A stretch of 64,000 nucleotides of DNA from Alphaproteobacteria bacterium (lineage in GTDB: Bacteria > Pseudomonadota > Alphaproteobacteria > MPNO01 > UBA830), in NCBI GenBank assembly GCA_964291215.2, contig OZ219791.1:1472001-1536000 (forward strand), read 5' to 3'. The notes under the pieces are model-generated. The model searched no databases, was not told the origin of the DNA, and was given only the letters and a program-made list of their open reading frames with translations. Position numbers and translations under genes: made by a program. Within the stretch, counting starts at the first letter, position 1. Every line of letters starts with the position of its first letter. Positions 1 through 64,000 of the stretch are shown here, piece after piece.

Positions 1-1563
1 CTCAAGTGCCAGTATCACGGCTGGCGCTACGCCAACCGGACGGCGGGCTGCACCTACATCCCCGCCCACCCGGCCGACGCGCCGGCGCGGACGATCTGCA
101 ACCGCACGTTTCCGGCGGTCGAACGCCACGGACTGGTATGGTCGGGCGAAGCGCCCGAAGGCGATGTCCCCGACCATTGCGGGTTCGCGGAGCCGCTGGC
201 GCTGCGCGGCATCGCCGTCAACGCGCCTCCGGCTCTGGTCGCAGAGCATCTCGCCGGATACCGGTTCCTGCCGTGCGGACGGCTCGACGCCGACGACGCC
301 GACATCGATGCCACCGTCGTTTCTCCCTGGGCCGTTCGGCTGAACGCCTCCGTCGACGGCAATTCGACCGGCCTTCTGCTCCTGGTGCAGCCGGTGGATT
401 CGCATCGCTCCGTGATTCGCGGGGTGGTCGACCGGGGCGGCGGCGGTGCGCCGGACAGCGCAATCCTGCGCCACCACAACGGACGCCTTGGGGCATTGCG
501 CGACGTCATCGAGAGCGAGGCTGCGAAACTGGAGATGCCGGAGCCGCTGGAACCGACGGTCGAACGGTTGTCGCCTGACCTCGCGGGAATCCCGGAACCC
601 CCGAAAGGCGGCCGGCAGGCGGCGCTCCGCGTCGAGGTGGCGCGGAAATGGCGCGCTGCCGAGGGCATAAGCGGCTTTCGTCTGGTTCCGGTCTCGGGCA
701 TCCTGCCGACGTTCCAGCCCGGGGCCCATGTCGACGTTCACATGCCGAACGGCCTGATCCGGCAGTATTCCCTCGTCAATGGTCCTGGCGAGACCGACGG
801 GTTCGTCATCGGCGTGAAGCTCGAGCCCGAGTCGGCAGGCGGCTCGCTGTGCATGCACGAGGCGGTGCGCGAGGGTGACGTGCTCGCGGTCTCCGAGCCG
901 CGGAACAATTTCACGCTGCGCCGAGACGCAACGCGCTCGCTCCTGATCGCCGGCGGCATCGGGATCACGCCGCTCCTGTCGATGGCGCGAACGCTCGATC
1001 ACGGCGACCTCGGGTACGAACTTCACTATTTCGTGCAGAACGAGGAACAGATCGCGTTCCGCGACATCCTCGATGGCCTCGGCGACCGGGTCCGCCTGCA
1101 TCTCGGCCTCGGGGCAGCCGAAACGAGTGCGGCCCTCCGCCGTCTACTTGCCGACCGCGAGGATCGCATGCATGTCTATCTCTGCGGTCCAGGACCGATG
1201 CTGGAGGCGGCGAGGAGCGCCGCCGAACAGCAGGGTTGGCCCGACAAGGCGGTGCATTTCGAGTATTTCGCAAATCCCAACGAGATCGATGACCGTTCGT
1301 CCTTCGAGATCGACCTTGCGCGCTCGTGCCTGACGCTCAATGTGCCGGCCGGCAGGACGATCCTCGAAATCCTGCGCGAGAACGGCGTCGATCTTCCCTC
1401 GTCCTGTGAACAGGGAGCGTGCGGAACGTGCGCTGTCCCGGTCCTCGAGGGGCAACCGGACCACCAGGACGTCTATCTGAGCGATGCGGAAAAAGCCGCC
1501 GGCGACCGTATCATGACCTGCGTCTCGCGTACCGGATCCGACCGGCTCGTACTCGATATCTGA
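1..1563 (+). CDS. Rieske domain-fused PDR/VanB-family reductase (NdmD-like), 5' partial
   Basis: Frame +1 is open from base 1 (LKCQYHGWRY, Rieske CxxH motif) into the 385..1563 ORF with RQYSL, GGIGITP, YLCGP and the C-terminal SCEQGACGTC...C ferredoxin motif. Confidence 0.9.
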   Translation, partial: LKCQYHGWRYANRTAGCTYIPAHPADAPARTICNRTFPAVERHGLVWSGEAPEGDVPDHCGFAEPLALRGIAVNAPPALVAEHLAGYRFLPCGRLDADDADIDATVVSPWAVRLNASVDGNSTGLLLLVQPVDSHRSVIRGVVDRGGGGAPDSAILRHHNGRLGALRDVIESEAAKLEMPEPLEPTVERLSPDLAGIPEPPKGGRQAALRVEVARKWRAAEGISGFRLVPVSGILPTFQPGAHVDVHMPNGLIRQYSLVNGPGETDGFVIGVKLEPESAGGSLCMHEAVREGDVLAVSEPRNNFTLRRDATRSLLIAGGIGITPLLSMARTLDHGDLGYELHYFVQNEEQIAFRDILDGLGDRVRLHLGLGAAETSAALRRLLADREDRMHVYLCGPGPMLEAARSAAEQQGWPDKAVHFEYFANPNEIDDRSSFEIDLARSCLTLNVPAGRTILEILRENGVDLPSSCEQGACGTCAVPVLEGQPDHQDVYLSDAEKAAGDRIMTCVSRTGSDRLVLDI

Positions 1564-1570
1564 AGCGGCA

Positions 1571-2218
1571 ATGGCTCTCACGCTCTACGATTACGAACTG
1601 TCGGGGAACTGCTACAAGCTGCGTCTCCTGATGAACATTCTCGGAGTGGACTACGTCACGGTCCCGATCGACTTCTATCCGGGCCGGGAACACAAGTCTA
1701 CGGAATTCCTTGAGAAGAATCCGCTCGGGCAGTTGCCCGTGATCGATGACGACGGTTTGGTGCTGCGCGATGCTCAGGCCATCCTCGTCTATCTCGCCTC
1801 GAAGTTCGATCCGTCGGAGCAGTGGTATCCGGTCGGAGATGTCCGGCTTCTCGGCGAAGTCAGCCAATGGCTGGCATTCGCCGACGGCATCACCGCGACA
1901 TCTTCCGCAGCGCGGCTGCATGACGGCCTATTCTACGACTTCGACATCGAGGCCTGCCGCTCGGAAGCACATCGGCTGTTCCGGATCCTCGACGAGCAAC
2001 TGTGGTTTTCGGAGGCCGAGAATTCGGGCTGGATCTGCAGCGCCCGGCATCCGACGATCGCAGACATCGCCTGTTTCCCTTACGTGATCCTCTCGGAGGA
2101 GGGCGGCATCTCCCGGCAGGACTATCCGGCCATCCGGCGGTGGACAGACCGGATGAAGCGCATTCCGGCCTTCGTCGTGATGCCTGGCGTCTTTCCTGCC
2201 GGGCCCGACCGGACCTGA
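1571..2218 (+). CDS. Glutathione S-transferase family protein (NdmE-like)
   Basis: LYDYELSGNCYK, NPLGQLPV and PTIADIACFPY motifs; 7 bp after the Rieske reductase. Confidence 0.88.
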   Translation: MALTLYDYELSGNCYKLRLLMNILGVDYVTVPIDFYPGREHKSTEFLEKNPLGQLPVIDDDGLVLRDAQAILVYLASKFDPSEQWYPVGDVRLLGEVSQWLAFADGITATSSAARLHDGLFYDFDIEACRSEAHRLFRILDEQLWFSEAENSGWICSARHPTIADIACFPYVILSEEGGISRQDYPAIRRWTDRMKRIPAFVVMPGVFPAGPDRT

Positions 2219-2404
2219 CTGATTGTCGCAGCGAAATGAGCGACAGCAACCATTGCTGTCCGCCGGATTCCCGGTTCTTCGGCTGGACGCCGGGGTCCCC
2301 GGACGGTAGGAACAGGCAATTCGTTGCCCAACGCCTTGAGGCGACGCCAAAGGCAAGCCAGCATCCGAAATCCGGTCGCGAACGCGACGACGGACGGACG
2401 AGAC

Positions 2405-3490
2405 ATGACCGACGGAAAGCTTGAGAGACTGATCGGCCATGCGCCGGTCAAGGACCTCCGGATCGCACGCGGCGGTTCCGGACTGACCGGTCCCGGCATG
2501 TCATTGCCCGGCGAAGGCTCCGTGCTCGTGATCTCGACCCGGTCGCAGAGCGCCGCCGCGAAGAGGATCATCGGACGACTCGGCCCGCGGTTTGGCGCAT
2601 GGATAGGCGAAGCGGTTATGCATGTTCCCGAAGCCGACGCAGATCGGGCCGTAGAACTGGCGTCGCAGTGCGGCGCCGGAAACGTGATCGCGATCGGTGG
2701 CGGCTCGGCTATCGGCCTCGCCAAGGCCGTCGCCCTTCGGAAGACCGTCGCCATCGTCGCGATCCCGTCGACTTATTCCGGATCCGAGATGACGGACATC
2801 TGGGGAATTACGCAAAAGGCGGGCAAGGTCACCGGACGGGACACACGCGTCGTGCCGGCGGTGGCAATCTATGACGCCGAGTTGATGCGAACACTGCCGC
2901 CGACAATCGCCGGGCCGAGCGGCATCAACACGATCGCCCACTCGGTCGAGGCGCTCTACGCCCAGAACGGGACCCAACTGCTTTCGGAAATCGCCGAGGA
3001 AGGCATCAAGCGGATGGCGGCGGCGCTCCGGGTGATCTGCGGGCCCGGGCGCGAGACCGACGCTCTGGAGCCAGCGCTCGACGAGGCAATCCTCGGCACC
3101 ATCCTTTGCGGAAGCGCACTGGCAAAGGCGACGATGGGCATACATCACAAATTGTGTCACGTCCTCGGCGGAACCTTCGGCCTGCCGCACGCGGAAACCC
3201 ACACCGTGATCCTCTCCCATGCAGCGGCCTACAACAGCGAGGCCGCGCCGGAGGCCATGGACGCCATATGCCGCGCGCTCGGTTCTGATTCCGCGCCCGC
3301 GGGCCTTCAGGAACTCGCACGCGAGGTCGGCGCACCGACCAGTCTCAGCGACATAGGCTTCAAGGAACGAAATCTCGACCGGGCTGCTGACATCGCAACA
3401 GAATCGCCGTATTACAACCCGCGTCCCGTCGATCGTGGCAGCGTCCGCGCTCTGCTCGACGACGCGTTTCATGGACGGGATGCAGCCTGA
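2405..3490 (+). CDS. Maleylacetate reductase / iron-containing alcohol dehydrogenase family
   Basis: GGGSAIGLAKA, PSTYSGSEMT, HHKLCHVLGG, PHAETH, NPRP motifs. Start placed at ATG 2405. Confidence 0.85.
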   Translation: MTDGKLERLIGHAPVKDLRIARGGSGLTGPGMSLPGEGSVLVISTRSQSAAAKRIIGRLGPRFGAWIGEAVMHVPEADADRAVELASQCGAGNVIAIGGGSAIGLAKAVALRKTVAIVAIPSTYSGSEMTDIWGITQKAGKVTGRDTRVVPAVAIYDAELMRTLPPTIAGPSGINTIAHSVEALYAQNGTQLLSEIAEEGIKRMAAALRVICGPGRETDALEPALDEAILGTILCGSALAKATMGIHHKLCHVLGGTFGLPHAETHTVILSHAAAYNSEAAPEAMDAICRALGSDSAPAGLQELAREVGAPTSLSDIGFKERNLDRAADIATESPYYNPRPVDRGSVRALLDDAFHGRDAA

Positions 3491-3522
3491 AGGCGTGTTC
3501 GAAACCCGGGAGATCAAAAGAC

Positions 3523-3987
3523 ATGGCCGAAGCCAGACCGAAGACCGAAATCACCATGAGGATGTCCGCCAGCTGCCCGCACCACGCGCGGAGCGATATC
3601 AGCGTGCGGGACCTTGAAAGCGTGATTGACGAACCAGCCGAACGCGGCGGCACCAATCTCGGCCTCACGCCCACCGAGACTCTGATCGCATCGCTCATCG
3701 GCTGCACGAACGTCATCACGCAGCGGATCTCGGAAGGTTACGGGCTTCACATCGATGCCATGAACATCGACGCCCAGGCGCAATTCGACCGGCGCGGCGT
3801 CATGCTCCAAGAAGAGGTCGGTGTGCCGTTCCCGGAGATCACGCTGACGATCTCGATCACGACTCCGGATGCGGCTGCGGATTTCGACAAAGTCCGCGCC
3901 GATCTTGGAAAGTTCTGTCCGATCGCCAAGGTGATCCGCCAGTCGGGCACCGTCATCAACGAGAACTGGGAGATTTCCGTGTCCTGA
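3523..3987 (+). CDS. OsmC family protein
   Basis: DEPAERGGTNLGLTPTE, GC and CPI cysteine pair. Confidence 0.85.
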   Translation: MAEARPKTEITMRMSASCPHHARSDISVRDLESVIDEPAERGGTNLGLTPTETLIASLIGCTNVITQRISEGYGLHIDAMNIDAQAQFDRRGVMLQEEVGVPFPEITLTISITTPDAAADFDKVRADLGKFCPIAKVIRQSGTVINENWEISVS

Positions 3988-4030
3988 ACCGGCGCGGAAA
4001 CTCCGCCCGCAACGATCCGTGGAAGATGAC

Positions 4031-4654
4031 ATGGTACGGATAACACCGGTTGTGCGCGAGAACGCGCCAGAGCTCGAGGATGTCTTCCAGCACGCGGAAA
4101 AGGCGCTCGGTTTCGTGCCCACCAGCTTCTTCGCCATGTCCCGGGCCCCCGACATTCTCAGCGCCTTCACGCGACTGTCGCGGGAAGTGATCGGAATACC
4201 CGGCACGGTTCCGCTGCCGCTCAAGCGCATGGTCGCCTACATGGCCAGCCGCTCCGCTGGCTGCCAGTACTGTTCGGCGCACACCGCCGAGTCGGCCGCT
4301 GCCGTCGACGGCGTGGCGCCGGAGAAGATCGCCGCGATCTGGAGCTATGAGACGAGCCCGCTCTTCGACGAGGCGGAACGGGCCGCGCTGCGGATGGCTC
4401 AGGGGGCCGGTGCCTCTCCCAATGCGGTCTCGGACGACGATTTCGACGACCTCCGGAAGCATTTCGACGACGATCAGATCGTCGAACTCGTTGCCGCTGT
4501 CTGCCTGTTCGGCTGGCTCAATCGCTGGAACGACACCATTGCGACGGATCTTGAGGAGCGGCCGCTCGAATTCGGCCTGGCGAACCTGACCGGAAGCGGG
4601 TGGACGCCCGGCAAGCACGCGCCCATCGACGACCGCCGGGAGACGCGCTCTTGA
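4031..4654 (+). CDS. Carboxymuconolactone decarboxylase / AhpD-like peroxidase family
   Basis: GCQYCSAH CxxC motif, ERAAL, FDDDQIVEL. Confidence 0.85.
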   Translation: MVRITPVVRENAPELEDVFQHAEKALGFVPTSFFAMSRAPDILSAFTRLSREVIGIPGTVPLPLKRMVAYMASRSAGCQYCSAHTAESAAAVDGVAPEKIAAIWSYETSPLFDEAERAALRMAQGAGASPNAVSDDDFDDLRKHFDDDQIVELVAAVCLFGWLNRWNDTIATDLEERPLEFGLANLTGSGWTPGKHAPIDDRRETRS

Positions 4655-5493
4655 ACCACACGCCACGCGAGGGCCCCCAGGGTCCGGACGCCTACCCGTC
4701 CCTTGACGGCCGGTCGGTCATCGTGACCGGCGGCGGCCAGGGGTTGGGGCGGAGCATGGCGCTCGCCGAACGCGGTGCCAACGTCACCATCGCCGTGGCA
4801 CGCGAGACCGAGACGCTCGACAATACTGTCAACGACGCGGCTGGGCTTCCCGGCACCGTCCAGGGCATCCGAGGAGATATCCGGAGTCCCGGAGACTGCG
4901 CCGATATCGTCCGCTTCGCCCTGGACAGCTTTGGACGCATCGAGGCACTGGTAAACAACGCCGCACGCGGCACCTACTACGTGAGCGAAGCCGCCGGCGG
5001 TAGGGGAGCCAGGTTCTGGGAGGCGGACCGCGACCGCTGGGCGGAAGCGCTGACCATCAACGTCATCGGCACGTTCCACATGACGGCGGCCGCAGCGCCC
5101 CACATGACGGCGCAGGCATTCGGCCGCATCGTCAACGTTTCGACCAGCGACCGGTCGATGGTCCGCCCGACCAACACGCCCTACGGTCCTTCAAAGGCGG
5201 CGCTCGAATCCATGAGTAAGGCGTGGGCCGGGGAGATCGAGGAACATGGCGTGACCGTGAACATCCTGCTGCCGGGAGGGGCGGCGGATACACGGATGGC
5301 GACCGGGGTGACCCGCAGGCCGCTTCTTCCCGCGGGCATCATGAACGCGGCAATTCTGTGGCTGTGCTCGGACCGGTCGGGCGGCCATACCGGCGGCCGC
5401 TATATCGGCGAGGACTGGGACACGGGCGCGGAACCGGACGACGCCGCATCGGGAGCCCGCCAGCCATCGCACGATCTGCCGGCGATCATGTAA
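4651..5493 (+). CDS. SDR family oxidoreductase
   Basis: TGGGQGLG, NNAA, YGPSK; TTG start overlaps the upstream stop. Confidence 0.85.
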   Translation: MNHTPREGPQGPDAYPSLDGRSVIVTGGGQGLGRSMALAERGANVTIAVARETETLDNTVNDAAGLPGTVQGIRGDIRSPGDCADIVRFALDSFGRIEALVNNAARGTYYVSEAAGGRGARFWEADRDRWAEALTINVIGTFHMTAAAAPHMTAQAFGRIVNVSTSDRSMVRPTNTPYGPSKAALESMSKAWAGEIEEHGVTVNILLPGGAADTRMATGVTRRPLLPAGIMNAAILWLCSDRSGGHTGGRYIGEDWDTGAEPDDAASGARQPSHDLPAIM

Positions 5494-5514
5494 CCCGAAA
5501 CGCCCGGCCCGATC

Positions 5515-5838
5515 CTACCGGACGGTGGATTTCTCGGTGGGCGTGATCCGCGTCACGACCATGGCGTCGCGGTCAAGCATCTCGGGAAGACGTGGAGCGA
5601 TATCGTTCTTCCAGAAATCGCTCTCGTATACCGCTTCGTAGAGCCTTTCGCGCTCGGCCTCGCTCTCGAAACGCCGCAGCCAGATATAGACCGAGTCGTC
5701 CGCCTCGCCGCGGAAGCTCCCGCAGATGACGGCGCCCTTGGAGACTTGGAACGGGATAATCTCGTTCTCCATGACCTGCAGCCATTGATCCATCTTGCTG
5801 GGACGGACCTTGTACTGGCGAAGTTCGTAGAATGACAT
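5515..5838 (-). CDS. NIPSNAP family protein
   Basis: FYELRQY start, YIWLRRFESEAER, 107 aa. Confidence 0.85.
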   Translation of the reverse strand: MSFYELRQYKVRPSKMDQWLQVMENEIIPFQVSKGAVICGSFRGEADDSVYIWLRRFESEAERERLYEAVYESDFWKNDIAPRLPEMLDRDAMVVTRITPTEKSTVR

Positions 5839-6021
5839 TGCTGATCTCCCGCAGGATTTGGACCGGCCTCAGCGGCCCGGGAAGGTGCAGCCGGACATTG
5901 GATCCGGACGTGCCCCGGCGCATGGCTAGCAGCCAGCCGGAAGTGTGACGGCGGAGCGCCGAACTCGCCCGTCCGGCAATGAAGAACCCGGGAGCTGCAA
6001 TCGGGACCCCCGAATGGAGAA

Positions 6022-6098
6022 TGGTCGGAGTGAGTGGATTCGAACCACCGGCCCCTGCCTCCCGAAGACAGTGCTCTACCAGGCTGAGCTACACTCCG
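6022..6098 (-). tRNA. tRNA-Pro(CGG)
   Basis: Reverse complement CGGAGTGTAGCTCAGCCTGGTAGAGC...TTCGGGA...GGTTCGAATCC...CCGACCA; 77 nt with encoded CCA. Confidence 0.97.
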
Positions 6099-6349
6099 AT
6101 CCGCTGGCGTTATACCGGCCCGTCGTAGAGTTGGCAACATGCCGGCGTCAGGGCTTTTCTTTTGTCATGTTTCGTCCGACGAGGGGGCGTTGTAGGCAGA
6201 TCTGGAGGTCCATTCGGGGGCGGATTTCGTTGTCGATATGCCGGTTCCGACCTTGAGACGGTGCCACCAACTTCAAGAACGGCCACTCTGACACGGTTGT
6301 CCGCCGCCGATCGCGACAACAGAATGGTCCTGATGTCGGCGTCCGGTTC

Positions 6350-6375
6350 CAGGATGTTCCCACGCTAAATTCTGT
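6350..6375 (+). mobile_element. Isolated ISAs1-type terminal sequence
   Basis: CAGGATGTTCCCACGCTAAATTCTGT closely matches the reverse complement of the ISAs1 end at 62036-62061 (CAGGATGATCTTACGCTAAATTCTGT). Confidence 0.7.
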
Positions 6376-6416
6376 GTATCTGCTCACCCCGCCTCTACGG
6401 AGGGGTGAGCAGATAC
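6376..6416. mobile_element. 41-bp mini element made of two IS66-type terminal inverted repeats
   Basis: GTATCTGCTCACCCC-11 nt-GGGGTGAGCAGATAC, perfect 15-bp IR; same end family as 29699/30607 and 42770/47196. Confidence 0.75.
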
Positions 6417-8305
6417 CGACCAAGTATATCGGCGGGCACGAAAATTCGATCGGTGGGCTGATCGTGGACGGCAGCAACTTCCCGTGGGACGAGTTCCCCG
6501 AGTACTAGTAGTCCACCGATATTGCATTGATGATTTTTTGTGGGTAGTGTTCCTGTGTCGGCATCCGTTGGAATCTGGACAGTGTCGATATCCACACGGG
6601 TAAGATGCCGAACAGGCAGGCAGCCCCATGCGCAGGTCCGGACAACGGGCATGCTCGCAGGTCTTCGGCGCAATGACAGGAGCGTGGCCAACTCTCAGGG
6701 CAGAAAGCTCTACCGGGTGACCCTTTCAGCGCAGGAGCGCCAGGATCTGAAGGCGATCGTCGACGGCACCGGGGCTGCCTGGCGTCGGCGCCGGGCACAA
6801 ATCCTGATGCTGAGGGGCGCTCGGCTTGTCGATGCCGACATTGCGCTGGGCATCGGCACGGCGACGGTCGAACGCTTGCGCTGCGTCCTGGAGGAGCTGG
6901 ACGCAGCCCTCAGCCGCAAGGAGCAGGTGAACCGTCGGCCAAAACGGGGGCGATGGAGGCGAAGCTGATCGCCCTGCTCGTCCCCGCCCGAGGGCTGTGC
7001 CCGCTGAAGCTGCTTGCCGGCCGTCTGGTGGAGATCGTCGAGCGCATTTCGGAAGAGACGGTCAGGAAGACGCTAAAAAAGAGATCAAGCCGTGGCTAAA
7101 CTGGTGCATTCCACCGCACCGGAGCGCACAGTTCGTGGCGGCGGATGTGCTTGACATTTATCAGCGGGACTTTGCCGGGGACGAGGTGCTGGTGTGCGAG
7201 ACCAGCCGGCAGCAGACGAAAAAAACTCGCATCCCCCGGTCAGCCGGAGGTGGTCGACTATGAATATGAGCGCAACGGCACGGCCAACCTCTTCATGGCC
7301 TTTGCGCCCAACGAGAACTGGCGCACGGTGAAAGTCACCGACCGCCGCGGGACTGGACGCACTTCATCCGGGAGCTTGCCGACGACCATTTCCCCGACAA
7401 GAAGATCGTGCTGGACAATCTGAACACGCACAGTCCCGCATCACTATATGAAGCCTTCGAGCCCGAGGAGGCGGGTACGAAAGCGGTTCGAGTTTCGCTA
7501 TACGCCGAAGCATGGAAGCTGGCTCAACATGGCCGAGATCGGCGCGCTGTCGCGGCAGTGCCTTCGGCGACGCATTCCCGACCGTGACACCATGCGGCGG
7601 GAGACGGCAGCATGGGTGGAACGGCGCAATGCGGCCGATGTCACTGTCGACTGGCGTTTCACGAGGAAGGATGCCCGGACGAAACTGAAGTCTCTATATC
7701 CGTCAATACAATAATGTTAGGCTACTAGCCCGCCTTGAACACCCCGGATCCTTCCTATCACGGCGCTGTTCGGGTGGAGGCGGTGAAACCGATCGGACCG
7801 GCCTCCTAACATCATCAAGGCGCGCACCACGCTGCTGCGCGATCTGGAACGCGCTGTCGCCGTTCAGCGCGTTCCAGATCATCCAGGGCTTCGAACGCTG
7901 GCGCTGCGCGTCCGCGAGCACAGTTGCAACGCGCAGGCGGTGGCCGACCATCTTGCGGGCTATGCGACAGGGGCGAACGTGATCCATCCGAGTCGGCAGG
8001 ACGGCGAGTCTAAGGTGCCGTGCCGACACCTACCTCTCCGGTGGCTGTGGCGGGCTGGTCGGGTTGGAACTCAGGGACGGACGGGAGGCCGGACGCCGCT
8101 CTATCGACGCGCTCATGATGTTCTACCATGTCGCCGATATCGGCGTTGTCCGCTCGCTCGCGGTCTATCCGGCGAGCACGACCCACAGCCAGCTGTCGCC
8201 GGAAGACTAGCTGGCCTCGGGCGTATCGGACGGTTGCGTCTGACTTTCCGTCGGGATAGAGCACATCATCACGGACCTCGACCAGGCGCTCGCTCGCGCC
8301 GACGC
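6417..8305 (+). pseudogene. metY: O-acetylhomoserine sulfhydrylase remnant, 5' truncated and split by IS630
   Basis: TKYIGGHENSIGGLIVDGSNFPW before the IS; PALNTPDPSYHG, IIKARTTLLRDL, ALSPFSAFQIIQG, YHVADIG, PASTTHSQL, LSVGIEH after it, with stops and frameshifts. Confidence 0.85.
6505..7728 (+). mobile_element. IS630 family element, degraded
   Basis: CTAG at both ends with IRs (ctagtagtccaccgatattgcattga / tcaatacaataatgttaggctactag); fragments DYEYERNGTANLF, DNLNTH, YTPKHGSWLNMAE. Confidence 0.9.
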
Positions 8306-8481
8306 CTGGCCCTGCCGTTCCGAGAGCGGCGCCGCCACGCCGCGTTGCAGGCCCGGCTCTTGGGAGGTCGATGTCGACATTTCGGAACGGCGGATATTGA
8401 CGTCGGGCGACGATGCCCGCACTATCGATTCCGGCATGCGCAGGCACGGTCGGCGCGGCGGAAACGGGGAGGAGGGGAACC

Positions 8482-9096
8482 ATGCCGAGAGGCGTGATCG
8501 ACCATGACGGGCTGCAAGCGCCGGAAACTCGCGCACTGCGTGCTGCGGAGCCGCCCCTAGGCATGCCGTTCGAGATCAGGAAGATCGGCCACGTGGTGCT
8601 GATGGTGCAGGACATCGAGCGATCAGTCGACTTCTACACCAGAATTCTCGGTTTCCGGGTTTCGGACGTCTATACGGATTCCATGATGCCTGGCCGCATG
8701 GTGTTCATGCGCTGCAACGCCGACCATCACGGCGTGGCGCTGATCGGCGGCGCCCGGGAGCCGGCCAACAGCAACGAACTCAATCATCTCGCATTCGAGG
8801 TCGCGAGCCTCGACGAGGTGCTGCGGGCGCGCGAGCATCTGAAGGCCAACGGTGTGAAGATCATCTTCGACGGTCGTCGGCGCGCCGGCTGCCAGGTCGC
8901 GGTCGAGTTTCTCGATCCCGACAACCATGTCCTCGAGATCTACTGGGGCATCGACCAGATCGGCACCGGTGCCGACGCGCGCGCTCCGGAAGGTTGGCGC
9001 GAAGAGATGTCGCTCGAGGACGCAATCGACAATCCGCCGGCCGGCCAGGACACGAGCCTGCGCGATCCGTCGCTTCGGGCCCGCCGGAGCGGTTGA
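8482..9096 (+). CDS. VOC (glyoxalase / extradiol dioxygenase) family protein
   Basis: KIGHVVL, DHHGVAL, NHLAFEV, DPDNHVLEIYW; strong SD GGAGGAGG before ATG 8482. Confidence 0.85.
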   Translation: MPRGVIDHDGLQAPETRALRAAEPPLGMPFEIRKIGHVVLMVQDIERSVDFYTRILGFRVSDVYTDSMMPGRMVFMRCNADHHGVALIGGAREPANSNELNHLAFEVASLDEVLRAREHLKANGVKIIFDGRRRAGCQVAVEFLDPDNHVLEIYWGIDQIGTGADARAPEGWREEMSLEDAIDNPPAGQDTSLRDPSLRARRSG

Positions 9097-9188
9097 ACGC
9101 AGGCGAGCGGGCGGCAGGGGTCCGCACTGTCCCGCCCGGCGTGGCTGGGTTATATTAGGCGCTCGTCAAGCCGATGCGATGATGACAC

Positions 9189-10511
9189 ATGGTTTCTGCG
9201 CCAGAACTCGGCCCTGCTGCCCTTGTCCGGCCCGGCCGGGTACACCGCCGCATCTACAGCGATCCCTCGATATTCGAACGGGAAATGAACTACGTGTTCG
9301 GCCGGGCATGGATATATGTCGGCCATGAAAGCGAAATCCGGGAACCCGGCGATTTCGTAAGGACGCGGATCGGCCGCAAGCCGATGGTAATGACCCGCGA
9401 CGAGGACGGCCGGATTTGCGTTATCCACAACCAGTGCGCGCACCGCGGCGCCATGGTCGTCGCCGAAGATCGCGGCAATGCGGCCGAGTTCGTCTGCTGC
9501 TATCATGGCTGGACTTATGGCACCGATGGCAGGCTGGCGCGGGTGCCGCTCCGGCACGGCTATCCGCAGGACTTCGATCCCGAAGATCCGCGGACAGCTA
9601 TGGTCCGCGCCCCCCGGGTTGCCAGCTATCGCGGCTTCGTGTTCGCCTCCCTCGCACCCGACGGCCCGCCGCTCGAGGAGTTCCTCGGACACATGACAAC
9701 CTCGTTCGACGACATGGTCGACCGCGCGCCGGACGGGGAAATCGAGGTTGCCGGTGGCATCTTCAAACACGCCTATGACGGCAACTGGAAGCTCTATCTG
9801 GAGAACCTGTGCGACGCTGCGCACCCGCTTTTTGTCCACCAGTCCTCGATAGCCGCCGCGCACGATCAAGACGAAGATGTCCATACCGACGGTTTCGGCG
9901 AGATTGCCGTGCGTCAGATGCGCCAGAACGGGGCGCCCTACAAGTTCTGGCAGGAGCAGGTCGGCATCTGGACCTACCCGAATGGGCATTCCTTCCTTGG
10001 CGACTATCATGACGACGAGAAACTCGTCGCCGCCAGGCGCGATCCGGTCTTTGCCGACTATATTGCGGCACTGGAGGCGAAGAAGGGCACGGATGAGGCT
10101 CGGCGTATTCTCGAAGTGACGCGCTGGAATTCCAATGTCTATCCCAACCTGTCCTTCATGAGCCAGTTCCGGCAACTCCGCGTCATCCATCCAGTTACAG
10201 TGAACCGGACCGAAGTCCACACCTATTCCTTCCGCCTCAAGGGGGCGCCGGAAGAGATGTTCGAGAACACGATCGCGTTCGCAAACGTCACCAACGGCAC
10301 CGGCTCGCTGGTCCTGACCGACGATCTCGAGACGTATGGCCGCATCGGCGACGGGGTCACGAGCGAAGGTGCGGAATGGATCGAGGTCGGGCGCGGATAC
10401 ACGACCGACCTGCCCGACGACCATGGCGGTATCCGGGGCAGCGACTCCACGAGCGAAGTTTATATCCGGAACATGTATGACGCCTGGCTCGGCTACATGG
10501 CCGCGGCATGA
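9189..10511 (+). CDS. Rieske aromatic ring-hydroxylating oxygenase, alpha subunit
   Basis: NQCAHRG...CCYHGWTY Rieske motif, NWKLYLEN..D..H....H iron site, DDLE. Confidence 0.93.
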   Translation: MVSAPELGPAALVRPGRVHRRIYSDPSIFEREMNYVFGRAWIYVGHESEIREPGDFVRTRIGRKPMVMTRDEDGRICVIHNQCAHRGAMVVAEDRGNAAEFVCCYHGWTYGTDGRLARVPLRHGYPQDFDPEDPRTAMVRAPRVASYRGFVFASLAPDGPPLEEFLGHMTTSFDDMVDRAPDGEIEVAGGIFKHAYDGNWKLYLENLCDAAHPLFVHQSSIAAAHDQDEDVHTDGFGEIAVRQMRQNGAPYKFWQEQVGIWTYPNGHSFLGDYHDDEKLVAARRDPVFADYIAALEAKKGTDEARRILEVTRWNSNVYPNLSFMSQFRQLRVIHPVTVNRTEVHTYSFRLKGAPEEMFENTIAFANVTNGTGSLVLTDDLETYGRIGDGVTSEGAEWIEVGRGYTTDLPDDHGGIRGSDSTSEVYIRNMYDAWLGYMAAA

Positions 10512-10542
10512 ACGGACCTGACCAGCCTGGCGCGCGTATGCC

Positions 10543-11022
10543 ATGAACGCCGCCGCTCCCCAAGAAATCGAGGCCTTTCTGGTCGCCGAGGCGCGCCTGC
10601 TCGACGAGCGCCGGTGGGCCGATTGGCTGGCGCTGTTCGATGACGAGGCCTGGTACTGGGTCCCGATCGAGGAAGGCCAGCCGGATCCGCGGCGGACCGT
10701 GTCGCTGATCTATGACGACCGCCAGCTTCTCGAGACCCGGATACGCCGGCTTGCCAGCGCACAGCCGCACGCCCAGACGCCGCAATCGAGGACCAGCCGC
10801 ATTGTTGCAAACGCGACCGTCGAGAAGGAGGAGGCCGGAACGGTCACCGTACGGTCCAAGTTCGAGATGATCGAATTCCGGCGCGACGCGCAGCGCCTGT
10901 TCGGCGGGACCCAGTGGCACGGCCTGAAGCATGACGGAAGCACGAGTTTCGTCATCACATGGAAGAAAGTCGAACTTGTCAACTGCGATGGCGTGCTTGA
11001 CGGAATCAACATTCCGTTTTAG
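10543..11022 (+). CDS. Aromatic ring-hydroxylating oxygenase, beta subunit
   Basis: EARLLDE...[26 protein letters not shown]. Confidence 0.9.
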
Positions 11023-11066
11023 TTTGCCGCCACATCCGTAGTCCGGTACCCGACCAACAAGGAGAC

Positions 11067-11432
11067 ATGATCATGAAGAAATCAGCCATAGCCACAGCCC
11101 TGCTGACCGGCGTTGCCGTAGCAGCCATGAGCAACCAGGTGGCGGCGAAGCCCAACGACAAGCTGACGCTCGCCGAGGCGGCACCCGCGGCGGTGCAGGC
11201 CGCATTCAAGAAGTGGGTCGGCGGCGAGGCTCTGGGCGACGGACGCAAGGACAAGTGCTACGGGATCTCGCTTGCAGGCCAGAACGACTGCAAGGCCGGC
11301 GCGGGAACCAGCTGCGAAGGCTCGTCGACGGCGGATTTCCAGGGCAATGCCTGGTCCCATGCGCCCGCTGGAAGCTGCAAGTTTATCGTGACCCCCAAGG
11401 GCCCCGGCTCGCTTTCCGAGATCAAGCGCTGA
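11067..11432 (+). CDS. DUF2282 family signal-peptide protein (BufA1-like bufferin precursor)
   Basis: Sec-like signal; four-Cys core [13 protein letters not shown]...SCEG...W...GSC...GSL. Confidence 0.88.
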
Positions 11433-11481
11433 CGCAATAGCGGAGCGTCCGCGCCATCTCCACCGACCCCGGCCGGACGCC

Positions 11482-12336
11482 GTGGACACGGCCAGTCCAA
11501 TCGGAGCCGGGGTCGGTCTGAAGCCGGCCCACATCGAAAGCGCCCTCGGCCATCGCGAATCCGGGCTCTGGTTCGAGGTCCATACGGAAAACTACATGAT
11601 CGCAGGCGGGCCGCGGCTGGAACAGTTGCGGCAGATCCGCGAGATCTTCCCAGTAAGCCTCCATGGCGTCGGCGCGTCGCTCGGCGGAACGGATCAGCTT
11701 GACCGCCGGCACTTAGCAGCGACGAGGCGACTGGTCGACGAGTTCGAACCCGTCCTCGTATCCGAGCACGCCGTATGGTCGGCGGCCGACGGCATCTGGT
11801 TCGCCGATCTCCTGCCGGTCCCGAGGACCGGCGACGCGCTGCGCCATCTGGCGTCCCGCGTACAGCAATACCAGGAAGCTGTCGGCCGGCAGATCCTGCT
11901 CGAGAATCCGACCAACTATCTCCCGTTTGTCAGCGAGATCGACGAACCTGAGTTCCTCAACGAAGTCGCCACCCGCAGCGGATGCGGGCTGCTCCTCGAC
12001 GTCAACAATATCTTTCTCAGCGCCTGCAATTGCGGCATCGACCCCAAACGGTACATCACGGCGCTGGCTGGCGACCGCATCGGTGAAATTCACATCGCCG
12101 GCTTCGAGCCCGACGAGAATCTCGGCCAAGAACTGCTGATCGACACCCATTCCGCACCGGTGAGCAGCGCGGTGTGGGAGCTTCTAGATTTCGCGCTCAG
12201 GCATCTCGGCCCGAGACCCGTGCTTCTCGAACGCGACAACAAGCTGCCGCCCTGGAACACGCTGATGAACGAGCGACGACGCGCCGCCGACGCGCTCCGC
12301 CGCCTGCGGTCAGCACCGGAAGCGATCCTTGCTTGA
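11482..12336 (+). CDS. DUF692 multinuclear non-heme iron oxidase (MNIO, BufB-like)
   Basis: FEVHTENYM, SLHGVG, SEHAVW, LLENP, LLLDVNN, EIHIAG, IDTH, LLERD. Confidence 0.95.
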   Translation: MDTASPIGAGVGLKPAHIESALGHRESGLWFEVHTENYMIAGGPRLEQLRQIREIFPVSLHGVGASLGGTDQLDRRHLAATRRLVDEFEPVLVSEHAVWSAADGIWFADLLPVPRTGDALRHLASRVQQYQEAVGRQILLENPTNYLPFVSEIDEPEFLNEVATRSGCGLLLDVNNIFLSACNCGIDPKRYITALAGDRIGEIHIAGFEPDENLGQELLIDTHSAPVSSAVWELLDFALRHLGPRPVLLERDNKLPPWNTLMNERRRAADALRRLRSAPEAILA

Positions 12337-13090
12337 AACCTACACCCGGGCCTTTGCCGCCTACATGCGGAGCGGAATTGTGGGCGCACTGTCGGACTAT
12401 TGCGACCCCTGCGCCGATCCTGTCCGGCTCCAAGTCTACCGCAACGGCTTTCTCAAGGCGTGCACGGACGCGCTCAGGGCAAGCTATCCGGCGGTCGAGC
12501 ACATTGTCGGAGAGGACAGCTTTGCGACACTGGCACGCCCCTTCATCGAAACCAAACCACCGCGCACGGCCAGCCTTGTCGGATATGGCAGCGATTTCCC
12601 AACCTTCCTCGCGCAGTCCGCGGAGGTCCACGGACTACCCTACCTTGCTTCGTTCGCCACCCTCGACTGGGCCTGGTTGGAGGTCTATTTCGCCGAGGAT
12701 CCGCCCGTCTCGCCGGATGTTCCGGAGGGCCTTGACGCCGGGGACGACCCGGCGCGCATACTCGAGCGGCGTGGCGGCCTTGCGTCATGGGCGCGGCTGG
12801 TCGCGCTCGACTACGGCGCCCTCGACATATGGATGCGGATCCGGGACGACGAGCTCGACCGCCGGACCAAAATCGCGGCGGAGCCCGAGCACATCCTCGT
12901 CTGGCGCAACGGCATGGAGATCCACCACCGTAGCCTGCCGCCGGCCGAGTACGCGTTTCTTGCCGACCTCGCGGCGGGCTGGCCCTGCGGCGACGCCGCT
13001 ACGTCAGCGCTTGAGGCCGATGTGGAATTCGATCTCGCCAACGCCTTCGCGACGCTGCTTCATCATCAGATCGTGGTGTTCCGAGACTGA
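12329..13090 (+). CDS. DUF2063 family MNIO partner protein (BufC-like)
   Basis: RLQVYRNG, YPAVEHIVGEDSF, YGSDFPTFL, PYL...A.LDWA; overlaps the DUF692 stop. Confidence 0.88.
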   Translation: MLETYTRAFAAYMRSGIVGALSDYCDPCADPVRLQVYRNGFLKACTDALRASYPAVEHIVGEDSFATLARPFIETKPPRTASLVGYGSDFPTFLAQSAEVHGLPYLASFATLDWAWLEVYFAEDPPVSPDVPEGLDAGDDPARILERRGGLASWARLVALDYGALDIWMRIRDDELDRRTKIAAEPEHILVWRNGMEIHHRSLPPAEYAFLADLAAGWPCGDAATSALEADVEFDLANAFATLLHHQIVVFRD

Positions 13091-13231
13091 CGGTCTCCGG
13101 CACCACCAGACGCGGCCCCGGCGGCGTGCGACACTGAAGCCTGCGGCAGGTAGCCGGTCTCGGGGTCCGAACCTGCCGGTTGCACGGCAGCGCCGGTTGT
13201 TCTAGCGTCAGGATCGCAGCGGCGGCGCAAC

Positions 13232-13777
13232 ATGGACAGGAGCAGCGGAGCCATGATCTCGACATATCGAGCGTTGTTCGTTCGCAGTTTCCAGCAACTC
13301 GAACCGCTCTCGCTACTGTGCCTCAGGCTTGCCATAGCGAAGGTGTTCTGGGATTCCGGGGTGACCAAGTGGAACGGTTTTCTCGATTTCAACGCCGGCA
13401 AGTTCGACCTGTTCCTTTACGAGTTCTTCTGTCCGAAGCCGCCGCGGGCAGGAGCGCTGCAGCTCTGCGATCCGAATACCCTTGAGTACACCCAGGGCTC
13501 CTTCATGGTCACCGCCGTCAAGGCGCTGGCGGTGCTGGCAGGGGTGGTCGAAATCGTCCTTCCCATACTGCTCGTGGTCGGGCTCCTGAGCCGCCTGTCC
13601 GCACTCGGGCTTTTCGGTATGACCATCTTCATCCAGCTCGCCGTGTTTCCCAGCTGGGAACATTGGTGGAACCCCGCCGTCTGGTGGGCGGTCATCCTGC
13701 TGCTCCTGATAACGCGCGGGCCCGGCTCCTGGTCCCTCGACCACCTGTTCCGTCTGGAAGGTCATTCGTGGAGGTGA
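13232..13777 (+). CDS. DoxX family membrane protein (BufD-like)
   Basis: RLAIAKVFWDSGVTKW, EIVLPILLVVGLLSR, IQLAVFP, GPGSWSLD. Start could be 13253. Confidence 0.88.
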   Translation: MDRSSGAMISTYRALFVRSFQQLEPLSLLCLRLAIAKVFWDSGVTKWNGFLDFNAGKFDLFLYEFFCPKPPRAGALQLCDPNTLEYTQGSFMVTAVKALAVLAGVVEIVLPILLVVGLLSRLSALGLFGMTIFIQLAVFPSWEHWWNPAVWWAVILLLLITRGPGSWSLDHLFRLEGHSWR

Positions 13778-13799
13778 CCTGGACAGCCGACTGCCTTAA

Positions 13800-15154
13800 C
13801 CCAAGTTGGCACTTTTTGCGTCAGTTGAAGGGGAAATTTATGCGGCAGCCTCACTCGATATACCTTATGTTAGCATTTTCGTGACATTGCCTACTATATT
13901 TACGATTTCCTGTCCGAGATGGCCGGTGTAGTGCCAGAATATTGCCGATTCGCTCGACCCCGCCGCCAAATCCGGTATATCCTCGTCAACACAAAAGGCT
14001 CCAGACAATATGTTCATCAGGGCAACCAAAACCCGCAGCACCGCAGACGGCAAACCCGTTTACCGGCTCGTGCTTTCTCAGCGCACCGACGACAAGGTCA
14101 GGCAGCGCACCCTGCCTCGGTACCGACTGTCCGGTGGCGCGCAAGAACCGGAAGGAGGTTACCGCCGAAGCGCTGCTCCACGGCCACCCGCCACTGTTCG
14201 AAGCCGCGTGCAGGCCGCAGCCGAGAACATCGTCAACAAGGGCCCGGAGGTTCCGCGCCGATGCTCTGGAGGAAGACGCACGCAAATTGCGACCGTCAAC
14301 CTCGACAGCCTCGAGCACGAGAACCCGCGTTCGGTCGGCTGCCTGTGCCTCGAGGCGCGATCTCGGCTTCACGACCTCGGCATCACGGGCCGCGAGTGCG
14401 CTGATCGTCGCCAGGATGATCCGCCAGCGAGCGCTGGCTGCGCGATGACAGCGCGACCGCGGAGCTTCCGGAGCGCAAGGCGCGCAAGACGCCGTACCGA
14501 ATCGGCGACCTGCGTCACCGGGCCGCCATCCGGAAGGAACTGTTCAACCACGAGCGCGCGCTGCATCCCCGACACCATCGCCTTTTACGACCTCACCAAT
14601 GTTCACGGCCGCGCCGACGGCAAGCTCCCCCGCTTCGGGCGCTCGAAGCAGAAGCGCAATGATTGCCCCACGCTGGCGCTCGACGGCGCGGGCTTTCGGT
14701 GCAGTTGCGAGGTCTTGCCGGGCAACGTGGCCGGGCACGGATGCGCTGGCGAGGCTGGAGGCGGGCCCGGCGGCAAAGCCGACGGTAGTCATAGACGCCG
14801 GCACCGAGGCGAACATCGCGTGGCGAGCACGACTGGATCGCGGGCGGCGCCGCCCGAGGGTGGGCCCGAGGCTGATCACCAGCACCAACCACGAGGTGCA
14901 GGCGCCTTGCCAGCGAGGATGGCGCGGCTCCACGTGGTCAGCGAGAGCAGGAAGAGGGCCGAGGACGCCATTCCTGGCTGTAGGGCTTCGAGGCGGCAAA
15001 GTTCCACCTCTCGGCCAAGGGCCGGCGCCACGACAAGGTGCCGGAGAGCGGTCTCAAGCAGCGCTTCTCCACCGTCGCCCGGCACTACGAGATCACTGTC
15101 GAGAAGGCCGGCGCTAACGCAACTGCCGCTTCAGCCATAGGCCGCAATACGACA
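13800..15154 (+). mobile_element. IS1634 family remnant
   Basis: MFIRATKTR...YRLV...KVRQRTL, FYDLTN, RFGRSKQKRNDCP, LALDGAGF, TVVIDAG fragments with many small deletions. Ends approximate. Confidence 0.8.
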
Positions 15155-16756
15155 AGCATCCATGTTTCCTTGCAAGGCTTTCGCGGGTGTCCGCGGTGGT
15201 GTTTTCCGTGGTTGTCCACAGGCGGTCCGGGGTTCCGCCTTGTCGATGTCCTGCGAGCGAGGCGACATGCAGCTTGTGGTCCCGGCGGCGGGTTGCCGTC
15301 CGTTGCTCATGGTCACGTGAGCGCGGCCACCTTGCCGCCCAGCGTCCCCGGGCATGGTAACGTTACCGTGGTCAATGGGGTTCCGGGTGTCCCGTCCGTA
15401 GCCGCGCGGCGGTTCGATGTCCTTGAGAGCCTCAATGTCGGCCTCGACGATGATCTGCAGACGTTCTCCGTAAGCCGTGTCGCGCAGGGAGTCGGGGAGA
15501 CTGTCGAAACTGTCCCGATAGTGCTCCTGCAATGCACCGAGCCACCGCATCGCGCCAGCGTTGCGCACGGGAACGACGGGGCTTTCGGTGGTGGACGGCG
15601 GAGATTTGCGGCGTTCCCGATAACGGCGCTGCTTCTCGGCAGGGGCGAGAGCCATGAGAGTGTCTCCTTCGCTCACTCACCGGTGCTTCGGGCGACCAGC
15701 AGCGCTGCTGTCGCAGCAAGGTGTTCGCCAGCACGTTGCGCATCACGGCGACAATCGCGACCTTGCTTGCCGGCGGTCTCGAGGCGTTCGAACACCAGGT
15801 CCGCGTTGAAGCGTGCCGGTTGCGGCCATGAACAGGAGATCGCGTGGCCTTCTGCGCCCGCCTCGGATGTGTCGGGCACCGTGGCCGTCGGCCATCGGCG
15901 CCATCCCGATCAAGGCTGCCGACGCTGCCGAGTTCGGGCATCCAGAAGGGCGGCGGCGGTCACCGGACCGGGGATCGAGGTCAGGATGCCGTACCTCTGC
16001 TCGGGATCACGGACGATCACCGCTTTGATTGCCGCACCGGCAATCATCGAAATCGGCCGCCGAGGCCCTTGTGACGGTCTCGCCATCCACCTCATCTGCC
16101 ACCTGCCTGGCGTCGACAAGCGCGGCACCAAGAGATCCTCCAGGCTCTTGAGGAAGGCACCCTGAGGAGCTACAGGCTCGAGATCGCACCGTGCCGATCC
16201 TGGCCAGCGTCGACGCGATTGGCCAGATGGCCCAACGCTTCGGCGAAGCCCGCAGCGGGCAGGACAACCTCGAAGCCCCGGTCATGAAGACACTGGTAAA
16301 CCCTGCGGTGATAGCGGCCTGTCGCCTCCATCACCACACGGGTCACCTCGGAGGCTGCGAAGCTACGTGCCCGCCAGCTCGTGGCGTCGTTCGCAAAACG
16401 ACGCGCTGCCGCACGGACTGGCCTTGCTGACCCCTGCTACTACCTTGACCATTGTCCCTTGCTCCTCGTCTCATGATGATACGGCTTAAACTCGGGCATC
16501 CATTCAGGACGCAAGGGACGCCAAGGGAGGTTGGTCGACCACGCTCGGGAACGGCTCTGCAAGGCCAAGGCGGAAACGGCAACCTTCGCGGAGATCGTTT
16601 GATCCCCGCACCCCTGTGCATGCTCGCACAGGGAAGCGGAATCTCTCTGCAACCATAGACCGGGCACCCTCCCACAGTCGAGGTTATCCACATTTTCCCG
16701 CCCCCGACCGCTGTGGGTGATTGCATCATCACTGGGACAAAACCTGGTCATATAAG
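15155..16756 (-). mobile_element. IS110 family element copy A (degraded) with internal passenger ORF
   Basis: MEATGRYH, ILTSIPG, WMPELG, KVAIVAVMR fragments; CT core at both ends on the minus strand; homologous end to end to 24753-26094. Confidence 0.85.
15380..15655 (-). pseudogene. Small passenger ORF inside IS110 copy A
   Basis: SD GAAGGAG then MALAPAEKQRRYRERRK...LPDSLRDTAYGERLQIIVEADIEALKDIEPPRGYGRD; a second eroded copy at about 25775-25905. Confidence 0.6.
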
Positions 16757-16928
16757 GCGGAAAACCTGAGCATGATTGCCGAGCCGGGTGTCGGGAAGGG
16801 ACGACATCTTCAACGCCGAGATCCCTCCCGCCTGCCAGCGCGACCTGTGGGCGGGCAAATCCGGCTCCTTGGCCGAACGCTGCGATGGCTGCTATCCTGG
16901 CGACAGACAAAAGCCGAAGGAGCAACAG

Positions 16929-17732
16929 GTGCAGGTCGACATAGGCAACCACACGCTCAACTGTGAAATAAGCGGCTCCGACGGTGCCCCCTGGATGATG
17001 TTCAGCCACGCGCTCGGCAACAACCTCAATCTCTGGAACGACCAGGTGTCCCTGCTGCAGGACCAATTCCGGATCCTGCGTTATGACCAGCGCGGCCACG
17101 GCAGATCGGACGCGCCTCCCGGTCCGTATTCCTTCGCCGACCTCATGGCCGACGCCGTGGCGCTTCTCGATCATTTCGACATAGACAAAACCCACTGGGT
17201 CGGACTCTCGATCGGCGGCATGCTCGGCTACGGCCTCGCCCAGGAACACGGAAACCGGCTGCTGTCGCTGACCGCCTGCGCCGCCCGGCCCGACGCGCCG
17301 CCCGACTACGCCGGCTATTTCCAGTATCGTATTGACACCGTCCGCGCCAGCGGGATGGAGGGTATCGTCGAGCCGACGATCGAGCGGTGGTTCACGCCGG
17401 CGACCCGCCAGCAGAACCCGTCCTCACTGGACGACATCCGCGCGGCGCTCCGCGCCACCAGCCCGGCCGGGCACGAGGGGTGCTGCGAAGCCCTGAAACG
17501 CCTCGCCTTCGGAGCCGGCCTCGCGAGGATCAGCGTGCCGACATTGATCATCGGCGGCGCCGAGGACAAGGGCGCGCCACCCGAAATTCTTGCCGAGGCT
17601 GCCAAGGCCATACCGGACTGCCGCCATGTCGTGGTACCACGCGCAGGACACATCTCCAACATAGAGAACCCCGCAAGTTTCAACGAGGCGCTCGAAGGGT
17701 TCCTCTCGGAAGTGACGATGGTTGCGGCCTGA
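16929..17732 (+). CDS. Alpha/beta hydrolase, 3-oxoadipate enol-lactonase (PcaD)-like
   Basis: YDQRGHGRS, GLSIGG nucleophile elbow, AGHISNIE; SD AAGGAG before GTG 16929. Confidence 0.87.
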   Translation: MQVDIGNHTLNCEISGSDGAPWMMFSHALGNNLNLWNDQVSLLQDQFRILRYDQRGHGRSDAPPGPYSFADLMADAVALLDHFDIDKTHWVGLSIGGMLGYGLAQEHGNRLLSLTACAARPDAPPDYAGYFQYRIDTVRASGMEGIVEPTIERWFTPATRQQNPSSLDDIRAALRATSPAGHEGCCEALKRLAFGAGLARISVPTLIIGGAEDKGAPPEILAEAAKAIPDCRHVVVPRAGHISNIENPASFNEALEGFLSEVTMVAA

Positions 17733-17736
17733 AGCC

Positions 17737-18252
17737 ATGACAGCACCCGCCGGCCCGCGCGGCGCCGAAATCATCGATGCATTGAAATCGGCACACGTAA
17801 CGCATGTCGCCGCCCTTCCCGACATCACGACCAGCGCCGGGCTGCTGTGGCCGCTGTCAAGGGATCGCGACCTAAATCTCATCCGCCTCAGCAAGGAAGA
17901 CGAGGGCGTCTCGATCTGCGCGGGACTGGCCTTCTGCGATCGGCGCGCCGTGTTGCTCATGCAGCAGACCGGGCTCATGGATTCGCTCAATGCGGTGCGC
18001 GCAATCGCGGTGGAATACGGCCAGCCGGTCTGCATGCTGGTCGGCCTCCTCGGCAAGGAACCCGATCGCGCGCCGCAGGATTCGGAGAGTTACGGCGTGC
18101 GGATCATAGAACCGGTCCTCGACGCCATGGGCATCGACCGTCTGCTGATCGAGAGTTCGGACGACATCGCCCGCCTGGCGCCCGCCATCGACCGCGCCTA
18201 TGCCGAATCGCGCCCTGTGGCGGCACTGATCGGAAGGACCGTCAGGGAATGA
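17737..18252 (+). CDS. ThDP-dependent decarboxylase N-terminal subunit (ComD-like)
   Basis: KEDEGVSICAG, LLMQQTG...SLNA; coupled to the next gene by an ATGA overlap. Confidence 0.8.
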   Translation: MTAPAGPRGAEIIDALKSAHVTHVAALPDITTSAGLLWPLSRDRDLNLIRLSKEDEGVSICAGLAFCDRRAVLLMQQTGLMDSLNAVRAIAVEYGQPVCMLVGLLGKEPDRAPQDSESYGVRIIEPVLDAMGIDRLLIESSDDIARLAPAIDRAYAESRPVAALIGRTVRE

Positions 18253-18845
18253 TGCAGCGCAGGGCCTGTTTCGAGAAGATTGCCGAAATGCGCAATGGCG
18301 CCGTCGTGGTCCCAACCTATTCGTCGGCATTCGAATGGCACCGGGTCGACCCCAATCCGCTGAATTTCGTGAGCGTCGGTGCCATGGGTCAGGCCTCCTC
18401 GCACGCCCTGGGGCTCGCGCTCGGAATGCCACATCACCGGATCATCGTGCTTGATGGCGACGGCAGCCTCCTGATGAACCTTTCCAGCCTCGTGACCGTC
18501 GCCAATGCGGCGCCAGTGAGGCTCGTTCACTTCGTGGTTGAGAACGGCACCTACGAGGCCAACGGTGGCCACCCGATACCGGCGCGCGAACGAATCGACT
18601 TCGCGGGCCTGGCGCGCGCCGCCGGCTACGCGGAAGCCCGCAGCTTCGACGGCCTCAACCGTTTCGCGTCCGAACTGCCGGAACTTCTGGAGATGCCGGG
18701 TCCGGTATTCGCCGCCCTCAGGGTCGAGGCAGGAGACGCGCCGCAACTCGCATACGACTATGCATGGCTGCACAGCCCGGACCGCAGGCGGGAGTTCAGG
18801 GACGCAATCAGGCCCATCCTCGCGGCCGGGGCCGCAAGGACCTGA
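18249..18845 (+). CDS. ThDP-dependent decarboxylase C-terminal subunit (ComE-like)
   Basis: GAMGQASS, LDGDGSLLMN...ENG ThDP-binding motif. Confidence 0.82.
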   Translation: MMQRRACFEKIAEMRNGAVVVPTYSSAFEWHRVDPNPLNFVSVGAMGQASSHALGLALGMPHHRIIVLDGDGSLLMNLSSLVTVANAAPVRLVHFVVENGTYEANGGHPIPARERIDFAGLARAAGYAEARSFDGLNRFASELPELLEMPGPVFAALRVEAGDAPQLAYDYAWLHSPDRRREFRDAIRPILAAGAART

Positions 18846-18862
18846 AGATTCCGCGAACGCAG

Positions 18863-19720
18863 TCAGCCTTTTCTGGCGCCCTCGCGTTCCGCGAAGTCGA
18901 AATAGAGATCCCGCGCCAACGTGGCGATCGGACCGATCTGGTAGTCGCTGTCGGCGACCCGCACCACGGGCAAGATCTTGGAGTAGTTTCCGGTGAGAAA
19001 CACTTCATCGGCGTCGAACAAATCGTCAAGCGCGAGCGTCGCCTCCTCGACCGGCGTGCCGGCATCCGACAGGAGTTCGATCACCCTCCGGCGGGTCAGG
19101 CCCGAAAGAAAGCAGCCATTGGCGGCCGGAGTCTTTGCAACCCCGTCCTTGGCAAGAAACAAGTTGTTGACAGCGAACTCCGCGACGTTGCCCAGCGCAT
19201 CGAGGACCACGGCGGTGTTGAATCCCTTCTCCTTGGCTTCCCGCAGGGCTCGGCCAACGTTCGGATAGAGGCACGACGCCTTGGCGTTGGTGGGGGCGGT
19301 CTCCGGTGTCGGACGCCTGTAGCTTGAGACGCATGCGGTCACACCGTGCCACATGGGAAGCGGAGCATCGAATATGGTCAGGATGAAACGTGAGGACGCG
19401 GGATCCGGCGTGATGAAGCCGTCCTCGAAATACATCAGGGGGCGAACATAGAGTTCGGCGTCTTTCGGGAACCGCTCGATTCCCTCCCAGGAGAGCGCAA
19501 CCATCTCCTCGGCGGACATCGGCACGTTCATGTGAAACGTCCGCGCCGATTCCATCATCCGCGCACAGTGCCGGTCGAGATCGGGAGCCAAGCGCCGGAA
19601 TGCGCGGGCGCCATCGAAGACAGACGACGCCATCCACCACGAATGACTCATCGGCCCAAGGAGGGGCGGGTTGCCCTCGATCCACTCCCCGTCGATCCAG
19701 GTGATCGTCCCGAGACTCAT
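18863..19720 (-). CDS. Branched-chain amino acid aminotransferase (class IV)
   Basis: SSVFDGARAF, NAKASCLYPN, FLSGLTR, DEVFLTGN. Confidence 0.9.
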   Translation of the reverse strand: MSLGTITWIDGEWIEGNPPLLGPMSHSWWMASSVFDGARAFRRLAPDLDRHCARMMESARTFHMNVPMSAEEMVALSWEGIERFPKDAELYVRPLMYFEDGFITPDPASSRFILTIFDAPLPMWHGVTACVSSYRRPTPETAPTNAKASCLYPNVGRALREAKEKGFNTAVVLDALGNVAEFAVNNLFLAKDGVAKTPAANGCFLSGLTRRRVIELLSDAGTPVEEATLALDDLFDADEVFLTGNYSKILPVVRVADSDYQIGPIATLARDLYFDFAEREGARKG

Positions 19721-20184
19721 TGCGCTGCCATCTCCGCAGGCATGTTCGGGGAGGCTCGGTCGTCAAGACAGGCCCTGGCGTAGGAGTGAATCCGCAGTAC
19801 CATCGCTTGGAGTCCGTTAGCGCGGCTGCCGCTCAGATGGGAGCCGAGTTCGAGAATCTCGAAGAATGCTGCCGACGTGTCGATGATTTCCCGGGGCGTA
19901 CGGTCCGAATAGACCCGCAGCAGGAGCGCGATCAGGCCGCGGACGATGGTCGCGTCCGAATCGGCGGCAAAATGGACATGTCCGTCACGGCACCAGGCAT
20001 GCAGCCAGACTCGGGACTGGCAGCCCGGCACCAGATGGGCGTCGTCCTTGAGGCCGTCAGGCAAGTCGTGGAGATTCCGCCCCATCTCGATGATGTACTC
20101 ATAGCGCTGAATCCAGTCGTCAAAGAAGGCGAATTCCTCAACGATGTCCTGTTTCGTGCGCTCGATGGCAGACAGGTCCGTCAT
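19717..20184 (-). CDS. sufE: SufE family Fe-S assembly protein
   Basis: DW..RYEYII..G, VPGCQSRVW, DSDATIVRGL, SRANGL. Confidence 0.92.
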   Translation of the reverse strand: MTDLSAIERTKQDIVEEFAFFDDWIQRYEYIIEMGRNLHDLPDGLKDDAHLVPGCQSRVWLHAWCRDGHVHFAADSDATIVRGLIALLLRVYSDRTPREIIDTSAAFFEILELGSHLSGSRANGLQAMVLRIHSYARACLDDRASPNMPAEMAAQ

Positions 20185-20238
20185 GGCTAGGGATATAGCG
20201 GGTTTCTCGACGCAATGAAACCGGCCCGGGCATTTGCC

Positions 20239-20431
20239 CACGACGATCCCATGCTAATTCAGAGACGCGAAATCCGAATGCGTTGGGGCTCGGCTCATCA
20301 CAGATCGCCTCTTTGATCGCAATTTTCGTGCCAAGAAGGCCCCATCGAGCCTTGGCGGCACGATTGCAGTGCGACGCAAACTGAGAAAATCTCGCCAGTC
20401 GTCGCCGGATTAGCAGCGTGGGATCACCGTG
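20239..20431. mobile_element. ISAs1-type MITE (~190 bp), copy 1
   Basis: Ends CACGACGATCCCATGCT / AGCGTGGGATCACCGTG; 9-bp TSD GCATTTGCC at 20230-20238 and 20432-20440. Confidence 0.88.
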
Positions 20432-20439
20432 GCATTTGC

Positions 20440-20572
20440 CACGCGGCAGTCAATTTTGCTGTGTGCTGCTCACCGGAGGTTTCACAGGCCCGTTTTTCCG
20501 GGTTTTCTGGCTTTGGGGCCGTCAGGCGGCGCCACCGCGCCCGACAGCGCCTGCGGGCGCGACAGCAGCCTG
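20440..20572 (-). mobile_element. Internally deleted ISAs1 remnant
   Basis: Joins sequence matching about 60305-60385 directly to sequence matching about 61404-61445 of the larger ISAs1 remnant. Confidence 0.65.
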
Positions 20573-20575
20573 CGC

Positions 20576-20830
20576 CTACCAGCGGATGCCGGAGCGCAGC
20601 ATAACCCCGTGCTGGACCGGAGTGTCCGCATCGTTGTCGTTGGCGGACTCCCTCCGCGTTGCGTCGAGGCTGACCTCGAAGCCGGGACTGTCCCGGATCA
20701 CGGAGGTCACGCGCCAGCCGATGCGGTAGTCGCGCGCACTGGCGCCGAGAGCTGGAAGCCGACGTTCGGCGTCAGGCCCTGCGCGCCGACCACAGCCGCT
20801 CCGCGCCGCTCTCCGGCGCTCCGTATGCCG
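20576..20830 (-). pseudogene. C-terminal fragment of an outer-membrane beta-barrel / surface protein
   Basis: ARDYRIGWRVTS...FEVSLDATRRESANDN...HGVMLRSGIRW*, alternating strands ending in aromatic W; truncated by IS4. Confidence 0.55.
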
Positions 20831-20898
20831 GCGCCAGGCTGAACGAGAGGGCGCGACCCCGCTCGCCGGGAGCCAGGCGCACCGCCCGACGCGCCTCA

Positions 20899-22271
20899 CT
20901 AGCGGTCTTTCAACCGGACACCGTCGAGTCGATCGATTTCAGCATACCGAGATCCCGCATCATTCGGTAGTGTTCGACGAATTGGAGGAGGATTGAGTAT
21001 CTCTGCCAGAGTTTCTGAGTTCCTGGCCGGGGTTGGCGTTTGCTGGGGATGAAGCCTGCCAGGCGCGCGATGTCGATGGCGAAGGCTTCGATGGTCAGTT
21101 CCGGATCGGGAGGCGCGCGCGGTTTGCGTTTGTTGTGCTGCCTGTCGGTCATGTGGATGTTGAGGACCGTGATCTCGTCGCGGTGGATAATGCGGCTGGC
21201 CAGCGTGTTGAGCTCCGAGCGTGCGAGACGCTCGACGGTCATGACGTGATATGCGGTGATGGCATCGAAGGTTAGGCATTTCTTCAGGTCGTCGTCCTGG
21301 TCGAGGTACCGGTCCTCGGTTCGCATGCCGACCTGCAGGGCCTTGAGGTACTCTCCAATCAACCATCGCCTCTCGTAGAAGGAGACGGTGTCGAGGGCAT
21401 CGGCCGCGGTGACCTCGCCTTCGGTAGTGAGCAGCATCCAGTCGAGAGGATCTGCCGGTGGGCCGGGTTCCGTGACATGCACGACCATCACAGGCAGCGG
21501 CGGCGTTCCCCGGGACTTGCTGCCCGGTGGGGCAAGGTCGACCCTTGCCATGCGGACTTCGACGCGCACATCCTTGCGCTCCTTGCGGCGACGCGGCCCT
21601 CCGCAGGCTGCGGTGTCGATCGGCTTCGTCGCGATGCACGGCTCATCGGGCATGTGGTCCCAAAGGTCCCGGTGCGCGCCCGTTGTGGTAACCACGCGCC
21701 GCCGTGTCGAGCGCCTGACGCGCACCAGCAGACCAGCCCTGTGCTCGGTGCTCCGGGCCAGCAGGTCCCGGATGTTGCCTTCATGGTTACGAGATCACGG
21801 TGGGGAGATCACGGATCACCGGCACTTTTGTCGAGGGACAGGCCAGTTCCACGGCCCTGTCGTACCCGCCGGCTCTCCTTGTCGTCCGCCTCGTGCCCCG
21901 GCCGCCGCCGGAAGTCGGCATCGAAATGGAACAGGCCGAGGGCACAGCCGCCTTCGGTGAAGGCGACCCCGGCATGGGCCGCAATATCAAGAGCACCCGA
22001 GCCGCCGCGACCGATGTCGACAAGACCCGCCTCCAGGCCATTGTAATTCAGGAACATCGTGTCCTGGATGGCAAGGACCCGGCGCTGCGGACGGCAGCGC
22101 TCCACCATCGCTTCCTGATGCTCCTCGAGGATATGGTCCATCGGTCACCTTCGGGTTCGACAACAGGCGGCAGGCCGCCTTCTGCTCCGCCCCGCCGGGG
22201 AAGATCACCGGCAGGATCTCTCCGGGACGATCATTCCACGCCCATGGTGATAAGGCGGTCGCGGATGCGCA
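20899..22271 (-). mobile_element. IS4 family (IS50/Tn5-like) transposase remnant
   Basis: RLLSNPKV, VLAIQDT, WMLLTT, YERRWLIGEY.KAL, IARLAGFIPSKRQPRPGTQKLW; frameshifted, 5' end cut by ISAs1. Confidence 0.88.
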
Positions 22272-23559
22272 CACGGCGATCCCACGCCAGGTTTGTTGGA
22301 AGGGTCGGTTTCGCTTGTTCCAGATGATTCGCATTTTTGCCGACTTTTTGTGAAGCGGCGCAGTATCCGTTGTCGTGGAGGCAGCGGATTTTTTTGAGAC
22401 GACTCCGAAGGGTTTTGCGCTCCGGGATGTGGTTGTGCGCCTTGCGCGGCCTGATGTCGCTGGAATCGTGCGGTTGACGGTATCCTGGTTTCAAGCAGTT
22501 TGCCGGTCGAGGTCTGCGTGTTCACCTGGCGCGGGCGGTGGATTGGTGCTGCGGGCTGGCAGACGGGCGCCCTCAGCTGCGCGGGACCGCTGGATTGGCT
22601 GGCGCCGCGAGGAACAGTTCAGGCGGTTGCCGGGAACAACACGAGGTTTGTTGTTCCTGGTGGTCGTTTCCGGGCCTCTTTTGCGTTGTCGCGGATGGTG
22701 CGGCGGCGACCGGGAGGCTGCCGTTGCTTGTTGCGGAGAAGTTTGTCTCGCCGACGAAGTTCAGCGGCACCATGTACAAGGCGGCGAACCGGGAGTGCGT
22801 TGGCAGGAGCCATGCGCGCGCCAGCGGGCGCCGACCGGGGAGGCGAAGGATCCTTACGTTTTTCCGCTGCGTCGTGACGCGGGATCGTTCGCCGCTTCCT
22901 GCGGCGTGGGAGTTGCGGGCGCCGCCGGTCGGCGCAGGAGTTGCGCTCGATTTATCAGCGGCGCTTTCCGGCGCGCGCAGGGGCACCGCATCGCCTCGGT
23001 GCTGTGCGTGATTTTGCTGGCTTGCGAACCGGCACGGTTGCGGCGGCGCACTACGACGCAGAAGGAGCTGGAGCAGCGTGGAAGAACAGGGACAAGCCGG
23101 TCTCCACCGTGCACCGGGTGCTGCAGAACACCGACCCGGGATGGATCGAGGACGCGGCGCGCAGCCGCAGGTCGGCAACGCGGTCGACGGCAAGCGCACC
23201 GGCGAGGATCATTACGAGACGGTCTCGCTGGCCGGTATTCGATCCTCAACTGTCACGGCGGGGAGATCGCTGCCGTCCACGCCGCGACGGCGCCGGCCGT
23301 CTGCTCACCCTCGACGCGCTCCACACCACCCGCGAGGCTGATCGTCGAGACCCATCGCGCGGACTGATGGTCAAGGGCAACGCGCCTTCGAGAGCATCAA
23401 CTGGAAGACCGCGAGCGCTACAGCGAAAAGCCCGCGCATGGCCGCCAGCGCACCATCTTCACCCCGCTGGCGAAGATGATCAACTAGTCAAGCAGATCTT
23501 CCGCGTCACCCGGCGCGTCGAATTCAGGAAATCCGGAAAACCGAACACGCCATGACCTC

Positions 23560-24752
23560 CCCCGTTCCATAGTGAAGTGCAACACATGATGGGCTGTGGC
23601 CATGTGTTTTTAGACGCATGATGTTGCGGAGCTGTCCAGCAGCGGCGAGAGTTCCTGTACAAGATGGAGGGAGCTTGTTCATGTCCAAAGGCTACCGTCA
23701 CCTACGAAGAGCGATGTCAGATTGAGGCAGAAAAGCGGTCTTTCACAAGGTGCGATTGCTCGGCAGCTGGGCCGTTCAACAATTTTCCGAGAGATCAAGC
23801 GCAACACCGGGGGACGGGGTTACCGTCACAAGCAGGCGCAAAGGATGGCAGAAACGCGCCGCAGGGCCGCCTCGTCTGTTTCTTGGCGGTTGACGCCTCA
23901 ACGATGAGCTGAAGCTCAGAAAAAGCTGCGGGAGGGCCCCGAGCAGCGGCCGTTTTCGACTGGAAGGCCGTGAACGGATCCATGATCGCCGAAGATCGGA
24001 GAGCCGGGGGCGTCTTGTGGAAGAAGCTTCGGCGGCGCGGCAAGAAGCCGAACTGGAAGGGCGGATGCCATTCCGGCCGGGTGGACATTTCCGAGCGCCC
24101 TGCGGAGGCAAAGGAACGGATCGGCGACTGGGAGCCATCATCGGCAAAGCTCACAGTGGAGCTGTCGTGTCGCTCGTGCCACGAAATACACCTTGCTGGG
24201 TGGACAGAAAGACACGGTTGGTATGATCCGCCTGCTCGGCTCTGGTGCGCTATTGGTCCACACAATCACAACGGCAAGGAGTTCGCAGACCACAGGCGTG
24301 TCGCACTTGACGCAGATTTCTTCTTCGCCTTTCCATTCCTGGGAGCGCGGCTTGAATGAGCACACCAACGGCCTGGTGCGGGAGTACTTCCCGAAGGGCA
24401 CGGACTTTCGCGCGACATGCAACGAAGATGTTCAGAAGGTGCGGCTCAACACTCGGAAAGTCCTGGGATCGCCGACGGAGGTAATCTTGAAGTGAAACCG
24501 CGCTGACCATCTGCGCCATGTTCCGCAGCCGCAACGTGCAGCAGGGTCCATGCCGCGCGACGGCGAAATAGTGGCTTGAAGCCGACAAAGGCGTTGCATA
24601 AGCTCGATGTTGAAGGAACTGAAGCTGTTCCCAAGCGGAATCGAGAGGGGCAGAGGGGAAAAATTTGCGCAACACCCGGCCCTCATCTCCGTTCGGGCTA
24701 CGCCCTCACTGCGATGAGGGCCGGGTGTTGCACTTCAGACTGGAAGTGGGGC
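23560..24752 (+). mobile_element. IS30 family remnant
   Basis: TYEERCQI, IARQLGRSTIFREIKRN, IGDWE, NGKEF, SWERGLNEHTNGLVREYFPKGTDF; IRs TGAAGTGCAACAC / GTGTTGCACTTCA. Confidence 0.88.
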
Positions 24753-26094
24753 CTTATATGACTAGGTTTTGTCCCCTTGATGATGAAATCATCCACAGCA
24801 GTTGGGGGCGGGAAAATGTGGATCTGTGGGAGAGCTATGGTTGCAGAGAGATTCCGCTCCTCTGTGCGAACACGCACAGGGGAGCGGGGATCAAACGATC
24901 TCCGCGGAGGTTGCCGTTTTAACCTTGACAGAGCCGCGACCGAGTGTGGTCGGCCAACCTCCCTTGACGTCCCTCGCTGGATGCTTGGGTTTGAACCCGT
25001 ATCATCGTAAGGCGAGGAGCAAGGGACGATGGTCAAGGTAGTAGCAGGGGTCAGCCAGTCTGGACATCTGGCGCATTGTTTTGCGAACGACGCCACGAGC
25101 TGGCGGGCAGGTGGCTTCGCGGCCTCGGGGTGAGCTGGGTGGTGGGCGACAGGCCGCTATCACCGCAAGGTTCACCAGTGTCTTCATGACCGGGGCTTCG
25201 AGGTTATTCTCGTCAACCCGTTGCGGGCTTCGCCGAGGCGATGGGCCAACCGCGTCGACGCCAAGATCGGCTGGGCGATCTTGAGTCTGTGGCTCCGCCT
25301 TCCTCAAGAGCCTGGAGGATCTCCTGGTGCCGCGCTTGTCGACGCCAAGCAGGTGGCAGATGAGGTGGATGGCGAGACCGTCACAAGGGCCTCGGCGGCC
25401 GATCTCGATGATCGCATTGCCGGCGCGGCGACCAAAGCGGTGATCGGCGGTGATCCCGAGCAGAGGTACGCCATCCTGACCTCGATCCGGTGACCGCCGC
25501 GGCCCTTCTTTGCTGGATGCCCGAACTCGGCAGTGTCGGCAGCCTTGATCGGGGTGGCGCCAACGACCACGGTGCTAGGCACATCCGTGGCGGGCGCCGA
25601 AGGCCACGTGATCTCCTGCTCATGGCCGCAACCGGCACGCTTCAACGCGGACCTGGTGCGCCTCAAGACTGCCGGCAAGCAAGGTCGCGATTGTCGCCGT
25701 GATGCGCAAGCTCTGGCGAACACCTTGCTGCGACAGCAGCGTTGCCTGAAGCACCGGTGAGTGAGCGAAGGAGACACGGCCCTGCCGAGAGCGCGATCGG
25801 GACTGTCTCGACAGTCTCCCTCTACGACACGACTTGGGGAGAATGTCTGCAGATCATCGTCGAGGTCGACATCAAGGAGATCGAACCGCCTTGGGACACC
25901 TGGAACCCGGACGGTCACGTGCCCGGGGACGGCAAGGTAGCCGCGTTCACGTGACTAATGGACGGCAACCCGCCGCCGGGACCACAAGCTTCATGTCGCC
26001 TCGCTCGCAGAGCAAATCCCACACCGCTTGCGGACAACCACAGAAAACATCACCACAGACACCCGCAAAAACCTTGCCAAGAAACATGGATGCT
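24753..26094 (+). mobile_element. IS110 family element copy B (degraded)
   Basis: Collinear with the reverse complement of 15155-16756, from CTTATATGAC to AAACATGGATGCT. Confidence 0.85.
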
Positions 26095-26529
26095 CGGTCG
26101 AACGCGCCTCGCCGCAACAGTTGCTCGCATGGAATCGCGGACACTGGGTGGTCGAGAGCCATCATCATGTCCGCGACGCCACCTTCCGCGAAGACGACCC
26201 CATGCTCCGAACGCGCCCGCAAACAACGCGATCACCCTTGCAATCATCATCCGCAACAAGCGCAAGCTGCGCAAACCCTTCAACAGCTTCCCACCATGGC
26301 AACAAGCGCAAGCAGGTCCTGCACGCAATCACAAGACCAGGCTGACCGCGCCTTTCTCCCCGACAGAAACCGCAAGCTTTCGAGCCCGGCAACCAAGGCC
26401 TCTCGCTCGCCCCGGATACGCCGACCAATCGCGCCCCGCGCCGCAACAGCGCGTCAGCAAATCTCAAAATCGCAGCCTCGAACGCGTCGACCCGCGCCGC
26501 GATCAGGACTCTGATCACATCACATCAAC

Positions 26530-27097
26530 AAGCATGAGATCACTTTGGCTTGGAGATTTCCCGGGACGGGGCGCCAGAGAAGAAAACGCCTTGCTCGAGA
26601 CGCTGGGAGCGCTGTTTCCAATCATCCTCCTTCTGATGTACGAGGTGATGGCTGGCCTGCTCCGCAGCTACTGAAAACCCCTCGTAGCAATCCTTGGCGT
26701 CCCGGTTGTCTGCGGTGGAGCGGTGTTCGGCCGCTGGATGCTGGGATGAGATCTGGTCGCTGTTTCTCTGTTCGGCATGATCGACATCGTAGGGATGATA
26801 GTGAACGACGCGCTGGTCCTGATCGACGGTTACAATATGATCCGCCGCGAGTACCCCGCCATTCCGGCCATCGCGGCCGCGTCCGGCGCCACGCGCGATC
26901 GTTTCCGTGCCGTGTTTCTGACCTCTCTGACGACCGTGCTCGGGCTCTCGCCCCTCCTCTACGAGCGCAGCGACGAACTCCTGTTCCTCGTGCCATTTGC
27001 GGTCAGCATGCTGGGCGGCCTTATCGTCGCGGCTGCCTCGATCCTGTTCCTGCTGCCGGCGATGGTGATGCTGGTCGAGGGCCGTCGGGAAGTCTGA
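26530..27097 (+). pseudogene. RND efflux permease (AcrB family) C-terminal remnant
   Basis: LRSY*KPL, GMIVNDALVLID, RFRAVFLTSLTTVLGLSPLL, LVPFAVS. Confidence 0.8.
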
Positions 27098-27463
27098 CGC
27101 CTCTCGCTTGCCGGGGGCGACGGCTCATACCGTTGCCGCGCTGCTCGGGTCCCGGCACGGCGCCGAACATGGCATTGCGCCGCCGGCCCCGTCCGCGGGC
27201 TCCGATCATCCGAACCGGCTTTTGATCCATCCGGCCGATTGCCGGAGGCTCTTTCCCGGACCCGCAATAGCGGTAAGATCGGAACGGTGCCGACAACCGC
27301 CTGCCGGGTCGGTCGCACATGACGGCTGGTTGTTGCGGGCCGGCGAGGGAACGGATCACGCCAGTCGCCGATGCGGCAAAATGCGAAGAAAACGCCTCCG
27401 ATCGTGTTTCCGATTCGGCCGATTCAGGATAGCCTCCGGCAATCTGGAGTCGGAGCCGTCATC

Positions 27464-28660
27464 TTGGCAGACATTCATTCAAGCCTCATGCCGTTCCTCT
27501 GGATGTTGCCGCCGGAGGCATCTCACCGGCTGGCGATTTCCGCTCTCAAATGGGGTTTTGGGCCGCGCGACCGAAATCTGGATGATCCCGTTCTCGCAAC
27601 ATCGGTCTGGGGACTCGACTTCCGGAATCCCGTCGGCCTCGCCGCAGGGTTCGACAAGGGCGCAGAGGTGCCTGACGCCATGATGGCGGCCGGATTTGGG
27701 TTCGCCGAGGCCGGCACCGTCACGCCGCTGCCTCAGCCCGGCAATGTGCGCCCCCGGCTGTTCCGACTCTCCGCCGACCAGGCCGTGATCAACCGCTTCG
27801 GTTTCAACAGCGAAGGACTCGAACCCTTCGTGAGGCGCATTTCGCGGCGCCGACGCGGCGCGGGACCGTTCGGCGCCAATATCGGCAGGAACAAGTCGAG
27901 CAGCAACGGCGCGGCCGACTACGAGATCTGCATCGAGGCGGTGGCGCCTCACGTCGACTTCATCGTCATCAACATCTCGTCGCCCAACACCCCGGGATTG
28001 CGCGCGATGCAGAAGCCCGAGGCGCTGTCGTGCCTCCTCGCCAGCGCGGTCGCGGCCCGCAACCGCGCGGCAGCGGGCTACGGCCGGCAGCCGCCGCTTA
28101 TTACCAAGATTTCGCCGGACCTTGCCGGGAATGAACTCGAAGAACTCGCCGATGTCGCGCTCGAGGCAGGCGTCGACGGCCTGACTGTGGTCAACACCAC
28201 CGTAGCGCGCCCCGGCGGCATGTCCGATCCCGGGCGGCACGAGGCCGGCGGCCTGAGCGGCGCCCCGTTGTTTCCGATGGCCATCAACGCGGTCAGCAGG
28301 GTGTATGGGAGAACGCGGGGACGCATTCCGATCATCGGTTCGGGCGGCGTCGCCTCCGGCGCCGATGCCTATGCCATGATCCGCGCAGGCGCCTCGCTGA
28401 TTCAGTTCTACACGGCAATGGTGTTCCACGGACCGGGACTCGTCCGCCAGATCAAATCGGATCTCGCCCGGCATCTGCAGCGCGATGGATTCGCGGCCGT
28501 CGCAGACGCCGTCGGCGCCGATGCAGGACGGAAGCGGCCGCGGGCAAGGCCTGACGCACCGCGCCCGGAGGAGGCGTGCGGGACCGGTATTCCGGTTCCG
28601 GCGCTTGCGGGCGCCGTGGCGGCGCACTACCCCGGGGAAGGCGCCGAAGCGCATCCGTGA
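27464..28660 (+). CDS. pyrD: Quinone-dependent dihydroorotate dehydrogenase
   Basis: NPVGLAAGFDK, INRFGFNSEG, NISSPNTPGLR, KISPDL, GGLSG. TTG start inferred. Confidence 0.95.
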   Translation: MADIHSSLMPFLWMLPPEASHRLAISALKWGFGPRDRNLDDPVLATSVWGLDFRNPVGLAAGFDKGAEVPDAMMAAGFGFAEAGTVTPLPQPGNVRPRLFRLSADQAVINRFGFNSEGLEPFVRRISRRRRGAGPFGANIGRNKSSSNGAADYEICIEAVAPHVDFIVINISSPNTPGLRAMQKPEALSCLLASAVAARNRAAAGYGRQPPLITKISPDLAGNELEELADVALEAGVDGLTVVNTTVARPGGMSDPGRHEAGGLSGAPLFPMAINAVSRVYGRTRGRIPIIGSGGVASGADAYAMIRAGASLIQFYTAMVFHGPGLVRQIKSDLARHLQRDGFAAVADAVGADAGRKRPRARPDAPRPEEACGTGIPVPALAGAVAAHYPGEGAEAHP

Positions 28661-29698
28661 CCGCATCCTGCCGTCTGGCGGGAGAGGCTGCCGGCGCCTA
28701 TCATGCCCCTTCGAGCAGCGAATTGCAGGCGCAGTTCGTGCATCGATCCGACGCCGCCACCCGGAAGATGCGGAGTGTCCCCGGAGGCCGGATGACGCTG
28801 AAAACCACCGACAACGATCTGGCGGCCTTCAGGGCCGGAGCAAATCTCCGGTCGCGATTCGAGACGCTGACGGTGTGAAAGAACAATAACCAGCGCGCCC
28901 CGCACAAGCCGCTCCTCGCACTCTGGGCCATCGGGCGCTGCCTTCGCAGCGAAGACCGGTTTGCCGGCTACCGGGCCGTTGACGAGGATCTTCGGAAGCT
29001 GCTGAAGGAGTTCGGACCACCCCGCAAGTCCCTTCATCCCGAGTTGCCGTTCTGGCACCTGCAGCGTGACGGCGTATGGGAAATCCCGGACCGGGGCCGG
29101 ATTTCCCTGGGTAAGGGCGGTAGCTTGCCCCGCAGGTTCCTCATGGAACAGGACATCGCCGACGGTTTCCCGTACCCGATCTACCGGGCATTTCGCAACA
29201 ACCCCGCTCTCGCCATCGAAACCGCCCATGTGCTCGCGGTCGCGCACTTTCCGGACACCCGCCGGGGTGAAGTCCTCGCGGCCGTCGGTCTCGATCCCGA
29301 GATCGGCCCCGACGGTCTTGTCGCGACGGCCGGCGGGAGCCGCACACGCGACCCCCGTTTCCGCGAGAACGTGCTCGCCGCCTGCGGCCACCGGTGCGCC
29401 GTCTGCAGTTTCGCCATCCGCCTCCCCGACAAGGTGCTCGCGCTCGACGCCGCGCACATCCGCTGGCACGGGGCCGACGGCCCGGACAAGGTCGGAAACG
29501 GCATGGCGCTCTGCGTCATGAATCACAAGCTCTTCGACACGGACGCCTTCACGGTCGTCCCCGGCGATCTAACGGTGATCGTTGCACGCTCGGTCAGCGG
29601 TTCGGGATCGAAGAGATGGCTTGGCAGATTCGACCGGCAGCCGCTCCGGGTGAAGCCCGAACGCGAGCCGCCCGAAGCCACCCATTTCAAGTGGTATG

Positions 29699-30607
29699 GT
29701 AACTGCTCGCCCCTGCTAATCATTGATCGCCTTTTCTGATGGCGTTCGCATCCAGGAACTCGCCGCCGATCCGGTCCTCGACGCTCTTCCGTCCCGGGAG
29801 AAGCACTGGCTCGACATCCTGCGCATGATCGCCTACCGCGCCGAAACCCGGAGGATGACGGCCGCGGCGAAGGAGCAGGGCAGGAAACCGCGCCCGCAAA
29901 GACCCCTCCGCGCCCTCCTGCAGACCACGGTGATCCCATGCTGATTCCGAGACGCGAAATCCGAATGTGTTGGGGCTCGCGTTATCACGGATCGCCCCTT
30001 GATCGCAATTTTTCGCGCCGAGAAAGTCTCATCGAGCCTTGGCGGCACGATTGCAGCGCAACGCAGACCGAAAAATCTCGCCGGTCGCCGCTGGATTAGC
30101 AGCGTGGGATCGCCGTGGCCTGCAGGCCGACGCTGAAATCCTCTCCGAACTCGAACCGGGGTCCTCCGGGTGCGCATCCCCGAATCCGCCTGCAACGCCG
30201 GCGATGCCGCCATCGTGGGGCTGCTGAAGGAATTCAACAAAACCGGCACCTGCGTTCTCGGAACCGAACTCCGCATGGTCTACGATCTGCCTCCGAAGCC
30301 CGCCTGAGCGGCCGCCGGAGGGCCATGGTTCTAGCCTGCCAATTCTCCCGAGGTCATGACATCTGAAGCTGCACCGCCGAACTCCTCAGCCGGCACGATG
30401 GAACCCGCGCCGCGGGCTCGGCACCGCGTTGCTGACCCGGCGCCACCAGCCGGAAAGCAAGACCGGCCGAAGACCGGAACGGTTCTTGCCCACCGGAACC
30501 CGCACCTCCGGTTCCCGGCAATGGGTCAGGGAAGGGGACAAGAAAAGATGCTTGGCCTGAACGCCGTCAGGAACGGCAATTCATGACCAGCAGGGGTGAG
30601 CAGTTAC
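29699..30607. mobile_element. Non-autonomous element with IS66-type ends (909 bp)
   Basis: GTAACTGCTCGCCCC / GGGGTGAGCAGTTAC ends; exact 8-bp TSD GTGGTATG (29691-29698, 30608-30615); holds a transposase-like fragment (LDILRMIAYRAET). Confidence 0.88.
29926..30117. mobile_element. ISAs1-type MITE, copy 2
   Basis: Homologous to 20239-20431; imperfect flanking duplication cctgcag. Confidence 0.85.
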
Positions 30608-30704
30608 GTGGTATGTCTCCGAGGTCTTTCGCGATCCGGATATTGCCGCCTGACCGGTGCGGAACCCTGCCGCGACCGTCCCGCGGAACGCCGCGTCTTG
30701 CGGA

Positions 30705-31280
30705 TCAGTTCGGGGTCCGGCCGGCCCTCAGATAGTGGCGGATCAGGGCGAGGGCTTCCGGCGCATCCCATTCCGCCGGTCCCGCAAGCCGGCCGAGCTC
30801 CTTGCCGTCACGCCCGACCAGTAGAGTCGTCGGCAGACCCCGGATCCGGCTTGCGAACATGAACCGGGATCCCGCGTCGTGTAGGAGGCGCATGTGCATC
30901 AAACCCAGCCGGGCGCGGAACGGGGCGATACGGTCCCATCCACTGCGATCCTCGGACAACCCGAGGACCACGAGATCCCGGCCATCAAACTCCGCCTGAA
31001 GACGGTCGAGGGACGGCATCTCGCGCACGCAGGGTCCGCACCACGTCGCCCAAAAATTCACCAGAACCAGCCTGCCCCGGAAATCCGCGAGCGACACCCT
31101 GCTTCCATCCTCGTCAACGAACACGCTTGCGGGCGGCGTCACGGGCTCCGCCGCCGGCTCGAACTTCTGCATCCATCCCGCAAGCGGCGGCCCGGCCGGC
31201 TCCGCCCGGGAACTTGATTGCCCGCAGAGAGATGCCATTATCAGGCTCGCTGCGAGCACGACGCCCGCGGCCACACGCAT
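30705..31280 (-). CDS. tlpA: TlpA family thiol:disulfide oxidoreductase
   Basis: [28 protein letters not shown]; divergent from argH. Confidence 0.9.
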
Positions 31281-31314
31281 TCGGGCAATCGGCAACAGTC
31301 TGCAAGCAGCCATC

Positions 31315-32760
31315 ATGGGCAAGAAGGATCCCCCTGCACCTGCGTCCGGCCAGATGTCGGCCGGTCCCCTGGACCGTTCCGCCCCCAACAGCATGTGGGG
31401 CGGGAGGTTCACCAGTGCGCCTGACACGCTCATGGAAGGAATTAACGCATCCATCGGTTTTGACAAGGCCCTGCATGCGCAGGATATCGCCGGTTCGCGC
31501 GCCCACACCGAGATGCTCGCCGCAGCCGGCATCCTCCCGGCCGAGGATGCCGCCGCAATTTGCGCCGGACTCGACCAGATCGTTGCGGAGATCGAGGCCG
31601 GCGAATTCGACTTCCGGACCGAGCTTGAAGACATTCACATGAACATCGAGGCCCGCCTCGGCGAACTCATCGGCGGCGCGGCGGGACGCCTGCATACCGC
31701 GCGTTCCCGCAACGACCAGGTGGCAACCGACCTGCGCCTCTGGCTGCGTGATGCCGTCGATGGATGCGACGCAGCGCTGGCCGCGCTGCAGTCGACCCTC
31801 ATAGACAAGGCCGAGGCGCATGCGGACTGGGTAATGCCGGGCTTCACCCATCTGCAGGCCGCACAGCCGGTGACGGTAGGGCATCACATGCTCGCCTATG
31901 TCGAGATGTTCGGACGCGACCGGGGCCGGCTGGCGGACGCCCGCAAGAGGCTCAACGAATCGCCGCTCGGGGCGGGGGCGCTGGCCGGCACGTCGTTCGC
32001 CATCGACCGGGAGGCGACGGCCTCCGCTCTCGGCTTCGACCGTCCCACTGCGAACTCGCTCGATTCGGTATCGGACCGCGACTTCGTCCTCGAGTTCCTT
32101 GCAGCAGCGACGATATGCGCGGGGCACCTTTCGCGCCTTGGCGAAGAACTCGTGATCTGGTCATCCGCCCAGTTCGGTTTCGCGCGCCTTTCGGATGCCT
32201 TTTCAACCGGAAGTTCCATGATGCCGCAGAAACGGAATCCCGACGCGGCCGAGCTGATCCGCGGCAAGTCCGGACGCATCCTTGGCGCCTTCGTGACCGT
32301 GTTCACTGTCATGAAGGGGCTGCCGCTCGCCTATTCCAAGGATATGCAGGAAGACAAGGAGCCCGTCTTCGATGCCACGGAGACGCTGACCGTCTGCCTT
32401 CAGGTTGCCGCCGCGATGGTTGCTGATCTCAGTTTCGACCGCGACCGGCTCAGCGCGGCTGCCGGGGCGGACAACACGGTAGCAACCGACCTGGCGGACT
32501 GGCTGGTCCGCGAAGGCGGGGTGCCGTTTCGCGACTCACACGCCATTGCCGGCCGCGCAGTGGCGCTGGCCGAAGCGAGGGGATGCAGCCTCGGAGACCT
32601 GCCGCTCGAGGATTTGCAGACAGTCGATGACCGGATAACTGAGGGTGTCTCCGACGTGCTGACCGTGGACAGGTCGGTCACGAGCCGGACGAGCCATGGC
32701 GGCACGGCGCCCGACAACGTGCGCGCACAGGTCGCGGCAGCGCGGGAGCGGTTCCTGTGA
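31315..32760 (+). CDS. argH: Argininosuccinate lyase
   Basis: [36 protein letters not shown]. Start may be 31354. Confidence 0.97.
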
Positions 32761-32903
32761 CGCGGCCGCCGAGGGTCCTGCTGATCCTGCTTGCAGCGGC
32801 GCTCCTCGCAGCGCAGGCCGCCTGCGGCAAGAGGCCGTCCGAGTTGAAGCACCCGGACGAAAGAGAGGCAACCTATCCGCGAACCTACCCGGCGCCGCGG
32901 TGA
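32757..32903 (+). CDS. Small lipoprotein (not in the ORF track)
   Basis: [33 protein letters not shown]...YPRTYPAPR*; lipobox-like AAC-GK in the usual argH-lysA position. Confidence 0.75.
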
Positions 32904-32916
32904 CCGCACCATCGGC

Positions 32917-34191
32917 ATGAGCGGGTTCACATACCGCGGCGGCGTTCTCTGTGCTGACGGACTGGCGATTCCGGACATCGCCGAGGATGTCGGAACACCG
33001 TTCTACTGCTATTCAGCGAACCTGATGAGCGAGGCCTATATCGAGTTCGCGGCGGCGCTCGACGGCCTGCCCGCGGAGATCTGCTACGCCGTCAAGGCCA
33101 ACGACAATCAGGCCGTGATCTCGCTCTTCGCAGGGCTTGGCGCTGGCGCTGACGTGGTCTCGGAAGGCGAACTGCGCCGCGCGCTTGCCGCCGGCATCCC
33201 GGCCGCACGGATCGTGTTTTCGGGAGTGGGCAAGACATCGGCCGAAATCACCGCAGCGCTCAAGGCGGGATGCGGCCAGTTCAATGTCGAATCCGAGGCC
33301 GAACTCGATACCTTGGCGGAACTCGCGGCATCCGGAGACCGGCTGGCCAGCGTCGCAATCCGCGTCAATCCCGACGTCGACGCCGACACCCATCACAAGA
33401 TCTCGACCGGCCGTGCAGGCGACAAGTTTGGCATCGAGTCGGAACGGGTCCCGGAAATCTACCGCCGCGCTCGCGATCTGCCGGGCATCGAGCCCGTCGG
33501 CCTTGCCGTGCATATCGGATCGCAACTCACGAAACTTGACCCGTTCCGCGTTGCCTTCAGGCAACTCGCGCTGATGGTTTTGAGGCTCCGCCATGACGGT
33601 TTCGCCGTCGAGCGCCTTGATCTCGGCGGCGGCTTGGGCGTCGTCTACCGCAACGAGGCGTGCCCGCCCCTGACCGACTACGCGGCGCTGGCCCGCGAGA
33701 TCTTCGCGCCGCTCGACGTATCGCTGACCTTCGAGCCGGGGCGACGCCTGACCGCCGAGGCCGGCATCCTCGTCAGCCGCGTCATCCGGACCAAGGAGAG
33801 CGGAGGCCGCCGTTTTGCGATTGTCGACGCGGCAATGAACGATCTCATCCGGCCGACGCTCTACGACGCCTGGCACGACATCCATCCCGTGCAGGAACCC
33901 GATCCGCGCGCCGAAACCACATCTCTCGATATCGTCGGCCCGGTCTGCGAGACCGGAGACGTGATGGCCACCGGCCGCACGCTACCGCCCCTGCAAGCGG
34001 GGGACCTCATAGCCATCCGGTCGGCAGGCGCCTACGGCGCGGTCATGTCGTCCGCCTACAACTGCCGGCTTCCGGCACCCGAAGTGATGGTCGACGGTGA
34101 CAGGCTTGCTGTGATCCGACCGCGAATCTGCTATACTGACCTGATATCGGCGGATCGGGTTCCCGACTGGGTTATCAGACACCGGGCCTGA
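32917..34191 (+). CDS. lysA: Diaminopimelate decarboxylase
   Basis: YAVKAN, HIGSQL, DLGGGLG, EPGR, GPVCETGD, GAYG. Confidence 0.97.
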   Translation: MSGFTYRGGVLCADGLAIPDIAEDVGTPFYCYSANLMSEAYIEFAAALDGLPAEICYAVKANDNQAVISLFAGLGAGADVVSEGELRRALAAGIPAARIVFSGVGKTSAEITAALKAGCGQFNVESEAELDTLAELAASGDRLASVAIRVNPDVDADTHHKISTGRAGDKFGIESERVPEIYRRARDLPGIEPVGLAVHIGSQLTKLDPFRVAFRQLALMVLRLRHDGFAVERLDLGGGLGVVYRNEACPPLTDYAALAREIFAPLDVSLTFEPGRRLTAEAGILVSRVIRTKESGGRRFAIVDAAMNDLIRPTLYDAWHDIHPVQEPDPRAETTSLDIVGPVCETGDVMATGRTLPPLQAGDLIAIRSAGAYGAVMSSAYNCRLPAPEVMVDGDRLAVIRPRICYTDLISADRVPDWVIRHRA

Positions 34192-34215
34192 CCGGCGATT
34201 TCGGGGAGTGGCGCG

Positions 34216-36735
34216 ATGAACACTCCAGTAGAAAGCAACAGCAAGGCCCCCGCTCGCCCGCGCTCAGCGCGGGTTGGCAGCCGCCTGCTTCTGGCCCGCT
34301 TCGTCCTGGCCTGGGAGAAGATCTGGCAAGCCGTATGGCCGCCCGGCGCGGTCGCCGCTGCCTTCGTTGCCGTTGCGCTTCTCGACGGCTTCTCGTACGT
34401 TCCTGGCTGGTTGCACCTGCTCGCATTGCTGGCGTTTGCAAGTGCCGCCGCATATGCGGCGGTGCGCAGTGTGCGCGGATTCACATGGCCGAGCCGGCAT
34501 CACGCGATGCGCCGCGTGGAGCGTGTCAGCAATCTCGAGAACCGGCCGCTGGAGGCGCTTGAGGACCGGCTGCCGGAGCAGCAACACAGCCCGGAGGCCG
34601 AGATCCTCTGGAATGCCCACCGCGAACAGATGGCACGGCAACTCGGCCAACTTCGCGTCGGCATACCGGCGCCAGGACTGGCAACGCGCGATCCGTGGGC
34701 CGTGCGCGTCGCGCTTGGAGTGATGGTGTTTGTTGGTCTCGCCGTCGCCGGACCGGATGCCGGGCCAAGGCTGGAACGTGCGCTGGCGCCATCGATCAGC
34801 CTCGACGACCGCTCGCTCGAAGCTAAGCTTGAACTCTGGATAACGCCCCCCGCGCATACCCGCCTCGCTCCGGTCTTCCCGTTGCGGGCGGCGGAGGCGA
34901 ATGGCGGCAAGGCTTCCGGGGTCAACGCTACCGCTGCGCCGGATACCAGTCTGCCGTCACCGCCCGAGATCGCCGTCCCCACCGGCAGCGTGCTGACGGC
35001 CACGGTCACTGGCGGGCGCGGCGACGCCGTACTCGATCTGGGCGGAACCAGAGTCCCGTTCGCCACCTCGGGACCGGACAACCGGAAGGTGACGAGAACC
35101 CTCACCAAAGACGGCTTCCTCTCGGTTCTGCTCGACGGCAAGCCTCTCGGCTCATGGACGATCCGCAGCATTCCCGATACGCCGCCCCGCATCGCATTTG
35201 CCGAACCCTCGAAACCCTTCGAGCGCGGAACCCTGCGCATCTCCTACAAGGGCGAGGATGATTACGGCATCACGGAGATCCGTGGCGAAATGCGACGCAC
35301 CTATGAACGGGGCACAGTGATCGGAAAGGAAGTCTCGCACCTGGAGCTCGCCGCACCGCCTGCCGATGCCCGGGAATTCTCGGAGGTCAGCTTTCACGAC
35401 TTTGCTCCGCATCCGTGGGCCGGACTGCCAGTCGTCATCCGTCTCTTCGCCACCGACGCAGCAGGGCAGCGGGGAAATTCGGACGAAGTGATGCTGATGC
35501 TGCCGGAGCGCGAGTTTCGAAAGCCGGTTGCGAAGGAAATCATCGCCGAGCGGCGACGACTGACGACGACGCCCGAAAGGCGCCCGGAAATTATCTCCAA
35601 TATCGGCAGGATCGCGTCGCAACCGAATGCCTACGAGAACGACGGCGTCGTCTTCATGGGCCTTTCCTTTGCGCGTTCGCGTCTGACCCACGAAGAAGGG
35701 GACACCGCCATTCCACCGGTGCGCGACCTTCTCTGGGACACGGCGCTCAGGGTTGAGGACGGCAAACTCTCACATACCGAGCAGGAACTCCTGCAGGCGC
35801 AGGAAGCATTGCGCGAAGCCCTGGCGCGCAACGCTCCCGACGCCGAACTTGAACGCCTGATGCGCGATCTCCGGCGTGCGCTCAACGACTATCTGCGCGA
35901 ACTCAGCCGTCGTCTTGCAGAGATGCCGCCCAACCAGGACGCCATGCTCCTCGATCCCGGGCGAATGATACAGACCCGCGACCTGCAGGAAATGCTGCGC
36001 CGCATCGAGCAGATGATGCGGTCCGGGGCGCGCGACGCGGCCGCGCAGATGCTGGCTCAGCTCCGACAGATGCTTGAGAACCTGCGGAACGCGCGCCTGG
36101 TACCGCTGAACCCCGACGGCGCGGCCGGCAACCGGGCCTTCCGCCAGCTGCAGGAGATGATCCGCAGGCAGGGCCGCCTGATGGACCGCACGTTCCAGCA
36201 ATCCCAGCAGTCCGGTTCCGGACTCCGCGACCGGATCCGGGACGGGCTCAACGAACAGCAGGCGTTGCAGGAAATGCTGCGCCGATTCCGGCAGCTGCTG
36301 GGAGGCAACATGCCGCCGGATGGCCCGGCATCCGGAGCGCTCGACCAGGCCGGACAGGCGATGGGAGAGGCAGCCCGCGCGCTTGGACAGGGGCAGCCGG
36401 GACAGGCTGTCGGCCCGCAGGGACAGGCGATGGAGGCCCTGCGTCGCGCCGGGCAGGGGATGATGCAACAGATGATGAACAGGACCGGGCAGAACGGCAT
36501 GGGCATGCCACAGGGTTTCGGGCTGTTCAATCCCCTCGACATGATGCGCGACCCGCTCGGGCGCGAATGGGAAGAGGGAGAGGGCTCGACCGACATCAGG
36601 CGCGTCAACATTCCGAGCCAGGGGACGATGAAGAGGACTCGCGAGATCATCGAGGAATTGCGCAAGCGCGCCGGACAGCGTCACCGCCCGTCGGATGAGC
36701 TCGACTACATCAACCGGCTGCTTGAGCGTTTCTGA
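34216..36735 (+). CDS. TIGR02302 / DUF4175 family protein
   Basis: N-terminal TMs, RDPWAVR, WITPP, HPWAG, LWDTALRVEDG, RDPLGR, ELDYINRLL; follows lysA. Confidence 0.88.
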   Translation: MNTPVESNSKAPARPRSARVGSRLLLARFVLAWEKIWQAVWPPGAVAAAFVAVALLDGFSYVPGWLHLLALLAFASAAAYAAVRSVRGFTWPSRHHAMRRVERVSNLENRPLEALEDRLPEQQHSPEAEILWNAHREQMARQLGQLRVGIPAPGLATRDPWAVRVALGVMVFVGLAVAGPDAGPRLERALAPSISLDDRSLEAKLELWITPPAHTRLAPVFPLRAAEANGGKASGVNATAAPDTSLPSPPEIAVPTGSVLTATVTGGRGDAVLDLGGTRVPFATSGPDNRKVTRTLTKDGFLSVLLDGKPLGSWTIRSIPDTPPRIAFAEPSKPFERGTLRISYKGEDDYGITEIRGEMRRTYERGTVIGKEVSHLELAAPPADAREFSEVSFHDFAPHPWAGLPVVIRLFATDAAGQRGNSDEVMLMLPEREFRKPVAKEIIAERRRLTTTPERRPEIISNIGRIASQPNAYENDGVVFMGLSFARSRLTHEEGDTAIPPVRDLLWDTALRVEDGKLSHTEQELLQAQEALREALARNAPDAELERLMRDLRRALNDYLRELSRRLAEMPPNQDAMLLDPGRMIQTRDLQEMLRRIEQMMRSGARDAAAQMLAQLRQMLENLRNARLVPLNPDGAAGNRAFRQLQEMIRRQGRLMDRTFQQSQQSGSGLRDRIRDGLNEQQALQEMLRRFRQLLGGNMPPDGPASGALDQAGQAMGEAARALGQGQPGQAVGPQGQAMEALRRAGQGMMQQMMNRTGQNGMGMPQGFGLFNPLDMMRDPLGREWEEGEGSTDIRRVNIPSQGTMKRTREIIEELRKRAGQRHRPSDELDYINRLLERF

Positions 36736-36798
36736 CGCAGACGCTCCAGGCTGGGACCGAATTCGACTTCGGAGGATCAGCGCCGTCCGCGGCCGCTT

Positions 36799-37335
36799 TC
36801 AGAGCGATCGCACAGCGCCGATGTAAGGAAGGCTTCGGTAGCGGTGCGCGAGGTCGATGCCGTAACCGACCACGAAGACGTTCCCGACATCGAAGCCGAC
36901 GAAATCGGCGTCGACCCTGACCTCGCGCCGTTCACGCTTGTCGAGAAGAACACAGCTGTGCACGGCGGACGCGCCCTTGGCGGCGATCAGGTCTACAGCA
37001 AAGGCCAGAGTTCGGCCGGTGTCGAGAATATCGTCGACGACAAGCACAGTCTGGCCGCGCACCTCTTCCGACAGATCGCGGGTGAGTTGCACTTTGCGTG
37101 AACTCTCTGTCTCCGTGCCGTAGCTGGACAGGCTGATGAAATCGACCCGCGGCTGCATGCCGGATCGGTCGAGCGCCCGCAGGAGGTCCGCGGCAAAGAC
37201 GAAGCTGCCCTTGAGGACGACGACGATCAGGACATCCTCCGGCAGGCGGCCGGAAATCTCGGTGGCAAGTTCGTCGACCCGCTGAAATATGGTGTCGGCG
37301 TCGAAAACGACCTCGACGCCGGATTGGTTTGTCAT
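36799..37335 (-). CDS. hpt: Hypoxanthine phosphoribosyltransferase
   Basis: LKGSFVF, VVDDILDTGRTL, FVVGYGID. Confidence 0.95.
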   Translation of the reverse strand: MTNQSGVEVVFDADTIFQRVDELATEISGRLPEDVLIVVVLKGSFVFAADLLRALDRSGMQPRVDFISLSSYGTETESSRKVQLTRDLSEEVRGQTVLVVDDILDTGRTLAFAVDLIAAKGASAVHSCVLLDKRERREVRVDADFVGFDVGNVFVVGYGIDLAHRYRSLPYIGAVRSL

Positions 37336-37459
37336 GCCTGTACTCCCGCAGCCCGCCGCGCGAACCTCGCTGTACGCCGGTCGGGATGGAATCCGGCCGG
37401 TTGAATTGCGGGCCGGCGTCCCACCCCGCCCAAGTGCCGGAAGCGGATGCCGGCGGCAG

Positions 37460-37987
37460 CTATTCGGCAGCGGCCATCACGTTGCCGTCGGCGTCGAGGC
37501 TGAGCCCGGTCTCCTCGGCGCGCCGGAGAACGGATTCGGCCCAGTCCACGCGGCCGGCATCGGTGCCGCCGAGAATCGCCATCAGATAGCCATGGTCGTT
37601 GCCGATGTTGCGGAAACCGCGCATGACGCCAACCGGCACGGAAACCACGTCGAACTGGTCGAGCGTGACCTCGTTTTCGCCCTCGTTGCCCCAGAAGACC
37701 GCCCATCTGCCCGACATGGGAATGAACACCTCGACCGTCGAATGGGCGTGCAGAGCCGCGCCCTTTCCCGGCTCGGCGCCGACATAGGTAATGTTGAATC
37801 CCTCCACCGCCGAGATCGCGGGCTTGAGGTCGGGATCCTCGGTCACACCCTGGCCGATCACGTTGTAGATGTCGCGAATATGTTCGGGAATCCGGGTGTC
37901 GACGAACGCCTGCTTCGACGGTTTCAGCCCGTCGAACCGGGCGACCCTCTCCTCCATCTCCTGCATACTGACACTGACTTTCGCCAT
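37460..37987 (-). CDS. Cupin domain protein
   Basis: LHAHSTVEVF and SVPVGVMRGFRN cupin motifs. Confidence 0.8.
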   Translation of the reverse strand: MAKVSVSMQEMEERVARFDGLKPSKQAFVDTRIPEHIRDIYNVIGQGVTEDPDLKPAISAVEGFNITYVGAEPGKGAALHAHSTVEVFIPMSGRWAVFWGNEGENEVTLDQFDVVSVPVGVMRGFRNIGNDHGYLMAILGGTDAGRVDWAESVLRRAEETGLSLDADGNVMAAAE

Positions 37988-38010
37988 CGTCTCTCTCCCT
38001 TTTCCGGCCG

Positions 38011-39309
38011 TCATCCCGCTCCAAGTCCGATATTGCGCCCGCCATAGCGGCGCAGGCGGAGATCGGCCTGTTCCTTGTGGCCCCAGAATTTCTCGATCGC
38101 ACAAAGCCGCGAACAGTAGTCGCCGACGACGACACTGGCCTTCTCGGTGCATTCCTGCCACGTGCATGTCTTGAGGAACTTCCCGACCCAGAGGCCGCCC
38201 GTGTAGCGCGCCGCGCCCTTGGTCGGCAGCGTGTGGTTGGTGCCGATGACCTTGTCGCCGTAAGAGACGTTGGTTTCGGGCCCGAGGAACAGCGCGCCGT
38301 AGTTGGTCATGCGCTCAAGGAAATAGCGCGGATTCTCTGTCAGCACTTCGACATGCTCGGCGGCGATTCGGTCCCCTTCCGCCACGGCCTCGTCGAGATC
38401 GTCGACGAGGATGATCTCACCGTAATCGCGCCACGCGACGCCGGCCACGTCGGCCGTTGGCAGTTGCGCGAGCTGGCGCTCGATCTCGGCCGGCAGGGCC
38501 TCGGCGAGGGCCGCGGAAGTGGTGACGAGGATCGCCGGCGAGGTCGGGCCGTGTTCGGCCTGTCCGAGGAGATCGGTCGCGATCACCTCGATGTCCGAAC
38601 TGTCGTCTGCGATCACGAGTATTTCCGTAGGACCGGCAAAGAGGTCGATGCCAACACGCCCGTAGAGCTGGCGCTTGGCCTCGGCGACATAGGCGTTCCC
38701 CGGCCCGACCAGCATGTCGACGGGCTCGACGGAATCGGTTCCAAGCGCCATCGCGCCGACGGCCTGTACGCCGCCGAGGAGGTATATCTCGTCGGCCCCG
38801 CCCAGATGCATCGCGGCGATGGTCTCGGCATGGGGCTTGCCGTCGGTCGGCGGCGTGCAGGTGATGATCCGCGGCACACCAGCCACCTGAGCAGTCACCA
38901 CGCTCATGTGCGCCGACGCTACCATGGGATAGCGCCCGCCGGGCACGTAGCAGCCGACCGAACCTACCGGGATGTTGCGGTGTCCTAGCCGCACGCCGGG
39001 CAGCGTCTCGACCTCGACGTCGACCAAGGCGTCGCGCTGGACCTGCGCGAAGTTCCGGACCTGGGCCTGGGCGAACTCGATATCGGCGATGGTGTCTGCC
39101 GGAACCGACGCCACGAGATCCAAAATCTGCTGGTCGGAGAGTCGAAAGCTCTCGGGTGCCCAGCGGTCGAACCGCTCGGAATATTCCCGCACCGCCTCGT
39201 CGCCGCGTGCCTCGATATCGGCGAGGATATCCTCGACCGTTCGCCGCACCCGCGCATCGGCTTCCTTCGATTCGTCCTCGCCGATGCGGGTTTTCAGATG
39301 TGTTGCCAT
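38011..39309 (-). CDS. Histidinol dehydrogenase-family protein, sulfopropanediol 3-dehydrogenase (HpsN)-like
   Basis: [58 protein letters not shown]. Confidence 0.8.
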
Positions 39310-39349
39310 GCCTTCCGGTCTCCGGACCTCTATCAATTGATCAACCGCG

Positions 39350-40315
39350 CTACTTGATGGCGATCGGATTGATCGGCGATCCGACACCACCGGTGATCGG
39401 CAGCGGCGGCGCGCAGAAGAAGAACTCCCACACCTCGTCACCGGCGCAGTCGTCAGCCAGTTCGCCCATGACGAAGATCTCGCCCATGGTGATGCCGATC
39501 ATCGGAATCACCACCCAGTGCCAAGGCTGCTGGGCATCGTCGGTCTCGTTGGGCCGTACCTCGCACCCCCAGGTATCGCAACAGATGGCGGCAACTTCCT
39601 TGCCGTGAAGCCATTCGGCAGTATCAAACGAGAGCCCGGGCGCATCCCCGCCGGCATAGCCGCCCCAGCCGTTCTTCAGCCGTTCTTCCATCATGCCGGT
39701 GCGCACCAGCAGGAAATCGCCCCGCTTCACCTCTACCCCCTGGGCTTCGGCGCAGGCGTCGAGATCGTCCCGCGAAATTGCATCGCCTTCCTGTAGCGCC
39801 TCGACACCGACATGGCGCGCCATGTCGAGCAGCACGCCGCGGCCCACCATCCGGTCCTTGACTTTCTCGATGCCGTTTTTCTGAGCCCCGCCGGAATCGA
39901 CCAGCGCGGCGTCGTAGCCGTTCCACATCTTGTCGTCATAGAAGATGTGTCCGAGAGCGTCCCACTGCGTACCGCACTGGAGCGGCAGCGAAACCATGTC
40001 GTCGGCATAGCGGATTCCGCCAGCATCTTGGTTGCCGGCAACCGCGTCGGTGCCGGTAGCAAGCATGGTGTGGATCGGGTTGAACCGGCTGCCCCAGAGT
40101 CCAACCTGAGGCCCGTTGCTGTCGAAATTGAGCCCGAGCGAGAAGACCTTGCCCTTCCTGATCAGTCCGGCGGCCGTTATGACATCCGCCGGCTCGATAT
40201 AGTTCAGGGTTCCGGCTTCGTCGTCGGAGCCCCATTTGCCCCAGTTCTTGCATTTTTCCGCAGTCTCGCGGAGAAGTTTCATGTCTAACGTACCGTCGGT
40301 GTGCCTGTGGACCAT
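39350..40315 (-). CDS. Cyclase family (kynurenine formamidase-like) metal hydrolase
   Basis: [42 protein letters not shown]. Confidence 0.87.
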
Positions 40316-40427
40316 CGCGCTGCTCCCTGTTCACATTGGCGTTTTCCGCTGCCGCTATATAGGTTGGTAAACACTCGGCATGTCAAGCTGCCGCGGCGGG
40401 CAGGAGACCGAGATAAGGGAGAAACCG

Positions 40428-41213
40428 ATGAACGAGAAGGCGGCGGCAGAGCGACAACTCTCCACCCCGGAAATGCGGCTCGACGGCAAGGTGGCGCTGG
40501 TGACCGGCGCCGGCCGCGGTCTGGGGCGGGCCTGCGCACTGGCGCTTGCGGGTGCCGGCGCCGAGGTTGTGGCGGTCAGCCGCACGGGCGACGAGCTCAA
40601 GGCGCTCGCCGACGAGATCGGCAACGACGGCGGGATCGCCCACGCTCTGGTCTGCGATATTACAAGCCGCAACCAAATCGAGGAAAAGATCGGCGGCCTT
40701 GAACGGGTCGATGTGCTCGTCAACAATGCCGGCACGAACGCGCCGGAGCCCTTCGTCGACGTGTCGGAGGAAAACTACGACCGCGTCATGGAGCTTAACG
40801 TTAAGTCACTCTTTGTCGTGTCTCAGATCGTTGCGCGCGGAATGATCCGCCGCGGCGAAGGCGGCTCGATCATTCACATGTCGTCGCAGATGGGCCATGT
40901 TGGCGCTCCGACGCGGACAGTCTACTGCACCTCTAAGCACGCGGTCGAAGGCCTTACCAAGGCCATGGGGGTTGAACTTGCGCCGCACGGGATCCGGGTC
41001 AACGCCATCGGCCCGACCTTCATCCTGACGCCAATGACGCGACCGTTCTTCGAGAACGGAGATTTCCGGGAAGATACGCTGGCGCGCATCCCGCTAGGCC
41101 GTCTCGGTGAACTCGAAGACATAATGGGGGCCATAGTGTTCCTTGCTTCGCCAGCCTCGGCGCTGATAACCGGTGCGTCGCTCACGATCGACGGCGGATG
41201 GACGGCATGGTGA
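40428..41213 (+). CDS. SDR family oxidoreductase (HpsO-like)
   Basis: TGAGRGLG, NNAG, SSQMGHVG, YCTSK, DGGWTA. Confidence 0.87.
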   Translation: MNEKAAAERQLSTPEMRLDGKVALVTGAGRGLGRACALALAGAGAEVVAVSRTGDELKALADEIGNDGGIAHALVCDITSRNQIEEKIGGLERVDVLVNNAGTNAPEPFVDVSEENYDRVMELNVKSLFVVSQIVARGMIRRGEGGSIIHMSSQMGHVGAPTRTVYCTSKHAVEGLTKAMGVELAPHGIRVNAIGPTFILTPMTRPFFENGDFREDTLARIPLGRLGELEDIMGAIVFLASPASALITGASLTIDGGWTAW

Positions 41214-41310
41214 CCGCTTGTCGGCGGCTGACAGAAACGCTTGAGATGCACGAACGTCGGCCTTGGCCCGGTCATGCGCCGCGATGCTGCGCACCGAGCG
41301 CCGACAAGAC

Positions 41311-41839
41311 GGGTGCAGTTCTCGTATGGCGCATCCAAATCATTGATTTAACACGGTTGTGCGGTTGCGAGGTAGCGGCGAAAACGGGTTTTCGTGACAA
41401 TCGCCCGTTTCGGGACAGGATTTTGTCACGACCCCCGCGGCATCGACAGGGTGATCCGGGCGCTGCGCCACCTTCGCGATACCGCGGCGCCAACGGGCCG
41501 ACATCGACAGGGAACTGTCCTTCTTCCGCAAGCATCGCCACCGCATGCGCTACCACGCGCTGAAGCAACCGGCTCGGGAATTGTCGAGGCGGCAAACAAG
41601 ACCCTCGTCACACAGCGCACGAAACGCTCCTGCATGCGCTGGCGCATCGTCGGCGGACAATCACCTTCCGCGCCCTGCTCGAATCCGGCCGCTTCGAGAG
41701 CACGTGGACGGCCATGATCGGTGCAGACGACGCACCAGCCAACGACAACATCAGCCCAAATCACACCCCGGCACTGGCCGCATGAGATGAACAAATGGTG
41801 GTACTGAGCCTGCAACTGTGCCATACGAGAGTCTCACCC
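41311..41839 (+). mobile_element. ISKra4-derived non-autonomous element, copy A
   Basis: IRs GGGTGCAGTTCTCGTATGGC / GCCATACGAGAGTCTCACCC; exact 8-bp TSD GACAAGAC; fragment GSGIVEAANKTLVTQR.KRS.MRW. Confidence 0.85.
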
Positions 41840-41851
41840 GACAAGACTTCG

Positions 41852-41976
41852 GTAAGCGTTCGGTCACGAGGTGGTCGTTGGTGATTGTCATCGGTTGAGG
41901 ATGCGTATTATCGGCAGATTGTCAGAAGGCTCGGAACCGACCAGAATCAGCCATTACTGTGTGACCGAACGCTTAC
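41852..41976. mobile_element. 125-bp IS66-type MITE
   Basis: Perfect 16-bp IR GTAAGCGTTCGGTCAC / GTGACCGAACGCTTAC; no clean TSD. Confidence 0.8.
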
Positions 41977-42154
41977 CTGATTCGGAGACACGAAATCCGA
42001 ATGCATTGGGGCTCGCGTCATTACAGATCGCCTCCTTGATCGTAATTTTCCGTGCCAAGAAGGCCTCATCGAGCCTTGGCGGCACGATGGCTGCGCAACG
42101 CAGACTGAGAAATCTCGCCAGTTGTCGCTGGATTAGCAGCGTGGGATCACCGTG
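41977..42154. mobile_element. ISAs1-type MITE, copy 3 (left end lost)
   Basis: Homologous to 20254-20431. Confidence 0.82.
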
Positions 42155-42357
42155 CGCAACCCGCGCCAGGCGATCACCGCGCTGGCGCAGGCCGGCGCGG
42201 CCGACAAGACCGTCTTCGTGTTCTCGGCCGACAACGCCCACAATGTCCTGCAACCCGGCGGACTTCATAGACAATCCCGGTCTTTGCACTGGGGGCGGAT
42301 TGCCAGCCCGCGTCAATGTCCGATCGGTCAAGATCACGACGATCCCATGCTAATTCG

Positions 42358-42687
42358 TGCCTGCCCAAAAATGCACGACCGCGCGATTCTATTGGCGAAA
42401 TCGTGATATAGAGGGGACGAAGAATCCCGCTTTGGGACGGGAATTGACCGATCAGACCGGGAATCCGCCGGATTTTCGGAAAACTTCGCGAGAATTGCCA
42501 CGCGAAACGTTATCCGCCCGCAGCCGGAATTGGGCTAGGTTGCGCTGGATTCTCGGTTGGAAGGGCCCTGTGCCGCTGCGAATCGGCAGGAATCCCCCTG
42601 GAAACGGAGCACCCGGAGGCTCCGGGAGTGGATCAAACCCGAAATTTCGCCGGAGGGTCAGCCAAAACGGTCATTTCCGCGCAGGCA
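42358..42687. mobile_element. 330-bp non-coding MITE
   Basis: Imperfect IR TGCCTGCCCAAAAATG / CATTTCCGCGCAGGCA; duplication CTAATTCG on both sides (6-8 bp depending on end choice). Confidence 0.8.
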
Positions 42688-43002
42688 CTAATTCGGAGAC
42701 GCGAAATCCGAAAGCGTTGGGGCTCGCGTCATCGCAGCTCGCCTCCTTGATCGCAATTTTTGTGCCGAGGTATCTACTCACCCCTAGTTGGGTTCTGATT
42801 GGTCGTAGTGCTCGTTGATGATGTCTGCGTCTTTTCCGTCGAGGGCGATCTGGGTGGCGACGAGTGGATTGTAGCCGAGTGCGGCCATGGAGGTGAGGTA
42901 GCTTGGCACCATGCTTTTGCGTGGAGCGGAAGCATCCGGACACCTTGAGCTTTGCCATCCTGATCTTCTGTTCTCCGGCATTGTTGGTGAAGCTGACGTC
43001 GG

Positions 43003-44529
43003 GTGTGCCAGGCAAACTGGTGGAATGTGGCCGGGTGCAAGTCCCGAGAGAGGCTAATTTCTCCGTGAACCATGCGTCGTGAGGCGAAGCGTTGGGGAGC
43101 GGCAGGCCAGGCTATTGAGCCACGAGATGCTTTGAAACCGGAGTGCCGAGGTCGTGGCCGAAGGCAACGAGCCGCGTTGGTGAGGGGGGCTCCGCGGGGT
43201 CCGAGAACCATGGCCGAAGCAGGGACCTGGGGGGTCTTGCCCCTCTGTCGTGGAGGGGCCGCAGAGGAAATTCCGTAAGCCGATGATGAACGAGAAGTCA
43301 GATTCGGCCATAGTACCGCTGAAGGCGGCGAACAAGGGCTCTCCGGAGCCTGCGGAGTTGCTGGAGGGAAGGGCAATGCGGTTGGCCCGCGCCGCGCGCA
43401 GAAGCGGGGGTCACAGGCGGCTGAACGCAGGTAGCGAAGAGGAACCCGGAAGAGCGTCTTTACTCCACCACGTGACGGTCGACGTTCTGCACGATGCGTT
43501 CCATTCCTTGAGGAAGGACGCGGCGGCGGGGCGTTGTGTGGCAAGCGTACGCGGAGGGTGTGGAACTGCTGCACGCCCGTGTGCACAGGGGTGCGTACCG
43601 GGCGCCTCCAGGGTTTACATACCCAAGGAGGATGGAGGGCAACGACCGCTTGCCTCGGACAAGATTCTTCAGCGGGCGGTGTGATTCTGGTGCCGCGAGA
43701 CGGAGTTCCTCGGGTTTAGTTACGGCTTCCGGCCGGGGCGCATCATGCGCCGTCACGGTGGAACGGCGGAAGGTCAACTGGATCGTTGACGCCCCTTCGA
43801 CAACCGCGACCATCTGGTCGCGATGCTCGGGAAACGGATCGGGGGGTCTGATCATCAAGTGACGCCGGCGTCATGGAAGGGACCGACCGGCAAGGGAACA
43901 CCGCAAGGGGCGGCGCCTTGCGAACCTGCACTACGTACGACTGGTTCCAGAACCACTGGCGCAAGCGGATGGCTGGAGGCGACACGATCACTGTCCGCTA
44001 TGCGGACGACTTCGTGTGCGGCTTTCAGCATCTGGGCGACGCGCGGCGCTGAGACCTTGGGGAGAGACTGGCCCACTTGAACTGCACCCGGAAAATCATC
44101 GAGTTCGGTCGGTTTGCCAGAGCGAACCGCCGGAAGCGTGGGCAAGACGTTCGACTTCCTCGGCATGACGCACTTCTGCGAACAGACGAGGAAAGGCAGG
44201 TTCAGGGTCGGTCGCAAACGGGCACCCTGCGGCGGATCAAGGAGGCCTTGCGCAGGCGGTGGCACGATAACCGGCACGAAACGGCCAAGTGGTGAGTTAT
44301 CAACGGCTGCTACTACGCCGTTCCAGGAAGCAGCCTGCAGAAGTTCATACACCAATGCAAACAGCTGCGTGCCCTTCGGCGACGCTCCCAAAAGGACTTC
44401 ACCGGGGACATAGACACCCTCACCGCTGCCCACTGAGCCCGTGGCCAAACCAGCGCCTTGTCGTCAGGGGAGGAGCGAACAGCGCACGTCCGGTTCTGTG
44501 CGGGGGGTAACCCGGTTCCCTACCGCGAT
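43003..44529 (+). mobile_element. Group II intron copy 1 (degenerate RT/maturase)
   Basis: 5' GTGTG, 3' CCCTACCGCGAT; EKSDSAIVP, VYIPKEDG.QRPL, FSYGFRPG, GTPQG, VRYADDFV, TFDFLGMTH fragments; domain V remnant GCACGTCCGGTTC. Confidence 0.92.
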
Positions 44530-45963
44530 GTGTGCCAGGCAAACTGGTGGAATGTGGCCGGGTGCAAGTCCCGAGAGAGGCTAATTTCTCCGTGAACCAT
44601 GCGTCGTGAGGCGAAGCGTTGGGGAGCGACAGGCTAGGCTATTGAGCCACGAGATGCTTTGAAACCGGAGTGCCGAGGTCGTGGCCGAAGGCAACGAGCC
44701 GCGTTGGTGAGGGGGGCTCCGCGGGGTCCGAGAACCATGGCCGAAGCAGGGACCTGGGAGGTCTTGCCCCTCTGTCGTGGAGGGGCCGCAGAGGAAATTC
44801 CGTAAGCCGATGATGAACGAGAAGTCAGATTCGGCCATAGTACCGCTGAAGGCGGCGAACAAGGGCTCTGCGGAGTTGCTGGAGGGAAGGGCAATGCGGT
44901 TGGCCCGCGCCGCGCGCAGAAGCGGGGGTCACAGGCGGCAGGTAGCGAAGAGGAACCCGGAAGAGCGTCTTTACTCCACCACGTGATGTTCTGCGTTCCA
45001 TTCCTTGAGGAAGGATGCGGCGGCGGGGCGTTGTGTGGCAAACGTACGGGGTGGAACTGCCTGCACGCCCGTGTGCACAGGGGCGGGCGCCTCCAGGGTC
45101 TACATTCCCAAGGAGGGGCAACTTGCCTCGGACAAGATTCTTCAGCGGGCGGTGTGATTCTGGTGCCGCGAAACGGAGTTCCTCGGTTCCGGCCGGGGCG
45201 CATCATGCGCCGTCACGGTGGAACGGCGGAAGGTCAACTGGATCGTTGACGCCCCTTCGACAACCGCGACCATCTGGTTGCGATGCTCGGGAAACGGATC
45301 GGGGGGTCTGATCATCAAGTGACGCCGGCGTCATGGAAGGGACCGACTGGCAAGGGAACACCGCAAGGGGCGGCGCCTTGCGAACCTGCACTACGTGCGA
45401 CTGGTTCCAGAACCACTGGCGCAAGCGGGACACGATCATTATGCGGACGACTTCGTGTGCGGCTTTCAGCATCTGGGCGACGCTGGGACCTTGGGGAGAG
45501 ACTGGCCCACTTGAACTGCACCCGGAAAATCATCGAGTTCGGTCGGTTTGCCAGAGCGAACCGCCGGAAGCGTGGACAAGACGTTCGACTTCCTCGGCAT
45601 GACGCACTTCTGCGAACAGACGAGGAAAGGCAGGTTCAGGGTCGGTCGCAAACGGGCACCCTGCGGCGGATCAAGGAGGCCTTGCGCAAGCGGTGGCACG
45701 ATAACCGGCACGAAACGGCCAAGTGGTGAGTTATCAACGGCTGCTACTACGCCGTTCCAGGAAGCAGCCTGCAGAAGTTCATACACCAATGCAAACAGCT
45801 GCGTGCCCTTCGGCGACGCTCCCAAAAGGACTTCACCGGGGACACAGACACCCTCACCGCTGCCCACTGAGCCCGTGGCCAAACCAGCGCCTTGTCGTCA
45901 GGGGAGGAGCGAACAGCGCACGTCCGGTTCTGTGCGGGGGGTAACCCGGTTCCCTACCGCGAT
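44530..45963 (+). mobile_element. Group II intron copy 2 (degenerate RT/maturase)
   Basis: Direct repeat of copy 1 starting on the next base; 93 bp shorter. Confidence 0.92.
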
Positions 45964-46943
45964 GGTTGTCTATGAAGCGCAGGTTTTCGTGTTTCACGAG
46001 ACGTTCGTGCAGGTTGTGCGCGTCGGACTTGCGTCCACGTTTTCCTTTCGGCGGCGGCGGGATGTCGGGCAGTTCCTTGGCGCCCTGATGGTGCGGTAGC
46101 GCTTGTGCACGGCCCGGCGTCGTTCAGGGTCTTGGATGCGCTCTTGTTGACCTTGTGGCAGGGAGCAGGCTCTTCATCAGTCGCGCGGTAGCCTCGACGA
46201 CGAAGGTCAGTTCGCGCAGCAGGTGGCTGCCGCTGGTGGCTACACTGCCATGTACGAGGCCCAGGACGCCCTTGTAGCACGGGCCGATCTCTTGCTTGCG
46301 GTGCGGGAACTTGCACGTCCCGACGACATGAAGCCACTTGCTGTTGATCCGAAATCGTCGACATCGGGCGTTGCAGGAGGTGCGCCACGGCAGCCTCCTC
46401 CCATGACGCATCGTGAAAGCATAGCCGAGGCTTCGGAGAGCTTGATGCCGGAGATCGCCTGCACGAGCGCGACAGCACGGCGCAGGGACAGCATCTGGGC
46501 GACCAGCAGGTTGATGACGAGGGCCTAGATGCCGATGCCGTACTGCACGGGATGTTGTCGGGGAACCGGCCCTTGCACTTCGGGCATTCCTTGATCTCGA
46601 CGCGGCGCTCGACGACCTCGAACACGATGTCGTGCGGCGCTCCCGATCGACGGGGCCGTCGATGTCGGCGCCGCAGGCGTCGCAGGCCGCGACCGTCTCC
46701 TCGACGATGGCAGGTTGTCGCCCATCTGCTGGTTCGGCTTTGGGCCCTTGCTCCCGGCACGCTCTCGTCCGTCTGTGACGGCGGCAGACCGGAGTTCCGG
46801 CTCGTGCGTGGTCTTCTCCAGAAGGACGACGATGATGATGTCGAGCAGGATGACGAGGACGCGGATGACGGCCTCTTTCGGCACCTTGCCGGCAGCGCCG
46901 CGGTCTTGGCCGCTTCGAACTCCTCGCGCGCCGCCCGTCGCCA

Positions 46944-47072
46944 TCACCCGGCCTTGCGCTTCATCAGCGCGCCGCTTCCGAGATGCGTTTTCACATACAG
47001 ATCATGCGGGGGCCGGAGCCCCGGAAGCAGCTGGCACAGCCCGCTCGTCGCCTTCGATCCAAAGTAGCCCAC
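46944..47072 (-). pseudogene. DNA adenine methyltransferase N-terminal fragment inside IS66
   Basis: GYFGSKATSGLCQ...PPHDLYVKTHLGSGALMKRK resembles Dam-family motifs X and I. Confidence 0.6.
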
Positions 47073-47938
47073 TGGCGGTCCCCGTCGTTCTCGATGACCA
47101 CCACTAAACGAATCGGCCTGCAGTGTCAAATCTCCACGAAAACCCGTTCGTTACTCTACCCCGACATCAAGCCGGAACCAGGGGGTGAGCAGTTACGTGC
47201 CGAGAAGGCCCCATCGAGCCTTGGCGACACGATTGCAGCGCGACGCAAACTGAGAAAATCTCACTAGTCGTCGCCGGATTAGAAGCGTGGGATCGCCGTG
47301 GGTCAAGATTTTCCCCGGCATGCCGGTGCACTTCCCCGAGCTGCGCGGCCACGTGATCGGCGCCATCGCCGTAGAGCCTGACGACAACAGCGACGGCGAC
47401 TATGAGATCGCCGACTTCTCCAACCGTTGCGGTATCGCGGCCCGGTGGTGCATCGTGCCGCCCGGGGATGCCGGTCATGGCGGCCTATTTCGGCCCTCCC
47501 TGCGGCTCCAACCCCAATTGCCGCACTGTTTCCGGCAGCGCCCCCGGTACATGAGGCGTTGCCGCCTATGTCAGGAATACCTCCGCTGCCGCGCCGTTCG
47601 TGACCGGTGGGCTCATCGTGATGAAGCATGTCTTCCGCGGCCAGATGACCAATACGGAACTGGTCTCCCGGCTGATGGCGACGGCCAACAAGCAGGGCAT
47701 CTACGCCGACAGCAGAATCTACGGCGAGGGACTGATGGACTTGGGCGCTGCGACGGCGCCGTTCTGGTTCTCCCTGGGCGGCTTCGCCGCCGAAGGGGCC
47801 GGCCCCGGCCTCGCTGCACGCCTTCATGGCGCCGCAACGGACCGGCCGGGCGACCGGCTCCTGCATCCTGCGATGCACCGAACGAGCCATCCTGCCCGGC
47901 TGCCGACCTCGGAATGAATGGACGCAAGCAGCTCCGCC

Positions 47939-49063
47939 TCAATAACGCTCGACGATATGTAGCCCGCGGAGCCGGTCGATGACATAGATCAGCCCGCGAT
48001 CGTCGATCGTAACGTCATTGCTGCACAGGCGATCGCAGCCCGGCTGCGGATCGGGTTCGAAATGCCCGACCTCGATCGGCGCATGGGGATCGGCAATGTC
48101 GACTAGCCTCAAGCCTTTCGCGAACCAGGCAAAGGGGATGACCGTGTCGGTCACAATCTCGCAAGGTTGATGACAACCGGTGTAGGGAGGCTGCGGGCTG
48201 CCATCCGGGTCGAGACCAGCAACCTGGAAGCTGGAAACCGGAATCGGGTTGGTCTCGTCGGTGATGTCGACAACCCAAGCGAATGACGGCGCGTGAGGGC
48301 GCAGCTTGGCGACATCTTCGTCGGCAACAACAAGGACGCGATGCCCCCGGATCTCGAACGGAATCGGCAGCGCGGTATGGGTCGGATGCGGGAATGTCGG
48401 ACCGGAGTTGAGGCCCGAAATCATGCGCGGATTGGCAAGATCCTCGATGTCGAGGATGAAGAATCCGTGATGCCAGTAGCTCACATAGAGCCGATCCCCC
48501 ATCCGCAACGGATGATGGCATCGCGGCTCGGGACCGTCATCCCACACATATTCCTCACCGCCGGCTTCCCACTGTCCGAGAATCCACCATCTGCAGACTT
48601 CCTCGGGTTTCTCGGGATTGTCGAGATCGAGCACCAGCATGATCGGGCCCCGGTACCCCTCGACAGTCGAAGAGAAATACATGTACCGGCCATCGAAATC
48701 AAAGCGGTGGACGCCACGGCCGACGGTGTCCCAGGTCGCGACAAGCTCCGGTTTCTCCCTGTCCGACACGTCATAGATTCCGACACCCGTGGCAAAGTCG
48801 TCGGGTTTGCCGGGGCCGATGAGTTCATGGTTCCGCACCATGACATCGCCGCGAGCATGAACCTTGTGGGAATGGGTTCCGGGCGGCATCCCGACATGGG
48901 ACAGTAGCCGGGGGCTTTTCGGATCCGAGACGTCGACGATGCTGGTGCCGAACGGATTGGCCATGTGCCCGATATAGGCGGTGGTTCCGTCGACCCGAAT
49001 CTGACCCCCGCCCGCGCAGTCGAAATAGCCGACCTCGCGCAAACCTTCGCTGCTTGCCATCAC
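47939..49063 (-). CDS. LVIVD repeat-containing protein
   Basis: Repeated IVDVSDP, IYDVSD, ILDIED, VVDITD, LVDIADP units with conserved-looking His residues. Confidence 0.82.
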   Translation of the reverse strand: MMASSEGLREVGYFDCAGGGQIRVDGTTAYIGHMANPFGTSIVDVSDPKSPRLLSHVGMPPGTHSHKVHARGDVMVRNHELIGPGKPDDFATGVGIYDVSDREKPELVATWDTVGRGVHRFDFDGRYMYFSSTVEGYRGPIMLVLDLDNPEKPEEVCRWWILGQWEAGGEEYVWDDGPEPRCHHPLRMGDRLYVSYWHHGFFILDIEDLANPRMISGLNSGPTFPHPTHTALPIPFEIRGHRVLVVADEDVAKLRPHAPSFAWVVDITDETNPIPVSSFQVAGLDPDGSPQPPYTGCHQPCEIVTDTVIPFAWFAKGLRLVDIADPHAPIEVGHFEPDPQPGCDRLCSNDVTIDDRGLIYVIDRLRGLHIVERY

Positions 49064-49252
49064 GAACCCTCCCGACCACGCTGGGCGGCATCCAGCCGAA
49101 AACCGCCGAATGTCGTTGCCCGAAGGGTAGCGTAGTCACTGCGGGATTGCGACAGACCGCACCCACCCGTGCGCGAATACCCGGACCGGCTATCGCTGGC
49201 CTGACCATCCTGCGATGATGCGTTCCAGTACCTTGCCGCGGAGGATCGGACA

Positions 49253-50095
49253 TTGCCCGAAACGCAACCCTTTCCGGAAATCCCTTTCGCGGAAGCGACC
49301 GGAGATATCAGGCTGATCTACGACGCGATCTCGGAATCGCTGGGTGTCGGACTCGTCAATCTAGTCTATCGGCATCTCGCCACGAAGCAGGGTTGTCTCG
49401 AATGGACCTGGTCGCTTCTCGGCCCGAGCCTGCAGGACGGTACTCTCGCCCGGTGCGGCGAGCGCCTCGTCGCCTTGGTCGGAGAAAATGCCGGTGCCGC
49501 GCACGCCGGTCCGGCAATTTCGCTGGCGAACTTCGGACTCGACGACAGAGACGCCGCAAGCGTCCTGTGCACCATCGACGCCTACAACCGCGCCAATCCG
49601 GTAAACGCCGTCGCATTCCAGTTGCTTCACATGGCCGTCAAGGGCGATGTCGCTGCTCCCCGATACGTAGCGCCACCCCGGGGGCGGGCGAACCTCGATG
49701 CGCTGCTTCCGATGGCGGCGTTCGACGGGCTCCCGGCCGCAACGCATGACCTTCTGCACCGGCTCGCTGCGCAGACGGTGGGAACGGATGCGCCAATGAT
49801 TCCGTCGCTGTTTCGCCATTTCACGGACTGGCCGAACCTCCTGAAGGCATTTTCGGAGATTCTCCGGGCCCTCGGCGACAGTGCGGAACGAGAGGCGCTG
49901 GTCGCACGAGTGATGGCAGCAGCAAAGGAACAGGCCGGCGCGGTCCTCCACGACCTGCCGGATCCCGGCGATGGCGCGGTACGCCTTGCACCGCCGCTGC
50001 GGACGGCGGTTGCGGAGACCGCGACGAACTTCGTTCCGGCCATCTGCAACATGATCGTGATCGGAGCGATGCTCCGGCCAAATCTGGAGCGGTGA
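49253..50095 (+). CDS. Hypothetical protein, DehI/AhpD-like two-repeat helical fold
   Basis: EATGDIRLIYDAI...VNLVYRHLA...LEWTW and a second IPSLFRHFTDWP unit; SD GGAGG before TTG. Confidence 0.6.
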   Translation: MPETQPFPEIPFAEATGDIRLIYDAISESLGVGLVNLVYRHLATKQGCLEWTWSLLGPSLQDGTLARCGERLVALVGENAGAAHAGPAISLANFGLDDRDAASVLCTIDAYNRANPVNAVAFQLLHMAVKGDVAAPRYVAPPRGRANLDALLPMAAFDGLPAATHDLLHRLAAQTVGTDAPMIPSLFRHFTDWPNLLKAFSEILRALGDSAEREALVARVMAAAKEQAGAVLHDLPDPGDGAVRLAPPLRTAVAETATNFVPAICNMIVIGAMLRPNLER

Positions 50096-50221
50096 GAATA
50101 TGAAGCCCGACGGACCGTTCCAAGGCGAAGCCCGCTCGAACGCGCCGGGCGATCACGGTGCCGGTGCTGGAAGCGCAGGTAGATGTCAGCCATTCAGGAA
50201 GAAAGCAACGGTGGAATCCTG

Positions 50222-51137
50222 TCACGCCGCTTCGATATCGGTGAGGGCGAAGTCGTTGCCCTTGAACAGCAACGGTTCGCCTGTTGTGTACGCAAGCGCG
50301 TAGGCGAAACAGTCTCCGAAATTCAGTGCCGCAGGATGATTGCCCTTGCCGAAGCGCCGTCAGGTGCGCCGGGCCGCCTCGATATGTGCGACTGCAAGGG
50401 TGCAGTTCTCGTATGGCGCATCCAAGTCATTGATTTAACACGGTTGTGCGGTCGAGAGGCAGCGGCGAAAACGGGTTTTCGTGACAATCGCCCGTTTCAG
50501 GACAGGATTTTGTCACGACCCCCGCGGCATCGACAGGGTGATCCGGGCGCTGCGCCACCTTCGCGACACTGCGGCGCCAACGGGCCGACATCGACAGGGA
50601 ACTGTCCTTACTTCCGCAAGCATCGCCACCGCTACCACGCGCTGAAGCAACCGGCTCGGGAATTGTCGAGGCGGCAAACAAGACCCTCGTCACACAGCGC
50701 ATGAAACGCTCCGGCATGCGCTGGCGTATCGTCGGCGGACAATCACCTTCCGCGCCCTGCTCGAAGCCGGCCGCTTCGAGAGCGCGTGGACGGCCATGAT
50801 CGGTGCAGACGGCGCACCAGCCAACGACAACATCAGCCCAAATCACACCCCGGCACTGGCCGCATGAGATGAACAAATGGTACTGAGCCTGCAACTGTGC
50901 CATACGAAACTCTCACCCGACCGTAACCGGCATCGACTCGATCTCAGCCGCTGCCAGAAGCGCGTCGAGCTCGTGCCCAGCCGCCGCCCCGCCTCGGCTT
51001 TCCACGACGATGAACGCTTCCAAGACACTGGCAATCGACATGCGACAGGGTGTTGTCGCCATGATGGCTCCGGCATAGCGTTTCGCGTCCGCCTCGCTGA
51101 ACAGAATCGCCAGCACTGCCGAGGTGTCGACGATCGC
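50222..51137 (-). pseudogene. vapC: VapC (PIN) toxin, disrupted
   Basis: IVDTSAVLAIL...VT|[33 protein letters not shown]...LLFKGNDF; start codon lost, internal stop, MITE insertion. Confidence 0.88.
50398..50918 (+). mobile_element. ISKra4-derived non-autonomous element, copy B
   Basis: Near-identical to 41311-41839; degenerate TSD GACTGCAA / GACCGTAA. Confidence 0.85.
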
Positions 51138-51387
51138 TTCGGCAATCCCCGCTCATCGTAGAGCAGATCACCATGCTCCGCCGCAGCCGGGCCCCGGCAA
51201 CCTGGCGCACCGCCGTCCAATGGTGAGCAGCTCTTCCGTACGCACATCGGTATCACGTCGGCGCTTTTCGCGCTCAAGGCGCTCGCGAAGCGCAACGGTG
51301 ATCGGCGCCGGTCATGGTCTCGTCCGTCAACTGCGCCAGATCACGGGCCAGCATGCAGGTTTCATCATCCTTGATGTTGAGGCCCAT
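51134..51387 (-). pseudogene. vapB: VapB antitoxin, frameshifted
   Basis: MGLNIKDDET..LAR.LA.LT.ETMTGA / ITVALRERLERE / HGDLLYDERGLPK spread over different frames. Confidence 0.8.
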
Positions 51388-51913
51388 CTTCTCAGCCTCC
51401 AAGGTACATGCCAGATGACGAAATCTACCATAGGCAGCGCCCTCGCCGCACGCAAGTCCAGTGGGCGGAGAGCAGCGGCGTTGCTCCGCCCGCCCTTCGG
51501 CGGAGCCCGGCGTGCGCGCCGATTCCTCCAGTTTTCTGACCATCACGGTCGATCGCAGCTTTCAGGCTTCGTTGAACACGCCCGAATTCGGCGTTAACGT
51601 CCTCTTCTCCTGAAGGCCCCGCTCCGCTGGTTGCTCCGGCTCCCAATGGCGCGGGAGTTTCCGATTGCGGTGACGGGCGCCGGGACCTCTCGTCGCGCAA
51701 CGGACGGTGCGCATCTTCCGTTGGCGCACCAGTGTTCCGGAGACCCCGGAACGGCGCGGCATCCGGCTGTCGAAGCGAAGGGATCCTTGCGAATTCAGTT
51801 TTGGGAAGCAGACGGCAGGTATCGGCAGACGCAGGGTCCGAAAGCGCGGCAGTGCGCAGCCTGCAGGCCCGAGAGCCCGCTAATCAAGGCGCGGTGAGGC
51901 GGAGACTGACACA

Positions 51914-53014
51914 ATGACGGGACGTGTGGACTGTGTCGTGATCGGAGCCGGCATTGTCGGGCTCGCGCTTGCGCGAGCCGTCGCGATGGCCGGACGCGAG
52001 GTCATCATCGTCGAACAAGCCGACACGATCGGATCGGAAACGAGCTCGCGGCACAGCGAGGTCATCCATGCCGGCATCTACTACCCCCCCGGCAGCCGCA
52101 AGGCCGAGTTCTGCGTGGCCGGCAAGCATGCGCTATACGAGTTCTGCGAAAGCCATGGTGTTCCCTACAAGCGCTGCGGGAAGATCATCGTGGCCACGAG
52201 CGAAGACCAGCAAGCAGACCTTGAGCGCCTCCACAACAACGCGACAGAATGCGGGGTGCGCGACCTCGAATGGATGACTCCCGAAGATGTCGCCAGGATG
52301 GAGCCCGAGGTCCATTGCGTGCGCGCCCTGTGGTCGCCGTCGACCGGGATCGTCGACAGCCACGCCCTGATGCTGGCCCTGCAGGGCGACGCCGAGGAGG
52401 CCGGCGCAATGCTTGCCCTGCTCACCCCGGCCACCGGCGGACAGGTCATGAATGACGGGATCCGTCTCGACTGCGGCGGCGATGCCGCCATGTCGGTGGT
52501 CGCGGACATCGTGATCAACAGTGCCGGCTTGCATGCCCAGAAGGTGGCGCAATCGATATCTGGGGTGCCGGCCGAAACCATACCGCCGATCCACTATTGC
52601 AAGGGCAACTACTACACGCTGTCGAGTTCCCCGCCGTTTTTGCGGCCGATCTATCCGGTGCCCGAGCGGGCCGGGCTCGGGGTCCATGTCACCGTGGATC
52701 TCGCAGGCCAGGTGCGGTTCGGCCCCGATACGGAATGGATCGACGAAATTGATTACGATGTCGACCCGGTGCGGGCGGACAGCTTCTATGAGGCGGTGCG
52801 AAAATACTATCCCGCGCTCGCCGACGGAGCCATAGCGCCGGGTTACGCGGGTATCCGGCCGAAACTGCAGGCGCCCGGCGAGGGCGCCCGCGATTTCGTC
52901 ATCCAGGGCCCCGACGATCACGGCGTATCGGGACTGATAAACCTATACGGCATCGAATCTCCGGGCATGACCGCGGCGCTGGCGATTGCCGACCATGTTG
53001 CCGGCACCTTCTGA
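51914..53014 (+). CDS. FAD-dependent oxidoreductase, L-2-hydroxyglutarate oxidase family
   Basis: [41 protein letters not shown]. Confidence 0.88.
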
Positions 53015-53078
53015 CTGGCAGGCCGCTTCGTCCCGTCGGACGGTTTTTTCCGAATGGCCGAAAAAATTCTCTCCTCCA

Positions 53079-53108
53079 CTTGAATTCCCCGTGGTCCGCA
53101 TTAAATAG
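53079..53108 (+). promoter_or_regulatory. Putative RpoH (sigma32) promoter
   Basis: CTTGAA at -35 and CATTAAAT at -10 upstream of a small heat-shock gene. Confidence 0.55.
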
Positions 53109-53110
53109 CG

Positions 53111-53203
53111 GGGTGTCCGGAGCCTGAACGGGCCGGACAGACCCAAGGGTTGGCCATAGTGGCAACCCGATGACATGTTGCTCAAATGGAGGATATGGAA
53201 ATG
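53111..53203 (+). promoter_or_regulatory. ROSE-like RNA thermometer
   Basis: Two upstream hairpins plus a final one in which TTGCT pairs with the AGGA of the SD (TTGCTC-AAATG-GAGGA). Confidence 0.7.
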
Positions 53204-53662
53204 AGACACCTCGATTTCTCGCCCCTTTACCGCACTGCGGTCGGCTTCGACCATCTGACGTCGCTGCTTGACGCGGCCCAGAAGAGCCCCGCATCCGATG
53301 GCTATCCGCCCTACAACATCGAAAAGCTGGGCGGCGACACCTACCAAGTGACCATCGCGGTCGCCGGCTTCGGTGCCGAAGACCTGGACCTTGAGGTCCG
53401 GGACAACCAGCTCGTGGTCAGGGGCAAGGGCGCCAAGAACGACGGCGAGACGCAGACCTACCTGCACCGCGGGATCGCCCGTCGCACCTTCCAGCTCCGT
53501 TTCCAGCTCGCTGACCATGTCGAGGTCAAGAGCGCCGATCTGAAGGACGGCCTCCTCGTCATCGACCTTGAGCGCGAGATTCCGGAAGCGCTGAAGCCGC
53601 GCAAGATTGCAATCGGCAGTTCTTCGAAGGTGATCGACGGGCCCGTGGCGAACGTCGCCTGA
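53201..53662 (+). CDS. ibpA: Hsp20 small heat-shock protein (IbpA-like)
   Basis: DFSPLYR.AVGFD, YPPYNIE, YLHRGIA.R.F, IPEALKPRKIAI. Confidence 0.93.
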   Translation: MRHLDFSPLYRTAVGFDHLTSLLDAAQKSPASDGYPPYNIEKLGGDTYQVTIAVAGFGAEDLDLEVRDNQLVVRGKGAKNDGETQTYLHRGIARRTFQLRFQLADHVEVKSADLKDGLLVIDLEREIPEALKPRKIAIGSSSKVIDGPVANVA

Positions 53663-53666
53663 CACC

Positions 53667-53714
53667 GAAACCGCCCGGGCGACCGGATCGGGGACATCCG
53701 GCCGCCCGGGTTTC
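53667..53714 (+). terminator. Long GC hairpin after Hsp20
   Basis: CCCGGGCG.CCGGAT-loop-ATCCGG.CGCCCGGG followed by a short TTT. Confidence 0.5.
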
Positions 53715-53872
53715 GTGCGCCTGCGCGAGTTCGGCCGGGCACCCCGGCCAACCGGCGGGGTGTCGACGCGAATCACCGGGTGCCTCACCTCTCATTCATT
53801 ACGCGCCGAGCGGATGCCCCGAACAGTCACGCCGGTGTGACTGAACAAGAGGAACGAAAGGTTTGGATCGGC

Positions 53873-54826
53873 ATGACCACGATGCTTGACATCCGGAGTC
53901 TCACGAAGAGGTACGGCCCGTTCACCGTGGTCGATGACATCAGCTTTTCGGTCGAAAGCGGCGAGGTGCTCGGCTTCCTCGGTCCCAACGGTGCTGGCAA
54001 GTCGACGACTATGAAAATGATCACGGGTTTTCTCCCGCCGACCTCGGGCACGGCCGTCGTGTGCGGAAGCGACGTGATCCAGGATCCGCTGACTGTCAAG
54101 ACACGCATCGGCTATCTTCCCGAGGGTGCGCCGCTCTACGAGGACATGACCACCGCCGCGTTGCTGTCCTTCGTTGCCGAAACGCGCGGAATTCGGGGGT
54201 CGGCTCGCCGGCAGGCGGTCGACGGCGCAGTCGACAAGCTCGCACTCGACGAGGTCTACAATCAGCGCGTCGGAACCCTGTCCAAGGGGTTCAAGCGGCG
54301 TGTTGGCCTAGCGCAGGCGATCATGCATGATCCCGACATCCTGATCCTCGACGAACCCACGGACGGGCTCGACCCCAACCAGAAACATCAGGTCCGCGAA
54401 CTCATTCGCCAGATGTCCGAGGAAAAGGCGGTGGTCATCTCGACCCACCTTCTCGAGGAGGTCGATGCCGTATGCACCCGGGCGATCGTGATTTCACGCG
54501 GCCGCAAGGTCGCCGACGCGACGCCGGCCGATCTCGAACGGCAGTCGGCCTACTGGAATGCTGTATCGGTCCGTCTGCCGCACGAACGGATCGCGGCGCT
54601 TCAGGGCGCTCTTGACGGGCTCGAAGGCGTTGATCGAGTCGAGATCGATGACAAGCGCTCGGCGAGCGCCCATGTCATCGTCATTCCGAGCCAGGGCGTG
54701 GCCGTCGTCGACGCCGTCAATCAGCGCCTGAAGGAAAGAGAGGTCGCCGTCGACCAACTCTATGTCGAACGCGGACGGCTCGACGATGTGTTCCGCCAGA
54801 TCACCATCGGGGAGAACGTGCAATGA
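53873..54826 (+). CDS. ABC transporter ATP-binding protein (GldA-like)
   Basis: GPNGAGKST, LSKGFKRR, ILDEPTDGLDP. Confidence 0.92.
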   Translation: MTTMLDIRSLTKRYGPFTVVDDISFSVESGEVLGFLGPNGAGKSTTMKMITGFLPPTSGTAVVCGSDVIQDPLTVKTRIGYLPEGAPLYEDMTTAALLSFVAETRGIRGSARRQAVDGAVDKLALDEVYNQRVGTLSKGFKRRVGLAQAIMHDPDILILDEPTDGLDPNQKHQVRELIRQMSEEKAVVISTHLLEEVDAVCTRAIVISRGRKVADATPADLERQSAYWNAVSVRLPHERIAALQGALDGLEGVDRVEIDDKRSASAHVIVIPSQGVAVVDAVNQRLKEREVAVDQLYVERGRLDDVFRQITIGENVQ

Positions 54827-55557
54827 CCGCGGTGATTGCGATCTCGAAGCGCGAACTTGCGAGCTACTTTTCCACACCGCTGGCCTACGTGTTCATCGTC
54901 ATCTTTCTCGCGCTCGCGGGAGCAATGACGTTCTATTTCGGGGGGTTCTACGAACGCGGACAGGCGGATCTCCAGACATTCTTCGCCTTCCATCCCTGGC
55001 TCTACCTGTTTCTGGTGCCGGCCATCGGCATGCGGCTTTGGGCCGAGGAACGCAAGACCGGAACAATCGAGCTTCTGATGACGCTGCCGCTCTCAACCAC
55101 GCAGGCAGTGCTCGGCAAGTTCTTGGCCGCCTGGATCTTTGCCGGTATCGCGCTCGCGCTCACCTTCCCCATCTGGATCACCGTCAACTACCTTGGTGCG
55201 CCTGACAACGGCGTGATCTTCGCCGGATATGTCGGCAGTTTCCTGATGGCCGGTGCGTTTCTTTCAATCGGAAGCTTCGTTTCGGCACTCACCCGCAATC
55301 AGGTCATCGCCTTCGTCATTGCCGCGGCGACGTGCTTCCTGTTCATGATGAGCGGACTTGAACCGGTCCAGTCCGCGGTGCGCGGCTGGGCTTCGAGTCT
55401 CGTGATCGATCTGGTCGCGTCCCTTAGTTTCCTCACCCATTTCGACGCCATAACCCAGGGCGTCTTCGATCTCCGGGACTTTATCTACATGGCGGCGACG
55501 ATCGGCGTTTTCCTGTTCGCGAACATTGTCATCGTCGACCTCAAGAAGGGTTCATAG
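54823..55557 (+). CDS. ABC-2 permease (GldF-like)
   Basis: KREL.SYF.TPLAYVF, MRLWAEERKTGTIELL, TRNQVIAF. Confidence 0.92.
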   Translation: MTAVIAISKRELASYFSTPLAYVFIVIFLALAGAMTFYFGGFYERGQADLQTFFAFHPWLYLFLVPAIGMRLWAEERKTGTIELLMTLPLSTTQAVLGKFLAAWIFAGIALALTFPIWITVNYLGAPDNGVIFAGYVGSFLMAGAFLSIGSFVSALTRNQVIAFVIAAATCFLFMMSGLEPVQSAVRGWASSLVIDLVASLSFLTHFDAITQGVFDLRDFIYMAATIGVFLFANIVIVDLKKGS

Positions 55558-55565
55558 GTTGCAAC

Positions 55566-57497
55566 ATGGCCGATATACGCAAGGAGTTGCCAGCCACTGA
55601 CAGCCGCGCGCTCGCCTTCGGCGCGCTCGCGCTGGCGGTGGTGCTCTTCCTGTCGATCATCATCTTCTCGGAATCCATGGTCAAGGGCGTCAGGCTGGAT
55701 CTGACCGAGAAATCCCTGTTCACGTTGTCCGACGGCACCAAGAAAACCCTGTCGACACTCGATGAAGAGATCACGCTGCGTTTCTTCTCGACGCGCAAGC
55801 TCGTCGAGACGACCCCGGGCCTCACCGCCTACGGCGCCCGTGTGCAGGAACTGCTCGAACGCTATGCCTCGCTTGCCGGCGGCAAACTTCGGCTCGAGCT
55901 CGTCGATCCCGAGCCCTTCTCCCCAGAAGAAGACAGGGCTGTAGGCTTCGGCCTCACCGGGATTCCCATCACCGAAGCCGGAGATCTGGGATATTTCGGC
56001 ATCGCGGCAACCAACTCGACCGACGACACCGATGTGCTGCGTTTCCTCACGCCGCAGCGCGAACAATTTCTCGAATATGACCTGACGCGGATGATCCACA
56101 ATCTCGGAAATCCGAAGAAGAAGGTCATCGCGCTGGTTTCCGGCATTCCCGTGGATTCCGATCCGCTCAAGCAATACAAGCCATGGGCACTGATCGACAA
56201 TCTCAAGCAGTTCTTCGAAGTGCGTGCCCAGGGGCTGACCCCGAAGCTAACCGATGATGTCGACCTCGTGATGATCGTTCATCCGTTCGGCCTGAGCGAG
56301 GAGTCGCGCTACCAGATCGACCAGTTCGTGCTCCGCGGCGGCAATGCGGTGGTATTCGTGGACCCCCACGCCGAGGAAGGCGCCCGCAGCAACGCGGCAC
56401 TGCGTCTGCCGCCGGGCGTCGGTTCCGACCTTCCAGAACTCCTGAAGGCCTGGGGCGTGAAATACGACAAGGACAAGGTCTTGGGAGACCTGATCGCGGG
56501 CAGCCAGGTGCAGGCCGGAACGGATTCCTTCGGGCGCCCGGTCATCACCCGTTACGTTGCCTGGACCAGCTACGGGCCCGAAAACATCAACACGGGCGAC
56601 GTGATTGCGTCGGAACTGCAAAAGATCAACTTCGCGACACCGGGTTTTCTCGAAAAGGCCGAGGGCGCAACCACGCAGATCGAGCCGCTGATCTGGTCCT
56701 CGAAGTCCGCGGGACCGTTTGATGCCGAGAGCGTGCGACGCGATCCCAAGCCAGCCGACATCCTCCGGGAGTTCAAGCCCAAGGACAAGAGCTACATCAT
56801 CGCGGCACGGATTTCCGGCAAGGTCAAGAGCGCGTTCCCCGACGGTCCGCCCAAATCCGACGATGCGGACAAGAAAGACACCGCCGATGAGAAGGACGGC
56901 CCGGCCCCGAAACCGCATCTCGCCGAATCGGTCGACGACATCAACATCGTCGTCATGGCCGACACCGATATCCTTGCCGACAGATTCTGGCTGCGAATTC
57001 AGGATCTCTTCGGCCAGCAGGTGATCGTGCCGATCGCGCACAACGCCGATCTCGTCGTCAACGCGGCCGACAACATGGCCGGCACCAGCGCGCTGATCAG
57101 CCTGCGCGGACGCGGGCTTTCGAGCAGGCCGTTCGATGTCGTGGAGTTCATTCAGCGCGAAGCCGAGGACAAGTACAGGACCCAGGAGCAGGCGCTGGTA
57201 ACGGAGCTTGAGGATGTCGAGAAGAAGCTCAGCGAGCTCCAGACGACCAAGAAGGCCGCAGGCGCCGCCGTGATGTCGGAGGAACAGGACGAGGAGGTCA
57301 GGAAATTCCGCGCGCGCGTGCTTGAAATCAGGAAGGAATTGCGCGACGTGCAGCTCAATCTGCGCCGGGACATCGATCAGCTGGGTTCCGATCTCAAGTT
57401 GCTCAACATCGCCGCCGTACCGGCAGCGATCGCGATATTCGCCGTGGGCATATCCATGGTGCGGCGGAATCGTACCCGTGCCCGCAACGGGACCTGA
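55566..57497 (+). CDS. GldG family ABC auxiliary protein
   Basis: RLDLTE..LFTLS.GT, FLEYDL, IDQFVLRGG, C-terminal coiled coil and TM. Confidence 0.88.
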   Translation: MADIRKELPATDSRALAFGALALAVVLFLSIIIFSESMVKGVRLDLTEKSLFTLSDGTKKTLSTLDEEITLRFFSTRKLVETTPGLTAYGARVQELLERYASLAGGKLRLELVDPEPFSPEEDRAVGFGLTGIPITEAGDLGYFGIAATNSTDDTDVLRFLTPQREQFLEYDLTRMIHNLGNPKKKVIALVSGIPVDSDPLKQYKPWALIDNLKQFFEVRAQGLTPKLTDDVDLVMIVHPFGLSEESRYQIDQFVLRGGNAVVFVDPHAEEGARSNAALRLPPGVGSDLPELLKAWGVKYDKDKVLGDLIAGSQVQAGTDSFGRPVITRYVAWTSYGPENINTGDVIASELQKINFATPGFLEKAEGATTQIEPLIWSSKSAGPFDAESVRRDPKPADILREFKPKDKSYIIAARISGKVKSAFPDGPPKSDDADKKDTADEKDGPAPKPHLAESVDDINIVVMADTDILADRFWLRIQDLFGQQVIVPIAHNADLVVNAADNMAGTSALISLRGRGLSSRPFDVVEFIQREAEDKYRTQEQALVTELEDVEKKLSELQTTKKAAGAAVMSEEQDEEVRKFRARVLEIRKELRDVQLNLRRDIDQLGSDLKLLNIAAVPAAIAIFAVGISMVRRNRTRARNGT

Positions 57498-57508
57498 AGG
57501 AGGAGGAA

Positions 57509-58570
57509 ATGAAACCGAGAACCTTCGCCGCACTGGCGGGCGTGACGGCGATCGCCGTCATCGCGGCTGGCATCGGAATATCGACGAAGACCGAGACCAC
57601 CGCGCTCACTCCGGGAACCGAGCCTGCGTTCCCGGCACTCGCCGAGGCCGTAAACGATGCCAGCGGCATCGAAGTGAAGACGGCAAGCAACAAGTTCTCA
57701 CTGAGCCGCAAGGGGAAAATCTGGGGGCTGGACCAGAAGGACGGCTACCCGGCGGCTTTCGACAAGGTCAAGTCCGCGATCGTGGGCGTCGCGAACTTCA
57801 AGCTCATCGAACGCAAGACCGCCGACCCCGAGCGTTACGCCCGCCTCGACCTTGGATCGCCGGAGGACAAGGACGCAAAGTCGAAAAGGCTGGTTTTCCG
57901 GAACGAAAAGGGCGAGGTTCTCGCCGATGTCCTCCTCGGCAAGATCAATGCCAATCTCTTCGGCGCCGGCGGATCGGGGACCTACATCCGACGGGGCGAT
58001 GACAAGGAAACCTGGCTTGTGCGGGGGCAGGTTACGATCGGTGACGGGCCGATCAACTGGGTTGTCCGGGAGATCGTCGACTACGGCCAGGAACACATCC
58101 GCCACATATCGATACGCGATCCGGACGGGTCCGAGTTCGTCATCGCCAAGGGAGATAAGAGCGACAAGAACTTCAAGCTCCTAGACATTCCCGAAGGCCG
58201 CAAGATGAAGAAGGACGACGAGGCGAATCCGCTTGGCGGGGTCATGTGGAAGATGCAGTTCGACGACGTCAAGAAGGCGGCCAGCCAGGAATGGCCGGAA
58301 AACCCGTGGATCGCCGAATACACGGCGTGGGACGGTTTCAAGGTTCGCATCGAAGTGTACAAGATCGGGGAGGATCACTGGGGACGGTTCAAGGCCTCGC
58401 TTGACGACGAAGCGGAACCCGAAACACGGAAGAAGGCCGGCAAGATCGTCGACGAGATCAATTCCCGAGTTAGCGGATGGAGCTACATGCTCACTGCCGG
58501 CGATTCGGAAAAGCTGACGTCGAAAATGGAGGAATACATGGCCGACCCGGAGGCCAAGAAGGACTCCTGA
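57509..58570 (+). CDS. DUF4340 domain protein
   Basis: N-terminal anchor, DGYPA, ERKT.DP..Y.RL.L, TYIR; usual fourth gene of this operon type. Confidence 0.8.
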   Translation: MKPRTFAALAGVTAIAVIAAGIGISTKTETTALTPGTEPAFPALAEAVNDASGIEVKTASNKFSLSRKGKIWGLDQKDGYPAAFDKVKSAIVGVANFKLIERKTADPERYARLDLGSPEDKDAKSKRLVFRNEKGEVLADVLLGKINANLFGAGGSGTYIRRGDDKETWLVRGQVTIGDGPINWVVREIVDYGQEHIRHISIRDPDGSEFVIAKGDKSDKNFKLLDIPEGRKMKKDDEANPLGGVMWKMQFDDVKKAASQEWPENPWIAEYTAWDGFKVRIEVYKIGEDHWGRFKASLDDEAEPETRKKAGKIVDEINSRVSGWSYMLTAGDSEKLTSKMEEYMADPEAKKDS

Positions 58571-58706
58571 GCCACCGCGCGGCAAGGACATGACCTCTCT
58601 GTCGTCGGAGGCGGCGCGCTGTTCTCCTGCGCCATGATGTTCTTCAGGAGACTCCCGCCGGCCGGCCGGGGATGTCCAGCAGGGACCGGAGAGAATCGAC
58701 GGGCAT

Positions 58707-59597
58707 TCAGATGTCCGGAACCTGAATTCCGTTCTGCCGGCACGCGGCGACCACGGTGTTCCTGAGCAGGCATGCGATTGTCATCGGACCGACGCCGCCC
58801 GGCACCGGGGTAATCGCTCCGGCGACCTCCATGGCGAGGCCGAAATCCACATCGCCGACAAGTCGCGTCTTCCCCTCCTCATCCGCCGCCACACGATTGA
58901 TGCCGACATCGATCACCGTGGCGCCGGGCTTGATCCAGTCCCCACCGATCATGCGCGCACGGCCAACCGCGGCAACCAGGATATCGGCCCTTCTGCAGAC
59001 GGAGGGAAGATCCCGGGTCCGGGAATGCGCGACCGTTACCGTGCAGTTCGCTGCGAGGAGGAGCTGGGCCATCGGCTTGCCGACGATATTGGAGCGCCCG
59101 ACGATGACCGCTCCCCGTCCGGTCAGGTCGCCCAGCCTGTCCTCAAGCAGCATCATGCATCCGAGCGGCGTACAGGGCACAAGGCCCTCACGCCCGGTCG
59201 CGAGGCGTCCGACATTGCGCAGGTGAAACCCGTCAACATCCTTTTCCGGGTCGATACAGTCGATGATGGCGCTGGCGCCGATATGGGCGGGAAGCGGAAG
59301 CTGGACCAGTATTCCATGCACTGACGGATCGGCATTCAGTTCTTCCACGACCTCAAGAAGCACCTGTTCGGAAGTCTCCGCAGGCAGCGTTCTCCCGAGG
59401 CTTTTCATGCCGGCCTCGACGGTCTGCCGGTTCTTGTTGCGCACATAGACCTGGCTGGCCGGATCGTCACCCACCAGCACGGCGGCAAGGCCCGGAACCA
59501 CCGCGTGCTCGTCGCGCAACCGCGCGGCCGCAGCGGCAACGCGCATCCTCAGCGCGGCCGCCAGCGCCTTTCCGTCAATGATCTTCTCCGGTTCCAT
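58707..59597 (-). CDS. folD: Methylenetetrahydrofolate dehydrogenase/cyclohydrolase
   Basis: [39 protein letters not shown]. Confidence 0.97.
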
Positions 59598-59603
59598 CTG
59601 GTC

Positions 59604-59936
59604 TCAACTCCACAATCCTGTCTGCCGCCGCCGCGAGAGCCTCCGGGTCTCCACAGACATGAGAACGACCTTGCAGCGGGCTGTGGCGCCACGGGGAATG
59701 GAAAAAGCGGACTTCGGAAGTCCGAACTCCTTTGCCAGCAGCCTGATCAGGGCGGTATTGGCTGTCCCCGATTCGGGCGGCGGGGCGACGCGAACCAGCA
59801 ATACGGATCGCCCGTCTGCATCAGCCGCGATTCCCGACACGCAATCAGCGGACGCGCGCCGTGTAACGCGAACATCGAGCCGGATGCCGTCTCCTGCCCG
59901 CGTCACGGCAGCAGATGGAGCATCGCGGGGATTCAA
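59604..59936 (-). CDS. DUF167 (YggU) family protein, possible C-terminal frameshift
   Basis: VRVT, VRVAPPPESGTAN.ALIRLLAK, GATAR.K; between yggT and folD. Confidence 0.75.
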   Translation of the reverse strand: MNPRDAPSAAVTRAGDGIRLDVRVTRRASADCVSGIAADADGRSVLLVRVAPPPESGTANTALIRLLAKEFGLPKSAFSIPRGATARCKVVLMSVETRRLSRRRQTGLWS

Positions 59937-60214
59937 CCATATGCGGTTTCGAAAATCAGATCCCGAACGAAATACAGGATCAGGATCAGGACGACAGGCG
60001 AAATGTCCAGCCCGCCCAGATTGGGCAGAAAACGCCGGATTGGCCGCAGTGCGGGCTCGGTCACGCGGTAGAAAAAATCCACAATGACATAAACTAGGCG
60101 ATTGTTCGTGTTGATAACGTTGAACGAAATGAGCCAACTTGCGACGACGGCTATCAGAAGGATCCAGATATAGAGCGAAATCAGGTTGTCGATCAGGTTG
60201 AGTATTGCGTGCAT
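59933..60214 (-). CDS. YggT family membrane protein
   Basis: SWLISFNVIN, TEPALRPIRRFLPNLGGLDISP. Confidence 0.93.
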   Translation of the reverse strand: MHAILNLIDNLISLYIWILLIAVVASWLISFNVINTNNRLVYVIVDFFYRVTEPALRPIRRFLPNLGGLDISPVVLILILYFVRDLIFETAYG

Positions 60215-60293
60215 TGCCGCGTCCACGGTTCGCTGCGGGTTCACCGCCTGAAAGCAATCTAGCGACCGAGCGCCTCATGCACAAGCAGACCGT

Positions 60294-62061
60294 CAGGTGT
60301 TTCCCACGCTGCATTCAATTTTGCTGTCTTCTGCTGTCCGGAGGTTTCACGGCGTGCCGGGTTTTCCGGCTTCGGGGCCGTCCGCGGTCGTCGCCGGCGG
60401 CGTTATCGGCGCGTGGGCGGCTTGTGGGCGGCGTCCGGGAATCGGCCGGACACCATTGGCGCTCAGGGCTGCGACGGCTTCCCGGCGGTCGAGCCGCCGC
60501 CGCCGTGTTTCGGCGAGGCTCTCGCGTCGGTTGGCGAAGATCACCGCGAGCGCGATGTTGTCGAGTCTGGCGCGGTTTGCCGGTCAGGCAGGCGTTTTCG
60601 CCGAAGACGCAGTCTCGGTGGTTCATGTTTTCCGCGGCCCGGTGCCTGCGGCCGCAGCAGTTCCTCTGGCGACGCGTGTTGCGCATCGAGCTGATGTACC
60701 GGTGCAGCCGTTGCCGCTCGCTGCGCCGCTGGCGCTCCTTCCCGGCGGCTCGCGGTAGCATGCGGGCGATCTGCCGGAGTAGTTGATCAGGTCCTCGAGC
60801 GGCACGTATCGAGCGCTGCTCGAGGCGGGCCTTGCCTCCTTGAAGCGGCCACTGGCTCCCGGTCGATGCCGTCGAAGGTTTCGGGCGCCCTTGACCGGGA
60901 AGACATGGTCTGCGCCGCAGCGCCGGGTGATCAGCGCCGCCGGCGTCGTGCGGGTGATCACCTTGCCGCGAACATCGGTGCGCTCGAGGAGGTGGCCGCC
61001 AGCTCGCCGTCGTCGAAGTTCAACAGCGCGAAGGGTGCGCCGGAGGCGTGAGAGCCACGGTCTCGTGGTGGCTGTTGCGGTTGGCGTCGCGGATGCGCTT
61101 GCCGTTGGCGGCAAGCGCCCGGGCGAGCCCGCGGCCGAGCACGTCCTCGAGCGCCTCAGGATCGATCGACTGCCCGGTGGAGGGTCGCCTTGGAGGGCGG
61201 CTCGCGCAGCCCCGTCCTCGGGTTCCGCCGATGGCCTCGAGCTCGTCCCCGGACAGCGGCCGCGCAAACTGCGCAGCTGCCTTTCATGTTCGCAAGCTCG
61301 GCGAGAACGTGAGCACACCGTGTGCTTTCTGCGCGGCGGAAGTCCTCGATCGCCGCCAGCTCGTCGTGCAGCGAACGCATCACTTCGGAACCCCGGGGAG
61401 GAGGCAGGCGGCGCCCGGCAGCGCCTGCGGGCGCGACAGCAGCCGTCGCGCCGCACAACGAAAATCTCCTTGCCATGGGGGTCGGTGCAGCGCCCGCGGG
61501 CGAATCCCCTGGCACGCCAGCCCGCCGCCTTGTGCCCGCAAAACGCTCCGGATCGCAGAACGTCTCCGCCACCTGGTGGCCGCAGGCCCAGTCGTCGGCC
61601 AGCCGCCGCGTCGTAAGAAAGAAGGAGGCAAGGTTCGGAAACGTTCCCGGCGCCGCACGCACCAGCAGTCGCGTGTTGTCAGATCAAGCCACTGCTGCTC
61701 CGGCTTCCAGCCACCGGTCGCGGCACTTGAAGGCACCGTCACGCCGCCAGACCACTGCCCCCTGAAGGACGCAATATGGCACCGCCCCGCCAGACGGCGA
61801 AACCCGAGATAGTCGTCCATCAACGCATCCCGCAGCGGACGCTCCTCAGACTTCGCGAACCTCGGACAGACCCTTCCGGAGCTGCGACGTGAATCAGACA
61901 GGACGCGATGTGCATGTGAACCGACATCCCCGCACCATGACAACTCCAGTGCAGGAAAGCCAGCGAAAACTGCAAAAAAACCTCTCGCACCAACTCGCGC
62001 CCCCGCAAAACCCAAGTACTGCCTTGAAAAATAAAACAGAATTTAGCGTAAGATCATCCTG
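60294..62061 (-). mobile_element. ISAs1 family remnant
   Basis: Ends CAGGTGTTTCCCACGCT / AGCGTAAGATCATCCTG; near-TSD GCAGACCGT / ACAGACCGG; fragments PPSKATLHR, DVRGKVIT, FPVKG, HRAAENMNHRDCVFGEN. Confidence 0.82.
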
Positions 62062-62298
62062 ACAGACCGGGCAGCGCTTGGGCAGGCAGGCTTCCGCGGG
62101 AACTGCAGCCTCGGCTGCATTCCGAGAATGCCCCGGACTTGCGCGCCCATCATGTCTTCGACCGTCGCTTGAAGCGTGGTGCGCCGCCACGGTGTCTTCG
62201 TCCCGTAGCGCCTTGCGACAGACAGGAAGAGAAGCAGCGTCGCTGCAATCCAGAGCGGCTGCTCTGGCGAGAAGCTGCAACCAGCGAGGGTGTTCCGC

Positions 62299-62751
62299 AT
62301 GCTTGAGACCAGACCTCTGTTCCGGATCTCGGCGCAGGTGGCCGTGCCGCATATCGTGGCTGGCGGTCCCTATGGCGAACGCCGGTTCATAGCCGTCACC
62401 GGCGGCAGTTTTTTCGGTGAGCGGATCTCCGGCCGGGTGCTTTCGGGAGGCGCGGACTGCCAATTGATCCGCCCTGACGGTGCTGCCGAGATCGACGTGA
62501 GGGTGACGCTCGAAGCAGATGACGGCGCAGTCATCCTGATGAAGGGCCTCGGGATCAGGAACGCCTCCGCCGATGTCATGCAACGCATCGCAAACGGTGA
62601 GAGGGTGGACGGGACCGAATACTATTTTCGGGAAGCCATGCTGTTCGAAGCGCCGGACGGTCCGCATGCCTGGCTGAACCGGCTGATTGCCATCGGCATG
62701 GGTGAACGTCTGCCCGACGAGGTTCTTGTCGATGTCTTCGAGATTCTCTAG
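62299..62751 (+). CDS. DUF3237 family protein
   Basis: GG.F.GERISGRVL.GGAD.Q..RPDG, YYFR, WLNR. Confidence 0.88.
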   Translation: MLETRPLFRISAQVAVPHIVAGGPYGERRFIAVTGGSFFGERISGRVLSGGADCQLIRPDGAAEIDVRVTLEADDGAVILMKGLGIRNASADVMQRIANGERVDGTEYYFREAMLFEAPDGPHAWLNRLIAIGMGERLPDEVLVDVFEIL

Positions 62752-63332
62752 CCCGGCCGGCGCTCCATGCGCTTGCGATGCCTGGCACCGAGTTCTTGCC
62801 AGGGGGACGGATCCCACCAGCGGACAGCGAGTCCCGACGGCGACGGTAGTACATGGATTTCGGTCTCGTCCAAGCGCTGGTCCTGAATTCCGTAATCGAC
62901 GCGATCGACGCCGAACACCGCGCGGAAAAAGACCTGCGCCGGCCGTTTTGCCGTGAAGGCGAGAATGGCGGGACGAAAGAACTCGACCTTGGCACGAAGC
63001 GCCACCGCGTCGTCACCTCTTCCGCTAAGGTCCGAATCCGCACCCCATTCGGTCTTGTTGATGTCGGTCAGGCCGAGTCCGTGCCGCGGCAGTTCGCGGA
63101 ATTCGGTCGGAGACAGCCGCTGCGGGGTCAATCCGGCTTCGGCAAGGATCGGCCAGAACTTGTTTCCGGGACCGGCATAAGGGAGGCCGAGCCGCGCCGA
63201 GACGGCGCCGGCCGCGCTGCCGCAGAGCACGGTCACCACATCGGGTTCGATTGTGTCGGGAAGAACCGCCGCACCGATCTTTGGCGCCCGGCGCAAAGAC
63301 CGGGCGGAGCGACCTGACGGAATCCCGGACAT
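62748..63332 (-). CDS. Mismatch-specific uracil DNA glycosylase family
   Basis: YAGPGNKFW, GLGLTD, LPSPSG. Confidence 0.85.
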   Translation of the reverse strand: MSGIPSGRSARSLRRAPKIGAAVLPDTIEPDVVTVLCGSAAGAVSARLGLPYAGPGNKFWPILAEAGLTPQRLSPTEFRELPRHGLGLTDINKTEWGADSDLSGRGDDAVALRAKVEFFRPAILAFTAKRPAQVFFRAVFGVDRVDYGIQDQRLDETEIHVLPSPSGLAVRWWDPSPWQELGARHRKRMERRPG

Positions 63333-63465
63333 CACCGCACCGCCCCCACTGACGCGGTTAGGGAAAGGCGGCGTCGGGACAGGCTCGCGCTCGACTCGGC
63401 ACGGGACAGTAGTCGTGGCCGGAAGGTCCCCGTTTCCGAACGAAAATCGATAAGCGGCGGCAGAT

Positions 63466-64000
63466 CTACTCGACCAACTCCTCGACCTGGCCGTCGCCGC
63501 CGTCAGGATCGGCATCCGGATCCTTGTTCTTGCCGCGGCGCTTCGGTGGCGCCGATTGCAGGATGAAACTTAGGCTGTCATCGGCCTCCTTGACGTCGAC
63601 CTGGACCACGCCGCCCTTGGAGAGCTTCCCGAACAGGATCTCGTCGGCCAGTGGCTTCTTGATCTCATCCTGGATCAGACGAGACAACGGCCTCGCGCCA
63701 TAGGCCTCGTCATACCCCTTTCGCGCAAGCCAGCCGCGGGCAGAATCCGACAGCTCGAACGTCACGCCGCGATCTTCGAGCTGGACTTCCAGCTGCATGA
63801 TGAACTTGTCGACGACCTGCAGCACGACATCCTTTTCGAGGCTGGAGAACGCAATGGTCGCGTCGAGGCGGTTGCGGAACTCCGGCGTGAACATCCGCTT
63901 GATCGCCTCCTCGTCCTCGCCGACACGCGTCGTGCGCTCGAAGCCGATTGCCGGTTTCGCAAGCTCCATGGCACCGGCGTTGGTCGTCATGATGAGGATG
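63466..64000 (-). CDS. clpA: ATP-dependent Clp protease ATP-binding subunit, C-terminal part
   Basis: ILIMTTNAG, FTPEFRNRLD, GARPL.R.IQ..IKKPLADE.LFG.L; runs off the window. Confidence 0.93.
   Translation of the reverse strand, partial: ILIMTTNAGAMELAKPAIGFERTTRVGEDEEAIKRMFTPEFRNRLDATIAFSSLEKDVVLQVVDKFIMQLEVQLEDRGVTFELSDSARGWLARKGYDEAYGARPLSRLIQDEIKKPLADEILFGKLSKGGVVQVDVKEADDSLSFILQSAPPKRRGKNKDPDADPDGGDGQVEELVE

Follow-up and report, generated by a model that had tools for sequence, protein, structure and literature searches.

Multi-copy mobile elements in an alphaproteobacterial genome are eroded by 5–7-bp deletions

Fungal RIP acts in the sexual cycle, where a methyltransferase-like protein introduces C-to-T changes into repeats. 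Abortive gap repair, a process of eukaryotic elements, leaves non-autonomous transposons that have lost one or a few large internal segments. In Ca. Sodalis pierantonius, the passages of Clayton et al. (2016, PMC4948707) used here describe deletogenic replication slippage, with 2–100-bp deletions at direct, gapped or quasi-repeats and with recFOR and sbcC lost. In bacterial pseudogenes, indel sizes fit a power law with 3n lengths in excess, and the insertion:deletion ratio is about 0.76, in the part of Danneels et al. (2018, PMC6054270) cited here. The excerpted account of Wolbachia describes mostly dead IS copies that are retained, with conversion among non-functional copies (Cerveau et al. 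2011, PMC3205602).

The window, the whole 64,000-nucleotide stretch that was analysed, lies in the 6.15-Mb genome (G000) of an uncultured alphaproteobacterium (features of the window in Table 1); 35% of this genome is repeats. This genome is compared with a sister genome (G001) and a second member of the genus (G002). The erosion of its multi-copy mobile elements by 5–7-bp deletions is genuine and genome-wide. Across 16 IS and group II intron families, the median per-copy load is 6–27 deletions/kb, at about one deletion per substitution. The sizes form a sharp 5–7-bp peak (4 bp, 10; 5 bp, 125; 6 bp, 226; 7 bp, 144; 8 bp, 31) regardless of frame, with a trough at 3–4 bp and a minor echo at 11–14 bp. 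The 2–13-bp range given in a first-pass annotation is therefore not a flat one. The element families lack close matches among 30 relatives and are absent from orthologous sites of the sister genome, as is the case for the IS630-like remnant in the window.

Table 1. Features in the window. Deletions per element copy are those of at least 4 bp, counted against the longest reconstructable form.
Feature	Position	Strand	Remarks
Short-chain dehydrogenase gene	4651..5493	+	Intact, single-copy; in-frame 6-bp deletion near 4759 vs the sister genome, example of the genome-wide class
IS630-like remnant	6505..7728	+	Weak NF033545 match; 57 near-full genome copies; 16 deletions, 47 substitutions
IS1634-like remnant	13797..15153	+	Weak NF033559 match; 22 copies; 26 deletions, 53 substitutions
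IS110-like remnant	15155..16757	-	Weak PF01548 match; 31-copy subfamily; 23 deletions in 15660-16757
202-bp repeat, 103 copies	20238..20433		Further copies 29925-30119, 41977-42154; 5-8-bp indels absent; internal negative control
IS4-family remnant	20904..22272	-	NF033590, E 5e-41; 4 near-full copies; less eroded
Unassigned eroded element, 35 copies	22272..23559		37 deletions, 37 substitutions; family profile search without match
IS30-like remnant	23560..24750	+	IS30 transposase matches ~24330-24450; HTH_38
58-copy element	24751..26094	+	Related to IS110-like copy 15660-16757; 37 deletions, 28 substitutions
argH, lysA, TIGR02302	31315..36735	+	Intact core genes, control
ISKra4-derived short element, 34 copies	41311..41842	+	Lightly eroded
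Host element of introns, left part	42770..43002		171 copies; introns inserted at ~position 240; joint 43002-45964
Group II intron copy 1	43003..44529	+	49-copy family; 43 deletions vs 11 substitutions; domain V shortened
Group II intron copy 2	44530..45964	+	Tandem to copy 1; 52 deletions vs 21 substitutions
Host element of introns, right part	45965..47196		171-copy; 32 deletions, 21 substitutions
Second ISKra4-derived copy	50398..50921	+	
Unassigned eroded element, 22 copies	60318..61849		27 deletions, 39 substitutions

The tandem introns differ by 19 substitutions (16 of them transitions), one 1-bp insertion and 11 gaps of 6–14 bp. All of the gaps are in copy 2. One 14-bp gap is readable as two 7-bp gaps, which gives a count of 11–12. 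The first-pass annotation had reported about 14 deletions, all in copy 2, and a similar number of mostly transition substitutions; the substitutions and the placement of the gaps in the pairwise comparison agree with this, the deletion count is lower, and against the longest form erosion is similar in the two copies (43 deletions in copy 1, 52 in copy 2). The deletions, described as clustered in the RT region, reach ribozyme domains I and V as well. Three of the four quoted intron junctions are recovered directly and the fourth, ctgc[acgatgc]gtt, is half of the 14-bp gap. The 6-bp junction between the ISKra4 copies is also recovered directly. Remnants of IS630, IS1634, IS4, ISKra4, IS110 and IS30 are recognisable, most of them weakly, and the shortened IS66 and ISAs1 ORFs are unconfirmed.

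The deletions are real, as short-read contigs (three runs from one study) carry the deleted junctions and 5–7-bp indel variants in the elements. An assembly or consensus artefact in the repeats is largely refuted and scarcely credible, with the reservation that this evidence consists of contigs rather than raw reads and that the X1 contigs may be from the source sample. One short-read contig has 0 differences over 20 kb of single-copy DNA, including deletions relative to the sister genome, and may represent the same sample. Further evidence against an artefact is that the second genome, a separate assembly, has the same deletion sizes but a different anchor, that neither a young family nor the CRISPR repeats are affected, and that deletions within genes are predominantly in frame.

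Microhomology of at least 2 bp accompanies 40% of the repeat deletions (19% by chance) and of at least 3 bp 22%; 34% have none, so that the earlier description as microhomology-flanked applies in part. A quasi-repeat is scored at 27% of deletions in the repeat class (null 13%) and at 48% in the single-copy class. In the repeat class, the GC content of deleted segments is 0.63 against a background of 0.64, with flanks at 0.68, and polymorphic sites are not enriched in deleted segments (0.083 vs 0.085). The flanks of single-copy deletions have a GC content of about 0.76 (vs 0.66). In the second genome, repeat deletions are also mostly 5 bp (101) and 6 bp (167) long, with 21 of 4 bp and 28 of 7 bp. 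Here microhomology equals the chance level, AT is at position 0 in 84 ends (9.3 expected), and individual copies bear as many as 21 deletions over 1.3 kb. Both of these genomes are repeat-rich; the few repeat pairs sampled in three other genomes lack the pattern.

Microhomology slippage does not explain the repeat class, because microhomology is often absent and at chance in the second genome. Bacterial indels are described as power-law sized and mostly at microhomologies, and the repeat class departs from both. It shares with the general deletional bias an excess of deletions over insertions in neutral DNA, but has a trough at 3–4 bp and a peak at 5–7 bp regardless of frame (PMC6054270, passages cited). 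Wolbachia likewise retains mostly dead IS copies, between which conversion takes place, as it probably does here, but the account cited contains no fixed-length, anchored spectrum (PMC3205602).

Deletion density in repeats is about 10 times that of single-copy non-coding DNA, an upper estimate because intergenic DNA is under selection. The single-copy comparison set covers 1.55 Mb of the approximately 5 Mb of the sister genome. Single-copy intergenic DNA has about 2 deletions/kb (344 intervals, more diverged than the repeats), and a few intervals are as high as 8–20 gaps/kb. Multicopy elements have 6–27/kb against 0.59/kb in 78 disrupted single-copy genes. The private deletion rate in resting copies, 0.023 per substitution, does not exceed the single-copy rate of 0.03–0.04. 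Relative to the sister genome, single-copy DNA has a G000-specific excess of 5–9-bp deletions, seen in intergenic 5–8-bp deletions (123 vs 26) and in-frame 6-bp deletions in coding sequences (68 vs 2, with 5 of 5 bp and 3 of 7 bp). The proposed unusual mutation spectrum holds in part, as this genome-wide excess; neither slippage at microhomology nor Ku/LigD joining accounts for the repeat class. In-frame 6-bp deletions number only 59–68 across about 0.94–0.99 Mb of genes, where hundreds would be expected at repeat-level rates, as estimated from the tolerance of 3-bp indels in genes.

Among genes shared with the sister genome, 913 of 991 are intact and 78 are disrupted; 280 of 1,272 sister-genome genes have no close DNA match in this genome. 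The 10.6-kb block with argH, lysA and TIGR02302 has a single 1-bp gap relative to the sister genome. The statement that core genes stay intact is correct in that argH, lysA, folD and TIGR02302 are open, and incomplete in view of the in-frame 6-bp deletions. There is likely a weaker genome-wide class of similar-sized, slippage-like deletions, with selection purging its frameshifting members from needed genes. The G+C-rich flanks described in Sodalis may fit this single-copy class. Sodalis is similar, too, as an IS-rich bacterial genome in which small deletions far exceed insertions and selection leaves an in-frame excess in genes (PMC4948707). Unlike in the Sodalis account, the deletions here are 5–7 bp long, often without microhomology, anchored and concentrated in repeats, recFOR is intact, and most shared genes are unbroken (PMC4948707).

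The repeat class has a sequence anchor. The deleted segment has TC at position 0 or 1 in 176 of 307 repeat deletions (57%, null 0.30) and in 35 of 115 single-copy deletions (30%, null about 0.29), a difference with a Fisher p of 1e-6, or 0.003 after an alignment-blur control. The anchor is present in 17 of 34 deletions in low-copy pairs and in 3 of 22 in the most eroded single-copy stretches. It is near-equal on both strands (73 vs 74), is present in rare alleles (24 of 52 singletons) and peaks at an allele frequency of 0.5–0.75 (60 of 85).

These counts bear on a single genome-wide deletion mutator, in which slippage or lesion skipping would make loops of at least 5 nt that escape MutS, and eroded lineages of the unconstrained repeats would be amplified as non-autonomous elements. 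Such a mutator is unlikely. It would account for the single-copy excess and the most gapped single-copy intervals, for a private rate in IS copies near the intergenic rate, and for spared termini and introns carried inside the 171-copy element, and Sodalis is a precedent (PMC4948707, as excerpted). The absence of the TC anchor from single-copy deletions, the chance-level microhomology in the second genome, the shortfall of in-frame 6-bp deletions and the intact recFOR genes all speak against it.

The deletion alleles are old, common to many copies and mosaic in distribution. In the intron family, 889 of 1453 indel pairs are incompatible, and incompatibility grows with distance. Isolated deletion alleles are mostly at mid (104) or high (90) frequency, with 35 low and 17 single, and substitutions are mostly single (2083, 1072, 416). 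Resting copies have 68 private deletions and 2,939 private substitutions. As this rate is no higher than that of single-copy DNA, present-day activity of the process is unsupported.

The frequency spectrum, the anchor peak at 0.5–0.75 and a domain V deletion common to 30 of 37 intron copies would fit ordinary-rate deletions raised in frequency by deletion-biased gene conversion, in which heteroduplex loops of at least 5 nt are clipped, preferably those starting with (N)TC. This is very unlikely, given that segment retention exceeds deletion gain relative to opportunity in a crude direction test (0.65 vs 0.40), that the anchor is already in singletons, and that introns can hitchhike inside IS. 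Erosion in another host or replicon, with pre-deleted arrival, is highly improbable. Old alleles and families missing from relatives and from orthologous sites are consistent with it, but the anchor is common to unrelated families within a genome and different between the two genomes, near-ancestral and heavily eroded copies coexist in one family (4–33 deletions/kb), and single-copy DNA has a similar size hump.

A dedicated host defence, recognising duplicated DNA by homology and inactivating it with 5–7-bp frameshifting cuts, would be a deletion analogue of RIP. It is distinctly unlikely. As in RIP, damage is focused on unrelated repeated DNA (here DDE, IS110 and group II intron chemistries) with a dinucleotide preference that is host-specific (TC or AT) and strand-symmetric, and short repeats and element ends appear spared. 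Its restriction to two repeat-rich genomes, relative to the few repeat pairs from the three others, and the deletion bursts in some copies of the second genome also fit. Unlike in RIP, the lesions are deletions, the eroded elements kept spreading, to 35% of the genome, and no dedicated gene is known. Private deletions are rare, so new duplicates are not independently mutated soon after duplication; hardly any deletions are present in a young 11-copy family or in several duplications of recent date. The repeat-directed inactivation first proposed thus keeps the multicopy excess, the separate signature and the spared ends, and is weakened by the candidate gene search, the private rate and the untouched 103-copy repeat. 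A homology-dependent genome defence, with a new nuclease and joining activity on paired repeats that removes 5–7 bp at a host-specific cut sequence and so puts all multicopy transposases and intron RTs of the genome out of frame, is quite unlikely.

We favour, tentatively and with somewhat less than even confidence, a nick-and-trim step during recombination or copying between repeats. Such a host step would nick immediately 5' of (N)TC, and the ends would rejoin without need for microhomology, losing 5–7 bp. The lesions would arise during recombination between copies or when one copy serves as the template for another. Loops of at least 5 nt would persist as poor substrates of mismatch repair, which in bacteria works well up to about 4 nt and less well at 5–8 nt (PMC2504288, passage cited). 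Eroded copies would then multiply in trans and be shuffled by short-tract gene conversion. The size peak, anchor, weak microhomology, repeat excess, mosaic sharing and intact RecA/RecFOR/MutSL set are established; their link to recombination or copying intermediates is probable. The scarcity of private deletions, the outcome of the enzyme searches and the single-copy hump of nearly equal size count against this, and one genome-wide process would be simpler. Abortive gap repair would likewise couple deletion to copying from a homologous element and keep the termini, but copies here carry dozens of 5–7-bp deletions.

RuvC is a lead only as a candidate nuclease. The enzyme of Deinococcus radiodurans, a recombination nuclease that prefers TC, cuts (G/C)TC|(G/C) (PMC9601230, as excerpted), and the ruvC gene of this genome is intact. 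In D. radiodurans, however, cleavage falls 3' of TC and the nicks are normally resealed with nothing lost, whereas the boundary here is 5' of (N)TC. The sister genome has a ruvC that is 93% identical and no single-copy hump.

The repair-gene survey suggested by the first-pass annotation finds recA, recFOR, ruvABC, recG, mutS and mutL full-length in this 99% complete genome; sbcCD (E. coli queries) and NucS are not found in it. Ku is found in none of five genomes and ATP-dependent ligase (LigD) in none of five genus genomes, with positive controls matched, so Ku/LigD end joining does not account for the repeat class. The Argonaute PIWI domain PF02171 is likewise in none of five genomes (controls matched); no control matched in the pPIWI-RE search, which therefore carries no weight. 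Among 14 candidate enzyme families searched in this genome, 11 have no match above the cut-off and one has a 35-residue match; DarT is present. DarT2 DNA ADP-ribosylation is rejected, with the target T of TNTC and TYTN (motifs as given in the passages cited of PMC7003065 and PMC13368585) under a deletion at 0.16 and 0.14 vs 0.17 for any T. CRISPR self-targeting is also rejected, which counts against a repeat-directed defence: none of 111 spacers matches the eroded elements, one spacer is duplicated and one has a weak 25-bp match in single-copy DNA. No PAM-like motif is found at a distance from the deletions.

A fixed-length, anchored, largely microhomology-independent class at about one event per substitution implies an enzymatic step outside the repair pathways tested. 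A repeat-biased 5–7-bp deletion process would be a hitherto undescribed means by which jumping genes are eroded. Every complete genome can be scanned for its signature, a 5–7-bp peak with an end-anchored dinucleotide, so that gene profiling could directly test for a prokaryotic repeat-directed mutation process. The erosion also explains why annotation fails for a third of such genomes, as transposase remnants drop below profile detection.

Deletions are sparser in the terminal 150–300 bp of elements. This ramp is absent from alignments of the second genome, where short matches have 0.074 indels per substitution. It could stem from selection for terminal cis-sites together with lower GC. In this genome, deletion-site density climbs from 2.6 to 28/kb across 450 bp inward from true element ends and remains at 16–31/kb from internal cut points.

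The genome under study (G000) consists of 6.15 Mb in two contigs (C1 and C2) with 64% GC and is rated 99% complete; the window corresponds to G000:C2:1472001-1536000. Related loci come from Alphaproteobacteria, the nearest of them from uncultured genomes. Repeated DNA, in 918 segments, makes up 35% of G000, and greedy picking yields at least 115 repeat families. By our own gene caller, 65% of G000 is coding. The corresponding share is 86% in the sampled part of a sister genome, G001, which is approximately 93% identical to G000 and has none of the window's IS copies at the orthologous sites. Of the genes shared by the two genomes, 913 of 991 are intact in G000. G000 is an IS-bloated genome and not a pseudogene-rich one.

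The repeats carry far more deletions than single-copy DNA. In 16 families (14–171 copies each, up to 30 used per family), the family medians are 6–27 deletions/kb per copy against 2–42 substitutions/kb, with substitutions scored against the majority base and branch length thereby understated. The comparison with G001 is based on 1.55 Mb of that genome, of which approximately 1.1 Mb aligns to G000. In 344 single-copy intervals, after dropping those more than 25% diverged or more than 10% repeat, deletion density is approximately 2/kb, or 0.03–0.04 per G000-side substitution. The excess in multicopy DNA proposed as a check in the first-pass annotation is present. A few single-copy stretches reach 8–20 gaps/kb.

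The deletions have a narrow size range. Among 641 alleles common to at least three copies, 125 are 5 bp, 226 are 6 bp and 144 are 7 bp long; lengths of 4, 8 and 9 bp account for 10, 31 and 9 alleles. An echo at 11–14 bp (70 of the 641) likely reflects adjacent deletion pairs. Of these alleles, 217 have no microhomology; 40% have 2 bp or more (null 19%) and 22% have 3 bp or more (null 7%). The 5–7-bp variants within elements are also present in assembled short-read contigs. A contig from run X1, possibly the sample from which G000 derives, is identical to 20 kb of G000 single-copy DNA. Strain X2 differs by approximately 0.75%; over the same 20 kb it has approximately 151 substitutions, single deletions of 7 and 126 bp, and two of 1 bp.

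In the window, the deletion junctions quoted in the first-pass annotation are recovered. Between the tandem intron copies there are 19 substitutions and 11 gaps of 6–14 bp, fewer than the 14 or so first counted, and every gap lies in copy 2 as described. Erosion is not confined to copy 2: against the longest form rebuilt from the family, copy 1 has 43 deletions and 11 substitutions, and copy 2 has 52 and 21. The other window elements have 16–37 deletions apiece against their longest form, and a short ISKra4 derivative has 2–3. Assignments to IS630, IS1634, IS4, ISKra4, IS110, IS30 and group II introns are supported, while IS66 and ISAs1 are not confirmed. The same 7-bp loss in domain V is common to 30 of 37 intron copies. 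Domain V is shortened in all 37 copies examined. By location, 32 of 41 introns are found at one site of a 171-copy element and seven after another intron, an arrangement in which dead introns could travel as passengers.

Most deletion alleles are shared among copies. Private changes in 26 families comprise 68 deletions versus 2,939 substitutions, a count from which 167 and 181 overlapping events are dropped. Families of fewer than seven copies are left out. Of the private IS substitutions, 1,741 are C-to-T (G-to-A). Isolated deletions are mainly at mid or high allele frequency and substitutions are mainly single. In the intron family, 889 of 1,453 indel pairs are mutually incompatible and most alleles are shared. 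Incompatibility between indels increases from 0.46 within 30 bp to as much as 0.76 at distance, which points to short-tract exchange between copies. Star-like decay, in which each copy erodes independently, is ruled out because the deletion alleles are shared and mosaic. A dependence on copy number is also rejected, as the private rate is lower in families with more copies (rho -0.50 across 22 families). Some pairs from two- or three-copy families carry a heavy load, with 15 indels against 20 substitutions. One young family is almost deletion-free and is a candidate for a still-active IS. A 202-bp intergenic repeat has no 5–8-bp indels in 24 comparisons; it is possibly functional or MITE-like.

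In G000 repeats, a preferred sequence, (N)TC, opens the deleted segment on either strand. Counting the first deleted base as position 0 and leaving out deletions with microhomology above 1, TC is found at position 0 or 1 in 176 of 307 repeat deletions (null 0.30) and in 35 of 115 single-copy deletions (null approximately 0.29; Fisher p 1e-6). At 6–10% artificial divergence, the repeat value drops to 0.50–0.43 and the contrast with single-copy DNA holds (p 0.003). Where there is no microhomology, TC occurs at position 1 in 60 repeat ends (24.6 expected). The anchor is one-ended, strand-symmetric and found at every allele frequency. A motif scan not anchored to position inside the deleted segment found nothing; the anchored scan found TC. 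Signature T positions are two to three times more variable than others (62/1405 versus 826/53705), possibly an alignment edge effect. Deletion sites also increase from 2.6 to 28/kb across 450 bp inward from true element ends. By the same measure in G000, internal cut points show no such rise, and GC accounts for only part of the ramp.

Several targeting schemes are not congruent with these data. Hairpin-loop deletion is rejected for lack of enrichment, and PAM- or TAM-like targeting because no motif lies within 38 bp. Deleted segments are no more polymorphic than others, which argues against mismatch-directed cutting. Overlapping deletion alleles occur at 1.5 times expectation. Recurrent cutting at one anchor is rejected, as alleles that share an end show no particular excess (32, with 21 expected; offset alleles 127, with 84 expected).

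A second genus member, G002 (6.1 Mb), has a similar size spectrum in an IS-biased sample of 556 kb with 27% repeats, in which pairs are not independent. Distinct indels number 21, 101, 167, 28 and 7 at 4, 5, 6, 7 and 8 bp. Microhomology is at chance level, and AT is at position 0 in 84 ends (9.3 expected). A single copy, compared with two others, shows 21 deletions within 1.3 kb. The end ramp is not seen in G002. No size hump appears in the few repeat pairs of G001 (six) and of two further genus genomes, G003 (two) and G004 (eight), samples too small to prove absence.

Single-copy DNA is not exempt. Core genes, first described as intact, also carry deletions of this size when the frame is kept: in coding DNA shared with G001, G000 is shorter at 68 6-bp sites and G001 at two, compared with 24 versus 19 at 3 bp. 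Intergenic 5–8-bp sites are shorter in G000 at 123 and in G001 at 26 (4-bp sites, 10 versus 11). These counts indicate a lineage-specific deletion excess that hits core genes too, with selection retaining in-frame losses. The 78 disrupted genes carry 0.59 deletions/kb and the 913 intact genes 0.09/kb.

The erosion is real and goes beyond ordinary deletional bias: mobile elements are worn down in a manner whose signature points to an enzyme. Single-copy DNA has passed through the same period without the load or the anchor, and resting copies have few private deletions, so the anchored class is best linked with events that only repeats go through often. Anchored deletions would be made during pairing, conversion and copying between repeat copies. 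The fixed length and the lack of microhomology suggest nicking at (N)TC or AT, then removal of 5–7 nt and rejoining. Mismatch repair is poor on loops of 5 nt or more (PMC2504288), and this may set the lower size bound in the repeat and single-copy classes alike. Deletion-biased conversion was not favoured by a crude test.

The first-pass annotation had offered an unusual mutation spectrum, by slippage or end joining, or targeting resembling fungal repeat-induced point mutation (RIP). Each captures a part: the excess in multicopy DNA has its own anchor, and single-copy DNA has a lineage-specific 5–8-bp excess. The anchored class may arise as a side effect of core recombination or through a dedicated defence. 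The sequence is compatible with both, and a dedicated RIP-like system seems improbable to us. The targets and the context preference of the erosion recall RIP, but its new duplicates are not mutated early and independently. The slippage mutator of Ca. Sodalis pierantonius (PMC4948707) has a similar outcome but is marked by repeat-flanked deletions and loss of recFOR, features that the erosion in G000 does not share. No dedicated gene was identified among the families searched, and no report of such a deletion spectrum was found in an open-access library.

Of the repair genes that the annotation had listed for survey, mutS, mutL, recJ and xseA are full-length, as are recA, recF, recO, recR, recQ, recG, ruvABC, uvrD, priA, radA, recN, polA, dnaQ and dinB. 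Neither sbcCD, sbcB nor a second dnaE was found in G000; with just one dnaE, there is no dnaE2. Ku and ATP ligase, also listed, have no match over cut-off in G000, and neither do Piwi, NucS, TnpB, TopIB, EndoV, Y1 HUH, UvdE, Vsr or RusA. Vsr-family matches number eight in G002. An AEP-TOTE search of G000 gave a 35-residue match only.

Locations of defence loci, repeats and other features in G000 and the window
Feature	Location	Description
darT-darG pair, intact	G000:C2:100983-104102 (L294:70-3189, a locus within G000)	Directly after type I restriction specificity-like gene
CRISPR-Cas locus	G000:C1:574247-587303	96-repeat array beside 553-aa Cas1-containing ORF
CRISPR-Cas locus	C2:2063981-2069543	17-repeat array beside 1,046-aa gene
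Young repeat family	G000:C1:2536513-2538816	11-14 copies, intact 339-aa ORFs
202-bp intergenic repeat	window 20238-20433, 29925-30119, 41977-42154, 47193-47301	103 copies, 7% divergence
Tandem arrays of two or three group II introns	window 43003-45964; C2:1320039-1324961	Within the 171-copy element
PIN-domain toxin and PSK-type antitoxin fragments (vapBC-like)	window 50916-51561	Adjoin second ISKra4 copy
Consecutive genes for DUF2282, DUF692 (MbnB/TglH/ChrH), DUF2063 and DoxX	window 11067-13777	Buf-like peptide-modification cluster
Low-identity block of approximately 45 kb	G000:C2:50000-111500; G001:C179	75-90% identical at protein level

Elsewhere, darT has an in-frame stop in G001, is a C-terminal fragment in G002 and was not found in G003 or G004. 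This pattern across five genomes, intact in G000 and broken, fragmentary or not found in the others, is suggestive. DarT as the cause is rejected, as known DarT2 motifs are not enriched at deletions. No spacers in the two CRISPR arrays are against eroded elements. From the layout, the 553-aa ORF is likely a Cas4-Cas1 fusion of type I-G and the 1,046-aa gene is likely a type II-C Cas9. The identity of the low-identity block is far under the genome average, possibly owing to replacement by transfer or to a binning issue.
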